NCBI GenBank assembly: GCA_027025175.1 | Contig: JALVRF010000127.1 | Span: forward strand, 16,140 to 80,139 | Length of the DNA stretch: 64,000 bases | Origin: Candidatus Aminicenantes bacterium | GTDB lineage: Bacteria; Acidobacteriota; Aminicenantia; S016-38 | Direction: 5' to 3' | Shown: in pieces, positions 1 to 64,000 of the stretch | Numbering within the stretch: position 1 is the first letter of the stretch | Layout of the letters: the number at the start of each line of letters is the position of its first letter | The notes under the pieces: model-generated | Told to the model about the DNA's origin: nothing | Seen by the model: the letters and a program-made list of their open reading frames with translations, nothing else | Database searches by the model: none | Program-made: the position numbers and the translations under genes

Positions 1-89
1 CGGCTGGAAAGTTCATCCTTCAGGATTATAACCGGGGTATTGGAAGTAGGGTCAAGAACCACACCGTAAACCACCACTTCTATTTCCAT
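1..89 (-). CDS. Partial CDS (N-terminus only; continues past window start): bifunctional nuclease (BFN/DUF151) domain protein
   Basis: Reverse-strand translation from ATG at 89..87 gives MEIEVVVYGVVLDPTSNTPVIILKDELSS, matching the conserved N-terminus of DUF151/BFN proteins. A GGAGAAGGAGG RBS sits just upstream. The ORF was not in the supplied track because it is truncated. Confidence 0.45.
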   Translation of the reverse strand, partial: MEIEVVVYGVVLDPTSNTPVIILKDELSS

Positions 90-117
90 CTCTTCCTCCT
101 TCTCCTAATATGATAGG

Positions 118-603
118 TCAGGGAAGTTCAATTTCAACCTTTTTTATACCCTGATAGGGGAGGAGTCTGCGGGCGAGGTGAAAAAGGCTCTCGCCTCCTA
201 TCTCCACATCTCCCTCCAGTTCTATGAGGGGAAGGATGAAAAATAGGCGATTTTTCAGGTCATAGTGGGGGATCTTAACCCTGGGAGTTTCCACCTCCCC
301 CTCTGACCAGAGAACTATGTCAAGGTCAAGGGTTCTGGGACCCCAGCGAAGTTCGTTTCTCGCTCTACCGGCTTCCATCTCTATTCCCTGAAGAATGTCA
401 AGCACCTTTTCCGGAAGAAGATCGGTGGTGATCTTCACCATCATGTTGTAAAAATTGGGCTGGTGTGGATAACCGTAGGGCTCGGATTCGTAGACCGAGG
501 AGAGGGAAACTATTCTGAACTCCTGGGAAAGCCTCCTCAGGGCCAGTTTAAGATTTTCTTCTTTTCTAATGTTGGTTCCAATGGCTATCAGGTACTCCAT
601 CAT
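118..603 (-). CDS. folK: 2-amino-4-hydroxy-6-hydroxymethyldihydropteridine pyrophosphokinase (HPPK)
   Basis: 161 aa with IAIGTN... and RWGPRTLDLDIVLW motifs typical of FolK. It overlaps folP by 4 nt. Confidence 0.85.
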   Translation of the reverse strand: MMEYLIAIGTNIRKEENLKLALRRLSQEFRIVSLSSVYESEPYGYPHQPNFYNMMVKITTDLLPEKVLDILQGIEMEAGRARNELRWGPRTLDLDIVLWSEGEVETPRVKIPHYDLKNRLFFILPLIELEGDVEIGGESLFHLARRLLPYQGIKKVEIELP

Positions 604-1790
604 TTTATCCCCTTTGCTAATTTTACGCTCATTTTGTTCTCCCTCACATCGTGAACCCTTATTATACTAACTCCTTTAAGAGCAAGGTAAAGGGAAAGGG
701 AGGCGGTGGGGACCAGCCTTTCATCCACCTCTGCCCCTGTAAGATGGCCAATAAAACTCTTCCTTGAATGGCCCACAAGGACGGGATAACCTAAGGAGAA
801 AAAGGCTTCTATGTTCTTGAGGATTTCCAGGTTGTCCTCAAGCCTTTTTCCGAATCCTATTCCAGGGTCCACGGCAATCTTCTCAACCCCTTCCCTGCGG
901 GCGAAATCGGCCCTCTCCCCGAGAAAGCCCAAAATCTCCTTTACGGCGTCTTCATAATGCGGGTTCTTCTGCATGTCCCTTGGGGTCCCCTTCATGTGCA
1001 TCAGGATAACCGGCACTTTGTATTTTGCGGCCACCTTCACCATTTCCGGGTCAAATCTCAGGGCAGAGATGTCGTTTATTAAGTCGGCCCCCTCCTCTAA
1101 GGCTGCCTTAGCCACCTCCGCCTTGTAGGTATCCACGGAAATGGGTATGGAAACTCTTTTCCTTATTTCCCTTATGGCAGGAATAACCCTTTCTATCTCC
1201 TCATCCAGGGGAACGGGTTCTGCACCGGGTCGGGAGGACTCACCGCCCACATCTATAAAATCAGCACCCTCTTCCTGCATCTGCTCTGCTATTTCACCGG
1301 ACGTCTCCGGGCTCACCCTGGAGCCACGGAAGAAGGAATCCGGCGTAACGTTTATTATGCCCATTACATATGTGTTTTTACGAAAATCGTATTCTCTGCC
1401 CCGGATCTCCCAGACCATCTCCCTTGGGCGGATTTGTTCCAGAAGGCTCTGGCCCACACCCTTCAGGCCCCAGTAGTTCATCTGGAGGAGTTTCTTTGAT
1501 GCCTTTTTTATCTGAGCCTCGGTTCCCATAAGGATGAGGTCAGAGATTTCAACCCTGCAGTTTATAACATGGCGGTGGACTGCAGCGTCCCCGCCTGCGG
1601 AAAGCATTTCCTGTTTTATTATGTTGGCTGCTGGTGCCTTCACATCCGTGATTTTGAAAATAAGAAAATTGGACTTGGCCCTGAATATGGGAACCGAGGC
1701 AGGGTCTGCCCCAAGTTTGAGAATCTCCTCAACCAGGGAAGAGAGGGGAATTCTATAAACCATTGGTAAATTCCACGCAGGCATAAGCAT
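600..1790 (-). CDS. folP: Dihydropteroate synthase with an N-terminal extension of about 115 aa and unknown function
   Basis: The C-terminal 280 aa carry the pterin-binding DHPS signature (GIINVTPDSFF, DPGIGFGK). Alternative in-frame ATGs at 1784 and 1763 would shorten the overlap with folE2; the start is uncertain. Confidence 0.8.
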   Translation of the reverse strand: MLMPAWNLPMVYRIPLSSLVEEILKLGADPASVPIFRAKSNFLIFKITDVKAPAANIIKQEMLSAGGDAAVHRHVINCRVEISDLILMGTEAQIKKASKKLLQMNYWGLKGVGQSLLEQIRPREMVWEIRGREYDFRKNTYVMGIINVTPDSFFRGSRVSPETSGEIAEQMQEEGADFIDVGGESSRPGAEPVPLDEEIERVIPAIREIRKRVSIPISVDTYKAEVAKAALEEGADLINDISALRFDPEMVKVAAKYKVPVILMHMKGTPRDMQKNPHYEDAVKEILGFLGERADFARREGVEKIAVDPGIGFGKRLEDNLEILKNIEAFFSLGYPVLVGHSRKSFIGHLTGAEVDERLVPTASLSLYLALKGVSIIRVHDVRENKMSVKLAKGIK

Positions 1791-2529
1791 TGTGATTGTG
1801 GATGGATTCGTAGTTTTCCACTTCTACCTTAAACCAGGTTATCCTTTCGTCCTTTTTAAGGGCCAAGGCTATTTCCCTGGATGCGTCCTCCACAAACCTT
1901 GGATTGTCGTAGGCCCTTTCGGTTATGTATTTTTCGTCCTCCCTTTTAAGGAGGGAAAAAACAGGGGCGCTGGCAGCGCTCTCCGCCATCTCCACCAGTT
2001 CTTCAAACCATACTAATTTTTTCATCCTCACCTGTATCCTCGCTACCCCCCTCTGGTTGTGGGCTCCCCGGGAGGAGATTTCCTTAGAGCACGGACACAG
2101 GTTATGGATGGGAACCTCCACCAGAACCACCAGGTCAAATTTTTTCTCGGTTTTGGTTCCCATGAGCCCGCAGGTATAGTTCATGAAACTTTCAATTCCG
2201 CTCACTGGGGCCTTTTTCCTTATAAAATAAGGAAACTTGAGTTCAATGTGGGAAGTGGAGGCGGAAAAGGCATCCCTCATGTCCTCCAGGATTTTCTCTA
2301 TGTTGTGAATAGCCATGGTGTTCTTGTGCTTTTCCAGGACCTCTATAAAACGGGACATGTGGGTCCCCCGGAATTCCTTGGGGAGGTCCACATACATGTT
2401 AACGGTAGCCACTGTGGACTGATACTTGTTCTTTCTGTCAAGAACCCTGATGGGATAAAGAAGGTCCTTTATCCCTACCTTGTTTAAGGGTATTTCCCTG
2501 GTATCCCTTTCTGCCTGGACATCCTTCAT
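1753..2529 (-). CDS. folE2: GTP cyclohydrolase FolE2 (MptA family, type IB)
   Basis: GTHMSRF, CPCSKEISS and the C-terminal HNHNAYA motifs are typical of FolE2. The start is trimmed to the ATG at 2529 (MKDVQAER) because the longer ORF overlaps a tRNA. Confidence 0.8.
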   Translation of the reverse strand: MKDVQAERDTREIPLNKVGIKDLLYPIRVLDRKNKYQSTVATVNMYVDLPKEFRGTHMSRFIEVLEKHKNTMAIHNIEKILEDMRDAFSASTSHIELKFPYFIRKKAPVSGIESFMNYTCGLMGTKTEKKFDLVVLVEVPIHNLCPCSKEISSRGAHNQRGVARIQVRMKKLVWFEELVEMAESAASAPVFSLLKREDEKYITERAYDNPRFVEDASREIALALKKDERITWFKVEVENYESIHNHNAYACVEFTNGL

Positions 2530-2544
2530 ATAAAAATTAAAGAG

Positions 2545-2618
2545 CACGCCCGGAGGGACTCGAACCCCCAACCAACTGATTCGTAGTCAGCCGCTCTATC
2601 CAATTGAGCTACGGGCGC
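2545..2618 (-). tRNA. tRNA-Arg (anticodon ACG)
   Basis: Reverse complement folds as a cloverleaf: acceptor GCGCCCG/CGGGCGU, D-arm GCUC-AAUUGGAU-AGAGC, anticodon stem GCUGA/UCAGU with loop CU-ACG-AA, T-arm GGGGG-UUCGAGU-CCCUC. CCA is not encoded. Confidence 0.85.
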
Positions 2619-2630
2619 ACCCAATTTCAT

Positions 2631-2665
2631 ATTATACCATCGGTTAAACCCTTCTGTAATTCCAC
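2631..2665 (-). promoter_or_regulatory. Putative sigma70-type promoter for tRNA-Arg (TTACAG -35, 17 nt, TATAAT -10)
   Basis: On the minus strand: TTACAG-N17-TATAAT, with the -10 ending 12 nt before the mature tRNA 5' end. Confidence 0.35.
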
Positions 2666-3417
2666 TCCCTGGAGGAATACTTTCTCTCTAAGGCCCTGAC
2701 CGGTTCTTCAGGAAGTTCTGCTTCCACCACCCGGGCCCTGAACTTGTGGGAAAAAGCCTTCAGTATTCCCTCAATCATCTCCTCCTTAGTGGGAAGTTCA
2801 TCAAGAACTTCCGAAAGGGAGTAAAAACTTTTCTCAAGGAGGGAAAGGGGAGTCCTGGTAGCCATGGCAATTTTTTCCCTTATGTAATTTATGGGGATGG
2901 TGCCGTGAATCATAAAAACGTCCCTCTTCTTTTTCATGGCTCCGGAGACCAGTTTCCTCCCCTTCACCTTTATCTCCCATCTTCCTGGAAAGGAAAAACA
3001 GGCAATTTCCTGGCGGGAAAATTCCCCATATTGCTGATTGGAAAGTTTTACCTCTAAGCCTAAGGACTCAAGAAAAAGGGAAAGGGCTTCGGAGACAAGG
3101 AGATATGGGTAATATGGAGAAGGATTGGAGAAGAAAAGGGGTTCCCTGCTGGAGACCGCATAGGTTATCTCGTTATGGTGAAGAACCGCCTTTCCTCCGG
3201 TGAGCCTCCTTACAAAGGGAATGCCCTCCCTTTCAAGGTGTTCCAGGTCTAAGGCCTTGCTTACAGGCTGGGAAAAACCTATGGTCACCGTGGGACAGCA
3301 CCAGTCGTAAAGCCTAAGGTGAACCCCTCCCTTTCGGCTTTCCTCCATTAAGTATTCGTCCTTGGCCATGTTGAGGGGGCCAGGAGCCTGGCCCCCCCTG
3401 TAAAAATAAATTTCCAA
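2644..3417 (-). CDS. Lipoate-protein ligase / octanoyltransferase family protein (BPL/LplA/LipB catalytic domain)
   Basis: 257 aa with a KGRKLVSGAMKK lysine motif and the overall LplA/LipM-like pattern. Confidence 0.65.
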   Translation of the reverse strand: MEIYFYRGGQAPGPLNMAKDEYLMEESRKGGVHLRLYDWCCPTVTIGFSQPVSKALDLEHLEREGIPFVRRLTGGKAVLHHNEITYAVSSREPLFFSNPSPYYPYLLVSEALSLFLESLGLEVKLSNQQYGEFSRQEIACFSFPGRWEIKVKGRKLVSGAMKKKRDVFMIHGTIPINYIREKIAMATRTPLSLLEKSFYSLSEVLDELPTKEEMIEGILKAFSHKFRARVVEAELPEEPVRALERKYSSREWNYRRV

Positions 3418-3420
3418 CTC

Positions 3421-4926
3421 CTATTCCACCTTCACTATCTCGTCGGTGTCTATCTGTGCCCTCTGAAGCCTCCCGCTGAAGTCAATGTAAACGGACTTCC
3501 ACTCGGTGAATATGTCTATAACCGTATGGCCTCCTTCCCTGTGTCCGTTTCCTGTCTGGTTTACGCCGCCGAAGGGAAGATGGACCTCCGCCCCGATGGT
3601 GGGAGCATTCACATAGGTAATTCCTGTGTAAATATCCCTTATGGCAATGAAGGCCTTCTTTATGTCGTTGGTGTAAATGGAAGAACTCAGTCCGTATTTG
3701 GAGTTATTGGCTATTTCAATGGCATGTTCCAGAGAGTCTGCGGGGATTACCGAAACCACCGGACCGAAGATTTCCTCCTGGGCTATTCTCATATTGGGGT
3801 CCACATCGGCAAAGATGGTGGGGGCCACGAACCATCCCCTGTCGTACTCGCCTCCGGTCAGGCGATGGCCTCCTATGAGGAGTTTTGCCCCCTCGCTCTT
3901 TCCTATCTCAATGTAGGAAAGAACCTTGTTCAATTGGGACTCGTTGATAAGCGGTCCCACATCGGTATTGGGATCAAGGCCGTTTCCAACCCTGAGTTTC
4001 TTAACTCTCTCCACATACATGTCAAGGAATTTCTTGTAAACCTTTTTGTGGACAATTACCCTGGATGTGGCGGTGCAGCGCTGACCAGTGGTTCCGAATC
4101 CTCCCCAGGTGGCGCCATCCACGGCAAGTTCCAGGTTGGCATCGTCCATAACGATCTGGGCGTTTTTACCTCCCATTTCCAGGGAAACTTTCTTGAAGAG
4201 GCTGGCGCCCTTAGAGCCTATGTGCTTTCCCACTTCAGAGGAACCGGTGAAGGAAATCACCTTCACATAGGGGTGGGTTATCAGGGATTCCCCCACCACA
4301 GCCCCTGAACCGGTGACCAGATTGACCACCCCTGCAGGGACCCCTGCTTCCACCAGAACCTTCACGAAGTTGTAGGCGGAAAGCGGGGTGTCGGTGGCAG
4401 GTTTGAATACCACGGTGTTTCCTGCCACCAAGGCAGGGATTATCTTCCAGGAAGGAATGGCCATGGGAAAATTCCATGGAGTTATTATGGCAGCCACCCC
4501 CATGGGTATTCTTATGGACATCTGAAATTTAAGGGGAAGTTCCGAAGGGGTGGTGAAACCGTAAAGACGGCGGCCCTCACCGGCTATAAAGAAACTCATG
4601 TCAATGGCTTCCTGGACATCTCCCCTGGTCTCTGGAAGTATTTTCCCCATCTCCCTGGTCTCGTCCCTGGCAAAGTCCTCCTTCCTCTCCACCAGCATCT
4701 GGGCGGCCTTAAATATGATTTCCGCCCTCTTTGGAGCAGGGAGAAGTCTCCATTTCCTGTATGCCCTCTGGGCAGCCTCCACCGCTGCCTCCACATCCTC
4801 CCTGGTAGATTTCTGGAATATCCCTATGACCTCGTCCCAGTTGGCAGGATTACGATTTTCGTAGACCTCCCCCGATGATGATTCCACCCACTGTCCATCA
4901 ATGAGGTTCTTGTAAACCTCAGCCAT
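3421..4926 (-). CDS. NAD(P)-dependent aldehyde dehydrogenase
   Basis: ALDH signatures are present ([15 protein letters not shown], catalytic Cys region GQRCTA). Start trimmed to the ATG at 4926 ([13 protein letters not shown]), which has a GGAGG RBS. Confidence 0.85.
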
Positions 4927-5350
4927 TCTTCGCCTCCGGTTTTGAGGAAGTTGCATGAGAGGGAGCGGGTCCCATTTCCACGGTTCCCCGGAAGACAGCC
5001 CCCTCCTCAATAACCAGTTTGTCGGTGATAATCTTCCCCTGAACTTTTCCTGTGGGGGTTATAATGGTTTTCACCTTGGTGGTAATGTCCCCTTCCACCT
5101 TCCCTTCCACCTTTACCTCAGCGGCCTTGATGTTTCCCTTGACCTGGCCTTCCTGCCTTATGTGAACGGCTCTTTCCGCCTCAATGTTCCCCTGAATCTT
5201 TCCCTGGATCTCCATCTCCTCCCTGGAGGTTACGTTCCCTTTAATTTCCACCGTTTTGCCTATAAAGGTTTTTCCTGTGGAAACAGCCCCCGGGGTATAA
5301 CTGGGGGTGTACTTTTCTCCTCCCTCCATTTCCTTTTTCCCTATAACCAT
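4919..5350 (-). CDS. Bactofilin family cytoskeletal protein
   Basis: 143 aa with repetitive beta-helix G-x-I/V-x-G motifs ([37 protein letters not shown]). Confidence 0.7.
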
Positions 5351-5453
5351 ATCATCCTCCTTACAAAATTTTTCCTTTCCAGAAGGAAATTTTAGAATAC
5401 TGAGGTCAAAACTTCAAATAAAGGTTATAATTTAAAGAAAAAAGGAAGGAAAG

Positions 5454-5927
5454 ATGAGCAAAATTAGAGAGGGAAATCTCAGGGGAGAGGGGCTTAAAAT
5501 AGCCATTGTGGTTTCAAGGTTCAACGGAAGGATAACCGCGAGGCTCCTGGAAGGGGCCAGGGAAGCCCTGGAAAAGACAGGAGTATACGAAAGCGACATA
5601 GAAATATGGAAAACCCCTGGTTCCTTTGAAATCCCCCTGGTGGCAAAGAAAATTGCCCAGGGGAAAAACAGGCCCGACGCCATAATCTGTCTGGGAGCCA
5701 TAATACGGGGCGAAACTCCGCATTTTGACTTCGTTGCCGCAGAGGTCTCCAAGGGTATTGCCCAGGTAAGCCTTGAGACCGGGGTTCCCCTTATCTTCGG
5801 GATAATAACCGCAGACACCAAGGAACAGGCCGAGGAAAGGGCCGGTGGAAAAATGGGCAATAGGGGATACGAGGCCGCCCTTTCCGCCGTAGAGATAGCT
5901 ACTCTCCTGAGGTCTTCCACCGGATGA
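5454..5927 (+). CDS. ribH: 6,7-dimethyl-8-ribityllumazine synthase
   Basis: [30 protein letters not shown] and the conserved ribH-nusB synteny. Confidence 0.9.
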
Positions 5928-6379
5928 AGAAGGAAAGGAGGATAGCCCGGGAACTGGCTCTCAAATTTCTTTTCCCCCTGGAAGTGGGAGGAGAGCCGGA
6001 GACTTCCCTGAGAAATAGGATGGAAAATTGCGGGGACGAAGCGTGTTCCTATGCCAAATTTCTTGTAAAGGGAATCATGGAAAGGAAGGATGAAATTGAC
6101 AAACTCCTTTCCTCAAGCACCAGGAGGAATTTCCACAACCTCCTTCCCATAGAAAAGGTGCTTTTGAGGATGGGAGCCCTGGAAATTCTAACGGGCCTTA
6201 AACCTTCCATCGCCATAAACGAGGCGGTGGAACTGGCCAAGAAGTACGGGGAAGTCTCCTCTTACCGCCTAATAAACGCCATCCTGGACAGCCTGGTAAG
6301 AAGATTACAAGGAGGGAAAATTGCAGGAGAAAGAAGCAAGAAAGGAGAATCTGAAAAAACTGGAGGAACTGGGCTATAA
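5924..6379 (+). CDS. nusB: Transcription antitermination factor NusB
   Basis: [41 protein letters not shown]. It overlaps ribH by ATGA. Confidence 0.85.
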
Positions 6380-7778
6380 GGCCCATCCCTATAAGTTTCC
6401 GGCCGAGGACAGGATTTTTCGCCTGGTAAAGAAGTTTAAGGATGAGAAGGACCAGGAAAAACTCCAGAAAATCAGGGTAAAGACCGCCGGCAGAATACTC
6501 ACCATAAGGAGGATGGGCAGGGCTACCTTTTTCCACATTTCGGACGGATTGGACAAGGTCCAGGTTTTTCTCAGGGAAAACCAGTTAGGAAAGGAAAAAT
6601 ACAGGCACTTCAAGTATTTCAACATTGGTGATTGGATAGGGGTTGAAGGGGTACTATTCAGGACGAAAACCGGAGAACTTACCATTCTCGCCAGCGATTT
6701 CACCCTTCTTGCCAAGAGTCTCCTTCCCCTTCCTGAAAAATGGCACGGACTCCAGGATGTTGAGGTCCGGTTCAGAAAAAGATACCTGGACCTTATAGTG
6801 AATCCCAGAAGCAGGGAGATTTTTGAGAAAAGGGCGAAGATCGTGGGGATAATAAGGAATTTCTTCCTGGTCCGGGAATTCGTTGAAGTGGAAACCCCCA
6901 TGATGCATTCTGTTCTGGGAGGGGCCGCTGCCAGGCCTTTCCGCACCCATCACAACGCCTTAGACATGGACCTTTACCTGAGGATAGCTCCGGAACTCTA
7001 TTTAAAAAGGCTGGTGGTGGGAGGAATGGAAAGGGTTTTTGAAATAGGCAGGAACTTCCGAAACGAGGGCCTATCATCCCAGCACAATCCCGAGTTCACC
7101 ATGCTGGAATTTTACTGGGCCTACCAGGATTACCTCTTTCTCATGGACCTTACCGAAAAACTCTTTCAGGAATTAGCAGAAAAGGTCTGGGGTGGGCCCA
7201 GGGGCCAATACCAGGGAAGGGCGCTGGATTTTTCCTCTCCCTGGAAAAGGCTTGAATTCATGGATTCCTTAGCCGGGGCTATGGGAATTGAGAAGGAAGC
7301 CCTCTGGGACGAGGAATTCGTGCTAAAAAAAGCAGAGGAGGTCTTTCCGGAAGACGGGGGAAATCCACCCTCCACCTACGGGAAGGCTCTGGACTTTCTC
7401 TTTGACACCTTCATCAAGGAGAAATTATGGGAGCCCACCTTCGTTATGGACCACCCCAAAGTCATCTCTCCCCTGGCCAAGGAGCACAGGGATGACCCAA
7501 GGCTTACCGAGCGGTTTGAACTTATAATAGCCGGAATGGAGATTGCCAACGCCTTTTCAGAACTTACTGACCCTGCGGAACAACTCCTGCGCTTTGAGGA
7601 ACAGGTTCGCCGGAAGGAAGAAGGGGCAGAGGTGGACATGGATTACATAGAGGCCCTGAGTTACGGTCTTCCTCCCACAGCGGGCGAGGGCATAGGAATT
7701 GACCGAACAGTGATGATATTCACCGACTCGCCGAGCATAAGGGAAGTTATACTGTTTCCCCTGCTCAGAAAAAAATGA
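6321..7778 (+). CDS. lysS: Lysyl-tRNA synthetase, class II
   Basis: OB-fold N domain plus class II motifs (FRNEG, GLPPTAGEGIGIDR). Confidence 0.9.
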   Translation: MQEKEARKENLKKLEELGYKAHPYKFPAEDRIFRLVKKFKDEKDQEKLQKIRVKTAGRILTIRRMGRATFFHISDGLDKVQVFLRENQLGKEKYRHFKYFNIGDWIGVEGVLFRTKTGELTILASDFTLLAKSLLPLPEKWHGLQDVEVRFRKRYLDLIVNPRSREIFEKRAKIVGIIRNFFLVREFVEVETPMMHSVLGGAAARPFRTHHNALDMDLYLRIAPELYLKRLVVGGMERVFEIGRNFRNEGLSSQHNPEFTMLEFYWAYQDYLFLMDLTEKLFQELAEKVWGGPRGQYQGRALDFSSPWKRLEFMDSLAGAMGIEKEALWDEEFVLKKAEEVFPEDGGNPPSTYGKALDFLFDTFIKEKLWEPTFVMDHPKVISPLAKEHRDDPRLTERFELIIAGMEIANAFSELTDPAEQLLRFEEQVRRKEEGAEVDMDYIEALSYGLPPTAGEGIGIDRTVMIFTDSPSIREVILFPLLRKK

Positions 7779-8953
7779 AGTTTCCCCTTTTCGTTGCCCT
7801 CAGATACCTTTTTTCCCGAAGAAAACAGACCTTTATCTCCCTGATATCAGCGGTCTCCATACTGGGAATAACCATAGGAGTGGCCTCCCTTGTCATAGCC
7901 CTGGCCCTGATCTCGGGGTTCCACGGGGAAATCCAGGGAAAGATTCTCCAGGTCACCTCCGCCATAATGGCCACCGCCCCTGAAGGGGGATTACGGGGAT
8001 GGAAACAGGTGTGCGAGAAGATTGAGAGTTTTCCATTCGTGAAAAGGGCCTATCCCCAGGCCATATATCAGGCCCTGGCCAAGGGGCCCATTTCCATCCA
8101 GGGGGTCATGCTGCGGGGAATCTCCCTCCAGTCTCCTCCTCCCTGGGCCAGGGACAGGTTCAGGGGAAAGGGTCTTCTTATGGGGGAAAAACTCATGGAA
8201 AAACTGGGAGTTTTCCCTGGGGATCAGGTGGAAATTTACCTCCCCAGACTGGAACTTACCCCCTTCGGGGCCATGCCAAAGGCAAGAAGGGTTCTGGTGG
8301 AAGCGGGATTTTCCAGCGGGCTTTTCGTCCTGGATTCAACCTCAGCAGCCTTCCCTTTAGAACGGTCTAAGGAAATATTGGGAGAGGATTTCCCGGTAAA
8401 TTACATAAACATAGATGTGTACGATATTTACAGGGCTGAGGAATATTCCCGGAAACTGGAAAAGGCCTTTCCTGATTTCGTCTTTACCCCATGGAGCGAG
8501 ATCAACAGAACCCTTTTTGAATCCCTGAAACTTGAAAAAAAGGTAATATTCTTAGTTATAGCCCTGATAGTGGTGGTGGCTGCCCTCAACATAGTGGCTT
8601 CCTTAGTGCTTCTGGTGATGGAGAAGATAAAGGACATTGGAATCCTCATGTCCATGGGAGCAAAGAAAAGGGAAATATCCATGATTTTCATGCTTCAGGG
8701 AACCCTAATCGGGCTTATAGGAACCCTTTTAGGGGAGGCACTGGGAATCTTAGTCTCCCTTCTTGCCAATCATTTTCGCCTCATAAGAATTCCCCCGGAC
8801 ATATACCAACTTGACCATGTGCCCTTCCAGGTAAAACCCTTAGAAGCCCTGGGAGTTGGGCTTTTCGCCCTGGCAGTTAGTTTCCTCTCCACCCTCTATC
8901 CCTCAAGGAAGGCAGCATCCATTGACCCTTCGGAGGCCATAAGGTATGAGTGA
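7775..8953 (+). CDS. lolC: Lipoprotein-release ABC permease (LolC/LolE, FtsX family)
   Basis: N-terminal TM segment, MacB-like periplasmic domain and C-terminal FtsX TM bundle; followed by lolD. Confidence 0.75.
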   Translation: MKFPLFVALRYLFSRRKQTFISLISAVSILGITIGVASLVIALALISGFHGEIQGKILQVTSAIMATAPEGGLRGWKQVCEKIESFPFVKRAYPQAIYQALAKGPISIQGVMLRGISLQSPPPWARDRFRGKGLLMGEKLMEKLGVFPGDQVEIYLPRLELTPFGAMPKARRVLVEAGFSSGLFVLDSTSAAFPLERSKEILGEDFPVNYINIDVYDIYRAEEYSRKLEKAFPDFVFTPWSEINRTLFESLKLEKKVIFLVIALIVVVAALNIVASLVLLVMEKIKDIGILMSMGAKKREISMIFMLQGTLIGLIGTLLGEALGILVSLLANHFRLIRIPPDIYQLDHVPFQVKPLEALGVGLFALAVSFLSTLYPSRKAASIDPSEAIRYE

Positions 8954-9620
8954 AGTAAGGCTGGAAGGGATAAAGAAATATTACCCATATCCCGGGGGAT
9001 GGGTGAGGGTTCTTGAGGGGGTAGACCTGGAGGTTAAGGAGGGAGAGACAGTTTCCATAATGGGCCCCTCTGGCTCAGGAAAAACCACCCTTCTTCACAT
9101 AATCGGGACCCTTCTGAGGCCCACCCATGGAAGGGTTTTCATAGGGGAAAGGGAAATTTCAGCCCTCAGCGACCAGGAACTGGCCCTTTTCAGAGCCCAT
9201 CACATCGGCTTCGTCTTCCAGTTTCACCACCTTCTTCCGGAATTTACCGTCCTGGAAAATGTGATGATGCCTTTAATAATACGGGGGGAAAAGGATGAAG
9301 AGGTTAAGGCCAGAAAAATTCTTGAAATGGTGGGTATGAGTCACAGATTAGAGTTTAAGCCCTCCCAACTCTCTGGAGGAGAAAAACAGAGGGTGGCTTT
9401 GGCCAGGGCCCTGGTGGGTGAACCTAAACTTCTTCTGGCTGACGAGCCCACAGGAAATCTTGATTGGGATTCTTCACATAAACTTATTGAACTGCTCTCC
9501 CGACTCCAGTCCCGTCTGGGTTTCACCCTGATTCTTGTAACCCACAACCGGGAACTTGCAAAAAAATGGGGTAAAATATATTTGTTGGAAAGGGGTAATT
9601 TGAGATGTTACACAAGTTAA
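8946..9620 (+). CDS. lolD: Lipoprotein-release ABC transporter ATP-binding protein
   Basis: Walker A GPSGSGKTT, ABC signature LSGGEKQRVALARAL, Walker B LLLADEPTG. Confidence 0.85.
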   Translation: MSEVRLEGIKKYYPYPGGWVRVLEGVDLEVKEGETVSIMGPSGSGKTTLLHIIGTLLRPTHGRVFIGEREISALSDQELALFRAHHIGFVFQFHHLLPEFTVLENVMMPLIIRGEKDEEVKARKILEMVGMSHRLEFKPSQLSGGEKQRVALARALVGEPKLLLADEPTGNLDWDSSHKLIELLSRLQSRLGFTLILVTHNRELAKKWGKIYLLERGNLRCYTS

Positions 9621-11860
9621 GCGAAGGAGCCAGGCAGGTTTTAAACTTTGCCAGGCAGATAGCACTTTTTGATTACGGGGATAGTGAGGTGGAACCGGAA
9701 CACCTCCTTCTGGGAATGACCAAAGTCAAAATAGGGAATATCATCAACATACTCAGGGCCTTTCACATAGAGCCCGAACAGTTGAAGGAAGACCTGAGCA
9801 TCCTTAAGCCCTCGGCCTCCGCCATAAAGGTAATATACTCAAACGAACTTCCTCTTAGCGAAGCCAGCCAGAAGGTTTTGATATACGCCGAGGAGGAGGC
9901 TGGCTCCATGAATTCTCCGGTGGTGGGGGTTGAACATCTCCTCCTGGGCATCCTCAAGGAGAAACATTCCATAGCCGCAGAACTCCTCATGAGTTACGGA
10001 ATGAGCCCCATAAGGCTGCGTTCCTACATACTCAGGGGCTTTCCAGAGGACGAGGAATTTCCTCCAGTTCCCGAGGTTCTGGAGGACTTTTCCGTGGACC
10101 TGGTGGACCTGGCGAGAAAGGGGAAAATAGACCCCCTGATAGGCAGGGAGAAGGAAATCAACCAGATAATAAATGTTTTAGCCAGAAGAAAGAAGAACAA
10201 TCCCCTTTTAATAGGTGAAGCAGGGGTGGGCAAAACCGCCATAGTTGAAGGCCTGGCCCACAGAATAGCCCGGGGAAAGGTTCCGGAATTTCTCCGGGAC
10301 AAATCCATCCTGATGCTTTCCCTGTCCGACATAGTGGCAGGGACCAGATACAGAGGTGAATTTGAGGAGAGGATGAGGGACATCCTGGAGGAGGTGGAGG
10401 ACAGGAAGGATGTAATTCTTTTCATAGACGAACTCCACACCATAGTTGGGGCAGGGGCAGCCGAAGGTGCCATAGATGCCGCCTCCATCTTCAAACCCTT
10501 TCTTTCCACCGGAAGAATAAGGATAATAGGCACCACCACCCCGGGTGATTACAGGGCCACCATAGAGCAGGACCCGGCCCTGGAGAGGAGGTTCCAGAAA
10601 ATTTTTGTAAACCCTCCAGATAAAAAGGAGGTTCTGGAAATACTGAAGGGGCTCCGATGGAAATATGCGGCCCATCACGGGGTAAAGTACACCGGAGAGG
10701 CCCTGAAGGCCATGGTAAACCTCTCCGCCCTTTACATTTCCTATCGCGAATTTCCTGACAAAGCGGTGGATCTGATGGATGAGGCAGGGGCCATGGTCCG
10801 ACTCCAGGGAAGAAAAGTGGTAAGGAAGGAAGATGTGGAAAAATTGGTGGCAAGAAAAACCGGGATTCCCCTTCCCACATTAAAGGAAAGCGAGGCTGAT
10901 AGAATATCAAGGCTGAAGGAGAGGATGGAAAGGGAAATTGTGGGCCAGAGAGAGGCTATAGATGCCCTGGTTTCCGCTATAAAGAGGGCCAGTGTTGGAG
11001 TAAGGAGGGGAAAAAGGCCCTGGGGAGTTTTCCTCTTCGTGGGTCCTACCGGAGTTGGAAAAACCCACACCGCCAAGGTTCTTGCCAGGCACCTCATGGG
11101 AAATGAGGATAGACTCATAAGAATAGATATGTCCGAGTTCAGGGAGGAACACAGCGTCTCCAAACTCATCGGTGCTCCCCCCGGATATGTGGGATACGGA
11201 AGGGGAGGATATTTAACGGAGAGGGTGCGTAACAATCCCTATTCCGTCATACTCCTTGACGAGATAGAAAAAGCCCATCCTGCGGTTTTCAACCTGCTTC
11301 TTCAGGTATTTGACGAGGGGAGACTCACGGATGGCATGGGAAGAACCACGGACTTTACCAATACCATAATAATAATGACCTCCAACATCGGAACCAGGGA
11401 GGCCCTTTCTAAAAAGAAGGTGGGATTCGCTTCCCTGGCACCATCCGAGAGGAAAGGAGTCCTCCGCCAGGAGATAAACAACTTCTTCTCCCCTGAATTT
11501 CTCAATCGTCTGGACGAAGTTATATTCTTCCACCCCCTTACAAGGGAAGACCTCAGGAAAATCGTGGACCTTATAGTGGAGGAGATAAATTCCGAGGCAG
11601 AAGCCCTGGGCTGGAAGATAAAAATGAGCCCCGAGGCCACCGACCTGGTGGTGGAAAAGGCGCTTCAGCAGGGCAAGTTCGGGGCCAGGCCCATAAAAAG
11701 AATAATAGAAAGGGAGGTCATAGACCAAGCGGCAAGCCTTCTTTTGAACAAAAGAGGAAAATGGATTATAATTGAGGTCAATGAAAAAAAGGGTAAGTTT
11801 TCTGTTAGTTCTTCTCCTTCTCGCCCCCCTTCTCTGGGCGGTAAAGATAAAGAAGATTGA
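9605..11860 (+). CDS. ATP-dependent Clp/Hsp100 chaperone (ClpC-like: two Clp_N repeats and two AAA+ modules, no long M-domain)
   Basis: GEAGVGKTA and GPTGVGKT Walker A motifs, sensor motifs, and Clp_N repeats at the N-terminus. The C-terminal roughly 20 aa read into the bamA start region. Confidence 0.85.
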   Translation: MLHKLSEGARQVLNFARQIALFDYGDSEVEPEHLLLGMTKVKIGNIINILRAFHIEPEQLKEDLSILKPSASAIKVIYSNELPLSEASQKVLIYAEEEAGSMNSPVVGVEHLLLGILKEKHSIAAELLMSYGMSPIRLRSYILRGFPEDEEFPPVPEVLEDFSVDLVDLARKGKIDPLIGREKEINQIINVLARRKKNNPLLIGEAGVGKTAIVEGLAHRIARGKVPEFLRDKSILMLSLSDIVAGTRYRGEFEERMRDILEEVEDRKDVILFIDELHTIVGAGAAEGAIDAASIFKPFLSTGRIRIIGTTTPGDYRATIEQDPALERRFQKIFVNPPDKKEVLEILKGLRWKYAAHHGVKYTGEALKAMVNLSALYISYREFPDKAVDLMDEAGAMVRLQGRKVVRKEDVEKLVARKTGIPLPTLKESEADRISRLKERMEREIVGQREAIDALVSAIKRASVGVRRGKRPWGVFLFVGPTGVGKTHTAKVLARHLMGNEDRLIRIDMSEFREEHSVSKLIGAPPGYVGYGRGGYLTERVRNNPYSVILLDEIEKAHPAVFNLLLQVFDEGRLTDGMGRTTDFTNTIIIMTSNIGTREALSKKKVGFASLAPSERKGVLRQEINNFFSPEFLNRLDEVIFFHPLTREDLRKIVDLIVEEINSEAEALGWKIKMSPEATDLVVEKALQQGKFGARPIKRIIEREVIDQAASLLLNKRGKWIIIEVNEKKGKFSVSSSPSRPPSLGGKDKED

Positions 11861-14069
11861 AATCGCGGGACTGAAAAGACTATCTCCGGAAACGGTAAAG
11901 TATTACCTGGTATCCTCAGAGGGAATGGACTATGCGCCTGCACGGATACGGCAGGATATAGAAAATCTATGGAAGACCGGCTTCTTCTCCGACATCCAGG
12001 TATTCGTGAAGAACAACGGTGAGATCATAAGGTTCGTGGTAAAGGAAAGACCCATAATAAAAAAGGTAATAATAAAAACCGACCGTTATGTTAAGAAAAG
12101 CGACATAACCGACAAACTCAAGGAAAAGGGGGCCGAAATACTGCCCTATTCCTATTACCAGCCCTCCAGAATAGCCAGGGCCAAAAGGGTAATAGAGGAA
12201 TTTCTGAAGGAAAAGGGATTTGCCCTGGGTAAGGTCACCGTGGAGAAGAAGGGCAAGGATGAAATAACCCTGATTTTCAATGTGAAAGCCGGAGGGAAAC
12301 TGAGGATAGGGGCCGTGGAGATCCTGGGAAACCAGATTGTTCCCTCAAAGGTTCTCGTAGGTGCCATAAAATCCGTAAGGGAATTTACTCCCACGAATCT
12401 GATATACCTGAAGAAGACTGTCTTCTCCTCCAAGGCCCTTAAAGACGCCAGGGAAGAGTTAAGAAAAAAATACCTTGATCTGGGCTTCCTTGATGTTTAT
12501 GTATCGGAACCAGAAGTAAAGATAATAGAAAAAAGGGACTTCCTGGGGCAGAAGAGGAAGATGGTGAAGGTGATTTTCAGGGTAAACGAGGGGAACATCT
12601 ACCGGGTAGGGAAGATTAACATCATGGGAAACAAGGCCTTCCCCACGGCCCTTATTAAAAATTTAATATTGATTAAGACCAACGAAATATATTCCCTTTC
12701 TAAAAGGGAAGACTCGGTTAAAAACCTTCAGGACCTTTACGGCTCCATAGGCTATATATACACCCAGATAATTCCCATTGAAGAACCCAAGCCTGAAAGC
12801 CACAGGGTGGACATAACCTTCAGGATTATTGAAAACAAGAGGGTCAGGCTTCATCGCTTAGACTTCAAAGGAAACACCTACACCTACGATAAAGTCCTGA
12901 GGAGGGAATTCCTCCTGGCAGAGGGGGATTATTTCAATGTGGGCGCCTTCAAAAACAGCCTTATAAGGATAAGGCAACTGGGAATCGTGGAGATAAAGGA
13001 AAATCCCGATTTTCATCCCGTGGGCGACGACAAGATGGATGTGGTGGTGAAAGTGGAGGAGATGCACAGGAACCAGATTTTCTTCAACGCAGGATATGGA
13101 GGATTTTTCGGTTATTTCGTGGGTGGCTCCTTTTCTACCTCCAATTTCATGGGAAAGGGAGAGAACATAACTCTGTTTCTCCAGTACGGAACCAGATATA
13201 AAAGTTATAGCATTTCCTTCACCGAACCATACCTCTTTGACCGGCCTGTATTCTTAACTTTCAATGTTCACAACAACCTCTCCATATTCCCCTTCATGTT
13301 CACCAGGCAGATGAAGGGCGGAGGGGTAACCTTCGGCTTCAAGAGGGGTTTCTGGAGGCTTGACCTCTCCTACACCAACGATTTCATCTCCCTTAAGGAT
13401 GTAAACGAGGATTACCTGAAAAACCTGCCCCCCTTCTATCGCCTCCTGTGGCTGACAAACATGAGGATTGCCGCCATATCCCCGGTAATTTACCGCTCCA
13501 GCGTGGATTCCCCCATCTGGCCCGAGAAGGGAACCCTTTATCTTTACGGGGTGAAAATTGCCAATAAAGCCCTGGGAAGTGAAACTGATTTCATAAGCAA
13601 CTGGATAGAGTTTACCCATTACCACAAGTTTAAATGGGGACACATTCTGGGGACCCATTTCAGGCTCCAGTACATGAAGGCTCTGGGAAACAGTACCATC
13701 CCCATTTACGAGAGAATCTTCATGGGAGGAGAACAGTCTCTGAGGGGCTTTGATTTCTACAGGGTAAGTCCACAGGAAAACGGGGTTAGAATAGGCGGGA
13801 CCAAGTCCATTTTATTCAATCTTGAATATGAAATACGCATGAAGAACTCGCCCATGTCCGTGGTTCTTTTTATGGATGCGGGAAATGTTTACGCAGAGGA
13901 CCAGAAAATGGACATCACGGACCTCTATTATTGTGTGGGGGTGGAAGGAAGGGTTTTCGTGGAAATGCTCAGAATACCCTTCCGCCTTATAATATCCTAT
14001 AACCCGAAACTTCCCACCAAGTACGATAGAAACTTCACCATCAGGATAGGGATGGGAAGAACATTCTAA
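11781..14069 (+). CDS. bamA: Outer membrane protein assembly factor BamA
   Basis: Signal peptide, POTRA repeats, a C-terminal beta-barrel ending ...RIGMGRTF. ATG at 11781 is preferred over the TTG at 11772. Confidence 0.85.
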   Translation: MKKRVSFLLVLLLLAPLLWAVKIKKIEIAGLKRLSPETVKYYLVSSEGMDYAPARIRQDIENLWKTGFFSDIQVFVKNNGEIIRFVVKERPIIKKVIIKTDRYVKKSDITDKLKEKGAEILPYSYYQPSRIARAKRVIEEFLKEKGFALGKVTVEKKGKDEITLIFNVKAGGKLRIGAVEILGNQIVPSKVLVGAIKSVREFTPTNLIYLKKTVFSSKALKDAREELRKKYLDLGFLDVYVSEPEVKIIEKRDFLGQKRKMVKVIFRVNEGNIYRVGKINIMGNKAFPTALIKNLILIKTNEIYSLSKREDSVKNLQDLYGSIGYIYTQIIPIEEPKPESHRVDITFRIIENKRVRLHRLDFKGNTYTYDKVLRREFLLAEGDYFNVGAFKNSLIRIRQLGIVEIKENPDFHPVGDDKMDVVVKVEEMHRNQIFFNAGYGGFFGYFVGGSFSTSNFMGKGENITLFLQYGTRYKSYSISFTEPYLFDRPVFLTFNVHNNLSIFPFMFTRQMKGGGVTFGFKRGFWRLDLSYTNDFISLKDVNEDYLKNLPPFYRLLWLTNMRIAAISPVIYRSSVDSPIWPEKGTLYLYGVKIANKALGSETDFISNWIEFTHYHKFKWGHILGTHFRLQYMKALGNSTIPIYERIFMGGEQSLRGFDFYRVSPQENGVRIGGTKSILFNLEYEIRMKNSPMSVVLFMDAGNVYAEDQKMDITDLYYCVGVEGRVFVEMLRIPFRLIISYNPKLPTKYDRNFTIRIGMGRTF

Positions 14070-14083
14070 TTTAGGAGGTATCC

Positions 14084-14611
14084 ATGAAAAAGGTATTAAC
14101 GGCAATCACAGCATTAATTATTCTGGCTGGGTTCTCCCTGGCTCAAAAGGTAAGAATTGGAGTGGTAAATCCAGATTATATCCTGGCGAATTCCAAGGAA
14201 GGGAAGAAAATACTCAGTGAACTCCAGGCCATCCAGAAAAGGAAACAGGCAGAGATAGCCCGCAGGCAGAAGGAAATTCAGGATCTTCAGAGAAAACTCC
14301 AGGCCCAGCAGGGCATTATGAGCCAGCAGGCCCTTCAGAACCTTGAGGATAAAATAGTGGAAAAACAGAAGGCCCTGAAGAGGTATGTGGACGATGCCAA
14401 GGACGAACTGGCGAGGCTCAACCAGAAGAAACTGGGGGCCTTCCAGCAGAAGATGTTGAAGGTCATAAAGAAGGTGGCCAAGGCCAAGGGCCTGGTGGTG
14501 GTTCTCGACCAGCGTCAACTTATATATGCCGACCCCGTGGTGAACATTTCCTCCGAGGTGATAGGGGAACTGGACAGGATGTTTGACAAAAAGATAGGAA
14601 TAGGAAAATGA
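14084..14611 (+). CDS. skp: Periplasmic chaperone Skp (OmpH)
   Basis: Signal peptide, coiled-coil K/E/Q-rich body, and position directly after bamA. Confidence 0.75.
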   Translation: MKKVLTAITALIILAGFSLAQKVRIGVVNPDYILANSKEGKKILSELQAIQKRKQAEIARRQKEIQDLQRKLQAQQGIMSQQALQNLEDKIVEKQKALKRYVDDAKDELARLNQKKLGAFQQKMLKVIKKVAKAKGLVVVLDQRQLIYADPVVNISSEVIGELDRMFDKKIGIGK

Positions 14612-15039
14612 AGGTAGAAGAAATCCTTGCCCTTCTTCCCCACCGTTATCCCTTCATGCTGGTGGACAGAATAAAGGAAGTGGAGGAGGGAAAAAGGATA
14701 GTGGGCATAAAAAATGTCACCTTCAATGAGGCCTTTTTCCAGGGACATTTTCCTGGGCGTCCCATAATGCCAGGGGTGCTAATCCTGGAAGCCATGGCCC
14801 AGACAGGGGCTGTGCTCCTTCTCTACTCCTTTGAGGAAGCCAGGAAAAAACTTTTCTACCTGGCTGGTATAAAAGAGGCCAAGTTCAAAAGACCCGTGGT
14901 TCCCGGCGATGTTCTGGAAATGGAGTTAGTGGTAGAAAGGCTGAGGAGCAACTATGCGGCCATGAGGGGCACCGCCAGGGTGGACGGGGAAATAGCAGCC
15001 CAGGCCCTTATCCAATCCATAGGGGTTCCGCAGGAATGA
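14608..15039 (+). CDS. fabZ: 3-hydroxyacyl-ACP dehydratase
   Basis: [13 protein letters not shown] and [23 protein letters not shown] hotdog motifs. Confidence 0.9.
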
Positions 15040-15842
15040 AGGTTCATCCCACGGCTCAACTCCTGGGAAAGGTTCACTTAGAAGAGGGGGTGGATGTAGG
15101 CCCCTTTACCATCCTGGACGGAAGGGCAGGAGAAGTTCGTATAGGAAAGGGAACGGTGATTCACGGTCATGTGTGGATACAGGGACCAACCTTCATCGGG
15201 GAAGAAAACATAATATACCCTTTCGCCTCCATCGGGGGAGGCCCGCAGGATATAGGCTACAAGCAGGAACCCACGGAGATATTCATAGGCAACAGAAACA
15301 TAATCCGCGAGTATGTGACGGTTAACAAGGGCTCTACCAAGGACAGGGGGAAAACCGTAATCGGCGATGATAATTACTTCATGGCCTATTCCCATATAGC
15401 CCATGACTGCAAAATAGGTAACCATGTTGTTTTCACAAACGGTGCATCCATAGCAGGCCATGTGGAAGTCCACGACTACGCCATATTGAGTGCCTTTGTG
15501 GGGGTCCAGCAGTTTGCGAGAATAGGTGCCCATTCCTTCGTGGGAGGATACAGCGCGGTAACCCAGGATGTTCTTCCCTACGCCAAGGTGGTGGGAATAA
15601 GGCCCTTAGAGGTGGTGGGGGTGAACACAGTGGGCCTCTCAAGGAGGGGATTCTCCCGGGAACAGATAAGGGCCATTGATCGGGCCTTTCGCATCCTACT
15701 TCGCTCAGGTCTGCTCCTCAAGGAGGCCATTGCTAAAATTGAAGAGGAACTGGGGGATAGGGAGGAGATAAAACTCCTTCTGGACTTTCTCAAAACCCTG
15801 GACCCCAGAAGGGGCTTCCACAGAAAAGTTCGGGGGAGATGA
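15036..15842 (+). CDS. lpxA: Acyl-ACP--UDP-N-acetylglucosamine O-acyltransferase
   Basis: Left-handed beta-helix hexapeptide repeats with a C-terminal helical domain; fabZ-lpxA synteny. Confidence 0.9.
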   Translation: MKVHPTAQLLGKVHLEEGVDVGPFTILDGRAGEVRIGKGTVIHGHVWIQGPTFIGEENIIYPFASIGGGPQDIGYKQEPTEIFIGNRNIIREYVTVNKGSTKDRGKTVIGDDNYFMAYSHIAHDCKIGNHVVFTNGASIAGHVEVHDYAILSAFVGVQQFARIGAHSFVGGYSAVTQDVLPYAKVVGIRPLEVVGVNTVGLSRRGFSREQIRAIDRAFRILLRSGLLLKEAIAKIEEELGDREEIKLLLDFLKTLDPRRGFHRKVRGR

Positions 15843-16627
15843 AACTTCTGGTAATAGCAGGGGAAGGAGACCTCCCCCGGGAAGTTGCCAGGGGAGCCCT
15901 TTCCCAGGGGCATCAGGTTGTAGTTTTTAATTTTTCCACCTCTCCCTTTGAAGATGGGCAGGTTTACAATTTTAAACTGGAAGAACTGCCCCGGGCTCTG
16001 AGAGTATTAGAAGAAATTTCCCCTGACCAGGCCGTGATGGCTGGAAAGGTTGAGCACAAACTGGCCTTTTCCTCCCTCATAAAAAAACCCTCTCTTATTC
16101 CCATTGTAAAAAGGTTAAAGGGGAAAAGACCCTTGGAAATACTCCAGAGTCTGGGGGAGATGCTGGAGGAAAGGGGGGTGAAAATGGTATCCCCCCTTGA
16201 GTTCGTTCCCCACTTAGTTGCCAGGGAAGGAGAAAGGGTGGGGAAATTCTCAGAGGATGAGATAGAACAGGTTCGCATGGCCTTTTCCACAGCAAAAAAA
16301 ATAGCCGGGATGGACATAGGACAGAGTATAGCCTGGAAGGAAGGGGCGGTGGTGGCAGTGGAGGCCATGGAAGGAACCGACGAAATGATCAGGAGGGCAG
16401 GGAAATTGGTTAAGGATTTCATGGTAGTCAAGGTAAGCAGACCAGCCCAGGACCTTCGCTACGACCTTCCCGTGGTGGGCCTTTCCACCCTCAGGGCCCT
16501 TAAAGAGGCAGGGGCAAGGAGCCTGGTTATTGAGGCGGAAAAAACTCTTTTCCTTCAGAGGGAAGAAAGTTTGAAAACGGCTAAGAAAAACGGAATAAAG
16601 GTGATATCGTGGAAAGAATCAAATTAG
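15839..16627 (+). CDS. lpxI: UDP-2,3-diacylglucosamine pyrophosphatase LpxI (DUF1009)
   Basis: 262 aa placed directly after lpxA, as for characterised lpxI genes. Glycine-rich N-terminus and MKLLVIAGEGDLP-type start. Confidence 0.65.
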   Translation: MKLLVIAGEGDLPREVARGALSQGHQVVVFNFSTSPFEDGQVYNFKLEELPRALRVLEEISPDQAVMAGKVEHKLAFSSLIKKPSLIPIVKRLKGKRPLEILQSLGEMLEERGVKMVSPLEFVPHLVAREGERVGKFSEDEIEQVRMAFSTAKKIAGMDIGQSIAWKEGAVVAVEAMEGTDEMIRRAGKLVKDFMVVKVSRPAQDLRYDLPVVGLSTLRALKEAGARSLVIEAEKTLFLQREESLKTAKKNGIKVISWKESN

Positions 16628-17520
16628 CGGTAATCGGGGTAGGGAAACTGGGAAGCCTCCACTCCAGGGTAATTTCGCAAATGCAGGAGGCGGAACTGGT
16701 ATATGTGGTGGACATTATAAAGGAAAGGGCAGAGGAAGTGGGGGCAGAATACTCTGCAGAACCCCTGCTGGATTACCGACAGGTAAGGGATGTGGACGGG
16801 GTGGTAATAGCAACCCCCACCTATGCCCATTACGAGATAGCCAGTTATTTTTTGCAAAGGGGGGTAAACCTGCTGGTGGAAAAGCCCATTGCCTCTTCGG
16901 CAGAGCAGGCAGAGAAACTCCTTTCCTTGGCCAGGGAAAACGGGGTGATTCTTCATGTGGGCCATGTGGAAAGGTTTAACCCTGCAGCCAGGAAATTATT
17001 CGAAATTGAAGAAAAACCCCATTTTATCAGGGCCCAGAGGCTTTCCCCCTTTACCGGAAGGTCCCTGGACATTGATGTGGTTCAGGACCTGATGATCCAC
17101 GACCTGGAGATAATTCTTTCCCTGCTCGGCGAGACCCCTGAGATTATCCACGCCTCCGGCGTTACCTTCGTAACGGACAAACTGGATTTTGCCACCACAA
17201 TTTTAAAATTTCCCTCCTGTGTGGCAGAGGTAACCGCCAGCAGAATTTACGACAAGAAACTCCGCCGCTTGGACGCCTTTTTCCCCTCTGGGCTGTATGT
17301 GAAACTTGACTTTGCCCAGAACACCTTTGCCCGTTTCAGGCCCACCATTTATGGAATTGAGGAAGAGTGGACCAGGATTGTCTCCAAGGAACCCCTCAGG
17401 GCTCAGATGGAAAGGTTCCTGGAAGCAATAAAGGGAAAGGAATCCCCATGGGATGAGACAGCGGTTCAGGCCCTGAGCCTTGCTGAGAAAATCTCTGCCC
17501 GTGCTGAAGGAAATCTTTAA
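16609..17520 (+). CDS. Gfo/Idh/MocA-family NAD-dependent oxidoreductase (candidate UDP-GlcNAc 3-dehydrogenase GnnA)
   Basis: Rossmann motif AVIGVGKLG and the EKP motif LLVEKPIA. GTG start. Sits inside the lpx cluster. Confidence 0.65.
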   Translation: MERIKLAVIGVGKLGSLHSRVISQMQEAELVYVVDIIKERAEEVGAEYSAEPLLDYRQVRDVDGVVIATPTYAHYEIASYFLQRGVNLLVEKPIASSAEQAEKLLSLARENGVILHVGHVERFNPAARKLFEIEEKPHFIRAQRLSPFTGRSLDIDVVQDLMIHDLEIILSLLGETPEIIHASGVTFVTDKLDFATTILKFPSCVAEVTASRIYDKKLRRLDAFFPSGLYVKLDFAQNTFARFRPTIYGIEEEWTRIVSKEPLRAQMERFLEAIKGKESPWDETAVQALSLAEKISARAEGNL

Positions 17521-18475
17521 ACAGGCTTCCACCTCGGGAATTCTGGGAGGTGAGGCTCTCCTGGGCGAAAAGGGAAATCTTGTTTACTACGAAAGTTATG
17601 GACACAGGAGAATAATCCCCAGGCCCGAACCGTGGGAAAGGGACCTCTTCCTTGACCTTGCCTCCATAACAAAACCTCTGGTAACCGCTCATCTTATCCT
17701 GTGGCTTTCCCAAAAAGGGGAATTATCCCTGCACGACCCCCTGGGAAAATACATTAACCCCACCCGCATCGGGCAGGTTCTCCTCCTTGAACTGGCCACC
17801 CACACCTCAGGACTTCCCGCGTGGGTTCCTCTTTATAAAGAGGGTCCAGGAAGGGAAAAAATGAAGAGGGTTCTTTTTTCCCTTGAGAGCAAGGAAAGGG
17901 GGAAAGTAAATTACAGCTGCATGGGATACTTCTACCTGGGACTGGTGATAGAGAAAATAACAGGGAAAAGACTGGGTGAGGTGGCCCAGGAGTTTTTCCG
18001 CAGGCGGGGAATGGAATTGAGGATGGGAAGGGCCGAACCTGCGGTTCCCACAGAACTGGGAAACGTCTACGAAAAGGAAAAGGCTCCTGATGCAGAGGTG
18101 AAATTCAGGGAGCATCTCATAGAGGGGGAAGTCCATGACGGAAATTCCTTCTACTGGGGTGGTGACGGGGGAAACGCCGGGGCTTTTTTAAGGGCTAAGG
18201 AGCTCCTTAAATATCCAGAACTCTTTGATGAACTTGCAGATGCCAGGAGCTACGCCCTTTCCCCCCTGGCCGAAGGGAGAAGTTTCGGCTGGGAGGTAAG
18301 GGGAAGTGTCCTTCTCCATCACGGCTTTACCGGTGGAACCTTAGCCTTTTCCCCGAAAAACCATCGCTTAGCCTTTCTTTACCTCAATAGAACCCATCCC
18401 AGGGTGAGGTTGAAGGAAATGGAAAAGCCCAGGGCAGATTTCCTGGCCAAGGCCTTTAAGTTCTTAAAATCGTAA
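17480..18475 (+). CDS. Serine hydrolase, beta-lactamase/PBP-related family
   Basis: SxxK motif SITK in an N-terminal helix; fold pattern similar to class C beta-lactamase and esterase. Confidence 0.6.
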   Translation: MLRKSLPVLKEIFKQASTSGILGGEALLGEKGNLVYYESYGHRRIIPRPEPWERDLFLDLASITKPLVTAHLILWLSQKGELSLHDPLGKYINPTRIGQVLLLELATHTSGLPAWVPLYKEGPGREKMKRVLFSLESKERGKVNYSCMGYFYLGLVIEKITGKRLGEVAQEFFRRRGMELRMGRAEPAVPTELGNVYEKEKAPDAEVKFREHLIEGEVHDGNSFYWGGDGGNAGAFLRAKELLKYPELFDELADARSYALSPLAEGRSFGWEVRGSVLLHHGFTGGTLAFSPKNHRLAFLYLNRTHPRVRLKEMEKPRADFLAKAFKFLKS

Positions 18476-18479
18476 AAAA

Positions 18480-18498
18480 ATACGTATTTCCGTATAAT
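18480..18498 (+). promoter_or_regulatory. Inverted repeat ATACG-N6-CGTAT overlapping a TATAAT -10 6 nt upstream of the M1 peptidase ATG
   Basis: aTACGtatttcCGTATaat; TATAAT 18493..18498; ATG 18505; no SD. Confidence 0.4.
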
Positions 18499-18504
18499 TA
18501 GAAT

Positions 18505-20289
18505 ATGAGAAAACTAATCTTTTTCCTCGCTCCCCTTCTTCTATTTTCCGGGGTCATATCCTATAAAATGGAAGTGGCCCTGGAAATAAAGGGAAGGTAT
18601 AAGGTCTTTGTAAAGGGAAGGGAAATTATTCAATGGGAAAATAACGCTCAGGTCCCGGTAGAGAGAATTCCCTTTCATCTTTATCAAAACGCCTTCAGGA
18701 AGGGCTCCTCCTTTATGAAGGAAATTGGAGGACTTCCCCGAAAATGGAAAAAACACAAAGAATGGTGGGGAAAGGAAGAAATTAAAAGGATAACGGTAAA
18801 TGGAAATGACCTCACCGGAACCCTAAAGTTTACACAACCTGATGATGGGAACTCTGAGGATAGAACTGTGGCGGAAATCACCCTTCCAGAGCCGGCAGAA
18901 CCCGGGGATCAATTGACCATTGAGGTGGAGTTTACAACCAAACTGCCCAAGGTCTTTGCCCGTTCCGGCTCAGGTGTCGGATATTATTTCGTGTCCCAGT
19001 GGTTTCCCAAACCCGGAGTTCTCCTTGACGACGGGAAATGGGTATGCCATCAATATCACAGGAACGGGGAATTCTTTGCGGACTTCTCAACCTATGAAGT
19101 TAAAATTAAAGCCCCATCCGACCTTGTTGTAACGGCCAATGGGGAACTGGTGAAACAGGAAAAGTCAGGGAAAAATCAGAGCCTTCTCTTCCGCCAGGAA
19201 CGGGTTCACGACTTCGTATGGGTAGCGGATAAGGACTTTATAAAGGTGGAAGACAGGTTTTCCTCTCCCAAGCAGCCAGAGGTAAAAATTCTCCTTTTCA
19301 TTCAGCCGGACCACCTCAGGCAGAAGGGAAGATATCTTGAAGCCATAAAGAGAGCGTTGAAGTTCTATTCCGAAAAAATAGGCCCCTATCCCTACAAAAG
19401 GATAACTATCATAGATCCTGACATCTCGGCCATGAGAACCTCAGGGATGGAATACCCCACCCTTATAACAGGGGGAAGCCTGTATCTTCTTCCTAAGGGG
19501 ATAAAATTCACGAAGGATGTTACCATCCACGAGTTCGGCCATCAGTACTGGTACGGGGTGGTGGCAAACAACGAGACCGACGAAGCCTGGCTCGACGAAG
19601 GAGTTAATACTTTCTTTGAGGAGAATATCATGGACACCTACCCATGGTTTTTTGACATCCTGGGATACAGAGCCAGGGACAGCGAAAGGTTGAGACTCGG
19701 ATACATAAAATCCACCTATGCGGACCCCATAATTACCCCCTCATGGAAGTTCTTTCCTGGAACCTATTCCGCCAATGTTTACACAAAGACGGCCCTTACC
19801 CTTGAAACATGGAAAAGGCTTGTAGGGGAAGACAAGTTCTTCTCAGCCCTTAGCGAATATTACAGAAAATACGCCTTTTCCCATCCCACCTCCTCGGACT
19901 TCTTCAACACCGTGCAGCAATACCTGGGGGATTGGTCAGGGCTCTGGAAACCCATGTTCTACCGGGCTGGAAAGGTAAACTGGAAGGTTTACGGGGTCTG
20001 GGGCAGGGAGGTCATCCTGCTCAGGCAGGGCCTTGATGTGGAGGTGCCGGTGGAAGTGGAAGTTGAAACCCAGGATGGTAAGAAACACAGTTTCGTGTGG
20101 GAGGGCAAATGGTTGAAAAAAAACTTCGGGAAAAAGGTTGTTAAGGTGAGCATAGACCCCAAGGAAAAACTCATGATTGATGCCAATCCCTTTGACAATC
20201 GCTGGTCCAGGAAATCTTCCATCCCCTCGCGCCTCGCCTGGCGTTTTCTGGTAAACATTCAGGCCATATTTTTGAATTTATTACCTTAG
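18505..20289 (+). CDS. Secreted M1-family zinc metallopeptidase (aminopeptidase N-like, short form)
   Basis: Signal peptide, and HEFGHQYWYG...WLDEGVNTFFE matching HEXXH-X18-E. Confidence 0.75.
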   Translation: MRKLIFFLAPLLLFSGVISYKMEVALEIKGRYKVFVKGREIIQWENNAQVPVERIPFHLYQNAFRKGSSFMKEIGGLPRKWKKHKEWWGKEEIKRITVNGNDLTGTLKFTQPDDGNSEDRTVAEITLPEPAEPGDQLTIEVEFTTKLPKVFARSGSGVGYYFVSQWFPKPGVLLDDGKWVCHQYHRNGEFFADFSTYEVKIKAPSDLVVTANGELVKQEKSGKNQSLLFRQERVHDFVWVADKDFIKVEDRFSSPKQPEVKILLFIQPDHLRQKGRYLEAIKRALKFYSEKIGPYPYKRITIIDPDISAMRTSGMEYPTLITGGSLYLLPKGIKFTKDVTIHEFGHQYWYGVVANNETDEAWLDEGVNTFFEENIMDTYPWFFDILGYRARDSERLRLGYIKSTYADPIITPSWKFFPGTYSANVYTKTALTLETWKRLVGEDKFFSALSEYYRKYAFSHPTSSDFFNTVQQYLGDWSGLWKPMFYRAGKVNWKVYGVWGREVILLRQGLDVEVPVEVEVETQDGKKHSFVWEGKWLKKNFGKKVVKVSIDPKEKLMIDANPFDNRWSRKSSIPSRLAWRFLVNIQAIFLNLLP

Positions 20290-20299
20290 GAGAGTAAAA

Positions 20300-21097
20300 A
20301 TGAAGGGAATATTAAACTATCTGGAAGGTTTAAAGGAAGCGGCCTGGGAATTGAGGTATAGTTTTTACATATGGCTTCTATCCCTGGGGTTTTCCCTTTC
20401 ACTTTACATTCCCGTGACGAAATTCTTCTCACGGAGACTGGGACACTTCGCCGACTGGGCCTATCTTAAAGAACATCCCGCTTACATATCCCTGCTCTAT
20501 TCCAATTCGGGACTTCTCCTTTCCTTCATGCTCTCGCTGTTTCTCATTTTCTACATAGCCAGTTTGATCGTGGAGGGGGGAATCTGGGCTGGAATTTTGA
20601 GGAGGGAACCCTTTTCCTACTGGAGACGGTATTTTTCAAGGTTTTTTTTCCTTGAAATTCTTACCCCAATAGTTTATCTGCCCTTTTTGGCCATAGGAGG
20701 GATTTTAGCCCTTCTTTTAAAACCAATCCCCTATTATCATGAAAAGGTCTTCTCCTGGGCAGTTATGGGTTACATTTTTGTCCTGATATTTCTCATTTTC
20801 CTGGCTTCTGTTACAAAGGATTACGCGAAGATTTCCGTGATAAGGGATAATTCTTCATGCCTGAAGGCTATATTCCACGCCTGGAAGGTAGGGTTCGGTC
20901 GGTGGTTTTCCTCTGCAATTATGGGAATCATTGCCTTCGTTCTCTGGGCTGTTCCCTTTTTCCTGTTTAAGGACCTGCTATCCTCCCTGCCATCCTTTCT
21001 CTTTTTCCTCCTCCTTCAGATTCCGCTACTTTTAAAAGCCTATACGAGGGTTGCCCTTTTCTACGGTGAGAAATACCTGAGCCGGGACTTTTTCTGA
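20300..21097 (+). CDS. Polytopic membrane protein of unknown function
   Basis: 265 aa with about 6-7 hydrophobic segments and no recognisable motif. Confidence 0.45.
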   Translation: MKGILNYLEGLKEAAWELRYSFYIWLLSLGFSLSLYIPVTKFFSRRLGHFADWAYLKEHPAYISLLYSNSGLLLSFMLSLFLIFYIASLIVEGGIWAGILRREPFSYWRRYFSRFFFLEILTPIVYLPFLAIGGILALLLKPIPYYHEKVFSWAVMGYIFVLIFLIFLASVTKDYAKISVIRDNSSCLKAIFHAWKVGFGRWFSSAIMGIIAFVLWAVPFFLFKDLLSSLPSFLFFLLLQIPLLLKAYTRVALFYGEKYLSRDFF

Positions 21098-21101
21098 GTT
21101 A

Positions 21102-21107
21102 TATAAT
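21102..21107 (+). promoter_or_regulatory. -10 hexamer (TATAAT) 6 nt upstream of the znuA-like ATG, leaderless-type
   Basis: TATAAT-aaacct-ATG (21114); no SD. Confidence 0.4.
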
Positions 21108-21113
21108 AAACCT

Positions 21114-21887
21114 ATGAAAAAGGTCGTCTTTTTTCTTTTCCCCCTGGTTCTCTTCGCTCAGGTTGCCGTTTCCATAAAGCCCCTGGCCCTGGTAATGAAG
21201 GAACTCTATCCAGGAAAGGTAATGGTTGTCGTTCCTCCAAACCGCTCCCCTCATGTTTTCTCCCCCAGCCCGGGGAAAGTGAAGGAGATATTAAGGGCAA
21301 AGGTTCTGTTCAAAATAGGGGCTGGACTTGAGCCCTGGAGAATTCCTTCGGTAAGGGAAGTGGAACTTTCCACCGTCGTCTCCCTGATTTCAAGAAATGG
21401 AAAGCCCAACCCCCATTTCTGGCTTTCCCCAAAAAGGATGCTGCAGGCCCTTGATTTGATGGAAAAAACCCTGGAGGAGACCTTTCCTGAACTGAAGGAA
21501 GAAATAAGGAGGAGGACCAAAAAGGAAAGGAAAGAACTTCAGGCCCTGGACAACAAAATAAAGGCAATACTTTCCCCGGTAAGGGGAAAATTCCTGGTTC
21601 TTTACAGACCTGCTTGGTTATATTTAGCGGAAGACTATGGTTTCCCTGACCCTGTAATCCTGACTTCGGACCCATCTCGCCCCCCATCCCCCACAAAACT
21701 AAGAAAAATCAAGGGGGATCTCCTTATTTGTGACCCTTCCCTCCCCCGCGAGAAGGCCAGGATGCTTTCCCGATGGCTGAACATCCCCTTTGTTTATATG
21801 GACCCCCTGGCCAGTCTTAGGGATTACTCATCTTACAGTGAATTTCTCCTAGAAAATGTCAGAAATTTAGCAGGAGCCCTTCAATGA
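21114..21887 (+). CDS. Metal (Zn/Mn) ABC transporter substrate-binding protein, TroA/ZnuA-like
   Basis: Signal peptide and cluster-9 SBP pattern; followed by ABC ATPase and permease genes. Confidence 0.6.
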   Translation: MKKVVFFLFPLVLFAQVAVSIKPLALVMKELYPGKVMVVVPPNRSPHVFSPSPGKVKEILRAKVLFKIGAGLEPWRIPSVREVELSTVVSLISRNGKPNPHFWLSPKRMLQALDLMEKTLEETFPELKEEIRRRTKKERKELQALDNKIKAILSPVRGKFLVLYRPAWLYLAEDYGFPDPVILTSDPSRPPSPTKLRKIKGDLLICDPSLPREKARMLSRWLNIPFVYMDPLASLRDYSSYSEFLLENVRNLAGALQ

Positions 21888-22654
21888 AGGCTCTGGAAAT
21901 AAAGGGAGTCTGGTTTTCTTACGAGGCCAATGTGGTTTTAAAGGATATAAACTTCAGCGTTGAGGAAGGGGAACTGGTGGCCATTCTGGGCCCCAACGGG
22001 GCTGGAAAAACCACCCTGCTTAAGATAATACTGGGCCTGCTTAAACCCCACAGGGGAGAAGTCAGGATTTTCGGTCTCCCCCCTGAGAAAGCCAGGGGTA
22101 TCGTGGGTTATGTTCCGCAGAACCTTTCCCCAAACCGGAGGATGCCCATAACAGCAGAGACTGTGGTTCTCATGGGAGCCTACAGGGGTTTTCTAAAACC
22201 CACGGGAAAGCAAACCCGGGATGAAGTGGAGGAAGTGCTCAAACAGGTGGGAATGCTCTCTTTTAAAAATAGACTGTTCGGGGAACTTTCAGGGGGACAG
22301 AGGCAGAGAATCCTCATTGCGAGGGCCCTGGTCAGAAAGCCAAAATTGTTAATTCTGGACGAGCCAGAAACCGGACTGGACCCATCCTTTCAGGAGGGCT
22401 TTTACCGTCTTATCCTCAGGATAAAGGAGACCTTTGGCACCACTGTATTAACCGTCACCCACGATGTTATGGCCGTATCCCAGCGGGTCTCCTCCATAGC
22501 ATGCCTGAACAGGGAACTCATAGCCCACGGAAGACCCCAGGAGGTCCTTACAGCCCAGAATTTAAAATGTCTTTACGGGGAAGCAGCGGCCTATTTTGGA
22601 CACGGCCCTGCACCCCATCTGGTGGTGGAGGAACACAGTGGCGGAAATTCTTAG
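21884..22654 (+). CDS. Metal ABC transporter ATP-binding protein (ZnuC-like)
   Basis: GPNGAGKTT, LSGGQRQRILIARAL, LLILDEPETGLD. Confidence 0.8.
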   Translation: MKALEIKGVWFSYEANVVLKDINFSVEEGELVAILGPNGAGKTTLLKIILGLLKPHRGEVRIFGLPPEKARGIVGYVPQNLSPNRRMPITAETVVLMGAYRGFLKPTGKQTRDEVEEVLKQVGMLSFKNRLFGELSGGQRQRILIARALVRKPKLLILDEPETGLDPSFQEGFYRLILRIKETFGTTVLTVTHDVMAVSQRVSSIACLNRELIAHGRPQEVLTAQNLKCLYGEAAAYFGHGPAPHLVVEEHSGGNS

Positions 22655-23444
22655 TCTCCCCTTTATGAGAAATGCCCTTATAGCAGGGCTTGCAGTCTCA
22701 GTGGCAGCAGCCTTTATAGGAAGTTTTGTGGTGGCCAGGAGAATGGCCTTTATAGGCGCGGGAATAGCCCACTCCTCCTTTGCCGGTGTGGTGATTGGTC
22801 TTCTTATTGGAATGGACCCTCTGATTTCAGCAGGGATTTTTGCCTCCCTGACAGGTCTGTCCATAGGTTTCCTTTCCAGGAACTACAGAATAGAAGAGGA
22901 AAGCGCAGTAGGGGTTTTCTTTCCCTTCTCCATGGCCCTGGGCATAATTCTACTGGGCTTCATAAAGGGCTTTACCCCTGACATAATGGGCTACCTTTTC
23001 GGGGATGTGCTCCTGGTGGGGAAGACAGAGATTCTACTTTCAATCCTTACCCTGGTACTCGTTACATTCTTTTTCATGATATTCTTCAGGGAAATGGTTT
23101 ATTCCACCTTTGACGAGGAAACCTCAAGGGTCCTCGGGATAAAGGTTTCGCTGGTCTATTATCTTTTCCTTTTTCTAAGTTCAATAACCATAGTGGTGAG
23201 TATTAAGGTTGTGGGAATAATTCTGCTCTCAGGACTGCTGGTTATCCCCCCTCTTTCAGCCCTACAGTTTGCCAGAAACATGAAATCCTATGTGTTTTTA
23301 TCGGTATTCTTCGGAATACTTTCCTCGGCAGGGGGATTATTCCTGTCTTACTGGTTAGACCTTCCATCCGGAGCAACTATAATTTCCGTAAGTTTTTTCC
23401 TTCTCCTTGCCGCTGGCTTTATAAGAAGAATATTCATGCGGTAA
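22638..23444 (+). CDS. Metal ABC transporter permease (ZnuB-like)
   Basis: ABC-3 permease pattern with 8 TM segments. Start ambiguous: GTG at 22638 or ATG at 22665. Confidence 0.7.
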   Translation: MAEILSLPFMRNALIAGLAVSVAAAFIGSFVVARRMAFIGAGIAHSSFAGVVIGLLIGMDPLISAGIFASLTGLSIGFLSRNYRIEEESAVGVFFPFSMALGIILLGFIKGFTPDIMGYLFGDVLLVGKTEILLSILTLVLVTFFFMIFFREMVYSTFDEETSRVLGIKVSLVYYLFLFLSSITIVVSIKVVGIILLSGLLVIPPLSALQFARNMKSYVFLSVFFGILSSAGGLFLSYWLDLPSGATIISVSFFLLLAAGFIRRIFMR

Positions 23445-23460
23445 GGAAAATCCGGGTTAA

Positions 23461-24030
23461 TTATTCCTCAAATATGAGTTTAAGGGGTTCCTCTTTAACC
23501 TGAGGGAGTTCTCTTATGACTTTGTAAAATTCAATTATGTCCTGGAAGGGACCTTCCACAAGATATTCCCCCTCGTAAACATAAGGATGGAGAGGAGTAT
23601 ACATTTCCGTCTGTTCCGCGTCCTTTATATATGTTTCCTTCTCATCGTGTTTCTTTATATATTCGGCCGAAATTTTTTCAATGGCCTTCTTCAATTTATC
23701 CGCTATTTCTCTGTTGTAAATGGAAAAACTGAACTTCACCGAGGCTCCCTTTATGGGTCTTACTGTTCTCAGTCTGAGGCCAAGCCTATCCGTGCACCTT
23801 TCTATGCTTTTTTTCAACTCCTCTGCCACATCCTCCCTTACCACAAAGTGGGTAAGGTTTTCCAGGCCAAACCACTCCCGAAGAGAATCGGACAATGTGG
23901 ACCTTTCAATACCTAAAACCTTGCTGAAATAAACTACCTCTTCCTCTATGCCCTTTCCCCTCAACCATCCATAAACGAAACCCTTGGTTAAAAGTAAAGG
24001 TGCTTCCACCACGAATTCGTAGAAGGTCAT
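23461..24030 (-). CDS. Hypothetical protein (189 aa, soluble, acidic)
   Basis: Clean ORF with a GGAGG RBS and no recognisable domain. Confidence 0.45.
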   Translation of the reverse strand: MTFYEFVVEAPLLLTKGFVYGWLRGKGIEEEVVYFSKVLGIERSTLSDSLREWFGLENLTHFVVREDVAEELKKSIERCTDRLGLRLRTVRPIKGASVKFSFSIYNREIADKLKKAIEKISAEYIKKHDEKETYIKDAEQTEMYTPLHPYVYEGEYLVEGPFQDIIEFYKVIRELPQVKEEPLKLIFEE

Positions 24031-24098
24031 TTTTTCCTCCTTTAACCTGCTTTAAGAAGCCATATTACCAGGAGGAGATTTTTTTTTCAAGGCCACGA

Positions 24099-24107
24099 TG
24101 GTAGAAT
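24099..24107 (+). promoter_or_regulatory. Extended -10 element (TGgTAGAAT) 6 nt upstream of the ATG, leaderless-type promoter
   Basis: TGnTAGAAT at 24099..24107, then 6 nt, then the ATG at 24114. No SD. Confidence 0.4.
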
Positions 24108-24113
24108 TTGTTC

Positions 24114-24863
24114 ATGAGAAAGTTATTACCTTCTATCATCGCATTGTTTTTGGTTCTGCCGTTAAGGGCAGACATAGGTTTTGAATTTTTCGGTGGGGCT
24201 GGCGTGTGGTCTCTCAATCTTCTTAAAGGCAAAATTGAAAGTTTCGCCCGCGACAGAGTGGACGAGGTTTTGAAGGGTAAACTTGAAGATGAATACCCCC
24301 AACTGAGGGGAGCGGACTATCAGCATTCTGAAACTTTTTCTTCCGGTGGCGGGAGTTTCTCTGGAGGATTCAGGATTTATCCTGGCGGGAAAAATTCCGG
24401 ATTCAGCATCGGGGTCAGTTTTATAAGGCTCTCAATGGATGTAAGGGTTGACGGCAAGATAACTGTCACAAAAAGCAGTGATCGGGCCGAAATATCAGGA
24501 GGAGGAAAGGTGGTAATTAATTCCTATGGTGCCATGCTTTCACTGAGAGGGCTCCTTTTCCCCTCACTTCCGGTAACTCCTTATCTTTCCTTCGGATTAG
24601 GAGCCGGAACCCTTAAGGGGGAAATTTCCTATGAGGGAAAAGGCACTGTGTGGTATCAGGGAAATCAGGAGGATTTCAGCCAGAAGGAAACCAAGACCAT
24701 AGACCAGCTCAGGCAGGAGGAGGAAAATATTCCCAATCTCCTTCCCATGTTGCAACTGGGAATCGGAATAGACGGAAAGGTAGGCGGAGGCTTATCCTTC
24801 TTCGTAGAGGGCGGAATTCTCGACGGTTTCTATGTGGGCGGTGGTATGCTTTACAGGTTTTAA
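24114..24863 (+). CDS. Putative outer-membrane beta-barrel protein
   Basis: Signal peptide MRKLLPSIIALFLVLPLRA, Gly/aromatic-rich alternating strands, C-terminal ...GGGMLYRF. Confidence 0.5.
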   Translation: MRKLLPSIIALFLVLPLRADIGFEFFGGAGVWSLNLLKGKIESFARDRVDEVLKGKLEDEYPQLRGADYQHSETFSSGGGSFSGGFRIYPGGKNSGFSIGVSFIRLSMDVRVDGKITVTKSSDRAEISGGGKVVINSYGAMLSLRGLLFPSLPVTPYLSFGLGAGTLKGEISYEGKGTVWYQGNQEDFSQKETKTIDQLRQEEENIPNLLPMLQLGIGIDGKVGGGLSFFVEGGILDGFYVGGGMLYRF

Positions 24864-26212
24864 AAGTAGAGCGTGAATTCCCCAGGAGTTGGCCTCCCGT
24901 AGACTAAATTTATCTCCTCCCGCTTCAGGGAAATCCACTTGGAAATCAACGCCTCGCTGAAAACATCATCACGAAGTAAATAGTCATTTTCATCTTCCAG
25001 TTCCTTGAGAGCCTGTTCCAAGGAACCTGGCATCTCCTCCTTTAAAATAGCCCTACCCTCCTCAGCGGGTCCATAGCCCATTTCTACAGGATCAAGTTCC
25101 TTTATAACCCCGTCCAGTCCTGCCATTATTATGGAGGAAAGAATCAAATATGGGTTCCCGGTAAAATCAGGGGTTCTGAATTCTATCCTTGTCCTATCTG
25201 GGTCCTTAATGTATCCAGGAATCCTGATGGCCGATCCCCTGTTTCCCCTGCCGAAACTTATGGAGGAAGGGGCCTCAAAACCGCCCCTGAGCCTTTTATA
25301 GGAATTGGTGGACGCATTGGTAAAGGCTGCCAGGGACTTGGCATGGTAAAGAAGTCCGCCTATGTAATGGAGGGCCTTCGTGCTGAGATTTGCATATCCC
25401 TCATGACTATAAAAAACATTTTTTTCGTTCTTCACCACCATTTGATGGAGGTGCCAGCCGGTGCCCGCCTGATTATAGATGGGCTTCGGCATAAAGGTCA
25501 GGAAAAATCCCTTACTTGATGCCAGACCTTTGAGTAAATACTTGATTTTGATGGCATTATCCGCCGTCTCCAGTGTGGGAGTAAAAACGGTCTCTATCTC
25601 CTGCTGACCTGACTGGCCAACTTCATGATGGTGGTATTTGACCCTTATCCCTGCCCTTTCAAGGAGAGATACTGCGGAGTCCCTGAAATCCAGGAATTCA
25701 TCCTCGGGCAATTCCCTGTGATATCCGTTGTAATACTCTCCTTTCTCTGAACTCAGATGAAAACCGCTGGAAAATGGCTCCTGATAAAATTCCGCATTGT
25801 GAAAAATGTAAAACTCGTACTCCGGTCCCCAGTAGAGGTCATCGCCCATCCGGGTTTTCTTCAAGACCTCCAGACTTTTCTCCAGTATGAATCTCGGGTC
25901 CAGGGGATAACGGGTCCTGTCCTTGTCGGCCATGTGTATTGAACAGAGGAAGGACATGGTAGGCTCTTCGTGGAAGGGGTCCAGAAAGCCTGTTTCCAGA
26001 ATGGGCTTCAACACTAAGTCCGAGGATTCAATCTTCACATATCCATAACTGGAGCCATCAAAGCCCACTCCCTCCTCAATTATGTCCTCAAAATAAGAAC
26101 CCGGCAAAGTTACATGGTGAAGTCTACCCCTCAGGTCAAGGGCTTTAAGGTCCACGTATTTTATCTCTCCGTTCCTCAACCTGGCCAGTATTTTTTCCCT
26201 ATCCATGAGCAC
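24860..26212 (-). CDS. glnA: Glutamine synthetase, type I (short, alpha-like)
   Basis: 450 aa with an N-terminal beta-grasp and catalytic-domain motifs (e.g. NASTNSYKRL). GGAGGTG RBS. Confidence 0.85.
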   Translation of the reverse strand: MLMDREKILARLRNGEIKYVDLKALDLRGRLHHVTLPGSYFEDIIEEGVGFDGSSYGYVKIESSDLVLKPILETGFLDPFHEEPTMSFLCSIHMADKDRTRYPLDPRFILEKSLEVLKKTRMGDDLYWGPEYEFYIFHNAEFYQEPFSSGFHLSSEKGEYYNGYHRELPEDEFLDFRDSAVSLLERAGIRVKYHHHEVGQSGQQEIETVFTPTLETADNAIKIKYLLKGLASSKGFFLTFMPKPIYNQAGTGWHLHQMVVKNEKNVFYSHEGYANLSTKALHYIGGLLYHAKSLAAFTNASTNSYKRLRGGFEAPSSISFGRGNRGSAIRIPGYIKDPDRTRIEFRTPDFTGNPYLILSSIIMAGLDGVIKELDPVEMGYGPAEEGRAILKEEMPGSLEQALKELEDENDYLLRDDVFSEALISKWISLKREEINLVYGRPTPGEFTLYF

Positions 26213-26250
26213 CTCCGGGTGTTATTATATCAAAAGAGATTATTTCAGCC

Positions 26251-27423
26251 ATGATGATAAGCACAGGGGAAATTAAGAAGGATTATCAATCGCTAAAGGG
26301 TGCAGACTACAGGGATATCTATGCGGAGGAAGGTATTCACCGGGTTGTAAAAGACATAAAGGGAAAAGTATCCCATTTTTACCATAAGGAAGCAGGAAAA
26401 GCCCTGAGGTGGATTAGCGGAGAATCGGAATTCCTGAGGGCCCAGTCTCTGCCAGTTCAGGAGGAAGCCGGGGATGATTTGTTCCTGGAAGAAATCGTTC
26501 GAAGGCTCAGGGATCGGGGAGTAGAGGGGGATATAACTGTCAGCGCCAGCGTCAAAAAATCCCTGGTTTTCAATGGAGAAAACCTGTTCAAAAAGAGGGA
26601 GGAAATTTACATATTGAAAGCCAGAGAAAAGGGAATCATGCAGACCTCAATTTTCACTTCAAGACCCGGGGATGTTTTCCTTGACGGCTTCGTCAGCGAA
26701 TTGCAGGAGAAGCAGAGGGCCAGGAAAGCATCAAGGCCTGTTCCCAAGGAGGGGGAAGTTTTTCTTCTCTTCACCGAATCCGCAGCCTCTTTTTTCGTCC
26801 ACGAAATACTCTGGCATCCACTGGAACTGGACCTGGTCCTCAAGGGAGAATCATTTCTTGACCTATCATCATTAGGGGACATGGTTTTCCCTGAAGAAAT
26901 TTCACTATCCTCTTCCTCGCCGTTTCCCGACGATGAAGGCAATCCTCCGGGAAATTTCAGCCTTATTGAAGAAGGGAGACTCGTCAATTTTGCCTCTTCA
27001 GTTTTTTATTCCCTCCTCTCAAAAATGCCCCTTGTCCCACATGGAAGAAGAGAAAGGTATTTCCATCATCCTGAGGTAAGGCCGCAAAAAACCTTCATTC
27101 ACAGGGGAAAATTATCACAACTGGAACTTTTGCGGAAGATAAATCGGGGAATCCTGATAAGGGAAGTGGAAAAGGCCTGGGTGGACTTTGCAAGAAGCAG
27201 AGCAATTTTCAAAATAAATCTTGGCTACTGGATAGAACAGGGCGAAATCACTTTTCCCATCCCTCACGCGAGGGTATGGGTAGACCTGCCCATCAGGGAA
27301 ATCTGGCTTTCCACCGAACTTAACCGGGAAGAGCATTTTTTCTGTATAAAAGAAGGGCAGAAGGTGGTTTTTTCTTCTCTTTCCCCTGATTTCCTTATAA
27401 AGGGCTATGTTAAAAATGATTAA
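26251..27423 (+). CDS. TldD/PmbA-family metallopeptidase (TldD-like, short form)
   Basis: HExxxH motif FFVHEILWHPLE and a C-terminal GYWIEQGEITFPI...CIKEGQKVVF block typical of peptidase U62. Confidence 0.6.
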   Translation: MMISTGEIKKDYQSLKGADYRDIYAEEGIHRVVKDIKGKVSHFYHKEAGKALRWISGESEFLRAQSLPVQEEAGDDLFLEEIVRRLRDRGVEGDITVSASVKKSLVFNGENLFKKREEIYILKAREKGIMQTSIFTSRPGDVFLDGFVSELQEKQRARKASRPVPKEGEVFLLFTESAASFFVHEILWHPLELDLVLKGESFLDLSSLGDMVFPEEISLSSSSPFPDDEGNPPGNFSLIEEGRLVNFASSVFYSLLSKMPLVPHGRRERYFHHPEVRPQKTFIHRGKLSQLELLRKINRGILIREVEKAWVDFARSRAIFKINLGYWIEQGEITFPIPHARVWVDLPIREIWLSTELNREEHFFCIKEGQKVVFSSLSPDFLIKGYVKND

Positions 27424-28405
27424 GGCCGCAGAAAAAATAATAGAATACCTCCAGTCTGAGGGCTATGAGGGGGATGTTCTTGCCTTTAAGGAAGAAAGGA
27501 TAAGCGTCAAAAGGGAACTGGGCCTGAAAATGGGGTTTTCAAGAAGAGGAGGTTTTTCAACCCGGTGGAGGGAAAGCAGAAAAGGTGTGTTCTTTCATTT
27601 CTCTACTTCCCCCGCTATAAACCCGGAAAGGGCCTTTATTATAAGCGAGGCAGTGGAACTACCCTTACCATCAAGAATAAGAAAAAGTGCGGTTAAACTC
27701 AGGGATGAAAGAGGTTTGCCAGTAGGAGAGGAAATTGAATTTCCGGACTGGATTTTTGAATTTGGCGGAATAGAAAGGAGTCTTCTCATTCAAAATACCC
27801 GTGGAGCCAAAAGTAACTATTCGGAAACACTGTTTTTCTTCAGAGGGGAAATCGCAGGGGAGGAGTTGTTCGCCTGGAGCAGGAAGAGGGATTTTCCCAA
27901 AAATATCCAGAGTCCAGGGGGAAAATACCTGGTGCTTCATCCTCTGGCCAGTTTCAAACTTATAAGGACCCTGCTCTCCGGTGAAATTAACATCAAGGGC
28001 TTCCCGGCGAGTATAATAGAAAATCCAGCCATAGACTACGCCCCTGGAAGTCACCCCTTTGACGCCTCAGGAAGGGATATGAAAAGGAGGCTTGTCTTTA
28101 AGAAGGGCAAAATTAAAGCCCAGAAGCCCATACATCTTCTGAGAAAAACCCCGGACTCCCCACCTTCCCTGGGCTGGACAAACATAATAATGGAACTGCC
28201 CACTGTATCCTGCGATTATTTCATCCTTGTTTTAAATCTAAAAGTATATGGGACGATTACAGAACTCATAACAGAGGACGGCAAAATAAGGGAAATCAAT
28301 ACAGATACTCTTCTTTCCTCTGTTAGCGGCAAGATAAGGGACGGCTGGTTTATAGGGCCTCCCTTCATAAAATCAGATTATATACTTCTCTCTCAGTACT
28401 CGTAA
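27407..28405 (+). CDS. TldE/PmbA-like partner protein (no HExxxH)
   Basis: Weak PmbA/TldD N- and C-domain resemblance. Overlaps the TldD-like gene by 17 nt. Confidence 0.45.
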   Translation: MLKMIKAAEKIIEYLQSEGYEGDVLAFKEERISVKRELGLKMGFSRRGGFSTRWRESRKGVFFHFSTSPAINPERAFIISEAVELPLPSRIRKSAVKLRDERGLPVGEEIEFPDWIFEFGGIERSLLIQNTRGAKSNYSETLFFFRGEIAGEELFAWSRKRDFPKNIQSPGGKYLVLHPLASFKLIRTLLSGEINIKGFPASIIENPAIDYAPGSHPFDASGRDMKRRLVFKKGKIKAQKPIHLLRKTPDSPPSLGWTNIIMELPTVSCDYFILVLNLKVYGTITELITEDGKIREINTDTLLSSVSGKIRDGWFIGPPFIKSDYILLSQYS

Positions 28406-28512
28406 TCTTCCTGAAATTCAGGAAATCTATCCTTTAACATTTTCTGGCCCAATAAAAATCCCAGCGTAAAGGCCGTCCCGATAGCCAAAAAGAAAAAGAA
28501 GGAAGACTTCAT
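28393..28512 (-). CDS. Unannotated small ORF: 39-aa single-TM peptide MKSSFFFFLAIGTAFTLGFLLGQKMLKDRFPEFQEDYEY
   Basis: ATG at 28512..28510 is preceded by GGAGGTG with a 5-nt spacer. Hydrophobic helix then an acidic tail. Below the ORF-track length cutoff. Confidence 0.3.
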   Translation of the reverse strand: MKSSFFFFLAIGTAFTLGFLLGQKMLKDRFPEFQEDYEY

Positions 28513-28532
28513 TTTCCACCTCCTATAAAATT

Positions 28533-28596
28533 TTGACATTTCAAGATTTTTCTGTCAAGGACCTTTCTTGACTTGTCCTGTTTTTTCTTTTACACT
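28533..28596 (+). promoter_or_regulatory. Promoter/operator region: three TTGAC-type half-sites in alternating orientation, plus TTGACT-N17-TACACT
   Basis: TTGACA (28533) ... TGTCAAG (28552) ... CTTGACT (28566). Candidate -35 TTGACT with -10 TACACT 17 nt downstream. Lies upstream of the gene at 28625. Confidence 0.35.
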
Positions 28597-28624
28597 ACTA
28601 TAGATTCCTGCAAGGGAGGTTAGT

Positions 28625-29311
28625 ATGAGGAAATTGCTGGTAACTTTTTTATTTTTGGGCTTACTGGGAGCGGTGGAGATCAAAATTAACAATCATGATC
28701 TCAACTGTTCCTACATCATAACCAAGGATAAACCCATCGGAAAAATATTCAGCTCCATGGACGAGGACTTTAAAAAACAAACCTTTGCCGAGGGGGACAT
28801 AATATTCGCAAAGGGCAACCTGAACATAGGAGAAAGTTACACGATCATAGGACAGGAAGCCTCCCTCTCTCACGGTTATAAGGTTTACCGTCTTCAGGGA
28901 TACGGTAAAGTGCTCCGTAAGGAAGGCAAGGTTTTTCTTATTAAGGTGGAGAAATCATGCACAGGGGTCAGGCTCGGCTCTCTCTTATATCCGCTAATTT
29001 CCGAAAGGGGTTTTACCCTTAACCTTGAACCAATAAAGAAAGACACCGTAGCCCCCCCGGGGCCAGCCGGCCATGTATTATTTATAGAATCCTTCCTTAA
29101 ACAATTGGGGGAAGGATGGGCCATAATTGATGGGGCCAAAAAACTCGGCCTTAAAAGGGCCGACATCGTGATGGTTTTCCAGAAACTGGGAGATGTGAGA
29201 AAGCCAGTTTCCCTGGGTGTAGTTCTAAGGACTGCCGGAGACTATGCAGTGATACAGACCCTTCTTCCCATATCTGCGGTGAGAAAGGGCTACTTAGTTT
29301 ATAAGAAATAA
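28625..29311 (+). CDS. Secreted hypothetical protein (228 aa)
   Basis: Signal peptide MRKLLVTFLFLGLLGA. GGGAGG RBS. Confidence 0.5.
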   Translation: MRKLLVTFLFLGLLGAVEIKINNHDLNCSYIITKDKPIGKIFSSMDEDFKKQTFAEGDIIFAKGNLNIGESYTIIGQEASLSHGYKVYRLQGYGKVLRKEGKVFLIKVEKSCTGVRLGSLLYPLISERGFTLNLEPIKKDTVAPPGPAGHVLFIESFLKQLGEGWAIIDGAKKLGLKRADIVMVFQKLGDVRKPVSLGVVLRTAGDYAVIQTLLPISAVRKGYLVYKK

Positions 29312-29327
29312 AAACAGTGAGGGAGAA

Positions 29328-29540
29328 ATGGAAAGAAGAAACCTTTCGTCCAAAACTATCAAGATTGAAAACAAAAAATTTCATTTTGACCTTATGGAAA
29401 ACCACAGGGGCAAGTATCTGAGAATAACCGAAAAAAGCGGGGGTAAATCCAGCATAGTTATTCCTGAAAGTGGCATAAAGGAATTCAAACAGGCCCTGTT
29501 GGAATTCCTTCAGGAAACAGAGGCAGAGGCTCTTTCCTGA
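29328..29540 (+). CDS. PUR-alpha-like (DUF3276) small nucleic-acid-binding protein
   Basis: KTIKIENKKFHFDLMENHRGKYLRITEKS...IVIPESGIKEFKQAL matches the PUR repeat consensus. Confidence 0.45.
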   Translation: MERRNLSSKTIKIENKKFHFDLMENHRGKYLRITEKSGGKSSIVIPESGIKEFKQALLEFLQETEAEALS

Positions 29541-29582
29541 ACCTTTCTTTCTGAAAATTAATTAAAAAAAGGAGGTGCACTC

Positions 29583-30899
29583 ATGCGTAGGAGAGTTCTT
29601 ATCATGGGGGCAGCGGGAAGGGATTTTCATAATTTCAATGTTTATTTCAGGGACAGGGAGGAATTTGAGGTAGTTTGTTTTACCGCCACCCAGATTCCCA
29701 ACATAGAGGGCAGGGTTTATCCTCCTGAACTGGCGGGAAAACTCTACCCTGAAGGAATTCCTATCTATCCCGAATCGCAACTAACTGAACTTATCAAAAA
29801 ATACAAAATTGAAAAGGTGGTTTTCGCCTACAGTGATGTCTCCCACGAGTATGTTATGCACAAGGCCTCAGAGGCCATGGCTGCAGGAGCCTCCTTCTCC
29901 ATTCTCGGTCCTGATGAGACCATGCTGGAATCCAGGCTTCCTGTGGTGGCAGTAACAGCGGTAAGGACAGGATGCGGGAAAAGCCAGACATCCAGAAAGG
30001 TGGTGAGAATCCTGGCAGACCACGGTAAAAAAGTAGCGGTAATCCGTCATCCAATGCCCTATGGCGACCTGGTGGCCCAGAGGGTCCAGCGCTTCGCCTC
30101 CTTTGAGGACATGGACAGGGCCAACTGCACCATTGAGGAAAGGGAAGAATACGAACCTCACATAAGGATCGGAGCCGTGGTCTGGGCCGGAGTGGATTAC
30201 GAAGCAATCCTCAGGGAGGCAGAGAAGGAGGCAGATGTAATCCTCTGGGACGGTGGGAACAACGACCTCCCATTTTACAAGCCTGACCTCCATATTGTAG
30301 TAGCAGATCCCCACAGACCAGGTCACGAGAGAAAATACCATCCAGGAGAGGCCAATTTCCGCAGGGCGGATGTCATAATAATCAACAAGGAGGAAACCGC
30401 AGACCGGACCGGTGTGGAGGAAATATGGAACTCCGCCAGGGAACTCAATCCCTCCGCCATACTTATAGACGCAGCTTCCCCCATCTTCGTGGAAGACGGT
30501 GGTCTCATAGGAGGAAAGAAGGTTCTGGTCATAGAGGACGGTCCCACGGTAACTCACGGGGAAATGGGATACGGAGCAGGATATATGGCTGCCAAGAAAT
30601 ACGGAGCAGCGGAGATAATTGACCCCAGGCCCTTTGCTGTAGGTTCCATCAGGGATACCTTCAACAAGTACTCGCACCTGAAAGAAGTGCTGCCTGCCAT
30701 GGGATACGGAGCGCAGCAGATAAAGGAATTGGAGGAAACCATAAACAACTCCGATGCGGAAGTGGTAGTGGTAGCAACCCCCATTGACCTGGGAAGAATA
30801 CTTAAGATTGACAAGAAGGCAGTAAGAGTTCTCTATGAACTTCAGGAAATAGGAGAGCCCACCTTAGAGGATGTCCTGAAGCAGAAGGGTATTATATGA
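29583..30899 (+). CDS. P-loop protein of unknown function: N-terminal Rossmann/CoA-binding-like domain plus a Walker-A (GCGKS) domain, possibly DUF1611-like
   Basis: VLIMGAAGRDFHNF...; VVAVTAVRTGCGKSQTS; WDGGNND. Stop overlaps the arcC start (ATGA). AGGAGGTG RBS. Confidence 0.5.
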   Translation: MRRRVLIMGAAGRDFHNFNVYFRDREEFEVVCFTATQIPNIEGRVYPPELAGKLYPEGIPIYPESQLTELIKKYKIEKVVFAYSDVSHEYVMHKASEAMAAGASFSILGPDETMLESRLPVVAVTAVRTGCGKSQTSRKVVRILADHGKKVAVIRHPMPYGDLVAQRVQRFASFEDMDRANCTIEEREEYEPHIRIGAVVWAGVDYEAILREAEKEADVILWDGGNNDLPFYKPDLHIVVADPHRPGHERKYHPGEANFRRADVIIINKEETADRTGVEEIWNSARELNPSAILIDAASPIFVEDGGLIGGKKVLVIEDGPTVTHGEMGYGAGYMAAKKYGAAEIIDPRPFAVGSIRDTFNKYSHLKEVLPAMGYGAQQIKELEETINNSDAEVVVVATPIDLGRILKIDKKAVRVLYELQEIGEPTLEDVLKQKGII

Positions 30900-31840
30900 A
30901 GAGGGTTGCGGTAATAGCCTTTGGAGGAAACGCTCTTCTTCCTTCGGACAGCCAGGGAACCCAGGAAGAGCAGTTTGCCAGGGCTAAGGAGGCTTCCGAA
31001 AAAATAGCGGAACTTATCAGCAGAAATTACGATGTGGTGGTGGTTCACGGAAACGGTCCCCAGGTAGGTAACCTCCTCCTGCAGATGGAAACCGCCGCTG
31101 ATATCATCCCCCCCTTCACCTTAGATGTGGCAGATGCCATGACCGAAGGTTCCATAGGTTACATGCTCCAGACCTGGCTGGTTAACTACATGAGGATACT
31201 CTCCATAGACCGCGAGGTGGAAACAGTTCTAACACCGGTGCTGGTGGACCCTCTGGATCCGGCCTTCAAAAACCCCACCAAGCCAGTGGGCCCATTTTAC
31301 ACTAAGGAAAAGGCAGAAAGACTGGCAAAGGAAAAGGGATGGGTGGTGATGGAGGATGCAGGAAGGGGATGGAGGAGGGTGGTTCCCTCTCCCAAACCCA
31401 TTGATATCCTGAACAAAACTGTTATAAAGGCTCTGGTAAAGGAAGAGGTAGTGGTGATTGCAGGAGGGGGAGGCGGGATTCCTGTGATTATAAATCAGGA
31501 CGGTCTGGTGGAAGGGGTTGAGGCGGTCATAGACAAGGATTTCACCGCAGCCCTCATAGGGAAAATAATAAAGGCCGATATGCTGATAACCCTTACCGGG
31601 GTGGAACAGGTTTACCTTGACTACGGAAAGCCCACCCAGAGACCGCTAAGGAAGACCACCATGGAAGACGTGAAAAAATACCTTCAGGAGGGTCAGTTCC
31701 CTCCGGGCTCCATGGAGCCGAAAATTAGAGCAGCCATTGATTTTCTGGAGGGTGGGGGGAAGGAGGTTCTAATAACCTCAGCGAAGAAATTGAAATCCGC
31801 CTTAGACGGAAGAACCGGAACCAGAATAATAAGGAGGTAA
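30896..31840 (+). CDS. arcC: Carbamate kinase
   Basis: VIAFGGNAL, VVVHGNGPQVG; amino-acid kinase fold, 314 aa. Confidence 0.85.
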   Translation: MKRVAVIAFGGNALLPSDSQGTQEEQFARAKEASEKIAELISRNYDVVVVHGNGPQVGNLLLQMETAADIIPPFTLDVADAMTEGSIGYMLQTWLVNYMRILSIDREVETVLTPVLVDPLDPAFKNPTKPVGPFYTKEKAERLAKEKGWVVMEDAGRGWRRVVPSPKPIDILNKTVIKALVKEEVVVIAGGGGGIPVIINQDGLVEGVEAVIDKDFTAALIGKIIKADMLITLTGVEQVYLDYGKPTQRPLRKTTMEDVKKYLQEGQFPPGSMEPKIRAAIDFLEGGGKEVLITSAKKLKSALDGRTGTRIIRR

Positions 31841-31843
31841 GTT

Positions 31844-32746
31844 ATGAAAAAGGACCTTTTGACCATAAAGGAACTCACTAAGGAGGAAGTTTTTTCCCTG
31901 TTTGAAGACGCCAAGGAACTCAAAACCAATCCCGGGGCTCACCGCCAGGACCTTAAGGGGAAGATTCTGGCCATGATTTTTGAGAAACCCTCCCTGAGGA
32001 CCAGGGTCACCTTTGAGGCTGGAATTTACCAACTGGGAGGTGTAGGAATTTACCTGGCTCCCCAGGATATTCAACTGGGGAAAAGGGAAGCCGTGGAAGA
32101 CGTGGCGAGAAACCTATCCCGCTGGGTAGACGGCATAATGATAAGGACCTTTGGCCAGGACATAGTGGAAAAAATAGCCAGTGAAGCATCAGTTCCGGTG
32201 ATAAACGCCCTTACCGATCTCTATCATCCCTGCCAGATTCTCGCCGATCTCTTCACAATCTGGGAAAGGGGACACAAGTTAGAGGAATTCACCTTAGCCT
32301 ATGTAGGAGATGGAAACAACATCGCCCACTCCCTCATCTGGGGAGCCGCAAAAACAGGACTACACCTGAGGATAGCCACCCCGGAGGGTTTTGAGCCCAA
32401 AAGGGAAATTCTTGAAGAAGCCCTTTCCCAGGGGGCAGATATAAAACTTTTCCACAACCCTGTGGAGGCAGTAAAGGGGGCCGATGCCATTTATACAGAT
32501 GTGTGGGCATCCATGGGCCAGGAAGCCGAAAGGGAAACCAGGAAGAAAATTTTCATGCCCTTCCAGGTGAACATGGAACTCTTCTCAAAGGCCAAGCCCT
32601 CTGCCTATTTCATGCACTGCCTGCCGGCTCACAGGGGAGAAGAGGTTACCGATGAGGTCCTGGACCATCCCAGGTCCATAGTTCTGGATCAGGCTGAAAA
32701 CCGCCTCCACATTCAGAAGGCTATTATGAGGAGGTTAATGGGATAA
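31844..32746 (+). CDS. argF: Ornithine carbamoyltransferase
   Basis: STRTR (carbamoyl phosphate binding), HPCQ, DVWASMG (ornithine binding), HCLP. Confidence 0.9.
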   Translation: MKKDLLTIKELTKEEVFSLFEDAKELKTNPGAHRQDLKGKILAMIFEKPSLRTRVTFEAGIYQLGGVGIYLAPQDIQLGKREAVEDVARNLSRWVDGIMIRTFGQDIVEKIASEASVPVINALTDLYHPCQILADLFTIWERGHKLEEFTLAYVGDGNNIAHSLIWGAAKTGLHLRIATPEGFEPKREILEEALSQGADIKLFHNPVEAVKGADAIYTDVWASMGQEAERETRKKIFMPFQVNMELFSKAKPSAYFMHCLPAHRGEEVTDEVLDHPRSIVLDQAENRLHIQKAIMRRLMG

Positions 32747-34465
32747 ATGGAAAAGGAAAAATTTTTAAACAACGTCCTTTCCGGGGGAAAGCAACCTGTT
32801 TCCCTTCAGAAGGTGGTTGAAGAGTTTGCGAAAAAAATCCTGGAGGAAGAGACCCTTGAGGCGGTCAAGATTTATGATCCGGATTGCAGATACGAGGTAG
32901 GGGACCTGCTTTATAAAGAATTTGACGAAAAACTCCGCGTAGGAAGGGATAAATTCGTAGAATTTCACGCTGGAGCAGTTCTGAAGGTAGTGGAGAAAAA
33001 ATACTCCAAGGAGTTAGGCTGTTATCTCATCGGACTTGAATACGAGGGGGGAGGTCCCCTGAAGGAACATTTCAAATATCTGGCCCGGGCTAAAGTAGGT
33101 TATTACCTTCCCAGTTATGAACTTAAAGAATGCCCTGAACTTCCTCCAGAAAAGGACCCCAGAAAGACCGAAAGGGAACCATCGGAGGAACTTCTCAAAA
33201 GGTGCAGGAGGGAAATCCTGGAGTTAGTAGAGAAGGACAAAAACATATACCGGTGGGGAGATTTCCTGATTCAGGCATCCTCATTGAAGGAAATTAACGA
33301 TGAGCACATAAAACAGGTGGAAGAATACATAAAGGGGAAGAGTTCCTCGGCCTCCACCGAAGAACTGGTAGAAAGGGTCCTGGGGAAATCCAGAGATTCC
33401 GAAGACTTCCCCATCTGGTGCCTTTCCCTTAACAGAGCCCTGTCATCAAAAAAGTTAACCTTCGTTCTCGTTTCAAAGAAGGGATTTGGGAAGTGGAACA
33501 CCTGGCTTAATCTGGTAAACCTGGAGAAAAACCTGCCCATAAAGGTCAAAAGAACCCTGCCTGTTTTTACCGCTCGCTCCAGGGTGGAGATAGAGACCTA
33601 TCTCAGGGAGTTTGAAAAGGGGGAGAAAAAAGCCGAGGCCAGAAATAAACATATATTGACCTGGAGGGAAGTCCTCTCGGGAGCAGTGAAGGTCAGAAAG
33701 GGTTTCAGGAATTTGCTGGGCGGAGAAATGGAACTCAAAGCCGTTTCCAGAACTGGAGAATACACAGTTTATTACTATCCTGAGAAAAACATGATTCTCG
33801 GACTTTCAGGATATTACAGGGAAAACCTGGTGGTCCAGGCATCCCAGCTTTTCTTAGAATGGAAGGAAGACCAGTTTGAACTCTCCCTGAGGACCGAGAA
33901 AAAACCCTTCAGGGCCCCGATGCTTACCTATAATCCCGAAGATGACTCCTTTGCTTTAAGGGATGCCGAAGTTTCCACTGAGATGGATGTGGAAACCAGA
34001 GCCTTTCTCAGCAGGGAAGAACTTCAATTGCTCCTGGGAAAGATTAACCAGTGGCGCCGAATAAGGGACCTTACAGCCCTGGTGAGAGAACTGGTTAAGA
34101 GTTTTGGAGACCCTCAGCAGGATTTCAAAATTCACTATCTCAAACTCTTCCATCTGCTGGACATAATTCACGGCACGCCAAAGGAGGACCTGCTCAAAGC
34201 CCTCCTGGGAAATCCTGAGTTCTACCAGGAGGAAGGCGAGTTTGGATACTTCAAACTCGACCTGAACCGGGCTGTGGAAATTCCAGTGGAGAAAGAGGAA
34301 AAGGCTGAAGAATCCCCTTCATACGAGCCCTCATCGGAAAAGTTAGCAGGGTTCAGAAAGCCGAAAAGGAAGAAAAAATACCGGAAACCCTCCAGACCGA
34401 AGGCCTCCAGGGAGGGGTTCTTTGCTGAGAAATTAAAGGAAGCCCTGGACAAAAAGGAAGAATGA
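32747..34465 (+). CDS. Hypothetical protein, 572 aa, soluble, with a basic C-terminal tail (KPKRKKKYRKPSRPK)
   Basis: ATG immediately follows the argF stop (TAAATG). No recognisable domain. Confidence 0.5.
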   Translation: MEKEKFLNNVLSGGKQPVSLQKVVEEFAKKILEEETLEAVKIYDPDCRYEVGDLLYKEFDEKLRVGRDKFVEFHAGAVLKVVEKKYSKELGCYLIGLEYEGGGPLKEHFKYLARAKVGYYLPSYELKECPELPPEKDPRKTEREPSEELLKRCRREILELVEKDKNIYRWGDFLIQASSLKEINDEHIKQVEEYIKGKSSSASTEELVERVLGKSRDSEDFPIWCLSLNRALSSKKLTFVLVSKKGFGKWNTWLNLVNLEKNLPIKVKRTLPVFTARSRVEIETYLREFEKGEKKAEARNKHILTWREVLSGAVKVRKGFRNLLGGEMELKAVSRTGEYTVYYYPEKNMILGLSGYYRENLVVQASQLFLEWKEDQFELSLRTEKKPFRAPMLTYNPEDDSFALRDAEVSTEMDVETRAFLSREELQLLLGKINQWRRIRDLTALVRELVKSFGDPQQDFKIHYLKLFHLLDIIHGTPKEDLLKALLGNPEFYQEEGEFGYFKLDLNRAVEIPVEKEEKAEESPSYEPSSEKLAGFRKPKRKKKYRKPSRPKASREGFFAEKLKEALDKKEE

Positions 34466-34483
34466 TATAATTTTCATATAAAA

Positions 34484-34556
34484 GGGCGGTTAGCTCAGGC
34501 GGGAGAGCGCTGGTTTCGCACGCCAGAGGTCAGGGGTTCGAATCCCCTACCGTCCA
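34484..34556 (+). tRNA. tRNA-Ala (anticodon CGC)
   Basis: Acceptor GGGCGGU/ACCGUCC with the G3:U70 alanine identity pair. Anticodon loop UU-CGC-AC. T-arm AGGGG-UUCGAAU-CCCCU. Confidence 0.85.
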
Positions 34557-34564
34557 CTTTAGCC

Positions 34565-35386
34565 ATGGAAAAAGCAGTTTTTCCCGTAGCCGGGCTTGGC
34601 ACCCGAATGCTCCCTGCCACAAAAGCAGTCCCCAAGGAGATTCTCCCCTTATATGACAGGCCGGCAATCCATTATACTGTGGAAGAAGCAGCCCGTTCAG
34701 GATTTTCCAAGATGATTTTCGTCACCTCTAAGGGAAAGGAAGCAATTTTGAACTATTTCGACCGGGATGTAGAACTGGAGGAAATTCTTATGGCCAGGGG
34801 GAAAAAGGAAATGGCTGATTTCCTGAGGGGTCTTTCGGAAATGGCTGAATTCATAGCCATAAGACAGGGGGTTCCCATGGGACTGGGGCATGCGGTCCTG
34901 CAGGCTAAAGCAGTGGTGGATAACGAGCCCTTCGCAGTGGTGCTTCCGGACGATATAGTCCTGAGCGACCCTCCCCTTCTTCGTCAAATGAGGGATTTAT
35001 ACCTGAGGACGGGTAAATCCGTGGTAGCCCTTTACAGGGTGCCTGAGGAGCAAATTCCCTCCTTTGGAATAGCCGATGCTGAGGTAAAAAAAGATGGCCA
35101 GGTGGTAATCCACGACTTAGTGGAAAAACCATCTATCCAGGAAGCTCCCTCTGATCTTGCAGTAATAGGTCGCTACATACTGGAGCCTGAGATTTTTTCC
35201 ATACTGGAAAAAACCCCACCGGGCAGGGGGGGAGAAATTCAGCTTACCGACGCTTTAAAGGTGCTCGCTAAGGAAGGAAGGCTCCTGGGATTTATTTTTG
35301 AGGGAAAAAGGCTGGATATAGGCAATCCAGAGGGTTTTCTTAAAGCAAGCCTTGAGATAGCTGCGGAAAGAGGTGTTAAGATATAG
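34565..35386 (+). CDS. galU: UTP--glucose-1-phosphate uridylyltransferase
   Basis: FPVAGLGTRMLPATKAVPKE and LPDDIV; nucleotidyltransferase fold. Confidence 0.8.
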   Translation: MEKAVFPVAGLGTRMLPATKAVPKEILPLYDRPAIHYTVEEAARSGFSKMIFVTSKGKEAILNYFDRDVELEEILMARGKKEMADFLRGLSEMAEFIAIRQGVPMGLGHAVLQAKAVVDNEPFAVVLPDDIVLSDPPLLRQMRDLYLRTGKSVVALYRVPEEQIPSFGIADAEVKKDGQVVIHDLVEKPSIQEAPSDLAVIGRYILEPEIFSILEKTPPGRGGEIQLTDALKVLAKEGRLLGFIFEGKRLDIGNPEGFLKASLEIAAERGVKI

Positions 35387-35777
35387 GACTTTTCCCACCA
35401 CAGCGGACCTGGGGGTATTCGTTTACGGGAAAAGTCCCGAGGAAGTTTTTGAAAACCTCGCATACGCCCTGAGGAAAATCGTGGGGGGAAATAAAAAATT
35501 AGCGGGCTCCGGGGAAAAGACGATAAAATTGGATTTCCCCTCCCTTGAAATGGGATTCTTCCTCTGGGCTTCGGAGCTTCTTTTTCTCTACGATACGGAA
35601 AAAATACTACCTTCCAGGGCCAGGGTCAGGCTTTCCTCAACTGACCTTCAAGCCAGGGTCCTGGAAGGAAAACTTATATCCCCCCCTCAGGTTTACATAA
35701 AGGCTGTTACCATGCATCGGCTCAGTTTCATGAAGATTAAAGGTCGCTGGAGGGCTTCTCTGGTCTTTGACCTTTAG
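35373..35777 (+). CDS. Archease (RtcB-type RNA ligase cofactor family)
   Basis: FPTTADLGVFVYGKSPEEVFENLAYAL matches the archease N-terminal consensus (HTADxG...G.SLEE.FE.AA). Confidence 0.7.
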   Translation: MLRYRTFPTTADLGVFVYGKSPEEVFENLAYALRKIVGGNKKLAGSGEKTIKLDFPSLEMGFFLWASELLFLYDTEKILPSRARVRLSSTDLQARVLEGKLISPPQVYIKAVTMHRLSFMKIKGRWRASLVFDL

Positions 35778-35780
35778 TTT

Positions 35781-36590
35781 TTATTTTCCCGATATAAATA
35801 TATCCCCGGAAACGCTTTTAGCCTTTATGTACAGCCCATCCTCGCATCTTTTCCTTTCCAGTTTTCCCTCCACCTTAAGGTCCGGGGTTTCTATCTCTCC
35901 CCCGGTGCTCTTGAGGTTAAAGAAACATATCCTTTCCGGAGCCCTTATATGGAGATCCCCGCTTATGGAATGAAGACACCATCTGTCCCCAGAACTTCCC
36001 TGAAGGAAAACATCACCGCTTATGGTGCTTATTTTGACCCTGGGCAGGGATTGTCCCTGGATTTTCACATCTCCGCTTATGGAAGAGACATCAACGGTCT
36101 CTCCCTCCTCAAGGCTTACCCGGATGTCGCCGCTTACGGTTTCAAGGCGAAGGCTACTTCCTTTGTTTATTTTCAGCATTATTTCCCCGCTTACACTGTG
36201 TATGTCCCCGTCCTCAATTTCTCCCATCTCCCCGTTTATATCTCCGCTCACGGTGTGAAGATCAGCGGAAATTTTCCGGGGCACGGTGATTTCCACCTTC
36301 CCCTTATAATTGTCTCTCCGGCAAAAGAAGCAGAATTTCTTCGCCGGTTTTATTTTCAGGAAAACCTCGTCTTCGCTGCCCTCGGTTATCACCTCAGGTT
36401 TGCTTCCTGAATATCTGAGGTGAATTCTAATTCTTATCTGGTTCTTGTCCCAGGAATTTATCTTAAGGTCAGAGGATATCAGTTCCACCTTTAATTTAAC
36501 CCCAGGGGAAACATCGTAAACCTTCTCCAGTTTAATCTCGCCACCTGCGAGAAAAATGGCAAAAATCATAAAAAGTACGAGTTTTCTCAT
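35781..36590 (-). CDS. Lipoprotein/secreted protein with tandem SGD(I/V) beta-repeats (DUF4097-like putative adhesin)
   Basis: Signal peptide MRKLVLFMIFAIFLAGG. At least 8 repeats of x-VSGDIx with roughly 19-aa period. GGAGGTG RBS. Confidence 0.6.
   Translation of the reverse strand: MRKLVLFMIFAIFLAGGEIKLEKVYDVSPGVKLKVELISSDLKINSWDKNQIRIRIHLRYSGSKPEVITEGSEDEVFLKIKPAKKFCFFCRRDNYKGKVEITVPRKISADLHTVSGDINGEMGEIEDGDIHSVSGEIMLKINKGSSLRLETVSGDIRVSLEEGETVDVSSISGDVKIQGQSLPRVKISTISGDVFLQGSSGDRWCLHSISGDLHIRAPERICFFNLKSTGGEIETPDLKVEGKLERKRCEDGLYIKAKSVSGDIFISGK
35940..36260. repeat. Intragenic tandem repeats (roughly 57 nt period, degenerate) encoding the SGDI motif
   Basis: Recurring CCGCTTATGG / CCGCTTACGG / CCGCTCACGG strings on the plus strand. 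They are protein-level repeats, not CRISPR. Confidence 0.5.
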
Positions 36591-36644
36591 CCGGCACCTC
36601 CTTTCCATATTTTTTATACGCTGAGCGTCCCTGGGAGTTCATGA

Positions 36645-36650
36645 TATCAT
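36645..36650 (+). promoter_or_regulatory. -10-like hexamer (TATCAT) 6 nt upstream of the nnr ATG, leaderless-type
   Basis: TATCAT then tatgat then the ATG at 36657. Embedded in the ATGATATCAT palindrome. Confidence 0.35.
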
Positions 36651-36656
36651 TATGAT

Positions 36657-38204
36657 ATGAAGGAAATACTTGTTTTTGACGCAGAACTAATGGGGAACTA
36701 CGACCGCAGGGCAGAGGAAGAATACGGCATTTCCTCACTGATATTGATGGAAAATGCCGGGGGGTGGGTGGCCAAGAAAATCCTGGAGATGGAGGATGTT
36801 TTCGTGGTTACGGTGGTGGCCGGACCGGGAAACAACGGGGGAGATGGCATAGTTGTGGCGAGACATCTGCAGAACCACAGCCTTTCAGTTAATCTCATCC
36901 TTCTGGCCGCCCCGGAGAAACTAAAGGGAGACGCTAAAAAGAACTTTGAAATAGCCCAGAGGAGCGGCCTCAACATCTTTGTAGCCAGGACAGAAAGCGA
37001 GTGGGACGAACTTCTTCCCTTTATAGAAAGGGCGGATGTGGTGGTTGATGCCATCTTCGGAACAGGACTTAAGAGGGAGGTAAAGGGAATATTTGCCCGG
37101 GCCATAGAGGATATAAACCTTCTGGCACCAAGAATAGTGTCCGTGGACATTCCCTCAGGGGTCTCCTCGGAGGACGGTTCAGTAATGGGGCTTGCCGTGG
37201 AAGCGGATCTTACGGTCACCTTTGAAGCACTTAAGTTCGGCCACATATTTCCCCCGGGAGAGGGTTTCTGCGGAGACATAGAGGTGGTAAAGATAGGGAT
37301 TCCCTTAGATGCCTACGAAGGAGAGGAGCTGCCCTATCGCCTTACCTATCCTGAGGGCCTATTCCCGGCCAAATTATTAAGAAGGGAGCCAGATTCCCAC
37401 AAGGGGGATTATGGACATGTTCTTGTGGTGGCGGGAAGTCTTGGAAAAACAGGGGCTGCGGCCCTGGCCTCAATGGCAGCCCTTAAGGCAGGGGCTGGGC
37501 TGGTGACCCTCGCTGCACCAGCTGATGTCCTTTCCCTTATCCCCATTCCCCCTGAAATTATGATCTATCCCCTCCCTTCATCCAGCGGCAGGATAAACAG
37601 GAAGGCCATTGACCTTATTGAGGATATGCTTCAGGGAAAAACAGTCCTTGCTGCTGGGCCCGGGCTTGGGACATGGGAAGAAACTGGGGATTTTCTGGTG
37701 GAACTTTTAAGGAAAGCCAGCATTCCCAAAATCCTGGATGCCGATGCTCTGAACATTCTGGCTGCCAGGGGAGGAGAGATTCCAGGACACTCTCTCACCG
37801 TTCTTACTCCTCATCCAGGGGAATTTTCAAGGCTGACTGGAAAGCCCAAGGAGGAAAATTTAAGAAGAAGACTTGAGCAAGCCAGGGAATATGCTATAAA
37901 GCACGGGGTTTTCCTGGTGCTTAAAGGTTACAGAACCGTAATAGCCACCCCTGACGGGACGGCTTACATAAATTCCACAGGTAATCCTGGAATGGCAACC
38001 GGGGGAAGCGGGGATGTCCTTACAGGGATAATAGCAGGGTTTCTCGCCCAGGCCAACGAAGAGGAATTTGAGGAAGCCTTAGTGGAGGCAGTGGGTTATC
38101 ACGGATTGGCCGGAGATTTAGCTGCCTCAGAACTCACCCAGCCTTATCTTACCGCCGGGGACATAATTGAATACCTCTCAGAGGCCTTTAAGGAAAATGT
38201 CTGA
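36657..38204 (+). CDS. nnr: Bifunctional NAD(P)H-hydrate repair enzyme (NAD(P)HX epimerase/dehydratase)
   Basis: YjeF-N and carbohydrate-kinase-like YjeF-C domains. Confidence 0.85.
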   Translation: MKEILVFDAELMGNYDRRAEEEYGISSLILMENAGGWVAKKILEMEDVFVVTVVAGPGNNGGDGIVVARHLQNHSLSVNLILLAAPEKLKGDAKKNFEIAQRSGLNIFVARTESEWDELLPFIERADVVVDAIFGTGLKREVKGIFARAIEDINLLAPRIVSVDIPSGVSSEDGSVMGLAVEADLTVTFEALKFGHIFPPGEGFCGDIEVVKIGIPLDAYEGEELPYRLTYPEGLFPAKLLRREPDSHKGDYGHVLVVAGSLGKTGAAALASMAALKAGAGLVTLAAPADVLSLIPIPPEIMIYPLPSSSGRINRKAIDLIEDMLQGKTVLAAGPGLGTWEETGDFLVELLRKASIPKILDADALNILAARGGEIPGHSLTVLTPHPGEFSRLTGKPKEENLRRRLEQAREYAIKHGVFLVLKGYRTVIATPDGTAYINSTGNPGMATGGSGDVLTGIIAGFLAQANEEEFEEALVEAVGYHGLAGDLAASELTQPYLTAGDIIEYLSEAFKENV

Positions 38205-38619
38205 ATACCAATCCAGATCAGAGGAGGAAACGAAAAAAATAGGGGAAGAACTGGCAAGAAGCCTCAGGGGGGATGAGGTGGTGCTAATATACGGTCCCCT
38301 GGCCAGCGGAAAAACCGTATTTGTAAAGGGGATGGCAAGGGGGCTGGGTATAGATGAAGCCCTGGTCTCCTCCCCCAGTTTCACCGTTATGAACATTTAC
38401 TCAGGGGAAAAACTCCTTTTCCACTTAGACCTTTACAGAACCCGGGAAAGGGAACTGGAATTTCTCGGAATTGAGGATTTTTTAGGCATGGGGGTTTTAG
38501 CAGTGGAATGGGGGGAAAAGGCAGAGGGCCAGCCCTGGGCCAGCCCGGCCGTTAAGGTTCGCATATTTCCCCGGGGAGAAGACCGGGTTATAAAGATAGA
38601 AAGGCAGGTGAACACTTGA
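38167..38619 (+). CDS. tsaE: tRNA threonylcarbamoyladenosine biosynthesis protein TsaE
   Basis: P-loop LIYGPLASGKT; conserved pairing with yjeF. Confidence 0.8.
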   Translation: MNTSQRPLRKMSEYQSRSEEETKKIGEELARSLRGDEVVLIYGPLASGKTVFVKGMARGLGIDEALVSSPSFTVMNIYSGEKLLFHLDLYRTRERELEFLGIEDFLGMGVLAVEWGEKAEGQPWASPAVKVRIFPRGEDRVIKIERQVNT

Positions 38620-38864
38620 TTTTATTGGGATTACTCATGTTTTTCGCCGCCGCTGGTCTATTTTTGTTTTCACTCCTTTTCCTCAAACCCTTCACCCGCA
38701 GGAGAAAAAAGACCCTCCGCTTTGCCTACCTTCTTTCCTTTGCCGCCTTAGTGGTGGTCCTTTTTTCCCGCAAATACCTTACTCCATTAATGGTGGCCTC
38801 CTTCCTTTCCCTGCTGCTCAGTTACATAGCCTGGGAAGTTTCCCTTTACTTCCTCAGGAAATAA
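38616..38864 (+). CDS. Small membrane protein (2 TM), unknown
   Basis: TTG start overlapping the tsaE stop; an ATG at 38637 is also possible. Confidence 0.35.
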   Translation: MILLGLLMFFAAAGLFLFSLLFLKPFTRRRKKTLRFAYLLSFAALVVVLFSRKYLTPLMVASFLSLLLSYIAWEVSLYFLRK

Positions 38865-40530
38865 TCTTTATCTTTAATTCCCTGAGCTGGGCAGGGTCCA
38901 CGCTGGAAGGCGCACCTGTGAGAAGACATAGGGCAGATGTGGTTTTGGGAAAGGCGATAACATCCCTTATGGACTGCTCCCCTGCCGCCATCATTACCAT
39001 CCGGTCAAAGCCAAAGGCTATACCCCCATGGGGAGGGGCCCCGTGTTCCAGGGCCTGGAGAAGGAAGGAAAACCTCTCCTCCTCAACTCCCAGGATTTTA
39101 AGAATTTTCCTCTGAAGTTCGGCCCTGTGAATCCTTATGCTTCCCCCTCCTATTTCCACACCGTTGACCACCAAGTCATAGGCCCTGGCCCTTACCTTAA
39201 GGGGTTCCGCCTCCAGAATTTCTATATCCTCTTCCCTGGGGGAGGTGAAGGGATGGTGGTTGGAACTTATTTTTCCATCCTCGTCCAGTTCAAAAAGGGG
39301 AAAATCCACAACCCATACCGGGGAAAAACCCTTCAACTCCACTCCCTTTATTTCCGCAACCCTTTTCCTCAAATATCCCATAAACTTCTCCACCCCCTTC
39401 CCTGCCATGAAAATGGCCCCATCTCTCATTTCCAGCCCAAGTTCCTCTGCTATCTTCCCCCTCCAGGACTCGTCCCCTCTTAGGCTCCCTGAAAATCCTC
39501 CATCGCCCCTCTTAAGGAAAAGTATTCCCGCCGCTCCCATGGATTTTATTTCCCGCTCCAGGGTCTCAATCTGTTTCCTGGAAAGTCCACCAGGAATTTT
39601 CATCCCTAGAAATTTTCCCCCCTTTTCCAGGGCTGAGGCCACTATTCTGTTGCTCCCTGACGGAAATCGGGAAAGGTTCTTTATCTCGTAGGGTATCCTG
39701 AGGTCCGGGGCATCGGTGCCGTATTTTTCCATGGCCTGGGTATAGGATAGGACAGGAATGGTGGAAGGAATCTCTATTCCAGCCCGGGAAAAACTCTGTC
39801 GCAAAATTCCCTCTGCCACTTCCATAACATCCCTCTCCTGCGCGAAGCTCATTTCCAGGTCAATCTGGGTAAATTCCGGCTGACGGTCAGCCCTCAGGTC
39901 CTCGTCCCTGAAGCAGCGGGCGAACTGGAAATACCTTTCAAAACCCGAAATCATTAGAATTTGCTTGAAAAGCTGGGGAGATTGGGGAAGGGCGTAAAAC
40001 CTTCCCGGGTAATTCCTGGATGGCACAAGAAAATCCCTGGCCCCCTCGGGGGTGGATTTCGTCAAAATTGGAGTCTCTATTTCCCAAAAACCCTGGGAAT
40101 CCAGATAATTCCTCACCGCCAGGGCCATCCTGTGGCGGAGGAGGAAGTTTCTCTGCATCCTGGGCCTTCTAAGATCAATGTAGCGGTAGCGGAGCCTTAC
40201 CTCCTCGCTGGCCTCAATCACATCGTTTACCGGAAAAGGAGGTGTTCTGGAGGTGTTAAGAACCCGAAATTCCTCCACCTCAACCTCCACTTCCCCTGTG
40301 GGAAGTTCGGAATTTTTGGCTTCCCTTTCCCGGACCTTTCCCTTTACCTCCAGGACCCACTCTGGCCTCACATTCCTGAGTCGGTCCCCCACAAGTTGAA
40401 CCACTCCGCTGCGGTCCCTCAGGTCAACGAAGACCACCCCCCCTAAGTCCCTCACCCTCTGAACCCAGCCCCGGAGGAGAACTCTTTTACCCTCGTCCTT
40501 TAATCTTAATGAGCCACACCAGGTTCTCAT
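38854..40530 (-). CDS. aspS: Aspartyl-tRNA synthetase
   Basis: OB-fold, class II motifs (FRDE, GGIAFGFDR). Start trimmed to MRTWCGSLR at 40530. Confidence 0.9.
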   Translation of the reverse strand: MRTWCGSLRLKDEGKRVLLRGWVQRVRDLGGVVFVDLRDRSGVVQLVGDRLRNVRPEWVLEVKGKVREREAKNSELPTGEVEVEVEEFRVLNTSRTPPFPVNDVIEASEEVRLRYRYIDLRRPRMQRNFLLRHRMALAVRNYLDSQGFWEIETPILTKSTPEGARDFLVPSRNYPGRFYALPQSPQLFKQILMISGFERYFQFARCFRDEDLRADRQPEFTQIDLEMSFAQERDVMEVAEGILRQSFSRAGIEIPSTIPVLSYTQAMEKYGTDAPDLRIPYEIKNLSRFPSGSNRIVASALEKGGKFLGMKIPGGLSRKQIETLEREIKSMGAAGILFLKRGDGGFSGSLRGDESWRGKIAEELGLEMRDGAIFMAGKGVEKFMGYLRKRVAEIKGVELKGFSPVWVVDFPLFELDEDGKISSNHHPFTSPREEDIEILEAEPLKVRARAYDLVVNGVEIGGGSIRIHRAELQRKILKILGVEEERFSFLLQALEHGAPPHGGIAFGFDRMVMMAAGEQSIRDVIAFPKTTSALCLLTGAPSSVDPAQLRELKIKIIS

Positions 40531-40697
40531 CTGATTATGTACATTATCCAACCGAAAAGGATAGAACCCACCACCATCCACAGGAAGGATTTGAGGGCGT
40601 AAACAAGCCTCTCCTTTTTAGTCTCCTTCCTTATAATGGCAAGGTCCAGGGAGGCGGGAATTGAGAAAAGAAGAAGAACTAAAAGATAACTTTTCAT
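40527..40697 (-). CDS. Unannotated 56-aa membrane peptide MKSYLLVLLLFSIPASLDLAIIRKETKKERLVYALKSFLWMVVGSILFGWIMYIIR
   Basis: Its ATG overlaps the upstream gene stop (ATGA) and its TGA overlaps the aspS ATG (ATGA). Two hydrophobic segments. Confidence 0.4.
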   Translation of the reverse strand: MKSYLLVLLLFSIPASLDLAIIRKETKKERLVYALKSFLWMVVGSILFGWIMYIIR

Positions 40698-41059
40698 TTT
40701 TTACTCAGAATTGAGCCCACCCTGGCGGTAGCCAGATAGTTTATTAAACCTCCCCCCATGAGGAAGAAGGTTCCGTAATCGCTGGTCCATGTAACCTTTA
40801 TTTGGCTTCCCAGGCCAAAAATCTTTCCAAGGAAAAAGAGGATGCCGTTTCCCAACTGGGAAAAGGTGAGAAAAACGGTAAGGGGAGAACCCTCATTGGG
40901 TCCCACGAACCTTCCTCCCAGCATTAAACCCACGGCGAAAAAATAAACTATGGAAAAGAAGATTATGAGTCCATCCCTTTTCCTGCCCAGGAGGTAGAAT
41001 CCAGCCCCGGGCACGAACCACGCTAAAAGGACATAAAGCCAGGCTCTTTTTTCTTCCAT
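40694..41059 (-). CDS. Small polytopic membrane protein (TM2/PspC-like GxGxxYxG motif)
   Basis: LLAWFVPGAGFYLLGRKRDG plus 3 TM segments. Confidence 0.45.
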   Translation of the reverse strand: MEEKRAWLYVLLAWFVPGAGFYLLGRKRDGLIIFFSIVYFFAVGLMLGGRFVGPNEGSPLTVFLTFSQLGNGILFFLGKIFGLGSQIKVTWTSDYGTFFLMGGGLINYLATARVGSILSKK

Positions 41060-41105
41060 TAGCCTTTAATATAAACAAAAATTGCCCTGTTTTCAAGAAA
41101 AAGGC

Positions 41106-41111
41106 TAAAAT
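41106..41111 (+). promoter_or_regulatory. -10 hexamer (TAAAAT) 6 nt upstream of the ATG, leaderless-type; possible -35 TTGCCC 18 nt upstream
   Basis: TAAAAT then gatagc then the ATG at 41118. No SD. Confidence 0.4.
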
Positions 41112-41117
41112 GATAGC

Positions 41118-42245
41118 ATGAATACCTGGGACGCAATCATAATTGGCGGTGGAATTATAGGTCTTTCCACCGGTTATTATCTTGCCAGGAACGGTAAAAA
41201 GGTTTTACTCCTGGAGCGTAGAGAACTGGGAGCCGGTTCCACAAGCCGATGTATAGGGGGAATAAGACAACAGTTCTCCACCCCGGGTTCCATCCGTTTA
41301 GCCATGAAGTCCGTGGAACTCTTTTCCCGCATGGAAGAAGAATTCGGTTTCTCGGTGGAGTTTGCTCAGACCGGTTATCTTTTCCTGATTTTTACCGAGG
41401 AGCAAAAAAGGCATTTCCTTGAGGTTATGCAATTACAGAAATCCTTGGGACTTGAAGTTTATTTCCTGGAAAAGAAGGATGTGGAAGAACTGGTGCCGGG
41501 AATTGACTCGCGGGACCTGATGGGCGGTGTTTACTCCCCCAAGGACGGTCAGGCTTATCCCTTTGCAGTGCTCAAGGGAATGGCAGAAGGGATAATGAGC
41601 CAGGGAGGGGAGGTAAAACGAAGAACAGAAGTGGTGGGAATAATCCAGGAAGGGGGAAGGGTAAAGGGGGTTCTTACGGGCCGGGGAGAAAAGTTCTACG
41701 CTCCTGTGGTTGTAAATGCTGCGGGTCCCTGGGCGAAGCAGGTGGGTCAGATGGCAGACGTTGAACTTCCCACTGAACCGGAAAGGCACGAGGCCTTCAT
41801 AACAGCGAGACTCCCCTACAGAAAAATACCCATGATAGTAGATTACAGGCCCGACGGTGGGTATTTTCAACAGAGGATAAACGGTCAGATAATAGGCTGC
41901 TATACCCCAAAGCCCAGGGTTCCGGGGCCCAGGGAGGACTCATCCTTTGAATTCATTGGGGAAATGAGTTACAGGATTGTCAGGGTAATACCCTGGCTGA
42001 AAAATTCTCTGGTTCTAAGGCAGTGGGCCGGAGCCTATACCATGACCCCGGACGGCAGTCCTATAATTGACGAGACGGAACTTGAGGGTTTCTTCGTGGC
42101 CGTGGGCATGAGCGGTCACGGTTTCATGTTCGGACCGGCTGTAGGATGGAGTCTTGCAGGGAAAATCGTCCAGGACGAATGGCCCTTACCCATGGAGGAG
42201 TTTTCCCTCAGGAGGGAGTTTTCTTCTGAGGAGGCTCTGAAATAA
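41118..42245 (+). CDS. FAD-dependent oxidoreductase (DAO family; glycine oxidase / sarcosine oxidase beta-like)
   Basis: [19 protein letters not shown] GxGxxG dinucleotide motif. Confidence 0.75.
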
Positions 42246-43230
42246 GGCCTAATTTAGCCCTGACCTTGTCCTCTATTTCCTTCAACAACTTCGGCTTTTC
42301 GGCCAGGAGTTTTTTCACATTCTCTCTGCCCTGCCCCAGCCTCTCTTTGTTGTAGGAATACCAGGATCCTGCCTTTTCCACAATTCCAGCGGAGACCGCA
42401 GCGTCAAGGACATCTCCTATCTTGTCAATACCCTTTCCGTAAATGAGTTCAAGAATGGCTTCCCTGAAGGGGGGAGCCAATTTGTTCTTCACCACCTTTA
42501 TCTTAACCAGATTTCCTATGGTCCTGTCTCCCTGTTTAATTGAAGTCTGCCTTCTGACCTCCACCCTGATGGAGGAGTAAAACTTAAGGGCTCTTCCTCC
42601 AGGGGTTGTCTCGGGATTACCGAACATTACCCCTATCTTTTCTCTTACCTGGTTTATAAAGATAAGGGCAGTGTTGGACTTGTTCACTATGCCGGCGAGT
42701 TTCCTCAGGGCCTGGCTCATGAGTCTGGCCATAAGCCCCATATGGGCATCTCCCATTTCACCTTCCAGTTCCGACTTGGGAACCAGGGCTGCCACCGAAT
42801 CCACCACGATTACATCGATAGCCCCGCTCCTTACGAGAATTTCAGCAATCTCCAGGGCCTGTTCCCCATAATCGGGCTGAGAAATCAAGAGGTCCTCCAC
42901 ATTTACCCCCAGAGAACGAGCATAATTGGGATCCAGAGCATGTTCGGCATCTATAAAGGCTGCCTTTCCTCCGAGTTTCTGGGCCTCTGCTATTACATGC
43001 AGAGCCAATGTGGTCTTTCCCGAGGATTCCTGACCGTATATCTCAGAAATTCTTCCCCTGGGAAAACCTCCTATCCCTAAGGCGGCGTCAAGACTTATAC
43101 TTCCAGAAGGTATTACGTCTATCTTGACATGGGCGCCCTTCTCGCCGAGTTTCATAATGGAACCCTTCCCGAAGGTCCTCTCTATGTAATCCATAGCCGC
43201 CCTGAGTTTCTTCTCCCTGTCCTGGTCCAT
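42208..43230 (-). CDS. recA: Recombinase RecA
   Basis: [22 protein letters not shown], and the loop L1/L2 regions. Confidence 0.95.
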
Positions 43231-43231
43231 C

Positions 43232-45544
43232 TTACCCTCCTAAGATTTTCTTGGTAATTAATTTAAGTTCCCCAAGAGCCTCCCCGGCACTCTGGAATCT
43301 CTTGCCCCTTTCCTTCTCCAGGCATTTCATGATAAAACGATCCAGGGATTCAGGAATGCCCGGGCGATATGTTGAAGGGGGGAGAGGGGACTCTTCTATA
43401 TGTTTTTTCATAACCTCAACCCTGTCCTTTCCCAGAAATGGAGGCCTGCTGGCCAGAAGGTGGTAAAGGGTTGCCCCTGCGGAATAAATGTCGCTCCTTT
43501 CGTCTACCGTAGAGCCCATGCATTGCTCCGGCGACATATAAAAGGGAGTACCGGATATCTTGCCCTTCTCCTTTTCTATTTCGGATGCCAGAACAGCAAG
43601 GCCGAAGTCCATAACCTTTAATTTCTTATCCTTGGTGAGCATTATGTTCTGTGGCTTTATGTCCCTGTGAATTACACCGTTCCTGTGGGCATATTGAAGT
43701 GCCGAGAAAAGCTTTGAAGCCACGAAAAGAACCTGTTTTATGGTAAATTTTCCCTTTTCCTTAAGGTAATCCAGAAGGGTTTTACCTTCAATATATTCCA
43801 TAGCAATAAAGTAGCGGTCGTTAAATTTTCCCACATCGTATATTATCACTATGTTGGGATGGGAAAGTTTGGCAGCGGTTTTTGCCTCAGCCAGGAATCT
43901 CTCTATGGCCCTCTTGTTGAGGTCCAGTTCCTTTTTAAGAAGTTTAAGGGCTACGGTCCTGTTGAGAACAGTATCCTCTGCCTTGTAAACAGAGCCCATT
44001 CCTCCCTTCCCTATAAGGGCGATGATTCTGTATCTCTTCTGAGGCTGGGAAGTCTTCTCCTCAAGTTCCTTCAACTTGTTAACTGCCTGGGCTAACTTTT
44101 GCATCCTTTCCTTGGCATCAAGATAGTTTATGTCAAGGCTGCTTACTGATTTGAACATTTTATAGGCTTCCTGATATCTACCCTGTGCTTCCGCTATAAG
44201 TCCCAGAAAATAATATATGTCCAGGTTTGACTTGGATATGGGTTCCCCCTTAAGGGCGATTTTAAACCTCTCTTCTGCAAGTTCGTATTCCTTTTTGTCC
44301 AGGAATAGTTTTCCCAGCATAAAACTGGCTCTTTCAAATTCAGGATCCTGCCTCTCCACCTTCTGGAGATTCTCTATGGCTAATTCCTCATCTCCAAGGT
44401 AATAATAGGCTATGGAACCGGCCTGGAACCAGTTTCTCCCCTTCCTGAACATGGACTCTGCCCTGCGATATAATTCATCCTTTTTACCACTATCAATTTC
44501 TTTGTCAGCCATTTCTTTGAGAATTTCCCCTGCCTTTGAGAATTCGCCGGCCTTCTCAAAGGCAAACAGGGCTTTGTCAGGTTGCCCGGCCAACCTATAA
44601 AGTTCCCCTGCCTTGTTCCAGAGGCCATCTTTAGAGTAGCATTCGGCCGCCTTTTTCAATTCACCGTTCCATTCGTAGAGTTCTGCAGCCCTGCCGTAAT
44701 CCCCTGCAAGTTCAAAGTGTTCTGCTGCTTTAAGGTGCTGGCCCTCACTGAGATAATATTCACCCAGCAACATATTAGCCTTTCCATGTTCTCCAGATTT
44801 CTTGTATAGTTCGGCTGCCTTTTCAAATAAGCCTGCTTCCTCATATTCCCGGGCTGCCTCGGTAAAATTTCCTTTTCTGTTCAGAATTTCCGCTGCCTTA
44901 TCGTGCCATTTAACCTTCCTGGCCAGGGAAAGTGCCTTTTCCACATTTCCGGCCTGTTCATAAAGATCAATGGCCTTCTGAAGTGCAATCCGGGCCGATG
45001 GTTTTAACTCCCTGGCGTCGAGGAAAATCTGATCCACCCAGTTCTCAAAGCACCATGCGGCCTTATCGGGCTTCCCCGCCTTTTCATAGCACACCCCTGC
45101 CCGATCCAGCAATCCTATGGATTCGTAAAGGGAGGCGGCTCTTTCCCATATACCGTGCTTTTCGAGAAGTTGAGCCGCTTCCTGTCGTCTGCCAACATCC
45201 TCATAGGTCTGGGCTGCTTTTTTAACGTCCTTGAGTTCGTTCAGATAAATTCTGACCGCCATTTCATAATCGCCGCTCTCCTGGTACAGGGCCGCAGCTT
45301 TTTTTAGCATCCCATTTTCTTCGTACATGGAGGCTGCTTCGCTTAGCAATCCTGCTTTTCTGTACATTTCCTCCGCTTTCTCCAGCATTCCAAGTTCTCT
45401 ATAATGGGAGGCGGCGTCCTGATATCTTTCCTCTTTTTCTGACCTTTTAGCTGCCCTTAATTTGGCCTCTTTTTTTCCAAAGAAAAAACCAACCAGTTTC
45501 TCTATCCCCTTAAGATCTCCGGTTTTTTCTTCCCTTTCTGGCAA
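43232..45544 (-). CDS. Ser/Thr protein kinase with an N-terminal TPR/Sel1-like repeat array
   Basis: Kinase subdomains [33 protein letters not shown] in the C-terminal half; about 12 TPR-like repeats in the N-terminal half. TTG start with GGAGG RBS. Confidence 0.8.
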
Positions 45545-45607
45545 AAAGACCTCCTTTCTATGCTATTAAAAAGTATGCCATCTATGGGAAAAACTGTCAA
45601 TTAATGC

Positions 45608-46933
45608 CTATTTTACATACCCCAGGCTCTTTAGGTTTTCCAGGGTTTTTCCGGATATCTTCCTTTTTCCCTGGTTTCCCCTGAATTTTTTGCTCCTCTT
45701 AATGTAATGATGAAGGAGCCTGTCTCTGAGCCTTGTAAGTCTGGAAATTTCCAGGCTCACCAGTGGAAGGGTTTTCTCCTCCTGGGGGTCTATGGAAATA
45801 TTAAAGAGATAGAAGGGAGAAAGACCAAGATTCCTCTGAGCCCTGCGGGAGATAAATATTAGTTTTTTAGGAAAACTAATAACCGCATTCCCCTGAAGGC
45901 CAAGTATGAGAAGTTTTCTGTTCTTTATGGGCCTAAGCATGCTTTTGCCTGTCAATTTATAGGGAAATTCTATGCTCAGGATTTCGCCTATGGTGGGAGA
46001 AATGTCCATAAGGCTAACAGGAGATTTTACCCTACGGGGTTTTTCCCAGGGTAGGTAAACCACCATGGGTATCCTCACCGAGGAATTGAAGGGAAGAGGA
46101 CCATGGTCAAAGAAAAGGTTGTGTTCCCCCAGTTCCTCCCCGTGGTCTGCGGAAATAAAAACCATCGTATTTTTAAGGAGTCCTGTTTTTGCCAGTTCTT
46201 CAAGAACCTTTCCCACATAAAAATCAACTTTCCTTATTTCCCCATCGTAACGGGAAATGTAATAGCCGGAAAAAGGATGGCGGTCCAGGTGAACCCAGTT
46301 ACCTTGCCCCACCACCACTTTATTTTTAACCTCCCTGATGTCAAAACCCTTATCCTCCCGGGGAATCCATTTCTCCTCGGGCTGGTAGGGGGCATGGGGG
46401 TCTATGTAATGGAGCCACAGGAAAAATTTCCTGTTCTTATTTTTCCTTATGAAATCTATGGCAGACCCTGTTATGAGGGCCGCAGAACCCTCCTTGTCAT
46501 TCCCGTTCCTTTTCCAGACCTCGTCGTAAAAATCAAATCCCTGGGCAAAACCGAAAACCCTATCTAAATTGCCATTAAAAACCGAGGCCCCTGTTATATA
46601 TCCCTTTTTCTTTAAAGCCTCCGCCAGGGTAAAAAACTCCTCCCTCAATGTGCCCAGATTGGGCTTGATTTTAAGAACAGTGGGATGTAATCCTGTTAAC
46701 ATAGAGGCTAAGGAAGCCGAAGTTTTTGGTATGGCGCAGAAGGCATTCTGGTATACCAGGGCCCGGGAAGCGAATTTATCAATATTGGGTGAAGTTCTAT
46801 AACCATATCCGTAAAGGGAAAGGTGGTCTGCCCTGAGGGCGTCAATGGTTATAATTATTACATTGGATTTTCTGTGCCCTCCGCAGGATATCCCCAATAA
46901 CCCAATCAGGGAAATAATCAAAATTTTTCTCAT
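45608..46933 (-). CDS. Alkaline-phosphatase-superfamily (sulfatase-like) hydrolase, lipoprotein signal
   Basis: NVIIITIDALRADHL metal-binding motif. CAIPKT in place of the canonical CxPxR, so probably not an FGly sulfatase. Confidence 0.65.
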   Translation of the reverse strand: MRKILIISLIGLLGISCGGHRKSNVIIITIDALRADHLSLYGYGYRTSPNIDKFASRALVYQNAFCAIPKTSASLASMLTGLHPTVLKIKPNLGTLREEFFTLAEALKKKGYITGASVFNGNLDRVFGFAQGFDFYDEVWKRNGNDKEGSAALITGSAIDFIRKNKNRKFFLWLHYIDPHAPYQPEEKWIPREDKGFDIREVKNKVVVGQGNWVHLDRHPFSGYYISRYDGEIRKVDFYVGKVLEELAKTGLLKNTMVFISADHGEELGEHNLFFDHGPLPFNSSVRIPMVVYLPWEKPRRVKSPVSLMDISPTIGEILSIEFPYKLTGKSMLRPIKNRKLLILGLQGNAVISFPKKLIFISRRAQRNLGLSPFYLFNISIDPQEEKTLPLVSLEISRLTRLRDRLLHHYIKRSKKFRGNQGKRKISGKTLENLKSLGYVK

Positions 46934-46939
46934 ACTTAA

Positions 46940-46945
46940 ATTATA
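46940..46945 (-). promoter_or_regulatory. -10 hexamer (TATAAT on the minus strand) 6 nt upstream of the ATG, leaderless-type
   Basis: Minus strand reads TATAAT-ttaagt-ATG (ATG at 46933). Confidence 0.4.
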
Positions 46946-46948
46946 CCC

Positions 46949-47893
46949 TTACCTGGGGCTCTCCTGGATATCAAGAACCAGTGCCTCCAGCACCAGTTGA
47001 AAACCGAGAATAAGGGGAAGGACAGAAAGCATAACCGTTCCAGTGCTGGCAGGTACGCCGGTCCTCACGCTTTTTATCCAGTGGTATATACCGAAGAAAA
47101 ACCCCCAGGCCAGCAGAAGAAATCCCAGGAAGAGAAAAAGGGCAATGGGGGAAAAATCCCTCAGGACATATTTCTGGTAAACCCTGTAAAGAAATCTCTT
47201 CAGGAGCAACCAGGGGAAGGTTAACATTATGGACGAAATTTTTATGCCTGACTCCTCCTCACCGTAAATGGTGGGGATGGGAACATCTTTAACTCTATAG
47301 CGGAAAATGTTGAGGTTCACCAGCATGTCGTTTTCGAAGAAATAACCATTGTGAATTCTTTCCAGGGGAAGGGCTTTCAGGGCCCTGGAGGTTATGGCAG
47401 TAAAACCGTTCTGGGGATCAAATATGTGCCAGTAGCCTGAGGCGAGTTTAGTGAGGAAGGTAAGGATAATATTGCCCACAAGCCTTATGAAGGGCATTTT
47501 TTTAAGACTCCCCCCTTCCAGGAATCTATTCCCCTTGGCGTAGTCATATCCTTCCTTCACAATGGCCTCAAGTAGGTTGATCAGCCTATTCAGGGGCATC
47601 TGACCGTCTCCATCAACCTTGACCACGATATTGGCCCCCAATTCCATGGCCCTTTTATATCCCCTTTTTGTGGCCCCTCCCACCCCCAGGTTTTTCTCGT
47701 TTCTCAAAAGAATAACCCTGGGATCTCCCACAGCAGTGGCCTCGTGGGATGTCCCATCGGTGCTGGCATCATCCACCACTATAATAAAGTCCACGAATTC
47801 CGGCACATCCTTTATGACCCCACCTATAAATTTCTCCTCATTATGGGCGGGGATAACCACTGCTATTCTTCTCCCCTCAAACATCAAACCCAT
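46949..47893 (-). CDS. Family 2 glycosyltransferase (Dpm1/GtrB-like) with C-terminal TM segments
   Basis: VVIPAHNEE, VVDDASTDGT, DGDGQ. Confidence 0.8.
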   Translation of the reverse strand: MGLMFEGRRIAVVIPAHNEEKFIGGVIKDVPEFVDFIIVVDDASTDGTSHEATAVGDPRVILLRNEKNLGVGGATKRGYKRAMELGANIVVKVDGDGQMPLNRLINLLEAIVKEGYDYAKGNRFLEGGSLKKMPFIRLVGNIILTFLTKLASGYWHIFDPQNGFTAITSRALKALPLERIHNGYFFENDMLVNLNIFRYRVKDVPIPTIYGEEESGIKISSIMLTFPWLLLKRFLYRVYQKYVLRDFSPIALFLFLGFLLLAWGFFFGIYHWIKSVRTGVPASTGTVMLSVLPLILGFQLVLEALVLDIQESPR

Positions 47894-47900
47894 TTTAACC

Positions 47901-47929
47901 GTTTTTTATCAGAGGTTTCAACTCGTTTA
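47901..47929 (+). promoter_or_regulatory. Sigma70-like promoter TTATCA-N17-TATAAT for the porin-like gene (leadered, SD AAGGAGGTGG)
   Basis: TATAAT at 47924..47929; 29-nt leader. Confidence 0.35.
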
Positions 47930-47958
47930 TAATATTTTCCAGAGACAAAGGAGGTGGT

Positions 47959-48948
47959 ATGAAAAGAGTAAAATTCCTCTCAACCCTGTTCCTGATATTG
48001 GCAATCTCCTATCCTGCCCTTGCCGGCAGGGGGAAAATATCGGGTCTGGTTTACTCGGATTATTACTATTTTCTCTCGAATCACCAGAAAGCATTGGAGG
48101 GGATGAACGGGTTCTGGTTCAGGAGGATTTACTTCACTTACGATTACAGATTAAACAAAAGGTTCTCGTTAAGAATAAGAACAGAAGCCGCCAGTTCCGG
48201 GAATTTTCTAAGGGAGAAAATAACTCCATTCATAAAGGATCTTTACCTGAGGTGGGATTTTTCCGGCCAGAGCCTTTTCGCAGGAATTTCCCCCACTCCC
48301 ACCATCAACATGGTGGAAAAGGTATGGGGATACCGCTCTGTGGAAAAAACTCCCCTGGACCTCTACAAAATGGCACCTTCCAGGGATACAGGGATAGCCC
48401 TTAGGGGAAAATTTCTCCGCGGAAGGTTTTATTATCACCTGATGCTGGCTAACGGCGAGGGGAACAAGTCTGAGGATAAAAGGCAAAAGAAGATATACGG
48501 AGCCCTGGGCCTTTATCCGGCCAAGGGGCTCTACATTGAGGTTTACGGTGACTATGCTAAGGGTTCTGTTCCTGAAGGGGACATAACCACTCTCCAGGGA
48601 TTTTTCAGTTATTCTTTTTCCAGAGGAGCCTTAGGATTCCTCTACGCCAGGCAGAACTACGGGGATGGAACCTACATAAGGGTGGCCTCCGGGTTCGTGA
48701 GGTTTAACCTCAACAGAAAACTCACTTTCTTAACAAGAACCGATAGGGTTATGGACCCTGTGCCCGACGCCTACAGGATTGCCTACCTGCCCCTGGATAA
48801 TACCACCCCATTTACCTTCTTTTTAATGGGTTTGGACTGGAAGATAACGGGAAACATAAGTCTTATTCCCAACTTGGAAATGGTGAACTATGACCAGGGA
48901 TCTGATAAGGACCTTATAGGAAGGTTAACCCTTTACTACAGGTGGTAA
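47959..48948 (+). CDS. Putative outer-membrane porin-like beta-barrel
   Basis: Signal peptide, alternating aromatic strands, C-terminal LTLYYRW. TATAAT-type promoter at 47924 and an AAGGAGGTGG RBS. Confidence 0.5.
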   Translation: MKRVKFLSTLFLILAISYPALAGRGKISGLVYSDYYYFLSNHQKALEGMNGFWFRRIYFTYDYRLNKRFSLRIRTEAASSGNFLREKITPFIKDLYLRWDFSGQSLFAGISPTPTINMVEKVWGYRSVEKTPLDLYKMAPSRDTGIALRGKFLRGRFYYHLMLANGEGNKSEDKRQKKIYGALGLYPAKGLYIEVYGDYAKGSVPEGDITTLQGFFSYSFSRGALGFLYARQNYGDGTYIRVASGFVRFNLNRKLTFLTRTDRVMDPVPDAYRIAYLPLDNTTPFTFFLMGLDWKITGNISLIPNLEMVNYDQGSDKDLIGRLTLYYRW

Positions 48949-48964
48949 AAGGAAGGCTTTTAAA

Positions 48965-49606
48965 TCAATAGGGTTTTCTGGCCAGAATTCCCACAAATCC
49001 TCCCTTATCATGTCCCGGGAGGGGAACCTCCAGCCTTTCCACCTGGCCCGGAGGATAGAGAAGGATCTGGGCGGTCTTCTCTATTATAAAACCGATTTCC
49101 CCGAGCATTCCCTTCACCTCCCCGTAAGAGAAGAACCGGGCCACTTTGTAAAAGGGGGAATCCTTGCCCATATAATATTTACCCCAGGGGGAATCTCTCT
49201 CCACAAAGCCCATGACTAACTCTCCCCCGGGATAAAGAACCCGGGAAATCTCCCTGAGGGCCCGGATGGGCTCTTCCAGGAAGCAAAGGGTGATGGCCAG
49301 AAGGACGGAAGCCATGGATGCGGAAAGGAAGGGAAGGCTTTCTCCCATGCCAACCACCGTTTTGACCCCCCTTTCCCTGGCTAAGATTAGCATAGGAAGG
49401 GAGGGGTCCAGACCGAAGTTAATCTTCAACGGGTGAGCAAACCTTCCGGTGCCAACCCCTATTTCAACGGAAGGGGATGGAAAGGAGGAGAGGGAAGAAA
49501 AAAGTTTGAGTTCCGAAAGGTAAGTGTATCTGTGTTTTTCGTACCAGAGGTCATATTTTTGGGCCCTCAGGGAGAAAACTTCAACCCTGGGCCTTGAGGA
49601 TGACAT
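48965..49606 (-). CDS. Class I SAM-dependent methyltransferase
   Basis: VEIGVGTGRF motif I. Start trimmed to the ATG at 49606, still overlapping the rpsT 3' end by 26 nt. Confidence 0.6.
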   Translation of the reverse strand: MSSSRPRVEVFSLRAQKYDLWYEKHRYTYLSELKLFSSLSSFPSPSVEIGVGTGRFAHPLKINFGLDPSLPMLILARERGVKTVVGMGESLPFLSASMASVLLAITLCFLEEPIRALREISRVLYPGGELVMGFVERDSPWGKYYMGKDSPFYKVARFFSYGEVKGMLGEIGFIIEKTAQILLYPPGQVERLEVPLPGHDKGGFVGILARKPY

Positions 49607-49856
49607 TAAGTTTTTTGGTGAGGCGGGATTTATAACGACTCCCTTTGTTGTCGTGGAAAACTCCCTTCTTAATAGCCCGGTCAATTTCGCTCATAACCTT
49701 AGGATAGAGTTTAAGGGCAGTTTCCTTATCCCCTGCCTCTATAGCCTTGCGAAGTTTCTTTATGAAGGTCCTGGTCCTGGACTTTATGGCCTTATTCCTG
49801 GCCCTTCTTCTGAGATTAATTCTTAATTGTCTTTTAGCGGACTGAGTATTGGGCAT
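49581..49856 (-). CDS. rpsT: 30S ribosomal protein S20
   Basis: MPNTQSAKRQLRINLRRRARNKAIKSRTRT... is typical S20. Confidence 0.85.
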   Translation of the reverse strand: MPNTQSAKRQLRINLRRRARNKAIKSRTRTFIKKLRKAIEAGDKETALKLYPKVMSEIDRAIKKGVFHDNKGSRYKSRLTKKLNVILKAQG

Positions 49857-49877
49857 TGCACTACCTCCAGATCTTAT

Positions 49878-49905
49878 ATTTTACATTTTTAAAGTTTTTT
49901 GTCAA
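49878..49905 (-). promoter_or_regulatory. rpsT promoter: TTGACA-N16-TAAAAT, about 21-nt leader with a GGAGGT SD
   Basis: Minus strand reads TTGACAaaaaactttaaaaatgTAAAATataagatctGGAGGTagtgcaATG. Confidence 0.5.
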
Positions 49906-49915
49906 TATTTTTCTC

Positions 49916-50686
49916 ATGAGAAAGGTCCTGCTCTGGATAATAGCCTTTATATTCACGATAGCCCTGGCGGCTTATCAGAGAATCACGGGCCCCACATATC
50001 CTAAACATGTCAAAATTGACGGGAAAACTTACAGGCTGCCCAGAAGCGGAACCTCGGGCCAGGACGCCTGTATTAAACTTCCCTACACAGGGAAGATTCT
50101 TTATCGCCATCACGGAACCAGGGAAAAACTTAAGGAAATTCCCCTTAAAATGGAGGGCAAATGGGCTAAGGGGTGTCTCCCCACAGAGCCCCCTGCGGGC
50201 AAACTGGACTACGAAGTGGTTCTCAACATGGGGGGAAAGCAGGTTCCCATTACGAAGAATATGGTTACCATAAGATTTAAAGGAAGGGTGCCACCCCTGG
50301 TCCTTATTCTTCACATTCTCGTCATCTTTTCAGCCATGCTCCTTGCCACAAGAACCATGCTTGCGGCCCTCTATCGTGAGCCCCTCAGGGGTTACGTATT
50401 ATGGACCTTTTACTTCTTTTTAGCAGGGGCCTTCCTCCTGGGTCCCATAGTCCAGAAATTCGCCTTCGGTGTCTTCTGGAGCGGTTTTCCCTTTGGAATT
50501 GACTTGACGGACAACAAATCCCTGATAGCTCTCCTGGCCTGGCTTTACCCGTACATAAAGGCCCTGAAGGGTAAGGTAACGAGAAAATCCGTCTTCGTTG
50601 CCTGGGCAATTATGCTCATTATTTTCCTAATCCCCCATAGCCTTCTGGGTTCCGAACTCAAGTATACGAATTCTTCCCAGGGCTGA
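49916..50686 (+). CDS. Membrane protein of unknown function
   Basis: Start trimmed to MRKVLLWIIAFIF. Plus-strand TTTACA-N17-CAATAT ends 7 nt before the ATG. Confidence 0.45.
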   Translation: MRKVLLWIIAFIFTIALAAYQRITGPTYPKHVKIDGKTYRLPRSGTSGQDACIKLPYTGKILYRHHGTREKLKEIPLKMEGKWAKGCLPTEPPAGKLDYEVVLNMGGKQVPITKNMVTIRFKGRVPPLVLILHILVIFSAMLLATRTMLAALYREPLRGYVLWTFYFFLAGAFLLGPIVQKFAFGVFWSGFPFGIDLTDNKSLIALLAWLYPYIKALKGKVTRKSVFVAWAIMLIIFLIPHSLLGSELKYTNSSQG

Positions 50687-51010
50687 AACTGCGAATCTCC
50701 ACTTCCTTCTTCCACAGGTCAAATAAACCGAACCCGCTGGGGTCACGAAGCCGGAAGGATGAAAAATTATACGGGAACACCTGAGTTTGCATAATCTAAG
50801 ATGAACTTCCTCTACGGTAAAAAGCGAATTTTCCCTACAGCTTACCCTTATCTTTTCCCCTCTGAATATTGAAGCCCACCTGGCCCTTACTAGGGCATGA
50901 AATACGGCATCCTTTTCCCAGGAAAAACCCGAGGCCGGGATGGTCAGATAAATAACCATGCCAAGAATTAATAGGGCAACCATAAGCTCCAGGAGGCTGT
51001 ACCCCCTCAT
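50627..51010 (-). CDS. Pseudopilin/minor pilin with prepilin N-terminal methylation motif (GspH-like)
   Basis: MRGYSLLELMVALLILGMVI. The ATG overlaps the upstream gene stop (ATGA). Confidence 0.55.
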   Translation of the reverse strand: MRGYSLLELMVALLILGMVIYLTIPASGFSWEKDAVFHALVRARWASIFRGEKIRVSCRENSLFTVEEVHLRLCKLRCSRIIFHPSGFVTPAGSVYLTCGRRKWRFAVSALGRIRILEFGTQKAMGD

Positions 51011-51846
51011 AATTCCACCTCCACTTTTTTCCTTTCCCTGTGGCAAAAACGGTAGGAGAAGTAAAAAATCCTGGGGAGCTCCTCAATGACCAGGCTCTTT
51101 TTTATGTGGAGCCACTTTCCCCTGGCGTCCATGGCCTGAATGGATCCCCTGAAGGTCCCCTTCCCTCTGAAAACAATGCTCTTGGCCAGAAGTTCCCCTT
51201 GGAGAAAATTCCCTTCCACTATTATTCTTGAACTGTAATCGCCTCCCTTCAAAAAACCCTCGCCCCCTGAGACAATCACCTTAAAACCTCCCCGGGCTTT
51301 AACTAAGACCTTTCCTGCGCAGAGAAGATACAAATTGCCTCTCCCTTCCACCAGGCAATCCCCGTCGGCTATAACTGGAAGTTTCTTATGGGGCATTCCG
51401 TTAATTATAAGTTTCCTTCCGGTTTTTATTCTCACCGAAAAGGGAAAATAAAGGGCTTCCCTCTTTCCCTTTAGAACGAAATATCCATCCCTATCCTCCA
51501 CTAAGAATTTGCCGAGAAATCCCAGGAGTTCTTCCCTGGTGGGAAACTCCCTCAGACGAAGGTCAGGAAACATGCTGAGGGGAACCTCACCCTTTGCGTA
51601 AATTTCCCTTTCCATAATGACGAAATTCCCCTTTTTCTTCAGTTTCATCACCGTTTTCTTCTGAAAATTCCCCCATTCCTCCCTTTGTGCCTGAAAAATA
51701 ATTCTATCCACCCCATTTTTCCTTATAACCTGCTTTAAGGCTTCCCGACTGGATGAAAGCATTCCGAAAGAAACAATACCAATTAGAAGAGCCGTAGCCG
51801 CAAGGAGAATAAGGGTGATTACCATTAGATAGGCACTGCCCCTCAT
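51007..51846 (-). CDS. Pseudopilin-like protein (GspK/PilX-like, larger minor pilin)
   Basis: N-terminal hydrophobic helix MRGSAYLMVITLILLAATALLIG; 279 aa. Confidence 0.45.
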   Translation of the reverse strand: MRGSAYLMVITLILLAATALLIGIVSFGMLSSSREALKQVIRKNGVDRIIFQAQREEWGNFQKKTVMKLKKKGNFVIMEREIYAKGEVPLSMFPDLRLREFPTREELLGFLGKFLVEDRDGYFVLKGKREALYFPFSVRIKTGRKLIINGMPHKKLPVIADGDCLVEGRGNLYLLCAGKVLVKARGGFKVIVSGGEGFLKGGDYSSRIIVEGNFLQGELLAKSIVFRGKGTFRGSIQAMDARGKWLHIKKSLVIEELPRIFYFSYRFCHRERKKVEVEL

Positions 51847-52346
51847 TTGAGCCTCCTTATAACCTCTTCCCCATTAACTCTCACTTTAACTTCATCCCCT
51901 CGCCTTTCAAGTGAAAAGGAAATTATTCCGGAGGCCATGGGTTGTGACCTATTTCCCACCTTCATATACAGGGTATCCCCCCTCAAAAATACCCTTTTCC
52001 TCCTCAGGAAAAGGACCATTCCCCAGGAAGGACATTGTCCCGAGATCTTATTCTCGTAAAAGACCAGACTGGTTCTTCTTCCCATAAGAAGCCGGCAAAC
52101 CCCATCCTGACTGAATCCCACTCCCACCGCCCTGTAATAGAAATCATCTTTTAAATAAACTGCTCTGCTCACATCGTCCCCTATACGGGAGGCCAGAAGA
52201 AAGGGGGCGGACCGCTCCTGGAACTCCTCCATTTTCCTGAGAACTCTGGCCCCTGCGAGAAAGAGATGGCCCACTCCCATGGCTATTATCAGGGTAAGCA
52301 GAAGGGAGACCATGGCCTCAACGAGGGAAAATCCTGATTCTTTCAT
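51843..52346 (-). CDS. Pseudopilin (GspJ/PilW-like)
   Basis: GFSLVEAMVSLLLTLIIAMG prepilin motif. Confidence 0.55.
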   Translation of the reverse strand: MKESGFSLVEAMVSLLLTLIIAMGVGHLFLAGARVLRKMEEFQERSAPFLLASRIGDDVSRAVYLKDDFYYRAVGVGFSQDGVCRLLMGRRTSLVFYENKISGQCPSWGMVLFLRRKRVFLRGDTLYMKVGNRSQPMASGIISFSLERRGDEVKVRVNGEEVIRRLK

Positions 52347-52608
52347 CTTCCTCCTCCCTTTTGAGTTTTATTTCCCTTCTGTCCTTTTTAAGAATCACGG
52401 TATTCCCTCTTTTTTCCCATTTAACCTCCTTAAATTTCCCCCTTTCCCTGATCTGCGATCTTATGGCTGCCTCCCTGAAGGCAAAATTGTTCGCTGCCCT
52501 CCTCATGTTTAAAACCGAAGAAAGGGCCACCTGAAGGAAAAGCAGGGATACCAGGGCCCAGATAACCATGGAAACCAAAACTTCCAGATAGGAAAAACCC
52601 TTTTTCAT
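52318..52608 (-). CDS. Pseudopilin (GspI-like)
   Basis: KKGFSYLEVLVSMVIWALV prepilin motif; 96 aa. Confidence 0.55.
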   Translation of the reverse strand: MKKGFSYLEVLVSMVIWALVSLLFLQVALSSVLNMRRAANNFAFREAAIRSQIRERGKFKEVKWEKRGNTVILKKDRREIKLKREEEDERIRIFPR

Positions 52609-52631
52609 GTTTCACCTCCTTTTGATATAAG

Positions 52632-52653
52632 GCCCCCGGCAGGGGCCGGGGGC
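52632..52653 (-). terminator. GC-rich hairpin (GCCCCCGGC-AGGG-GCCGGGGGC) 8 nt after the comEA stop
   Basis: Perfect 9-bp G/C stem. On the minus-strand RNA the downstream tract is CUUAUAUC, only weakly U-rich, so it may be a partial terminator or RNA-stability element ahead of the pseudopilin operon SD. Confidence 0.45.
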
Positions 52654-52660
52654 ACTTGCC

Positions 52661-52948
52661 TTACCTGACGGTTATGAGTCTCCTTATCCTCTGGAAAGTC
52701 TTTTCCCCTATGCCCTTCACCTTCATGATGTCTTCAATCCTCTTGAATCCACCCAGTCTCTTTCTGGTCTCTACTATCCTCTTTGCCTTCTTGGACCCTA
52801 TGCCTGGAAGTTTAACCAGTTGCGCTTCTGTAGCAGTGTTGATGTTGATGACAAGATGCTGAGGACTTGCCTTGGCCTTGGCAGCCATCAGGGGATGAAC
52901 CCCCAGTGCCAGGAAAACCATTGCGATAACCGTTAAAGTCTTTCTCAT
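52661..52948 (-). CDS. comEA: ComEA-family helix-hairpin-helix DNA-binding protein
   Basis: Signal peptide; INTATEAQLVKLPGIGSKKAKRIV...IMKVKGIGEKTFQRI tandem HhH. Confidence 0.8.
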   Translation of the reverse strand: MRKTLTVIAMVFLALGVHPLMAAKAKASPQHLVININTATEAQLVKLPGIGSKKAKRIVETRKRLGGFKRIEDIMKVKGIGEKTFQRIRRLITVR

Positions 52949-53037
52949 GGCGACCTCCTTTTTGTTTATTTCGCCTTTTAAAATGCGAAAAAGGTTCCGA
53001 ATTTCTGAGGCTAAAAAAGAGGAAAGATTTCTCGGAG

Positions 53038-53077
53038 TGTAAACCCCTGTTTACATGGGAGTGGGTGTAGTGTAAAC
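53038..53077 (+). promoter_or_regulatory. Operator-like palindrome TGTAAAC-N4-GTTTACA plus a third GTGTAAAC copy upstream of murB
   Basis: 53038..53055 is an inverted repeat. GTGTAAAC repeats at 53070..53077, 11 nt before the murB ATG. Confidence 0.35.
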
Positions 53078-53087
53078 TTTTTCTGAC

Positions 53088-53936
53088 ATGAAGAGATTTG
53101 AGAACCTGCCCCTCAGCAAATTTTCCCGTTTCCGGATCGGAGGGCCTGCCAGGGAAATAATAATCGCTGAAAATCGCAATGAGGTTCTTGAGGCCATGGA
53201 GGGAAATTTTTCCGTTTTCGGTGGGGGAACCAATGTCCTTTTCCCGGATGAGGGATTGGATAAAAGGGTTATCTTCTTTCAGGGGGGCGAATTCCATGTA
53301 GACGGGGAATGGATAATCTCAGACGCAGGGGTTGCCCTGGAGAAAATAATCGAGGCTTCCTTGAGGGAAGAACTCGCCGGGATTGAGAACCTGGCGGGAA
53401 TTCCCGGGACCCTAGGAGGGGCCATTTACGGGAATGCAGGAGCCTTTGGCTCTGAGATTGGCCCCCTGGTGAGGGAGGTGGAAGTGTGGAAGGAAGGGAG
53501 GGTCCATAGGATTAATAAACCCCAGTTCGGCTACAGAGACTCGATTTTCAAGAGGCAGGGAGGAATAATTCTCAGGGCGTGGCTGAAACTAAAAAGGGGA
53601 ACGGGAAGGGAAAGGAAAATAGCAGAGGAGAGGCTAAGGATAAGGGCCCGCAAGCATCCATCCTCGCAGGTTGCCTGTGCAGGAAGTTTTTTCAAAAACA
53701 TTCTTATGCCCGATGGCAGGAAAATTCCCGCAGGAAGGCTTCTGGAAGAGGTGGGGGCCAAGGGATTAAGGGTGGGCGGAGCAGGGGTATTTGAAAAACA
53801 CGCCAACTTCATCGTAAACACGGGAGGAGCCACGGCCAAGGATGTTATTCGCCTTTCTGAAATTTTAAAGGAAAGGGTAAGGGAAAAATTCGGCATAACC
53901 CTGCAGGAGGAGGTAATAATTGTTGAAGACCCTTAG
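53088..53936 (+). CDS. murB: UDP-N-acetylenolpyruvoylglucosamine reductase
   Basis: FAD-binding RIGGPA, GGGTN, short type-II MurB architecture. Confidence 0.85.
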   Translation: MKRFENLPLSKFSRFRIGGPAREIIIAENRNEVLEAMEGNFSVFGGGTNVLFPDEGLDKRVIFFQGGEFHVDGEWIISDAGVALEKIIEASLREELAGIENLAGIPGTLGGAIYGNAGAFGSEIGPLVREVEVWKEGRVHRINKPQFGYRDSIFKRQGGIILRAWLKLKRGTGRERKIAEERLRIRARKHPSSQVACAGSFFKNILMPDGRKIPAGRLLEEVGAKGLRVGGAGVFEKHANFIVNTGGATAKDVIRLSEILKERVREKFGITLQEEVIIVEDP

Positions 53937-54558
53937 AGTTTCCACCTTCGCCCCTCCAGGGGTATTCCACGGTTTCGGTACCCGGGATTTCACCTTGAAG
54001 GAGTTTGATGAAGAATTCAGATCTTATGACATTCTCCAACTAAAACAGGTTCACTCAACGAAAATTCTAGTGGAAGAAGAAGGTGAAGGGGACGGCCTTA
54101 TTTCAAGGAAAAGAGGCACGATTCTTGTAATAAAAACCGCCGATTGTATGCCTATATTTTTGGCCCACAGAAAAGGGGAAGTAATAGCTGCACTGCACGG
54201 AGGCTGGAGGGGATTATGTAATGGAATAATTCCCGCTGCGGTGAAGATGCTCCGGGAAATGGGCTTTTCCCCCTCGGAGATGGAGGCCGCCTTGGGGCCT
54301 TCCATTGGCCCTTGCTGCTATGAGGTGGGGGAGGAGGTTTTTGAATGTTTCCGGCAAAACAATCTCCCTTTTCTTCGCAGGGAAAAGAAACTTGACCTTC
54401 CCACCACAGCAGAACTTCATCTCAAAGAATCGGGAATAGAAAAGGTCCATTCCCTCGCTCTCTGCACCCGATGCCATCCATGGCTTTTTTATTCATACCG
54501 CAGGGGTGACAGAAAGGTTCGCATGTTTTCTTACATAGGGCTTCTTGAGATAAAATAG
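53920..54558 (+). CDS. pgeF: Peptidoglycan editing factor PgeF (YfiH/DUF152 laccase-like)
   Basis: LKQVHSTKI, TADCMPI, ALHGGWRG, CTRCH. Confidence 0.8.
   Translation: MLKTLRVSTFAPPGVFHGFGTRDFTLKEFDEEFRSYDILQLKQVHSTKILVEEEGEGDGLISRKRGTILVIKTADCMPIFLAHRKGEVIAALHGGWRGLCNGIIPAAVKMLREMGFSPSEMEAALGPSIGPCCYEVGEEVFECFRQNNLPFLRREKKLDLPTTAELHLKESGIEKVHSLALCTRCHPWLFYSYRRGDRKVRMFSYIGLLEIK
54551..54556 (+). promoter_or_regulatory. -10 hexamer (TAAAAT) 6 nt upstream of the ATG at 54563, leaderless-type
   Basis: TAAAAT-aggact-ATG. Confidence 0.35.
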
Positions 54559-54562
54559 GACT

Positions 54563-54940
54563 ATGAAGAAGAGGGAAAAGTACGACCACGCGGTCCTTGA
54601 AAAAAGAATAAAAAGGGAAGAACTTGAAGAGAGGCTCCGGCACATCTTCTTTCCCAAGGAAAAACGGGAAATTTTCGTGGTCATCCGCTTTCGCCAGGAG
54701 GACTCCCCCTCCTTTAAAAAGGCACTGGAGTGGGCAAAAAACTGGGAAAAATACTGGTATGAGGGGGAAGAAAAATGGAGGTGGCATTATCTCAGGTTTG
54801 AGAAAAATCAGGCAAAACCCATGAAGGAATTTTTTGATATAGTTCAAAATGTGGAGGAGGTGGAAGTTCTCGTAGAGGGGAAAAGAATACCCTATGGAAG
54901 GGACCTCTGGCTTCCCCTTTTCTGGTTTTATCTTCACTGA
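54563..54940 (+). CDS. Hypothetical protein (125 aa, K/E/W-rich)
   Basis: Clean ORF with a leaderless-type promoter; no recognisable domain. Confidence 0.45.
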   Translation: MKKREKYDHAVLEKRIKREELEERLRHIFFPKEKREIFVVIRFRQEDSPSFKKALEWAKNWEKYWYEGEEKWRWHYLRFEKNQAKPMKEFFDIVQNVEEVEVLVEGKRIPYGRDLWLPLFWFYLH

Positions 54941-54951
54941 GGAGAATACCC

Positions 54952-55554
54952 ATGGACATGAAAAAAAAGAAAGGCAATGAGGAACTCCCGAGGGATCTGC
55001 GGGAATTGCTCCCTATTCTGGAAGCCAGATTTGAGGAATTGCAGAGGAAATTTGATAACTTTTTCCTGGGGCTCGAGAAACGTCCCCCTCTCAGGGAAAG
55101 GGACGATCTCCACAGAAGACTCCTGAAACTGGTGGACATAAAGGGTTACCAGTACAACTTCATCTATCGGGCAAAACAACTGATACTGAAATTTAACACC
55201 TATAACGCCATGTGGGAAAGAATGCTCCGCAGGCTGGAAGAGGGAGAGCCTCTGGAAAGGGTTAGAAGAATGGGGGCAGGTCTGAGAAGGGGCCGGGAAA
55301 AGAAACCGGAGGAGAAAAAGGAAAAGGATTGGCTGGAAGTTTCCTCCCCGGCTGAACTGGAAAAAAGTCTTGACCGCCTTTACGACTGGCTAAGAAGAGA
55401 AAGCGAAAAACGGGGAATGAATATCATGGACAGGGAGGCCTTCAAGAAAAAACTCCTGCCCCAACTCAGGGAAAAGGCCACAACCAATAAACTAAAGATG
55501 AAGGTAGACCTTTCCTCTGGTAAACCCAAGATAAAGATAAAGAAGGAAAAATGA
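54952..55554 (+). CDS. Hypothetical charged, probably coiled-coil protein (200 aa)
   Basis: SD-like GAGGAG upstream; its stop overlaps the kinase start (ATGA). Confidence 0.45.
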   Translation: MDMKKKKGNEELPRDLRELLPILEARFEELQRKFDNFFLGLEKRPPLRERDDLHRRLLKLVDIKGYQYNFIYRAKQLILKFNTYNAMWERMLRRLEEGEPLERVRRMGAGLRRGREKKPEEKKEKDWLEVSSPAELEKSLDRLYDWLRRESEKRGMNIMDREAFKKKLLPQLREKATTNKLKMKVDLSSGKPKIKIKKEK

Positions 55555-58400
55555 AGTGTTCCCTGTGTGGGCGAGAAAATCCGGAAGGCAGGTTTACCTG
55601 TAAGTTCTGCGGATTTCCCCTGAGGAGCATAGATAATCTTCCTCCGGGGGAAATATTAAAGGGAAGGTTTAAAATCCTGAGTTTTCTGGGCAAAGGTGGA
55701 ATGGGGGTGATATACAGGGCAATGGACCTCAAACTTAACAGGGTTGTAGCCGTTAAAATCCTCCCCCTGGAACTTAAGGCAGATGAAAAGGCCAGGAAGA
55801 GGTTTCTCAGGGAAGCTCAGGCAGCAGCAAGACTGGAGCACCCCAACATATGCACCATCCACGAAATTTACGAAAGCGACGACATAGACTTTATAGTTAT
55901 GCCGTACATAGAGGGGGAAAATCTTCAGAGAGTTCTGAGGAACAAGGGGCCTTTTTCCCTGGAGGAATTTCTCCATTACGCCAGGCAGATGGCCTCTGCC
56001 CTCTCAGCGGCCCACAACAAGGGGATTATCCACCGGGATATAAAACCCTCTAACATAATGATCACCAGGGAAGGCCTGGTAAAGATTCTTGATTTTGGAC
56101 TGGCGAAATTTACTGGAGCAGAGGAATCCCTCACCTCTGCCGATGTGGTGGTGGGAACCCTGGCTTACATGTCCCCGGAACAATGCCGGGGGGAAAAATT
56201 AACCCCTGCTTCGGATGTTTTTTCCATGGGAATAGTCTTCTACGAGATGCTCACAGGTGAAAATCCCTTCCGGGGAGAAGATACTGGCTCCACATTCTAC
56301 AAATTACTTCACGAGGACCCTCCCCCTCCTTCCCATAAAAAGCAATTGCCTCCGGAACTGGACAGGGTGTTAATGAAGGCCCTGGAAAAGGAGCCCTCTA
56401 AAAGGTACAGGGATGGAGGGGAACTCCTGAAGGCCCTGAGCGAGATTAGGGGAGATGGGACCCTGGAACTCCAGCCCACCATGGTTACCCCGGCCCCGCC
56501 ATCAAAGAAGGAAAGACGGAGTAGAAGATTTCTCTTTCTATCTGGATTAGCCCTTCTTATTGTCATCGCGGCAGGAGGGGTCTTTGCCCTCCTGAATTCC
56601 AATCACCATCCCCGCTCTGTGGTCATAAGGGATTTTCTCGGGGGAGCAGGAGTCTCAAGCGATGCGGTAAAGGCAGTTTCCTTCCTCCTGAAGAAAAAAC
56701 TTCTTCTCCTTCAGGATGTTACGGTCATAGACGAGGGAACATTCGTGGACCTGCGGAAAAGGTACAGCCTGGAACAATTATTTAAAAAGTTCAGGGTTAT
56801 AGGAATAATCTCCGGTAGCATAAAGAAATACGGGAAAATGGTGAGCCTTGAAGCCTCTCTTTCCAAGGGAGGAGAAAATTTTCCCATAACCATCTCCGGG
56901 GAAGGGGAGGGGTCAATTCTTCAGTTTCAGGTGGATTCCCTGGGTGAAAAACTGGCCTTGCTTCTTTCCCTGAAGTTTAGAAGAAAAGCAAAGGTAAGCG
57001 CCCTCACCACAGAGGATTATTCAGCACTTATTTCTTATATAAAAGCCAGGGAAGAATGGGAGAAGTTATCGGTCTCAAATGCTAGAAAATATCTCCTGAC
57101 GGCCCTCAGGCGGGATCATGAATTCCCCCTGGCCCATTTTCTCTATGCCAAGGTTCTGGTGTTTCTGGACAGGATAGATGAGGCAAAAAAACAGGTGAAA
57201 CTTGCCCTGGCCGGCAGAGATAGAATGCTGGACCTGGACCTCTGGAGGGCTGAGGCATTAAAAGCAGAGCTCCACATGAAATTCAAGGAAAAAATAAGGT
57301 TTCTGGAAAGGGTAAGGGAAATGGCTCCCTACGATAAACACTCCTATTATGACCTGGCAGAGGCCTATTTCCACCGGGCCTCCCCCAGAAGGGCAATAAC
57401 TTATTATGAGAAGGCCTTGCAGTTGAAGGCCGACTATCTTCCAGTCCTCAATCACCTGGGTTATTGTTATCTTTACATAGGGGAGCATCTTAAGGGGATC
57501 CAGTATTTCGAAAAATACAAACTGCTTAGCGGAGAGGCCAATGCCTTTGATTCTCTGGGGGATGGATATTTCTATTCAGGGAATTACCTGGAAGCCATCA
57601 CCAGCAAGGAAACCGCCTTAGAGAAGGACCCTACCCTCACCTGGATTTATCACAGTTTGGCCTATATTCTTTTCATAAAAGGGGATATATCCAGGGCCTT
57701 CAATTATAATTCCCTCTACCTTTCCAGGGTAAGGGACAAAAAATCCATGGCCAGGGGATATATGCAGAGGGCCTATTTCAAATTGGAACTGGGCCGCCTG
57801 GGAGCTGAGGCAGACATCCGCAAAGCCATCTCCACTTTTGATCCCAGGGAGCCCCATATTTTAATACCGGAACTTCACTGGATAGCCCTTCAGATTTATA
57901 TAAGGGAAGGGAAAATAAAGGAAGCCTGCGAGCACCTCAAGTGGATGGAAAAGGTGGTGAGGGAATACTCTGTAAACCAGGAAAATTATTTCCCTATTTA
58001 CAAATATTACCTCCACGGGAAAGCCGAATGTTTACTCGCCAGAGGCGACAGGAGGGGACTTACCTATTACGAAAAACTCATGAAAATCAAAGAAAAACTC
58101 GGGTACTGGGCAACCCCCTTTGAACGGGGATTCTTTACAGGAAAAAAGGCCCTGGCGGAGATAAAGATGGGAAAATTGTCCGGCGCGGAGATAAGCCTCA
58201 GAGATGGTTTCTCCTACAATCCCAATCATCCACTTCTTCTCCTGGCCAGAATTTTTCTTCTCAAAAAGGAGGGGAAATTTGAGGAGGCCAGAAGAAGAAC
58301 TGAAGAACTTTTAAGTTTCTATCGTTCCTATCCTCCGGCGGACAGGGACTTCCTCAACATTGTCAAGGAGAAAATAAAGAAAGCGCCTGGGGGGATTTGA
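55551..58400 (+). CDS. Ser/Thr protein kinase: N-terminal zinc-ribbon, kinase domain, one TM helix, C-terminal TPR array
   Basis: CSLCGREN...CKFCGF; GKGGMGVIYRA, VAVK, HRDIKPSNIMI, DFG, SPEQ; a hydrophobic stretch at about aa 330; TPR repeats after that. Confidence 0.8.
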   Translation: MKCSLCGRENPEGRFTCKFCGFPLRSIDNLPPGEILKGRFKILSFLGKGGMGVIYRAMDLKLNRVVAVKILPLELKADEKARKRFLREAQAAARLEHPNICTIHEIYESDDIDFIVMPYIEGENLQRVLRNKGPFSLEEFLHYARQMASALSAAHNKGIIHRDIKPSNIMITREGLVKILDFGLAKFTGAEESLTSADVVVGTLAYMSPEQCRGEKLTPASDVFSMGIVFYEMLTGENPFRGEDTGSTFYKLLHEDPPPPSHKKQLPPELDRVLMKALEKEPSKRYRDGGELLKALSEIRGDGTLELQPTMVTPAPPSKKERRSRRFLFLSGLALLIVIAAGGVFALLNSNHHPRSVVIRDFLGGAGVSSDAVKAVSFLLKKKLLLLQDVTVIDEGTFVDLRKRYSLEQLFKKFRVIGIISGSIKKYGKMVSLEASLSKGGENFPITISGEGEGSILQFQVDSLGEKLALLLSLKFRRKAKVSALTTEDYSALISYIKAREEWEKLSVSNARKYLLTALRRDHEFPLAHFLYAKVLVFLDRIDEAKKQVKLALAGRDRMLDLDLWRAEALKAELHMKFKEKIRFLERVREMAPYDKHSYYDLAEAYFHRASPRRAITYYEKALQLKADYLPVLNHLGYCYLYIGEHLKGIQYFEKYKLLSGEANAFDSLGDGYFYSGNYLEAITSKETALEKDPTLTWIYHSLAYILFIKGDISRAFNYNSLYLSRVRDKKSMARGYMQRAYFKLELGRLGAEADIRKAISTFDPREPHILIPELHWIALQIYIREGKIKEACEHLKWMEKVVREYSVNQENYFPIYKYYLHGKAECLLARGDRRGLTYYEKLMKIKEKLGYWATPFERGFFTGKKALAEIKMGKLSGAEISLRDGFSYNPNHPLLLLARIFLLKKEGKFEEARRRTEELLSFYRSYPPADRDFLNIVKEKIKKAPGGI

Positions 58401-58456
58401 ACCCCCGGCCTTCGGCTCCGGAGGCCGACGCTCTGTCCAGCTGAGCTACAGGCGCC
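58382..58456 (-). tRNA. tRNA-Arg (anticodon CCG)
   Basis: Reverse complement gives D-arm GCUC-AGCUGGAC-AGAGC, anticodon stem UCGGC/GCCGA with loop CU-CCG-GA, T-arm GGGGG-UUCAAAU-CCCCC. The exact acceptor ends are uncertain to about 1 nt. Confidence 0.8.
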
Positions 58457-58457
58457 T

Positions 58458-59684
58458 TTATTTTTCCGAAGACCACAGTTGCATTAATTTTATCAGAAGA
58501 TCCACCGCCTTCTCCATGTCCTGAAGGGAAATCCATTCCTGGCGGGAATGGAAATTATGCCCACCGGTGAAGAGATTGGGGGTCAGGAGCCCCTTATAGG
58601 AAAGCATGGCCCCGTCGGTGCCGCCTCTTATACTGGTTCTCCTGGGTTCAATCCCCACTTCCTTGGCTGCCCTTATGGCAAGGTCCACCACCCGGGGCTC
58701 TTCCTGAAGTTTGTATTTCATGTTCCTGTATTGTTCTTTGATTTCCAGGGAAATCTCAGCCCTAGGATAATCCTTCCTTACAACTTCTATTATCTTCTTC
58801 AGGAGTTCTTCTATTTCCTTGAGTTCTTCCACCTCAAAGGCCCTGAATATAAATTCTACCTCTGCCCTTTCAACATTTCCCCTTATGTCCGTGGGATGGA
58901 GATAACCCTCCTTGCCCTCGGTGGTTTCAGGAGAGAGGGTAAAACGGGGCAGCCTGGAGACGATGTCCGAGGCAATCTTTATGGCATTGACCAGTTTTCC
59001 CTTGGCGTATCCTGGATGAACATTTACTCCCTTTATTATTACCTTGCCTGCGTCGGCTGAGAAGGTCTCGTCCTCAATTTCCCCCAGGGCCCCGCCATCC
59101 ACGGTATAGGCGAAATCGGCCCCGAATTTTTTCAGGTCAAACTTAACGGTTCCCCTGCCTATCTCCTCGTCCGGAGTAAAGGCAATCTTTATCTCGGGAC
59201 GGGGAATTTCAGGATGGGATAGCAGGTATTCAACGGCGGTGATTATCTCAGCAATTCCGGCTTTGTCGTCTGCCCCGAGGAGGGTGGTGCCATCGGTGGT
59301 TATTATTGTTTCCCCGACCTTTTCCTTTAGGTCCGGATTCTCCTCGACCCTAATAACCACTCCTTCCTTAAGGACGATGTCCTTTCCATCGTAATTTTCG
59401 TGAACTATGGGATTAACATTGGCTCCTGAAACATCCGGAGAGGTATCCATGTGGGCTATCAGGCCTATTTTATACTTTGAATCAGTATTGGAGGGCAGGG
59501 AAGCGTAAACATATCCGTACTGGTCCATCTCGGCCTCAAGTCCCATGGATTTGAGTTCCTCCACTAAAATCTTCCCGAGGTTCTTCTGTTTTTCCGTGGA
59601 GGGGATGGTCTCGGACCTGGGGTCCGACTGGGTGTCTACCCTCACATACCTCAAAAACCTGTCAAGCAATTTTCCGTATTTCAT
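58458..59684 (-). CDS. pepT: Peptidase T (tripeptide aminopeptidase, M20B)
   Basis: N-terminal FLRYVRVDTQSD, HMDTSPD, and the M20 metal ligands. Confidence 0.85.
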   Translation of the reverse strand: MKYGKLLDRFLRYVRVDTQSDPRSETIPSTEKQKNLGKILVEELKSMGLEAEMDQYGYVYASLPSNTDSKYKIGLIAHMDTSPDVSGANVNPIVHENYDGKDIVLKEGVVIRVEENPDLKEKVGETIITTDGTTLLGADDKAGIAEIITAVEYLLSHPEIPRPEIKIAFTPDEEIGRGTVKFDLKKFGADFAYTVDGGALGEIEDETFSADAGKVIIKGVNVHPGYAKGKLVNAIKIASDIVSRLPRFTLSPETTEGKEGYLHPTDIRGNVERAEVEFIFRAFEVEELKEIEELLKKIIEVVRKDYPRAEISLEIKEQYRNMKYKLQEEPRVVDLAIRAAKEVGIEPRRTSIRGGTDGAMLSYKGLLTPNLFTGGHNFHSRQEWISLQDMEKAVDLLIKLMQLWSSEK

Positions 59685-59693
59685 AATGCCTCC

Positions 59694-60881
59694 TTATTCA
59701 AAGGGCTTATAGGAAAGGGCCTCCTTTAAATTGTAAAAATCGCTTCCCTTGGCCACCAATCTCACCCTGGTTAACAGGGTCTCAGGATCTATTAACTCTT
59801 CAAAGGGAATTCCCTTTATGCCGAAATTGTCCGTGACAGAAACCATGTGCCCGAACTGCCCCCTCTTGTAAAGGATATACCCACCGTAACCCAGCATGGC
59901 TCCTAAAACTATGTCAAAACTAATGGGGGGAGCAGAGCGGGTTTCGTATCCTATCTGTCTTCCCACCACCTTCTTCTTTTTCCCGGTCTTATCCTGGTAT
60001 TTTAAAACCACCCTCTCGGCCAGGATTTTTCCTATCTCAGCAGCACCGTGAATTATGTTTCCGTGCTTATCCTTTTTCTTTGGTCTTAATTCCTTGGGGA
60101 GTTTCTCCGCCAGGCCCTCGGCCACGCAGATAACCCCGTAGAGTTTGTGTTCCCTTTCCCTCTGGAGAATAACTTCCACTATCCTCTCCGCCACATCGTC
60201 AATATTGAACTCTTCCCCCTCAAAATCCTCCCCGGAAAGCATCATCACCGCCTCCCCTGCTATTCCCGCAGCATAGGTAAGCCAACCACTCTTCCTTCCC
60301 ATTATTTCCACTATGAAATAGGCATCGGTAGCCTCAGCATCTGCCCTCAGGTTGAGGAGAAGCCTCCGGTAAATGTCCACAGCGCTCCAGTATCCGAAGG
60401 TCCAGGCAATACCGTAATAATCGTTGTCTATGGTTTTGGGGATGTGGATGACCGGGAAACCAAGGAGTCTTAGATAATTGGCAGTTTTAAGAGTATCATC
60501 CCCTCCCATGGTGAAAAGGGCCTCCACCCCCAAAAATTTAAGGGCTTCAATTATGTTAAGAAGAGGTCTTGCTTTCCTCCTGTCCTTCAGGTCCTCAGCA
60601 TTTTTTATGTTTCTCCCCGGGTTTGCCCTGGAGGTTTTTATATAAACCCCGCTACTGTGCCTGATTTTCGTAACCTCTCCGGTAAGTTCCTTATAATGAT
60701 AATCCTTAAGGAGGGATAGGGGGTCCCTGGGATTAAACTTCTCCAGGTATTCAAATCCCCGGATAAACCCCAGAACTGAAAAACCCTCATTTAAAAAACT
60801 AAGAGTCAGGGAGGATATAACGGAATTTGCCGCAGGAGCCGGCCCTCCGGAAAAAAGGATTCCTATTTTCTTCCTTTCCAT
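59694..60881 (-). CDS. 6-phosphofructokinase, probably pyrophosphate-dependent type
   Basis: KIGILFSGGPAPAAN, GGDDT, PKTIDND, IVEIMGRKSGW. The Asp in GGDDT and the Lys before TIDND are PPi-PFK hallmarks. Start at the ATG 60881 (MERKK) rather than the GTG at 60908. Confidence 0.75.
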   Translation of the reverse strand: MERKKIGILFSGGPAPAANSVISSLTLSFLNEGFSVLGFIRGFEYLEKFNPRDPLSLLKDYHYKELTGEVTKIRHSSGVYIKTSRANPGRNIKNAEDLKDRRKARPLLNIIEALKFLGVEALFTMGGDDTLKTANYLRLLGFPVIHIPKTIDNDYYGIAWTFGYWSAVDIYRRLLLNLRADAEATDAYFIVEIMGRKSGWLTYAAGIAGEAVMMLSGEDFEGEEFNIDDVAERIVEVILQREREHKLYGVICVAEGLAEKLPKELRPKKKDKHGNIIHGAAEIGKILAERVVLKYQDKTGKKKKVVGRQIGYETRSAPPISFDIVLGAMLGYGGYILYKRGQFGHMVSVTDNFGIKGIPFEELIDPETLLTRVRLVAKGSDFYNLKEALSYKPFE

Positions 60882-60884
60882 GTT

Positions 60885-60890
60885 TATAAT
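60885..60890 (+). promoter_or_regulatory. -10 hexamer (TATAAT) 6 nt upstream of the mpl ATG, leaderless-type
   Basis: TATAAT-gatatc-ATG (60897). Embedded in the palindrome ATGATATCAT. Confidence 0.4.
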
Positions 60891-60896
60891 GATATC

Positions 60897-62273
60897 ATGA
60901 AATATCACATCATAGCAGTCTCCGGCACCGCCACCGCCACTCTCGCCAGCCTTTTAAAGGAGAAGGGAGCGAATATTAGCGGCTCGGATATTTCCTTTTA
61001 TCCCCCCATGGGGGAATTTGTAAAAGCCCTGGGAATAAAACTTTATGATGGCTTTTCCCGGAATAACATAGACCGTTCCCTTCCCTTGGACGGGGTGATC
61101 GTGGGAAATTTCGTCCCCTCCTCCAATCCGGAAGCGGAGAGAGCCATAGAACTGGGACTTGACCTTTTTTCTGTCCCGGAAGCCCTTTATCACTTCGCCA
61201 TGAGGGGAAAGGAAAGAATAGTGGTGGCAGGAACCCATGGAAAAACCACCACCACCGCCCTTCTGGCCTTCCTCATGGACAGAGCCGGGCTCAACCCTGG
61301 TTTTTTCATAGGGGGACTCCCTGTGGATTTTCCCTCCAGCGGAAGACTGGGGGACAATTGGTTCGTGGCTGAAGGGGATGAGTACGAAACTAGTTTTTTT
61401 GACAAGGGCCCCAAATTTTTTCACCTGTTTCCCAAATACCTTCTCCTTGGGCCCGTGGAAATGGACCACTACGACATATACGAAAACCTGAATGAACTGG
61501 AAAGGGTGTTTTCCCTTTTAGTCTCCATGGTACCATCTTCGGGCTTAATAGTGGCAGCAAATACCGAAACCAACAGGAGAATCCTCCAGAGAGCGAGGGC
61601 AAGGGTTATAGCCGTGCCCTCCAGGGAATGGAAACTTGAAGAAATCCGGAAAAGGGGAGAGGGCATGGTTTTAAGTTTTAAAACCCCTGGTGGAAGGGAA
61701 GAATTCTTCCATCCTGCCTTCTCCACCCCCTTGGCCAGAAATTTCTCCCTGGCCCTTCCCCTTCTTCTTGAAATTGGCTTGTCCCTTGGGTCCATAAAAA
61801 ATGGTTTAAAGGATTTCCGGGGGGTAAAAAGAAGGATGGAGATTCTTGGAGAAAACGAGAAGGTTAAATTCTTCACAGACTTCGCCCATCATCCCTCCTC
61901 TCTGGAATTGAACCTCAGGGACCTGAGAAAAAGATTTGAGGGGTGGAAACTCGTTGCCCTGGTGGAGCCTGCCAGTTGGACCATGAGGTCAGGGATATTC
62001 CAGAGCAGGCTTCCAGGGACCCTTTCCCCTGCGGATTCCGTAATACTGGCCCCTCCTCCTTCCTCAAAAATCAAAAAGGGAAGGGGGTTGGACAGGAGAA
62101 GGGTTGTGGAGGAATTGGGGGCCATGGGAAAGGAAGCCTTTGCCCCGGAAACCTGGGAGGAGGTTTACCGCAGGCTCCACCAGGTTTTAGGGGGAAAAAC
62201 CGTTATAGTTTTCTTTTCCAACGGGAATATTCAGGAAAAGGTTCAGAGGATTATAAGTCTTCTTTTTGAATAA
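60897..62273 (+). CDS. mpl: UDP-N-acetylmuramate:L-alanyl-gamma-D-glutamyl-meso-DAP ligase (Mpl) / MurC-family ligase
   Basis: Mur ligase P-loop VVAGTHGKTTTTALLAF, and GDNWFVAEGDEYETSFFDKGPKFFH resembling Mpl more than MurC. Confidence 0.65.
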   Translation: MKYHIIAVSGTATATLASLLKEKGANISGSDISFYPPMGEFVKALGIKLYDGFSRNNIDRSLPLDGVIVGNFVPSSNPEAERAIELGLDLFSVPEALYHFAMRGKERIVVAGTHGKTTTTALLAFLMDRAGLNPGFFIGGLPVDFPSSGRLGDNWFVAEGDEYETSFFDKGPKFFHLFPKYLLLGPVEMDHYDIYENLNELERVFSLLVSMVPSSGLIVAANTETNRRILQRARARVIAVPSREWKLEEIRKRGEGMVLSFKTPGGREEFFHPAFSTPLARNFSLALPLLLEIGLSLGSIKNGLKDFRGVKRRMEILGENEKVKFFTDFAHHPSSLELNLRDLRKRFEGWKLVALVEPASWTMRSGIFQSRLPGTLSPADSVILAPPPSSKIKKGRGLDRRRVVEELGAMGKEAFAPETWEEVYRRLHQVLGGKTVIVFFSNGNIQEKVQRIISLLFE

Positions 62274-63480
62274 TCCTCTTTGGGGCCAGGGAAAAATCTT
62301 CCGGTCTCTTTATAAGCGAACTCATGTAGTCCAGTCTCGGGATCTCAGCAAGGGCAAAGTCCCTTTTCCCTGAAAAAGGGTTTACGGAGGTTTTGGGAAC
62401 AGGAAAGGGGCTTTCGGTGGCTTCAAGAACAAGGGCATAAAGATCATTCAGTTGGACCAGGTCCTCTTTTTCCTCAGCCCTGGCCCTTCCCGGAAGTTTT
62501 ATCCACAGGGGAACCCTGAGGTTGGCATCTTCAAGGGAAACCATGTGTTCCAGGTGCCCCCCTTCCCCGAAGGCCTCCCCGTGGTCCGAGGTTATTATCC
62601 AGAGGGTTCGGGAGAACTTCTTCCCATCCCTTTTAGCCTCCCGGAGAAACTCCGCAAGGAGATGCTGGGTAAAAAGTATCTCCTCGTCGTATAGGTCCCT
62701 CAGGTGTTCAATTACCCTTTGAGGAAACCTTCCTTTAGTGTAATGCTTCCGTGGGGGAATTTTTTCCCATTTCCCCATTTTTGCCCTTGACCAGGTCCCC
62801 CGGTAGGGCCTGGGAGGTCTATAGCGATGGTGGATTTCCATTATGTTCACGAAAAGGAAAAATCTTTCGCTTTCCCGGTAAACTTTCCTGGCCAGGGAAA
62901 AAGCCTTTTCGGTAAAGGGTTTTGAATTACGAACTACCGTGGAACCTATGCCCATTTTGTACTTGATGAAACGGTAGGTGGCTGAAATCAAAAAAAGCAA
63001 CGGCTCCCTTATAGATTTTTCCTTCCATATCCAGTAAGGGAAAATTTTCCACCTTCCTTTTTGAAGGATTATTCTTTTGAATTTTTGGAAACTCTCGGGT
63101 CTCGCAAAAATTTCCCACCGATCCAGTTGAATGAAATGGTTAAAACCCCGGGAAAAACCCAGTTCCTTTATAATCAAACCGTTGGATGAAATTCCTATGG
63201 TGTCAAATCCGGCTTCCTTCAATACCTCCGCCATCACATAATATTGCTTCCCCAATTTAAGTTCCACTTCATTGACCCCGTGCTGGGAGGGGTAAAGCCC
63301 GGTAAAAATGGAAGCGTGGGCAGGGGAAGTCCAGCATGAGGTGGAAAAAGCGTTTCTGAAAAAGACAAAACCTTCCTCCTGTAGAAACCTCCTGAGTTCC
63401 GGGATGGTATCTCTGGAATATCCCATTTCAGGAAGATGGAGGGCTGAAAAGGTATCAAGAACAATAAGGATTACATTCAT
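62251..63480 (-). CDS. Alkaline-phosphatase-superfamily (sulfatase-like) hydrolase, cytoplasmic form
   Basis: VILIVLDTFSALHL, STSCWTSPAHASIFTG. No signal peptide. Confidence 0.65.
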   Translation of the reverse strand: MNVILIVLDTFSALHLPEMGYSRDTIPELRRFLQEEGFVFFRNAFSTSCWTSPAHASIFTGLYPSQHGVNEVELKLGKQYYVMAEVLKEAGFDTIGISSNGLIIKELGFSRGFNHFIQLDRWEIFARPESFQKFKRIILQKGRWKIFPYWIWKEKSIREPLLFLISATYRFIKYKMGIGSTVVRNSKPFTEKAFSLARKVYRESERFFLFVNIMEIHHRYRPPRPYRGTWSRAKMGKWEKIPPRKHYTKGRFPQRVIEHLRDLYDEEILFTQHLLAEFLREAKRDGKKFSRTLWIITSDHGEAFGEGGHLEHMVSLEDANLRVPLWIKLPGRARAEEKEDLVQLNDLYALVLEATESPFPVPKTSVNPFSGKRDFALAEIPRLDYMSSLIKRPEDFSLAPKRIIQKEDL

Positions 63481-63499
63481 GAAATAAGTATATCCCGAA

Positions 63500-63955
63500 T
63501 TACCATTTAATACGCAGGGAAATCCTCGCCTGGCGGGGCTGTTGCCTGCCCCAGATCTTTCCGAAGGCAGGGGTATCTTCCCTTACGAAGGATACGGGTT
63601 TCTGGGAATTAAAAACATTAAACAGATCCAGCCTTAGATCTACCGTATAGCCGGAAAGAATCGGGATCTCCTTTTCAACTCCGAGGTCAAGGTAAAAATG
63701 CGGAGGAGTAGTTCTGGAGCCCCTTCCCTCGGGAAAGGCGTAGTAACCAAAAAATGGGACAAGTCCTCTCTTCTCCCAGTGGTAGCCGGAAAGATAAGCA
63801 CCTGCCACGGAGAAAACTGTGCCCCAGGGGCCAAAAATTATGGCATTTATCTTTGCCACATGGTCCACACTATAGGGAAGTTTCCCGTACCACCCTTCAT
63901 CCCCGAACATGGGACCTCCGAGCCCCCCAAAACCCCAGTCAAAAAGTTCCCTCAA
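63500..63955 (-). CDS. Probable C-terminal part of an outer-membrane beta-barrel protein; ORF may extend upstream toward the window end
   Basis: Aromatic/Gly-rich alternating strands ending RISLRIKW. The N-terminal extent is uncertain. Confidence 0.35.
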   Translation of the reverse strand: MRELFDWGFGGLGGPMFGDEGWYGKLPYSVDHVAKINAIIFGPWGTVFSVAGAYLSGYHWEKRGLVPFFGYYAFPEGRGSRTTPPHFYLDLGVEKEIPILSGYTVDLRLDLFNVFNSQKPVSFVREDTPAFGKIWGRQQPRQARISLRIKW

Positions 63956-64000
63956 AGGCCGAAGTTCGGGAAGGTCGGGAACAAATATGTGCTTCCCAAA

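Follow-up and report, generated by a model that had tools for sequence, protein, structure and literature searches.

Hexamers ahead of start codons in the window

The window, which is the whole 64,000-nucleotide stretch of Candidatus Aminicenantes DNA that was analysed, carries nearer 60 genes than the roughly 70 counted in an earlier note. Its start calls are partly manual, and the curated set comprises 60–61 starts. The note had reported eight genes in which a TAnnAT hexamer and a 6-nt spacer precede the ATG. All eight sites lie where it placed them, each with the hexamer exactly 6 nt ahead of the ATG of a long open reading frame, and the pattern is confirmed as real. A ninth gene with a 6-nt spacer, beyond the noted eight, starts at 63480(-), and four further candidates have spacers of 7–9 nt. 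The candidates comprise nine genes with a spacer of 6 nt, two with 7 nt, one with 8 nt, and one with 9 nt. The sites are the following, with the coding region or the position of the ATG in brackets:

18493..18507, plus strand: M1-family peptidase (18505..20289), TATAAT + TAGAAT + ATG, 29 nt behind a co-directional beta-lactamase-fold gene
21102..21116, plus strand: ZnuA-like binding protein (21114..21887), TATAAT + AAACCT + ATG, 16 nt behind a co-directional gene
24099..24116, plus strand: secreted or outer-membrane hypothetical protein (24114..24863), extended -10 TGgTAGAAT (hexamer at 24102) + TTGTTC + ATG, divergent from 24030(-)
36642..36659, plus strand: Nnr, YjeF_N and Carb_kinase domains (36657..38204), extended -10 TGaTATCAT (hexamer at 36645) + TATGAT + ATG, divergent from an SD-led DUF4097 gene starting at 36590(-)
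41057..41096, minus strand: DUF6677 protein (40694..41059), TTGAAA, 17 nt, TATATT + 8 nt + ATG
41082..41120, plus strand: DAO-family FAD oxidoreductase (41118..42245), TTGCCC, 18 nt, TAAAAT (41106) + GATAGC + ATG
46931..46945, minus strand: sulfatase of the alkaline-phosphatase superfamily (45608..46933), TATAAT (46940) + TTAAGT + ATG, 15 nt behind a co-directional GT2 gene
47882..47921, minus strand: family-2 glycosyltransferase (ATG at 47884), TTGAAA, 18 nt, TAAAAT + 7 nt + ATG, divergent from an SD-led gene at 47959(+)
53050..53090, plus strand: MurB (53088..53936), TTTACA, 17 nt, TAAACT + 9 nt + ATG, no Shine-Dalgarno (SD) site
54551..54565, plus strand: 125-residue hypothetical protein, hypothetical 54563 (54563..54940), TAAAAT + AGGACT + ATG
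60879..60897, minus strand: phosphofructokinase (ATG at 60881), TGaTATCAT + 7 nt + ATG
60885..60899, plus strand: Mur-ligase family Mpl (60897..62273), TATAAT + GATATC + ATG
63478..63492, minus strand: second sulfatase (62251..63480), TATACT + TATTTC + ATG, 19 nt behind a co-directional gene for a 926-residue outer-membrane protein

None of the noted eight sites has an SD match of at least 4 nt located 3–12 nt before the ATG, as the note had claimed, and any SD match is missing in 12 of the 13 candidates. All 13 candidates start with ATG, whereas the other 47 genes include five GTG and four TTG starts. Most of these other genes have AGGAGG-type SD sites, and 28 of them have a match of at least 5 nt, in keeping with the two initiation modes proposed previously. 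However, no SD match was found in 12 of the 47, and therefore the genes do not simply fall into two classes. Genes of the putative leaderless type make up 9–13 of about 60, which is about 15–22%, or roughly one in five.

The start codons of the candidates are credible, because Pfam domains open a few residues after the ATG (DAO at residue 5, Mur ligase at residue 2) and MRK or MKK signal peptides form the N-terminus of four candidate proteins. The ZnuA domain begins at residue 17 of the ZnuA-like protein, behind a signal peptide. The source assembly has gene calls of its own, made independently, which agree with these starts and likewise give phosphofructokinase 395 residues.

Enrichment at a spacing of six nucleotides

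In the curated starts, TANNNT occurs nine times at spacer 6, whereas the other spacers average 1.5, and hexamers matching TATAAT in at least five of six positions occur nine times, compared with 0.63 elsewhere. The earlier expectation of fewer than one chance match therefore holds for the strict hexamer (0.6), but not for the loose TANNNT (about 1.5). Shuffling of the 40-nt upstream regions gave a mean of 1.46, and none of 20,000 shuffles produced nine matches at spacer 6; nine matches at any of 35 spacers were obtained in 0.045% of shuffles (P = 4.5e-4). A test independent of start calls gave seven matches at spacer 6, against 0–4 over spacers 0–15. The strict pattern of a -10 hexamer, 6 or 7 nt, and RTG occurs 34 times in 128 kb (both strands), and 11 of the 34 occurrences lie exactly at gene starts.

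A chance origin, in which A/T-rich intergenic DNA and mis-called starts mimic the pattern, is hardly credible. TANNNT followed by 6 nt and ATG does occur 29 times on the two strands of the window, mostly inside genes, and part of the start calling was manual. Nevertheless, the shuffle and offset tests, the test independent of start calls, the domain and signal-peptide support, the agreement with the assembly's gene calls, and the conservation in relatives all speak against it. Chance is effectively refuted by the shuffle and offset tests together with conservation.

The hexamers, some with a TGn extension and some with a TTGnnn -35 element, are very probably -10 elements of promoters for a housekeeping, sigma-70-type sigma factor. 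Their position at -12 to -7 would make RNA polymerase initiate on the A of the ATG or no more than about 3 nt away. The resulting mRNA would have neither a 5' untranslated region nor an SD site and would be translated by ribosomes and initiator tRNA that bind the 5'-terminal AUG directly. It is very probable that sigma-70-type -10 boxes at the ATG yield such SD-less leaderless mRNAs beside SD-led genes. The exact point at which transcription begins and a 70S route of translation are inferred from sequence and comparison.

Six of the nine promoters with a 6-nt spacer lack TGn and match the -35 consensus poorly. A generic scan for the -35/-10 consensus missed them, and its total of 23 hits was barely above the 17.5 ± 3.9 in shuffles. 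The same DNA also contains canonical promoters, such as TTGAAA-17-TAATAT before the SD-led gene 24030(-), which is conserved in the relatives L004 and L005. Compared with other genes, the candidate mRNAs show no significantly weaker predicted folding at the 5' end.

Conservation of the hexamer and drift of the spacer in relatives

A phylogenetic footprint was assembled for seven gene families from relatives (L numbers) whose proteins are 49–92% identical to those of the window. Orthologous hexamers show no changes at -12, -11, -9, -8, and -7 and two at -10, whereas spacer positions -6 to -1 show 4, 5, 8, 6, 6, and 4 changes at fixed length. The binomial estimate for two hexamer and 33 spacer changes is about 2e-8, with shared ancestry ignored. 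This comparison of orthologues, the strongest line of evidence, shows purifying selection on the hexamer at the DNA level.

The ZnuA-like site reads TATAAT + TAATTT + ATG in L004 and L005, with hexamer and spacer length unchanged and spacer letters different. The outer-membrane hypothetical site reads TGgTAAAAT + CCACCC + ATG in L004 and TGtTAGAAT + TTTTCC + ATG in L005. The nnr gene has TGnTATCAT + 6 nt in L001, L021, and L022 (spacers AGACTT and AGGCTT), and the FAD oxidoreductase gene has TAAAAT or TAGAAT + 6 nt in L021, L022, and L024 (spacers GAATGC, GAAAGC, and GGATAT), where the TTGC -35 element is also conserved. The DUF6677 promoter is back-to-back and interdigitated with the FAD oxidoreductase promoter in a 58-bp intergenic region, and its orthologues in L021–L024 have TATATT + 6–8 nt + ATG or GTG. 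The sulfatase 46933(-) has TATAAT + TACGCC + ATG in L001. Phosphofructokinase keeps TATyAT + 7 nt in L015, L017, and L019. Non-orthologous cases in relatives are TATAAT+6+GTG at 1301(-) of L020, TATTAT+7 at 11041(-) of L026, and TATAAT+6 at 4335 of L008; GTG starts at such sites occur at L020 1301 and in DUF6677 of L023 and L024.

The spacer is longer in some orthologues. The mpl site is TATAAT + 6 nt in L014, L015, and the non-syntenic L020, but TATAAT + 9 nt in L016–L019. The M1 peptidase has TATAAT + 9 nt + ATG in L004 and L005, and orthologues of the sulfatase 63480(-) keep the -10 hexamer with spacers of 6–10 nt (TATAAT+8 in L016, TATACT+9 in L019, TATACT+10 in L018). Strict zero-length leaders are therefore not always kept. 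The TAAACT + 9 nt of murB is conserved in L018 and L019, and its leader would be about 2–3 nt long. These spacers of 8–10 nt favour a reading in which the promoters are real but transcription begins slightly ahead of the ATG, giving leaders of 1–5 nt and reducing the 6-nt spacing to promoter mechanics. Start-site choice by sigma-70 holoenzymes, which can vary by 1–2 nt around the seventh base past the -10 box, also counts in its favour. However, with the sharp mode at 6 nt (nine genes, against two at 7 nt, one or two at 8 nt, and one at 9 nt) the canonical +1 falls on a purine, the first letter of the ATG, and the spacer length stays at 6 in most orthologues despite sequence drift. Moreover, leaders of up to 5 nt are normally classed as leaderless, and the Deinococcus study speaks of no or a very short 5'-UTR (PMC12340547). 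We regard this reading as rather unlikely.

In more distant orthologues of the M1 peptidase and nnr, a leader of about 10–15 nt with an SD site follows the -10 region. The M1 peptidase genes of L006–L008 have the conserved -10 box TTTCGTATAA and then a leader with AAGGAGG. For nnr, L024 keeps TGtTATCAT and has a leader with GGAGGT, and L023 has GATATT/TATTAT in the place of the -10 element and a leader with AAAGGAGG. This set of orthologues shows that the predicted leaderless-type and the SD-led leaders interconvert. It also indicates that the hexamer is a promoter element rather than an RNA signal, because the -10 box is kept ahead of SD leaders, where an RNA enhancer would lie outside the transcript. 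The alternative, that the A/T-rich hexamer is an S1-binding or enhancer site within a longer leader and serves SD-independent initiation, draws on proposals of S1 or A/U-rich upstream signals for non-SD genes of several phyla and on their positional overlap with Pribnow-like biases. Nevertheless, it is highly improbable. Particular positions are conserved, in the TAnnnT pattern of a sigma-70 -10 element, with T-12, A-11, and T-7 invariant; several sites have conserved TGn extensions and -35 hexamers at 17–18 nt; and the adjoining 6 nt are sometimes rich in G+C (CCACCC, TACGCC, AATCCC), which speaks against a signal in A/U-rich RNA. The invariant hexamer, the drifting spacer of fixed length, and the orthologues with SD leaders support the leaderless reading put forward in the earlier note.

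Operon position and comparison with known systems

The sites had been thought to be concentrated at first genes of operons. This is borne out for four of the nine genes with a 6-nt spacer, which are divergently transcribed first genes (the outer-membrane hypothetical, nnr, FAD oxidoreductase, and mpl), but the other five (M1 peptidase, znuA-like, both sulfatases, and hypothetical 54563) follow a co-directional gene by 4–29 nt. Such gaps have no room for a terminator, and the hexamers of these five would serve as promoters inside operons, not at their usual heads. Read-through transcripts would carry the five reading frames internally, and translational coupling could contribute to their expression.

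It is improbable that these five genes (18505, 21114, 46933(-), 54563, and 63480(-)) depend chiefly for their expression on the transcript of the upstream operon, through termination-reinitiation or translational coupling, with the hexamer incidental or a minor internal promoter. The gaps of 29, 16, 15, 4, and 19 nt, respectively, would suit such coupling, as would the -35 matches, which are weakest at these five promoters. At hypothetical 54563, the co-directional gene upstream ends 4 nt ahead of the ATG, and its stop codon shares bases with the hexamer. However, the hexamer and 6-nt spacing are kept in orthologues while the gap around them changes: 12 extra nt lie upstream of the hexamer at the znuA-like locus of L005, and the sulfatase spacer is TTAAGT in the window but TACGCC in L001. 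The M1 peptidase -10 box is probably a working promoter, because an SD leader follows the same box in L006–L008. The four divergent genes have the same architecture and nothing to couple to. Hypothetical 54563 is the weakest case, and the conservation of its hexamer is ambiguous because the hexamer also codes for the upstream gene. Its orthologues in L014, L018, and L019 have TAAAAT + 6 nt (spacers AAGACT, AATCCC, and AGTCCC), and the AGGA of the window is not conserved.

The leaderless arrangement itself is already well described and not new. In Deinococcus-Thermus (D. radiodurans, T. thermophilus), a TANNNT -10 element lies about 6–7 bp from the start without a ribosome-binding site, sometimes in or just past the upstream reading frame, SD-led genes coexist, and the motif is conserved in orthologues (PMC12340547). 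The window is the same in these respects. There, however, mutagenesis, sigma-factor binding, and RNA-seq back the motif, with experimental validation in D. radiodurans, and about one third of reading frames are involved (PMC12340547), whereas the evidence here is sequence and comparison, and the share is about 15–22% of about 60 genes. The mid-positions of the window hexamers are more TATAAT-like than those of Deinococcus-Thermus, as expected at about 48% G+C. The 6-nt geometry matches the 6–8 nt of Deinococcus and Mycobacterium leaderless genes.

In mycobacteria and other actinobacteria, the transcription start coincides with the start codon for roughly one transcript in four (Cortes 2013, PMC3898074; Shell 2015, PMC4633059; P. 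acnes, PMC3848588), and leaderless status is kept in 73% of orthologues between M. smegmatis and M. tuberculosis (PMC3898074; PMC4633059; PMC3848588). There, as here, the arrangement is kept in most but not all orthologues. Mycobacteria use 5' GUG as well as AUG, whereas all window candidates have ATG and GTG occurs only in relatives; phylum and G+C content also differ.

The predicted signature is identical to that of two surveys. TA-led genes, with TANNNT some 12 bp ahead of the start, were predicted in three of three Acidobacteria genomes at 9.7–19.4% of genes (Zheng 2011, PMC3160421), and GeneMarkS-2 group C genomes have a Pribnow box 6–8 nt from the start and SD sites at other genes (Lomsadze 2018, PMC6028130). 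In these surveys leaderless genes are treated as first genes in operons, whereas five of nine here lie in intercistronic gaps of 4–29 nt. Aminicenantes are not named there. GTDB places this group in the phylum Acidobacteria. None of the papers searched mentions both leaderless genes and Aminicenantes.

The -10 boxes of phosphofructokinase (60889–60894, minus strand) and mpl (60885–60890, plus strand) overlap on opposite strands, with the ATGs 15 bp apart. Bidirectional promoters with a near-symmetric -10 element have start sites 7–25 bp apart, with a usual optimum of 18 bp, according to passages of PMC10268837 on Warman 2021. The predicted mpl and phosphofructokinase starts, 16 bp apart, lie inside the range given in those passages. 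One arm is often non-coding in the promoters described there, whereas both arms here would be leaderless mRNAs of housekeeping enzymes. Leaderless mRNAs of Escherichia coli (lambda cI, Tn1721 tetR) need a 5'-terminal AUG and have no SD. They are rare, inefficient, and mostly from mobile elements, whereas the candidates here are ordinary metabolic and envelope genes.

Elsewhere, two tRNA genes are followed 7–18 nt downstream by SD-less reading frames (galU and folE2), an arrangement conserved across the clade. It may be more novel than the leaderless pattern.

A −10 hexamer next to start codons

At each of the eight sites named in the earlier note, a TAnnAT hexamer is followed by six bases and the ATG of a long ORF, exactly at the coordinates claimed. 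A ninth gene, encoding sulfatase B, has the same arrangement, and four more candidates have longer spacers between the hexamer and the ATG. The spacers of six (nine genes), seven (two), eight (one), and nine (one) nucleotides agree with the description of leaderless genes as having a TANNNT-type −10 box that ends ~6–8 nt before the start.

Candidate promoter-adjacent starts (ATG position, strand, gene, spacer)
18505 (+), M1 peptidase, 6 nt
21114 (+), znuA, 6 nt
24114 (+), OM protein, 6 nt
36657 (+), nnr, 6 nt
41118 (+), FAD oxidoreductase, 6 nt
46933 (−), sulfatase, 6 nt
54563 (+), 125-aa hypothetical protein, 6 nt
60897 (+), mpl, 6 nt
63480 (−), sulfatase B, hexamer TATACT, 6 nt
47884 (−), GT2, 7 nt
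60881 (−), phosphofructokinase (PFK), 7 nt
41059 (−), DUF6677, 8 nt
53088 (+), MurB, 9 nt

The 64 kb window has a G+C content of 48% and contains ~60 protein genes and three tRNAs. The products of the eight genes named in the note match the Pfam families Peptidase_M1, ZnuA, YjeF_N with Carb_kinase (Nnr), DAO, Sulfatase, and Mur ligase, and two of them have no Pfam family. The starts are sound, because the domains begin a few residues past the chosen ATGs and four of the proteins have MRK or MKK signal peptides at their N-termini. The gene calls of the source assembly match the curated starts for those genes that could be compared.

The hexamer is positionally enriched across the gene starts. 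In the set of 60–61 curated starts, which covers 64 kb rather than a whole genome, TANNNT occurs nine times at spacer six, compared to an average of 1.5 across the other spacers, and hexamers at least 5/6 identical to TATAAT occur nine times, compared to 0.63 elsewhere. When the 40-nt upstream region of each gene was randomized in 20,000 trials, none of the shuffles had nine hexamers at spacer six, and 0.045% had nine at any of 35 spacers (a corrected value of 4.5e-4). The maximum at spacer six (seven hits, with 0–4 at other spacers) is also present in a test that is free of manual start calls and uses the first ATG of every ORF of at least 100 aa. A strict search of both strands for a −10 box, six or seven nucleotides, and ATG or GTG placed 11 of its 34 matches exactly at gene starts.

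All 13 candidates start with ATG, and 12 of them lack a Shine–Dalgarno (SD) match of at least 4 nt; the spacer between the −10 box and the ATG is too short for an SD. The other 47 genes start with ATG (38), GTG (five), or TTG (four); 28 of them have a match of at least 5 nt to AAGGAGGTGA at a distance of 3–12 nt, and 12 have no SD match. This distribution is consistent with the standard leaderless mechanism, which explains the sites best. RNA polymerase holoenzyme bound to a −10 box at positions −12 to −7 would initiate at the A of the ATG and produce a transcript without a 5′ untranslated region; ribosomes with initiator tRNA would bind its 5′-terminal AUG. We infer both the transcription start at the ATG and the mode of ribosome recruitment from the sequence. 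The predicted folding of the first 30–50 nt of the mRNAs is not significantly weaker in the candidates than in the other genes (Mann–Whitney p = 0.17–0.67). Rfam searches identified no riboswitch or leader RNA at the candidate sites, and the only matches in the window are the three tRNAs.

Some genes lack both an SD and a promoter-adjacent start. One is the FtsX-like gene 7775 (7740–7777 (+)), which overlaps the preceding stop codon. Another is the TldD/PmbA-like gene 26251 (26222–26253 (+)), where a conserved TATTAT lies 22 nt upstream and the leader has no SD; in relatives the leader is 13 nt long and contains GGGTGG.

Six of the nine spacer-six promoters lack TGn, and their match to a −35 element is poor. 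A generic sigma-70 scan for −35 plus −10 elements in the region 17001–37000 found 23 sites, compared to 17.5 ± 3.9 in shuffled sequences. It recovered only the promoter at 24030 (−) and none of the leaderless ones; the scan is uninformative, because a good −35 element is absent from most of the candidate promoters.

The proposal in the earlier note that leaderless starts concentrate at the first genes of operons holds, by gene context, only for the four divergent genes. However, the other five of the nine lie 29, 16, 15, 4, and 19 nt behind a co-directional gene. Their hexamers would be internal promoters with −35 regions inside the preceding coding sequence. It is possible that translational coupling on read-through transcripts adds to the expression of these five genes, the starts of which loosely fit the expected proximity to a stop codon. 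Coupling is, however, impossible for the four divergent genes, and the conservation of the hexamers favors promoters, with which additional coupling is compatible. The weakest case is the hypothetical gene 54563, in which the hexamer is part of the upstream gene's coding sequence and overlaps its stop codon. An AGGA located 2 nt before its ATG was considered as a weak SD and rejected for lack of conservation; the spacers of the orthologues are AAGACT, AATCCC, and AGTCCC.

Conservation of the hexamer in related loci

The candidate sites were compared with loci from other genomes and metagenomes (designated L001–L026). L001, a metagenome-assembled genome labelled Candidatus Aminicenantes bacterium, is the closest genome in the species-level collection and the only close one found in a single scan of genome contigs. 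Its contig is collinear with positions 31457–47706 of the window at 86.5% nucleotide identity. Aminicenantes are listed as a candidate phylum by NCBI. A graded series of orthologous loci was drawn from metagenome and protein look-ups, with protein identity to the window as the measure of distance: 99% (L003), 88% (L014 and L015), ~82% (L021 and L022), 68–73% (L004, L005, and L016–L019), 66% (L006–L008), ~61% (L023 and L024), and 57% (L020). A locus from Clostridia (L002, 40% identity) and four others (L009–L012, 26–35%) were too distant and were excluded from footprinting.

In the alignment of seven gene families anchored on the ATG, the hexamer has no changes at positions −12, −11, −9, −8, and −7 and two changes at −10. 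The spacer has 4–8 changes at each of its six positions, 33 in total, at a constant length of six.

Hexamers and spacers in orthologous families
znuA: TATAAT; spacer AAACCT in the window, TAATTT in relatives
OM protein: TGnTAnAAT; spacers TTGTTC, CCACCC, and TTTTCC
Sulfatase at 46933 (−): TATAAT; spacers TTAAGT and TACGCC
nnr: TGnTATCAT; spacers TATGAT, AGACTT, and AGGCTT
FAD oxidoreductase: TAAAAT or TAGAAT; four distinct spacers; conserved TTGC −35 element 18 nt upstream

A conserved hexamer followed by a drifting spacer is the signature expected of a sigma-70 −10 element with a sequence-neutral discriminator, and not of an RNA-level ribosome signal. SD-independent initiation that depends on protein S1 or on an A/U-rich leader would also account for starts without an SD. 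However, such a tract would tolerate shifts in position, whereas the conservation of TAnnnT is position-specific. Furthermore, some spacers of the orthologues are G+C-rich (CCACCC and TACGCC), and several of the hexamers have TGn or −35 partners. These observations argue for the promoter and against the A/U-rich tract.

Because the spacer drifts in orthologues, to 9 nt in some of those of mpl and the M1 peptidase and to 8–10 nt in those of sulfatase B, the predicted leaderless state grades into leaders of 1–4 nt. The same architecture occurs at unrelated genes of the relatives, in one case with GTG. In the more distant relative L020 (1301–1491 (−)), a terminator-like hairpin with a T-run comes after the genes for tRNA-Lys and tRNA-Glu, and tandem TATAAT boxes come next; the GTG of an Rrf2 regulator, a putative leaderless instance, is positioned 6 nt past the second box.

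More distant relatives of the M1 peptidase and nnr genes retain the −10 region, followed by a leader of ~10–15 nt with an SD. The M1 peptidase loci L006–L008 have TTTCGTATAA and then a leader containing AAGGAGG. The nnr locus L024 has TGtTATCAT and then a leader containing GGAGGT, and L023 has GATATT/TATTAT at the corresponding position and then a leader containing AAAGGAGG. Because the −10 region precedes the SD-bearing leader in these orthologues, the hexamer is a promoter, and the leader has been lost in the lineage of the window. At the sequence level, the analysis shows the motif, its position, the selection acting on it, and its interconversion with SD-bearing leaders. The orthologues show that genes switch readily between SD-led and leaderless initiation under one promoter and exemplify, site by site, a trend that had been described in statistical terms.

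Published leaderless genes and start-codon annotation

Promoter-adjacent leaderless architecture has itself been described repeatedly. TANNNT ~12 bp before start codons marks bacterial leaderless genes and is present in three of three Acidobacteria genomes, at 9.7–19.4% of genes (Zheng et al. 2011, PMC3160421). The 9–13 candidates among the ~60 genes of the window are inside the published range for leaderless genes. Group C of GeneMarkS-2 is characterized by a Pribnow box 6–8 nt from the start (Lomsadze et al. 2018, PMC6028130), and the window, judged by motif counts, has the group C combination of a Pribnow box at some starts and an SD at others. In Deinococcus, the motif was validated experimentally ~6–7 bp from ORFs (2025, PMC12340547). 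In mycobacteria, a 5′-terminal ATG or GTG is sufficient for initiation, and 73% of leaderless genes remain so between two species (PMC3898074, PMC4633059). No paper in the literature searched pairs "leaderless" with "Aminicenantes".

The finding leaves the understanding of translation initiation unchanged, and its practical value is in annotating the start codons and promoters of lineages that have not been cultured. Near these sites, public gene calls are often wrong, apparently because gene callers look for a ribosome-binding site. The call for folE2 is 264 aa long instead of 258 and runs out to a GTG inside a tRNA gene (P0241), calls in the relative L022 are cut short for galU (259 aa, 10001) and nnr (490 aa, 12109), and the DUF6677 calls in L021 and L022 (16501 and 16455) start at a TTG within the gene's own promoter. 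Gene finders that expect a ribosome-binding site mis-call starts in this candidate lineage, and probably also across Aminicenantes and their relatives. The rule of a −10 box, six nucleotides, and ATG corrects such starts and marks promoters, and hence transcription units, from the sequence of organisms that cannot be cultured.

Divergent promoters and tRNA genes joined to ORFs

The start codons of mpl (+) and PFK (−) are 15 bp apart (60879–60899), and the gap is 18 bp in L016–L019. The putative −10 boxes, TATAAT of mpl (60885–60890 (+)) and TATCAT of PFK (60889–60894 (−)), share 2 bp on opposite strands. The arrangement matches symmetric bidirectional promoters, a class already described, and both of its arms would be leaderless. 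DUF6677 (−) and the FAD oxidoreductase gene (+) are separated by a 58-bp intergenic region (41057–41120) with 100% identity to L001. Two interdigitated promoters, TTGCCC-18-TAAAAT (+) and TTGAAA-17-TATATT (−), fill it entirely. Because the −35 element of one promoter is positioned between the −35 and −10 elements of the other, the two should be mutually exclusive. A near-palindrome, TCATGATATCATTATGATATG, lies at the nnr promoter (36630–36660), and its ATGATATCAT core also occurs at mpl/PFK. The mirror arm of the palindrome, CATAAT on the minus strand, is followed by six nucleotides and an ATG (36642) that would open a leaderless ORF of 36 codons; the ATG is lost in L021, and the ORF is probably not a gene.

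Two tRNA genes, both with a TGnTATAAT promoter ~12 nt upstream of the tRNA, run directly into ORFs. The promoter TGaTATAAT (34463–34471) precedes tRNA-Ala(CGC) (34484–34557 (+)), which is followed after 7 nt (CTTTAGC-C) by the galU ATG at 34565. The promoter TGgTATAAT precedes tRNA-Arg(ACG) (2544–2618 (−)), which is followed after a 14-nt U-rich trailer by the folE2 ATG at 2529 (region 2527–2640 (−)). The folE2 gene heads a folate operon, folE2-folP-folK, and its Pfam GCHY-1 match extends from residue 1.

The tRNA-ORF junctions are conserved in four to five lineages, and no SD is present in the galU and folE2 trailers of any of the four or five lineages examined. The galU trailer is 7–10 nt long and variable in sequence; the junction is retained in L001 and L021–L024 and survives rearrangement, as two lineages have glnA, and not a 572-aa gene, upstream of the tRNA. 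The folE2 trailers, like those of galU, lack an SD and are 15 nt long in L004, 18 nt in L005 and L025, and 8 nt, all T, in L026. A −10 box in the 3′ part of the tRNA or in the trailer, which would make galU and folE2 classically leaderless, was looked for, but none is conserved. The conserved junction without an SD suggests that tRNA 3′ processing might form the 5′ end of the galU mRNA. It is possible, although less likely than not, that RNA processing also feeds SD-independent translation, with the excision of CCA-less tRNAs creating the 5′ ends of the galU and folE2 mRNAs. If true, nearly leaderless mRNAs would arise in a bacterium in a way analogous to tRNA punctuation in mitochondria; a limited literature search found no bacterial precedent for an mRNA 5′ end defined by tRNA excision. 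The succession of tRNAs, terminator, and TATAAT boxes in L020 represents a conventional alternative to the tRNA-ORF fusion of the window.

All three tRNAs of the window are tightly joined to protein-coding genes. The third, tRNA-Arg(CCG) (58381–58460 (−)), begins 2 nt past the stop codon of an M20 peptidase gene (58458..59684 (−)) and shares 20 nt with the 3′ end of a convergent gene for a 949-aa Ser/Thr kinase (55551..58400 (+)). This layout is conserved in L016, L018, and L019.

Follow-up and report, generated by a model that had tools for sequence, protein, structure and literature searches.

The question raised by this locus is what a carbamate kinase and an ornithine carbamoyltransferase (OTC) do in one block with two proteins that a sequence-only reading had left as unknowns, a P-loop protein in front of them and a 572-aa protein behind. 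The block lies in the window, by which we mean the whole 64,000-nt stretch analyzed from Candidatus Aminicenantes bacterium (GCA_027025175.1, JALVRF010000127.1:16140-80139). We think it quite likely that the first three genes are an arcE-arcC-arcB/argF arginine synthetase operon and that the product of the fourth, here called P4, is a lineage-specific accessory that is not catalytic.

A total of four plus-strand open reading frames (ORFs) make up the block at 29583 to 34465: arcE, encoding a homologue of arginine synthetase, or ATP-forming arginine deiminase (29583 to 30899; 438 aa); arcC, for carbamate kinase (30896 to 31840; 314 aa); arcB/argF, for OTC (31844 to 32746; 300 aa); and the gene for the uncharacterized P4 (32747 to 34465; 572 aa). 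The ORF listing of the window matched exactly the coordinates first proposed for these four joined ORFs, and homologues were found for all of them; they are therefore real genes and not chance ORFs. The four genes form one tightly coupled operon. The start of arcC and the stop of arcE overlap as ATGA (30896 to 30899), and the OTC stop TAA (32744 to 32746) is followed immediately by the P4 ATG at 32747, so that both junctions predicted earlier (ATGA at 30896 and TAAATG at 32746/32747) can be read directly in the sequence. The third junction differs from its first description, which put the OTC Shine-Dalgarno sequence 4 nt after arcC: AAGGAGG (31831 to 31837) lies within the last two arcC codons, just 5′ of the arcC TAA (31838 to 31840), and only 3 nt separate that stop from the OTC ATG. 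P4 is cotranscribed with the arc genes, probably with translational coupling.

By curated family models, genes 2 and 3 are assigned to carbamate kinase and OTC, as originally proposed, each scoring above the relevant cutoff. ArcC reached 379.3 bits against NCBIfam TIGR00746 (equivalog cutoff, 358.25), with residues 5 to 312 aligned to model positions 3 to 308 of 309, and also matched PF00696 in Pfam. The OTC was fitted best by two short (~300 aa) NCBIfam OTC models, NF001986 (437.9 bits; cutoff, 306) and TIGR00658 (403.6 bits; cutoff, 280.85), and the motifs HCLP and DxxxSMG are visible in its translation. Scores fell under the cutoffs of the NCBIfam models for putrescine carbamoyltransferase (295 versus 500), ATCase, and AOTC and of the longer PRK04284 and PRK12562 models (~330 positions).

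The identity of gene 1 is suggested by an enzyme described in 2024, TK2200 (ArcE) of Thermococcus kodakarensis, which catalyzes the reversible reaction Arg + ADP + Pi ↔ citrulline + NH3 + ATP (PMC11032458). Members of the ArcE family are ~435- to 445-aa proteins recorded as “hypothetical” or “putative GTPase” and remotely like cyclic 2,3-diphosphoglycerate (cDPG) synthase; the family is widespread, with Caldisericum, Lokiarchaeota (Asgard), and Chloroflexi among the taxa named, and arcE often sits beside arcB/arcC (PMC11032458). The nearest relatives reported for TK2200 are cDPG synthetase (cDPGS) and LpxK, and its nucleotide pocket is LpxK-like (4EHY) (PMC11032458).

Gene 1 falls in the same length class and the same taxa as this family. 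It had no Pfam or NCBIfam family above cutoff; its homologues, more than 8000 in bacteria and archaea, are labeled “GTPase” or “cyclic 2,3-diphosphoglycerate synthase,” and among the matches listed at least 100 clusters with such names are ~70% identical to it. Full-length matches with 63 to 72% identity were recovered from loci in 80 genomes of Caldisericota, Chloroflexota, Calditrichota, Aminicenantes, Asgard archaea (MAGs of Heimdall- and Hermodarchaeota), Thermoplasmatota, and others, including a homologue in Caldisericum sp. AR60 at 70%. Gene 1 and these homologues make up a single tight family of orthologues. The GCGKS Walker A motif spotted in the first reading is part of RTGCGKSQT (residues 128 to 136), which is invariant across the homologues, and a WDGGNND motif occupies residues 222 to 228. 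The AF2 model (pLDDT 92) is that of a P-loop NTPase with the same structural neighbors as published for TK2200: the top solved fold is cDPGS 8oru (Foldseek E = 3e-18, 15 to 16% identity, TM about 0.45), and LpxK 4ehy follows with E = 1e-8 and a target TM of 0.65. By sequence, the match to solved cDPGS is weak (phmmer E = 0.07 over 108 residues). The DUF1611-like character once suggested for the protein was rejected; there was no Pfam match, and Foldseek matches to 2g0t/2obn (E = 2e-5 to 8e-4, TM 0.21 to 0.30) amount to a remote fold likeness, far weaker than those to cDPGS and LpxK.

Gene context points the same way. In the window, gene 1 overlaps arcC in an operon with OTC, and no arcA/ADI-like gene was found among the proteins of the 64-kb window scanned with Pfam; elsewhere, 26 of the 80 loci carry arcC and/or OTC no more than 7 kb from arcE, which sustains the proposed functional tie of the P-loop protein to both enzymes. 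With genes 1 to 3 read as the arginine synthetase pathway, the family, fold, and genomic neighborhood of the “unknown P-loop protein” therefore make it most likely ArcE, and its arginine synthetase activity would follow by homology to TK2200 through membership in the family. As an ArcE family member, gene 1 would thus provide the arginine-to-citrulline step that was earlier thought missing. The sequence-only reading was right that gene 1 is not an arginine deiminase of the ArcA fold, but the family to which we assign it is that of the ATP-forming arginine deiminase. It had also held that a match to a well-characterized enzyme of unrelated function would speak against the system; a match did appear, to ArcE, and its function is related.

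P4 is probably a nonenzymatic multidomain protein of a new family, with predicted modules of nucleic-acid- or RNA-polymerase-binding type and a basic tail. As first noted, it has no sequence-detectable domains: Pfam and NCBIfam gave none above threshold, and searches with P4 and its relatives, as single sequences and as profiles, gave no matches in Pfam, NCBIfam, PADLOC, or PDB sequences. The confident AlphaFold model resembled only winged-helix (RNA polymerase delta-like), HARE-HTH, and B3 domains, and none of its top structural matches was a catalytic fold. Within approximate limits that we set from the secondary structure of the model, N-terminal helices are followed by an SH3/Tudor-like barrel (~39 to 125), a winged helix (~181 to 262), a B3-like barrel (~300 to 415), a second winged helix (~416 to 507), a disordered linker that is acidic and then basic (508 to 556), and a near-invariant C-terminal helix, GFFAEKLKEAL (557 to 567). 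The Lys/Arg-rich tail reported earlier, KPKRKKKYRKPSRPK, is real, with a net charge of +7 over residues 508 to 556. The folded domains are near-neutral or acidic, and the acidic character of the B3-like region (pI 5.5) is atypical for DNA-binding B3 domains. Likeness to the N-terminal HARE-HTH domain of RNA polymerase delta and to the B3 pseudobarrel (plant VRN1/FUS3/VAL1; BfiI C-domain) is at the fold level only, with 6 to 16% identity. No protein is known in which HARE-HTH and B3 domains are arranged in this order and accompanied by an SH3-like barrel, a disordered basic tail, and a GFFAEKLKEAL helix. A membrane-spanning role was rejected, as P4 lacks any hydrophobic segment (the highest Kyte-Doolittle mean over 19 residues is 0.79). 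A role in defense or restriction-modification was likewise rejected, since links to DNA methylases, by fusion or adjacency, were confined to very distant relatives; PADLOC models matched none of P4, P0141, P0164, P0191, P0196, P0231, and P0260, and their one match was to the methylase domain fused in P0284, a distant relative.

P4 directly follows arcE-arcC-(OTC) in each of the Aminicenantes-type loci examined. Its start lies between 23 nt inside the preceding gene and 47 nt beyond it, among relatives with 27 to 51% identity and in several flanking contexts, and it stays behind arcC in the loci whose block has no OTC (L001, L072, L091, and L092). P4 was absent from the arcE operons examined in other phyla. 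Together with the unrelated contexts of its distant relatives, this lends no support to the earlier suggestion that the 572-aa protein is a pathway component; P4 is probably a passenger with an accessory or regulatory role and not a pathway enzyme.

A serious alternative, which we rate as somewhat short of probable, is that P4 is a general housekeeping DNA- or RNA polymerase (RNAP)-associated protein whose place after the arc genes is an inherited gene order in Aminicenantes that is hard to break. A fairly close homologue, P0176 (307 bits), has the same C-terminal motif (GLFAEKLQAAL) and no arc neighbors, sitting instead among rpoD-like, rph, and parB-type genes, and the more distant relatives P0191, P0195, P0260, and P0263 stand alone, none beside arc genes. 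The lack of P4 in arcE operons of other phyla is consistent with this, as is the wider synteny around the block: many loci have thrS-infC-rplT-pheS upstream, and several have nnr-tsaE or DAO downstream. Since nnr-tsaE follows P4 in L072 and L091 and lies 2.2 kb downstream in the window, part of the linkage between P4 and the arc genes may indeed be inherited. However, the −23 to +47 nt placement behind arcC or OTC recurs in all Aminicenantes-type loci examined and is kept even where P4 identity is down to 27 to 34%, the flanks vary, and OTC is sometimes missing, and such persistent adjacency usually reflects selection for coexpression. We infer that P4 is an accessory specific to this lineage, regulatory or DNA/RNAP-associated, that is expressed with the pathway. 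More tentatively, and with considerable doubt, P4 might act in Aminicenantes as a regulator devoted to the arginine synthetase operon or might couple the operon to transcription or nucleoid state. Classical arginine deiminase (ADI) operons, which often carry their own regulator (ArcR/ArgR), offer a possible analogy, although neither Crp/Fnr-type ArcR nor ArgR is related to P4.

The surroundings of the block bear on its transcription. A gene for a small PurA-like (PUR-alpha repeat) ssDNA/RNA-binding protein (29328 to 29540, plus strand; PF04845, E = 2e-12) ends 42 nt 5′ of arcE, and a 69% identical copy is also directly 5′ of arcE in locus L095. It is absent from mesophilic Aminicenantes loci, where a promoter occupies that position; a k-mer search recovered there a conserved sigma70-type promoter just 5′ of arcE, and the transcription unit in these relatives therefore runs from arcE to P4. 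In the present clade the PurA-like gene is possibly the first or second gene of the unit. Upstream of it lies a gene (28625 to 29311, plus strand) for a 228-aa protein with no Pfam family and, by eye, a hydrophobic N terminus, weakly conserved at the equivalent syntenic site in L095 (tblastn, 29% identity) and preceded by a promoter-like site at 28568 to 28596. A tRNA-Ala(CGC) gene (34484 to 34557, plus strand; ARAGORN; Rfam RF00005, 64 bits) begins 18 nt past the P4 stop and ends 7 nt ahead of the next gene, and a terminator scan found no terminator-like site between P4 and the tRNA. Candidate control elements were rejected. The k-mer search for an operator motif shared 5′ of arcE in P4-containing loci gave only the sigma70-type promoter, and Rfam matches in the operon search for regulatory RNA were tRNAs only. 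A 33-nt palindrome at 29478 to 29510, statistically unusual by rough estimate only, was discarded as an operator: it lies within the PurA-like ORF, is absent in L095, the nearest relative retrieved, and has a fold z-score of only −1.85.

In the proposed pathway, ArcE would convert L-arginine, ADP, and Pi to citrulline, NH3, and ATP; OTC would cleave citrulline by phosphorolysis to ornithine and carbamoyl phosphate; and carbamate kinase would use carbamoyl phosphate and ADP to form ATP and carbamate, which would yield CO2 and NH3. In sum, each arginine taken to ornithine would yield 2 ATP. All of the steps are reversible, and the enzymes could therefore also serve as a source of carbamoyl phosphate or, in principle, as a route to arginine. 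It seems unlikely that the operon is anabolic, with carbamate kinase providing carbamoyl phosphate, OTC providing citrulline, and ArcE forming arginine from citrulline, NH3, and ATP without argG/argH. ArcE is described as reversible in PMC11032458, with arginine formed in vivo given citrulline, and its authors raise the anabolic option for organisms without argininosuccinate synthetase and lyase; the fit of the OTC to NF001986 and TIGR00658, with PRK04284 and PRK12562 under cutoff, is also in keeping with it. However, the equilibrium favors arginine breakdown (K = 10.1; ΔG0′ = −6.8 kJ/mol), the T. kodakarensis carbamate kinase was unable to replace CPS as a source of carbamoyl phosphate, arcC is cotranscribed with arcE and OTC as in catabolic arc operons, and the Pfam scan of window proteins showed no ornithine biosynthesis genes (argBCDJ). 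We infer that flux through the operon is catabolic.

It is highly improbable that gene 1 is instead a cDPGS or a G3E/SIMIBI GTPase metallochaperone (HypB/UreG/CobW-like) with no arginine role, as the names of homologue records, the top solved fold, and subthreshold Pfam/NCBIfam matches to cobW, CbiA, and HypB might suggest, given the low identity, sequence E value, and TM to cDPGS, GTPase family matches that are all far under cutoff (17 bits versus 20.7; 15.6 versus 121), neighbors that are arcC and OTC with no hydrogenase, urease, or cobalamin genes seen in the window, the position of cDPGS homologues as outgroup of the ArcE family, and the preference of TK2200 for ADP, with GDP giving 8% relative activity (PMC11032458).

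Assignment of gene 1 to ArcE also places the locus among known systems. The sequence-only reading had considered the block an undescribed system; the combination of ArcE, OTC, and carbamate kinase was named the “arginine synthetase pathway” in 2024 (PMC11032458) from one archaeon, and the compact, coupled arcE-arcC-arcB operon in Aminicenantes adds to it. The enzyme families of all three genes match T. kodakarensis ArcE-ArcB-ArcC (Michimori et al., 2024, PMC11032458; 2026, PMC13260591), and in both cases ArcE is a P-loop protein of ~440 aa with a distant likeness to cDPG synthetase and LpxK. In T. kodakarensis the arc genes are scattered (TK2200, TK0871, and TK2158), whereas here they form one overlapping operon to which a fourth conserved gene, P4, is joined; Aminicenantes is not among the groups listed in PMC11032458. 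Compared with cDPG synthetase (8oru, 8ork, 9sxb), gene 1 is similar in length and in its N-terminal Rossmann-like and P-loop domains but differs in sequence, as above, and in substrate. The classical ADI operon, arcABC(D)(R), shares OTC and carbamate kinase and takes arginine through citrulline to ornithine and carbamoyl phosphate and then ATP, but it uses the hydrolytic ArcA, of the guanidino-modifying fold, and the antiporter ArcD, neither of which is encoded in the Aminicenantes block. In comparison with the 1 ATP per arginine of that route, the ArcE route yields 2, its first step being energy conserving.

Aminicenantes is an uncultured phylum of sediment and subsurface, thought to ferment amino acids, and the operon would put a route yielding 2 ATP per arginine into its metabolic reconstructions. 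It also draws attention to ArcE as an enzyme widely misannotated as “GTPase” or “cyclic 2,3-DPG synthase.” P4, with its candidate link to arginine, is a tractable lead on bacterial regulation of the pathway and on an unstudied multidomain family. If P4 is indeed a regulator, it would be a functional counterpart of ArcR/ArgR with an unrelated architecture, a new family with RNA-polymerase-delta-like winged helices, a B3-type barrel, and a docking helix.

Four plus-strand open reading frames lie exactly where the sequence-only reading had placed them, as found from the ORF listing and from the joints read in the sequence: a candidate arcE encoding 438 amino acids (29583-30899), arcC (30896-31840), an ornithine carbamoyltransferase (OTC) gene (31844-32746), and a fourth gene encoding a 572-amino-acid protein, P4 (32747-34465). 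The first two overlap by ATGA, 3 nt separate the arcC stop from the OTC start, and the OTC stop codon TAA directly abuts the P4 ATG. A good AGGAGG precedes the arcE start 7 nt upstream; the Shine-Dalgarno sequence previously placed after arcC is instead an AAGGAGG within the last arcC codons. A terminator scan of the window found no terminator-like site between the four genes or after P4. A tRNA-Ala(CGC) gene (34484-34557, plus strand) starts 18 nt past the P4 stop and ends 7 nt before a galU-like gene, with no terminator-like site between P4 and the latter; this tRNA may be cotranscribed with the arc operon.

The arcC product is a carbamate kinase (TIGR00746, 379 bits versus an equivalog cutoff of 358), and the third gene encodes an ornithine carbamoyltransferase (TIGR00658, 404 bits versus a cutoff of 281). 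Models for putrescine, aspartate, and N-acetylornithine carbamoyltransferases all scored this third protein below threshold.

The first protein had only subthreshold matches in Pfam and NCBIfam (to cobW, CbiA, LpxK, and HypB), and its sole PDB sequence match, to cyclic 2,3-diphosphoglycerate synthetase (cDPGS), was marginal (E = 0.07). The closest solved folds to its AlphaFold model (pLDDT 92) were cDPGS (PDB 8oru; E = 3e-18, 16% identity) and LpxK (PDB 4ehy; E = 1e-8), with DUF1611, the family guessed at earlier, far behind both. Its family is very large and conserved to an unusual degree. Over 8000 database clusters match the protein; the best 120 are 69 to 96% identical, include both bacteria and archaea, and, where named, are called "GTPase" or "cyclic 2,3-diphosphoglycerate synthase." The P-loop RTGCGKSQT and a WDGGNND motif are invariant across the family. 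A scan of species-representative genomes recovered 80 loci with homologues at 63 to 72% identity, in Aminicenantes, Caldisericota (including Caldisericum sp.), Chloroflexota, WOR-3, Melioribacteraceae, Calditrichota, Thermoplasmatota, Asgard, and Bathyarchaeia hosts; arcC and/or OTC adjoins arcE in 26 of these 80. The best genome loci for this protein, and one P4 homologue, carry the label Candidatus Aminicenantes.

TK2200 of Thermococcus kodakarensis, previously annotated as a hypothetical protein and with some homologues annotated as putative GTPases, has been named arginine synthetase (ArcE), which together with OTC and carbamate kinase constitutes the "arginine synthetase pathway" (PMC11032458). 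A 2026 follow-up reported that this pathway supplies carbamoyl phosphate in T. kodakarensis (PMC13260591). ArcE was discovered through co-occurrence with arcC in the absence of arcA; its gene lies near arcB/arcC in some genomes, its nucleotide pocket is LpxK (4EHY)-like, the protein is distantly related to cDPG synthase, and its reported hosts include Caldisericum, Lokiarchaeota, Chloroflexi, and many others (PMC11032458). Our protein agrees with published ArcE in arcB/arcC context, in LpxK-like and cDPGS-like fold, and in host range. Considering family membership, predicted fold, and context, it is very probably an ArcE homologue. The tie that had been drawn between the P-loop protein and the carbamate kinase and OTC was right under this assignment to the ArcE pathway; the "undescribed system" suspected at the same time is the arginine synthetase pathway, known since 2024. 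A Symbiobacterium sp. MAG (L017) carries a pair of arcE paralogues (7001-8299 and 10208-11506; 68% and 65% identical to the query) at most 3.5 kb apart, with an OTC gene just upstream.

P4 had no matches in Pfam, NCBIfam, PADLOC, or PDB sequences. A word-indexed search returned only 27 homologous clusters, and a profile searched exhaustively against 1.8 billion representatives returned 164, many of them fragments. From N to C terminus, the alignment comprises a conserved globular region of ~510 residues, a variable acidic-then-basic low-complexity linker, and a near-invariant motif, G-[FL]-F-A-E-K-L-K-x-A-L. AlphaFold models P4 confidently (pLDDT 85), with disorder limited to residues 514 to 557. 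No transmembrane segment was found. Basic character is absent from the folded domains (pI of 5.5 for the B3-like region), positive charge being concentrated in the tail.

Among relatives' loci, a P4 homologue directly follows arcE-arcC-OTC in L008, L029, L032, L039, L048, L056, L070, and L082-L085, and directly follows arcE-arcC, with OTC missing from the block, in L001, L072, L091, and L092. These homologues are just 27 to 34% identical to the window P4; in L095, the homologue behind arcE-arcC-OTC is 51% identical. Across the loci compared, P4 starts between 23 nt inside the preceding gene and 47 nt past it. Flanks vary by locus group. The upstream side holds thrS-infC-rpmI-rplT-pheS and a metallophosphoesterase in many loci, and genes for a 228-amino-acid protein of unknown function and a PurA-like protein in the window and L095; L072, L091, and L092 have other contexts. 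A sigma70-type promoter is conserved ~75 nt (about 60 to 90) upstream of arcE in the mesophilic Aminicenantes loci L008, L029, L032, L039, L048, L056, L082, and L084. It reads TTGCAT/TTGATT... with an extended -10 TGTATTATACT, and no conserved operator-like motif was seen upstream of arcE there. Given the conserved promoter, arcE to P4 likely forms a transcription unit in these mesophilic loci.

Several observations count against a dedicated pathway role for P4. Its place behind the arc genes may partly be a matter of inherited gene order, since an nnr (YjeF_N + Carb_kinase)-tsaE pair directly follows P4 in L072 (11549-13439) and L091 (7709-9623) and lies 2.2 kb downstream of P4 in the window (36657-38619, plus strand), with tRNA-Ala, galU, archease, and a DUF4097 gene in between. 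This placement of nnr-tsaE is residual wider synteny. P4 was absent from every arcE operon of other phyla examined. P0176, a 307-bit P4 relative that shares the C-terminal motif, neighbors rpoD-like, rph, and parB-type genes; P0191, P0195, P0260, and P0263, which are less closely related, stand alone, and very distant relatives are fused to, or beside, DNA methylases and helicases. The P4 central module has apparently been reused in DNA-acting systems. P0284 (938 amino acids), a very distant relative of the central part, is fused with an N6 DNA methyltransferase, and P0196 (1058 amino acids; L090), also very distant, follows an N4/N6 methylase and a 1739-amino-acid helicase/RNase T protein. 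We read P4 as a coexpressed, noncatalytic accessory protein, nucleic acid associated or RNA polymerase associated; regulation of the arc operon is a possible role.

The PurA/PUR-alpha-like single-stranded DNA/RNA-binding protein gene (29328-29540, plus strand; PF04845, E = 2e-12) encodes a 70-amino-acid, single-repeat protein and lies 42 nt upstream of arcE. L095 has a 69% identical gene in the matching position, so the arc genes are bracketed by two nucleic-acid-binding-type proteins in this clade. A near-perfect 16+16-nt palindrome (29478-29510, plus strand; AAGGAATTCAAACAGG C CCTGTTGGAATTCCTT) falls within the PurA-like ORF, at its 3' end, ~70 nt ahead of arcE; L095 lacks it, and RNA folding gives it a z-score of only -1.85.

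The remaining window encodes diderm housekeeping functions (BamA, LpxA, LpxI, ClpB-like, RecA, Mur enzymes, and aminoacyl-tRNA synthetases), and no arcA, argG/argH, carAB, or arcD was found among the window proteins scanned. Upstream of the ammonia-releasing arc operon, at a distance of 3.4 kb, lies a glutamine synthetase gene (24860-26212, minus strand); the two are simply close together, and no conserved linkage appeared in relatives. FAD-dependent oxidoreductase (DAO family) genes directly follow P4 in L084 (10232-12448) and L085 (6410-8626), where a proline-racemase-family gene comes next, and, without it, in L008 and L056. A window DAO gene 6.6 kb downstream (41118-42245) is 33 to 38% identical to these; the DAO genes near P4 may relate to ornithine or proline fate. 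Two large Ser/Thr protein kinases (43232-45544, minus strand; 55551-58400, plus strand) each carry a long fused TPR array, the domain order of one being the reverse of the other's. In an overlapping plus-strand pair (26251-27423 and 27407-28405), the first product has a PmbA/TldD C-terminal domain, and the second (332 amino acids), which has no Pfam match, may be a divergent TldD/PmbA partner.

What is new here is modest: an operonic bacterial form taken by the arginine synthetase pathway in Aminicenantes and, also modestly, a conserved fourth gene whose product, P4, belongs to an undescribed protein family.

Follow-up and report, generated by a model that had tools for sequence, protein, structure and literature searches.

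A predicted two-helix small membrane protein encoded between DUF6677 and aspS in Candidatus Aminicenantes, and its pairing with DUF6677 in sampled Acidobacteriota

Several small accessory membrane subunits are encoded beside the proteins that they accompany, as CydX is beside cytochrome bd (CydAB) and KdpF beside KdpABC, and annotation frequently misses genes of this type or gives them no name. CydX and KdpF each have one transmembrane (TM) helix and accompany large enzymes or transporters whose function is known. In E. coli, a short ORF also lies before an aminoacyl-tRNA synthetase operon: pheM, which precedes pheST, is a leader of about 14 codons in which the cognate amino acid is abundant and behind which an attenuator lies. 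Compact bacterial operons also commonly couple neighboring genes through ATGA stop/start overlaps. The Acidobacteriota, among the most abundant bacteria of soils and sediments, are poorly characterized.

The locus described here lies in a 64,000-nucleotide stretch of a Candidatus Aminicenantes contig (the window), and its features are collected in the table. Like CydX and KdpF, its middle gene encodes a very short hydrophobic protein right beside a larger membrane partner with which it would be cotranslated. It differs from them in having two helices rather than one and in having as putative partner a roughly four-helix, uncharacterized DUF6677 protein. In Pfam, DUF6677 (PF20382) is an uncharacterized family of bacterial membrane proteins, of which the first gene of the locus is a clear member; that entry describes the larger protein only, and to it we add a partner of 55-62 aa. 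Our preferred reading, to which we assign a probability of about 0.8, is that the three genes form an operon, that the small ORF encodes a real hairpin protein and obligate partner of DUF6677 in a proposed complex, and that aspS is functionally unlinked to the pair but coupled behind it.

Table. Features of the DUF6677-aspS locus, in window coordinates
Feature	Position	Strand	Basis or remark
Promoter-like element, TTGAAA-17 nt-TATATT	41068..41096	minus	Consensus scan, 10/12 matches
Gene 1, DUF6677 (PF20382) membrane protein, 121 aa, ~4 TM helices	40694..41059	minus	Pfam, AlphaFold2, homologs
Gene 2, membrane protein of 56 aa, predicted hairpin of two TM helices, basic loop RKETKKER	40527..40697	minus	ATGA overlaps at both ends
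Gene 3, aspS, bacterial-type aspartate--tRNA ligase, 558 aa	38854..40530	minus	NCBIfam and Pfam

Reading the sequence gave the coordinates and both ATGA overlaps exactly as they stood in the initial annotation. At the first overlap (40697..40694), the TGA of the 121-aa ORF (40696..40694) runs into the ATG of the 56-aa ORF (40697..40695); at the second, seen both in the sequence and in the ORF list, the TGA of the 56-aa ORF (40529..40527) runs into the ATG of aspS (40530..40528). Both NTGA junctions are kept in all seven related Candidatus Aminicenantes genomes, of which six read ATGA/ATGA and L009 reads GTGA/ATGA; this comparison lineage consists of metagenome-assembled genomes throughout. The locus thus has the junctions expected of ATGA translational coupling, at both of its gene boundaries, and an aspS start that lacks a Shine-Dalgarno (SD)-like motif. 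Compared with ATGA coupling generally, it is in no way unusual: in a chance test within the window, 9 of 41 same-strand gene pairs permit a 4-bp overlap. Real neighboring genes in this window thus commonly look like this, and the double coupling is weak evidence when taken alone.

A divergent gene for an FAD-dependent oxidoreductase lies upstream of the DUF6677 ATG, across a gap of 58 nt. This gap holds the promoter-like element, from which the operon would be transcribed. The string CTTGAAA...GTTTATATT does not vary among the seven Aminicenantes genomes, although the intergenic bases around it diverge and the start codon that follows is ATG or GTG. The -10 box occupies 41073..41068. Between its end and the DUF6677 start codon there are 8 nt in the window and 6-8 nt across the seven genomes, so the putative operon mRNA would have a very short leader or none. 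At the other end, a convergent gene downstream of aspS overlaps the aspS end, implying that aspS is the last gene of the transcription unit. The tight packing, the conserved promoter-like element before gene 1 and the convergent gene after aspS support a single, tightly packed three-gene operon with aspS in third place, as had been proposed.

The initial annotation argued from the double overlap that the small ORF is translated. That argument is weak, since such overlaps are common here; the conclusion itself is borne out by purifying selection and by membership of a protein family. Pairwise Nei-Gojobori comparison of six genomes gave a dN/dS of 0.05-0.12 for the small ORF, with synonymous sites near saturation, and differences at codon positions 3, 1 and 2 numbered 418, 145 and 69. 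Upstream of aspS in relatives, where the annotation had suggested looking, the frame is conserved along with the overlaps: all clade homologs are exactly 56 aa long and 77-89% identical, with no variation in 33 of the 56 columns. These patterns of substitution lead us to conclude that the 56-aa ORF evidently encodes a real, conserved protein. It could be argued that the spacer between DUF6677 and aspS merely happens to be open in this frame and yields no functional product, because it is short and hydrophobic, matches no Pfam or NCBIfam model, and is bounded by 4-bp overlaps of a sort that is common in this genome. Against this stand the low dN/dS at saturated synonymous sites, the constant length and invariant columns, and the family evidence given below: a score of 48 bits to a distant-relative HMM, where 5,000 shuffles reach 14.4 at best, and 389 representative clusters. 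We give this explanation next to no weight, and the substitution and homology data already refute it. An overlapping RNA or antisense element to which the conservation might instead be due was not found in the Rfam scan.

The small ORF had also been called unannotated, which does not hold. Its exact 56-aa sequence is already called in the NCBI, JGI/IMG, ENA and Logan gene sets (P0287; L102-L104). The called protein is unnamed and assigned to no family, and automatic naming has given some relatives spurious labels ("cytochrome bd subunit 2," "heme A synthase"). Scans of the small ORF and of three distant homologs against Pfam and NCBIfam returned only sub-threshold transporter noise. A fairer description is that the protein is uncharacterized and family-less.

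AlphaFold2 models the small protein as a two-helix hairpin (helices 2-23 and 27-55, pLDDT 82), and the hydropathy profile agrees. In the inner membrane, by the positive-inside rule, the short, strongly basic loop of the hairpin presumably faces the cytoplasm. The model fits a layout common to the family, in which an N-terminal hydrophobic helix is followed by a basic loop, K/R-x(2-4)-(R/K)-(E/D)-R-h-x-(Y/F), and by a second helix that ends in (G/A)-W-x-M. The window ORF carries both core motifs, as RKETKKERLVY and GWIMY, and with 56 aa and a hairpin of two TM helices it falls within the family's range of 55-62 aa and has its helix layout.

A profile search of a word-indexed database found 584 family clusters at 90% identity. 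When 1.84 billion representatives were searched exhaustively with HMMER, 389 clusters (50% identity) matched with E <= 1e-3, 71 of them at <= 1e-10, and the matches were nearly all 55-65 aa long. No Pfam domain is on record for any of these matches. Because TM composition can produce a spurious resemblance, the relationship was checked from each side. With the Aminicenantes clade left out of the HMM, the window ORF still scores 48.3 bits, whereas 5,000 composition-matched shuffles reach 14.4 at best, and the model matches no other ORF of the window. Conversely, a model made from the seven Aminicenantes sequences alone recovers, at 21-42 bits, the ORFs that had been identified by position at nine other loci. 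The organism names attached to the retrieved members are all of Acidobacteriota, namely Aminicenantes, Acidobacteriaceae, Bryobacteraceae, Thermoanaerobaculia and Candidatus Acidiferrales.

The 121-aa protein encoded upstream belongs to DUF6677 (PF20382), with 83.9 bits against a Pfam cutoff of 24.3 and model positions 2-105 of 116 covered. AlphaFold2 gives an all-helical model (pLDDT 88.8) with about four TM helices, and homologs were found at 31-91% identity. The N-terminal DUF6677 motif, W-x-x-P-G-x-G-(H/F)-x-x-x-G, is one that may resemble the TM2 domain (PF05154); a TM2 match to the 121-aa protein was not found, and hmmscan at E values of up to 1 gives DUF6677 only. A search of the accessible literature found no paper on DUF6677 or PF20382, and no relative of known structure or function was found for either the DUF6677 protein or the small protein.

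How regularly do the two genes occur together? Scanning metagenomes with the 60/61-aa sub-clades yielded 437 confirmed loci, 80 of which are among the matches listed. DUF6677 lies directly upstream in all 71 listed metagenome loci that have at least 300 nt of upstream sequence (70 by automatic filter, and L023 by inspection), and it ends within a few bases of the small-ORF start. The scans used narrower alignments, so this large co-occurrence sample is mainly one clade: the 60-aa clade supplies the 80 loci, and other clades supply one to three each. The loci of divergent sub-clades (L096-L098, L099-L101, L105-L106) also have DUF6677 upstream of the small ORF. The reverse look-up gave the same picture, in that five of five distant DUF6677 genes are followed by the small ORF; among them are genes on unrelated contigs, 31-38% identical, that each have an unassigned ORF of 56-62 aa directly behind them. 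The Pfam model covers the larger protein only, and the 55-62-aa partner has neither a Pfam nor an NCBIfam model. Judged by gene order, the small protein is an obligate genomic partner of DUF6677 throughout the Acidobacteriota sampled. What is new in these comparisons, as far as gene neighborhoods can tell, is a small-protein family that lacks a Pfam model and is strictly paired with DUF6677 in loci sampled across the phylum.

None of the 150 matches listed is a genuine gene fusion. There are two apparent fusions, P0269 (DUF6677 joined to the small protein) and P0283 (the small protein joined to a UPF0004 domain, from a MiaB-like protein). In each of them the linker is out of frame and rich in arginine, and they were rejected as frameshift artefacts. 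Both still confirm that the genes concerned are adjacent.

From this constant pairing we infer that DUF6677 and the small protein may assemble into one small heteromeric complex of the inner membrane; the stop/start overlap would help the cell to make the two proteins in matched amounts. The pair offers curators a new small-protein family to model, and it gives experimentalists a two-gene unit to work with.

The third gene encodes a full-length, bacterial-type aspartyl-tRNA synthetase (AspRS), with 719 bits to NF001750 (cutoff 443) and 660 bits to TIGR00459 (cutoff 374). Pfam finds its OB anticodon-binding domain (tRNA_anti-codon), class II core (tRNA-synt_2) and GAD insertion. The initial annotation allowed that its reading of the locus would fail if aspS began elsewhere than at ATG 40530. 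Translation from this ATG gives MRTWCGSLRLKD, alignment to the NCBIfam aspartate--tRNA ligase models sets in at residues 3-4, and the MR(T/R)xCGxL that follows the ATG is conserved across the seven genomes. An in-frame GTG at 40581, 17 codons upstream, was considered as the start and rejected, the peptide that it would add not being conserved in the seven genomes. Substitutions between 40581 and the ATG fall on the wobble positions of the small ORF (148, versus 58 and 32 at the other two). The start at ATG 40530 stands.

How is this start reached by ribosomes? In none of the seven genomes does an SD-like core lie within 17 nt upstream of the aspS ATG. GGAGG precedes the small ORF in several relatives; the window has GAG only. 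With no ribosome-binding site of its own, aspS probably depends for its translation on termination-reinitiation, coupled to the small ORF: ribosomes that terminate on the small ORF would restart 1 nt upstream. Within the window, SD-like cores precede only ~40% of first-ATG starts, compared with 22% of random positions, so an aspS start that lacks one is not strong proof of reinitiation.

This arrangement raises the question of whether the small ORF acts as a regulatory leader whose translation tunes aspS, either through Asp-tRNA supply, by attenuation, or through membrane insertion, in the manner of SecM or MifM. Like pheM, it is a short ORF directly upstream of a synthetase gene on the same transcript; it overlaps the aspS start, aspS has no SD-like motif of its own in seven genomes, and the encoded segments are hydrophobic. 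In contrast to pheM, the ORF is 56 codons long with one Asp codon, no attenuator follows it, and its family precedes unrelated genes. The peptide has no Asn either and no run of cognate codons, and it is conserved over its whole length. There is no standout terminator-like hairpin between the genes, and a scan found no excess of terminator-like sites (8, against 7.0 expected). An Rfam scan of the whole window returned three tRNAs, all elsewhere, and no element in the operon region. The small ORF thus does not fit a leader of the attenuation or arrest type: it has no Asp run, no terminator-like site stands at the junction, and its conservation is not tied to aspS, given that in other genomes the family stands before MiaB-like, lpxB, recO, adh_short or VanZ genes, and the constant neighbor is the upstream DUF6677. 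We consider a leader function very unlikely, and favor a hairpin protein that partners DUF6677.

A link between a synthetase and membrane proteins had been singled out as the notable feature of the locus. The distribution of aspS does not bear this out. When the window AspRS was used in tblastn, aspS was found beside the pair only in Aminicenantes loci (L001-L010 and L102-103) and in none of 95 loci from other lineages, many of which are short, so that for some of them the negative has lower power. In those other lineages, the gene downstream varies. The 60-aa clade has a MiaB-like radical-SAM enzyme downstream at 41 of 69 loci, and a nucleoside-hydrolase-like gene upstream at 33 of 63. Elsewhere, the pair is followed by lpxB-msbA-DUF374, in a longer operon with a HIT gene in first place (L013), by recO-lptFG (L015), by a short-chain dehydrogenase (adh_short) and radC (L096), or by a VanZ-like protein (L099, L107); DUF2085 lies upstream at L107 and L108. 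A 17-member cluster of minus-strand ORFs also appeared "downstream" of the pair in metagenome loci. It has no Pfam match, and we did not accept it as a real neighbor, taking its members to be antisense ORFs across the GC-rich MiaB-like genes.

Could the pair nevertheless work with AspRS in Aminicenantes, for example as a membrane anchor for the synthetase or for a tRNA-dependent pathway? The three-gene order and both overlaps are kept in seven genomes even though their AspRS proteins are only 64-91% identical, and the MiaB-like gene found downstream in the largest other clade is also tRNA related. Conservation within one clade is, however, expected from inherited gene order anyway. The AspRS shows the domains usual for a bacterial enzyme and no extra membrane-binding region, aspS is absent from all 95 of the other loci, and the lpxB, recO, adh_short and VanZ genes are unrelated to tRNA. 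A working partnership with AspRS therefore seems to us very improbable. On this distribution, the adjacency of aspS is incidental, an inherited gene order in one clade: aspS would simply have landed behind the module in the Aminicenantes lineage and been cotranscribed with it. This removes a false lead, in that the synthetase linkage points to no new aminoacyl-tRNA synthetase biology. The more interesting conserved link is that between the two membrane proteins themselves.

A bolder idea, to which we allow only a slender chance, is that the pair is an Acidobacteriota-specific membrane module that gates the translation of whichever essential gene lies behind it (aspS, MiaB-like, lpxB or recO). 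Were this so, the overlaps would make downstream expression depend on both the synthesis and the membrane insertion of the small protein, and the pair would be a portable checkpoint of membrane status, beyond a structural complex. For the DUF6677-small protein complex that we favor, the recurrent neighbors lpxB-msbA, lptFG, VanZ and DUF2085 hint weakly at a role in the cell envelope.

A promoter-like element, CTTGAAA-N17-TATATT, precedes the DUF6677 gene and is unchanged across seven Aminicenantes genomes (alignment A7). In these genomes, the end of the -10 box lies only 6-8 nt from the DUF6677 start codon, so the transcript may have little or no leader. The start codon itself varies among Aminicenantes genomes, being ATG in some and GTG in others. 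In some relatives (P0009 and P0010, 126 aa), gene callers place the DUF6677 start, probably wrongly, at a TTG within the -10 box.

One public protein cluster (P0269) reads as a fusion of DUF6677 with the small protein, and another (P0283) as the small protein joined to the UPF0004 domain of a MiaB-like protein. Each contains arginine-rich, out-of-frame linkers, and we rejected both as fusion proteins; they most likely reflect frameshift errors in GC-rich assemblies. Automatic annotation has given several members of the small-protein family spurious names, among them cytochrome bd subunit 2, heme A synthase, Na+/H+-dicarboxylate symporter and PulO-like peptidase.

In other Acidobacteriota, the pair formed by DUF6677 and the small protein is recurrently flanked by other small membrane proteins, with DUF2085 upstream (loci L107 and L108) and a VanZ-like protein downstream (loci L099 and L107). 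At a further locus, L013, the operon order is HIT - pair - lpxB - msbA - DUF374, with 4-bp overlaps at all four junctions from HIT through msbA. These neighbors give a weak hint of an envelope-related role for the pair.

Coordinates of the features discussed (window positions unless a locus is named)
Feature	Position	Strand	Remark
770-aa TPR + Ser/Thr-kinase gene	45544..43232	minus	
recA	43230..42208	minus	
FAD-dependent oxidoreductase gene	41118-42245	plus	
Promoter-like element	41068-41096	minus	alignment A7
82-aa hydrophobic ORF	38616-38864	plus	no Pfam match
tRNA genes (three)	2545-2618, 34484-34556, 58382-58455		
Pair with flanking genes	L107 2491-4040		
Pair with flanking genes	L108 592-1661		
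Pair with flanking genes	L099 102-1150		
Pair with flanking genes	L013 3495-7555		

Across the whole 64-kb window, the three tRNA genes were the only Rfam matches at the gathering threshold. The kinase gene is followed by recA after 1 nt, and the 3' ends of recA and the convergent oxidoreductase gene overlap by 38 nt. Four Aminicenantes-clade loci (L001-L004) share this layout.

The 3' end of aspS is overlapped by 11 nt by a convergent 82-aa ORF, whose TTG start codon overlaps the tsaE stop (TTGA). A gene of 82 aa is called at the same position in the relatives L001 and L004, and L009 has a longer, 117-aa version; this ORF is a candidate for a further conserved small membrane protein.
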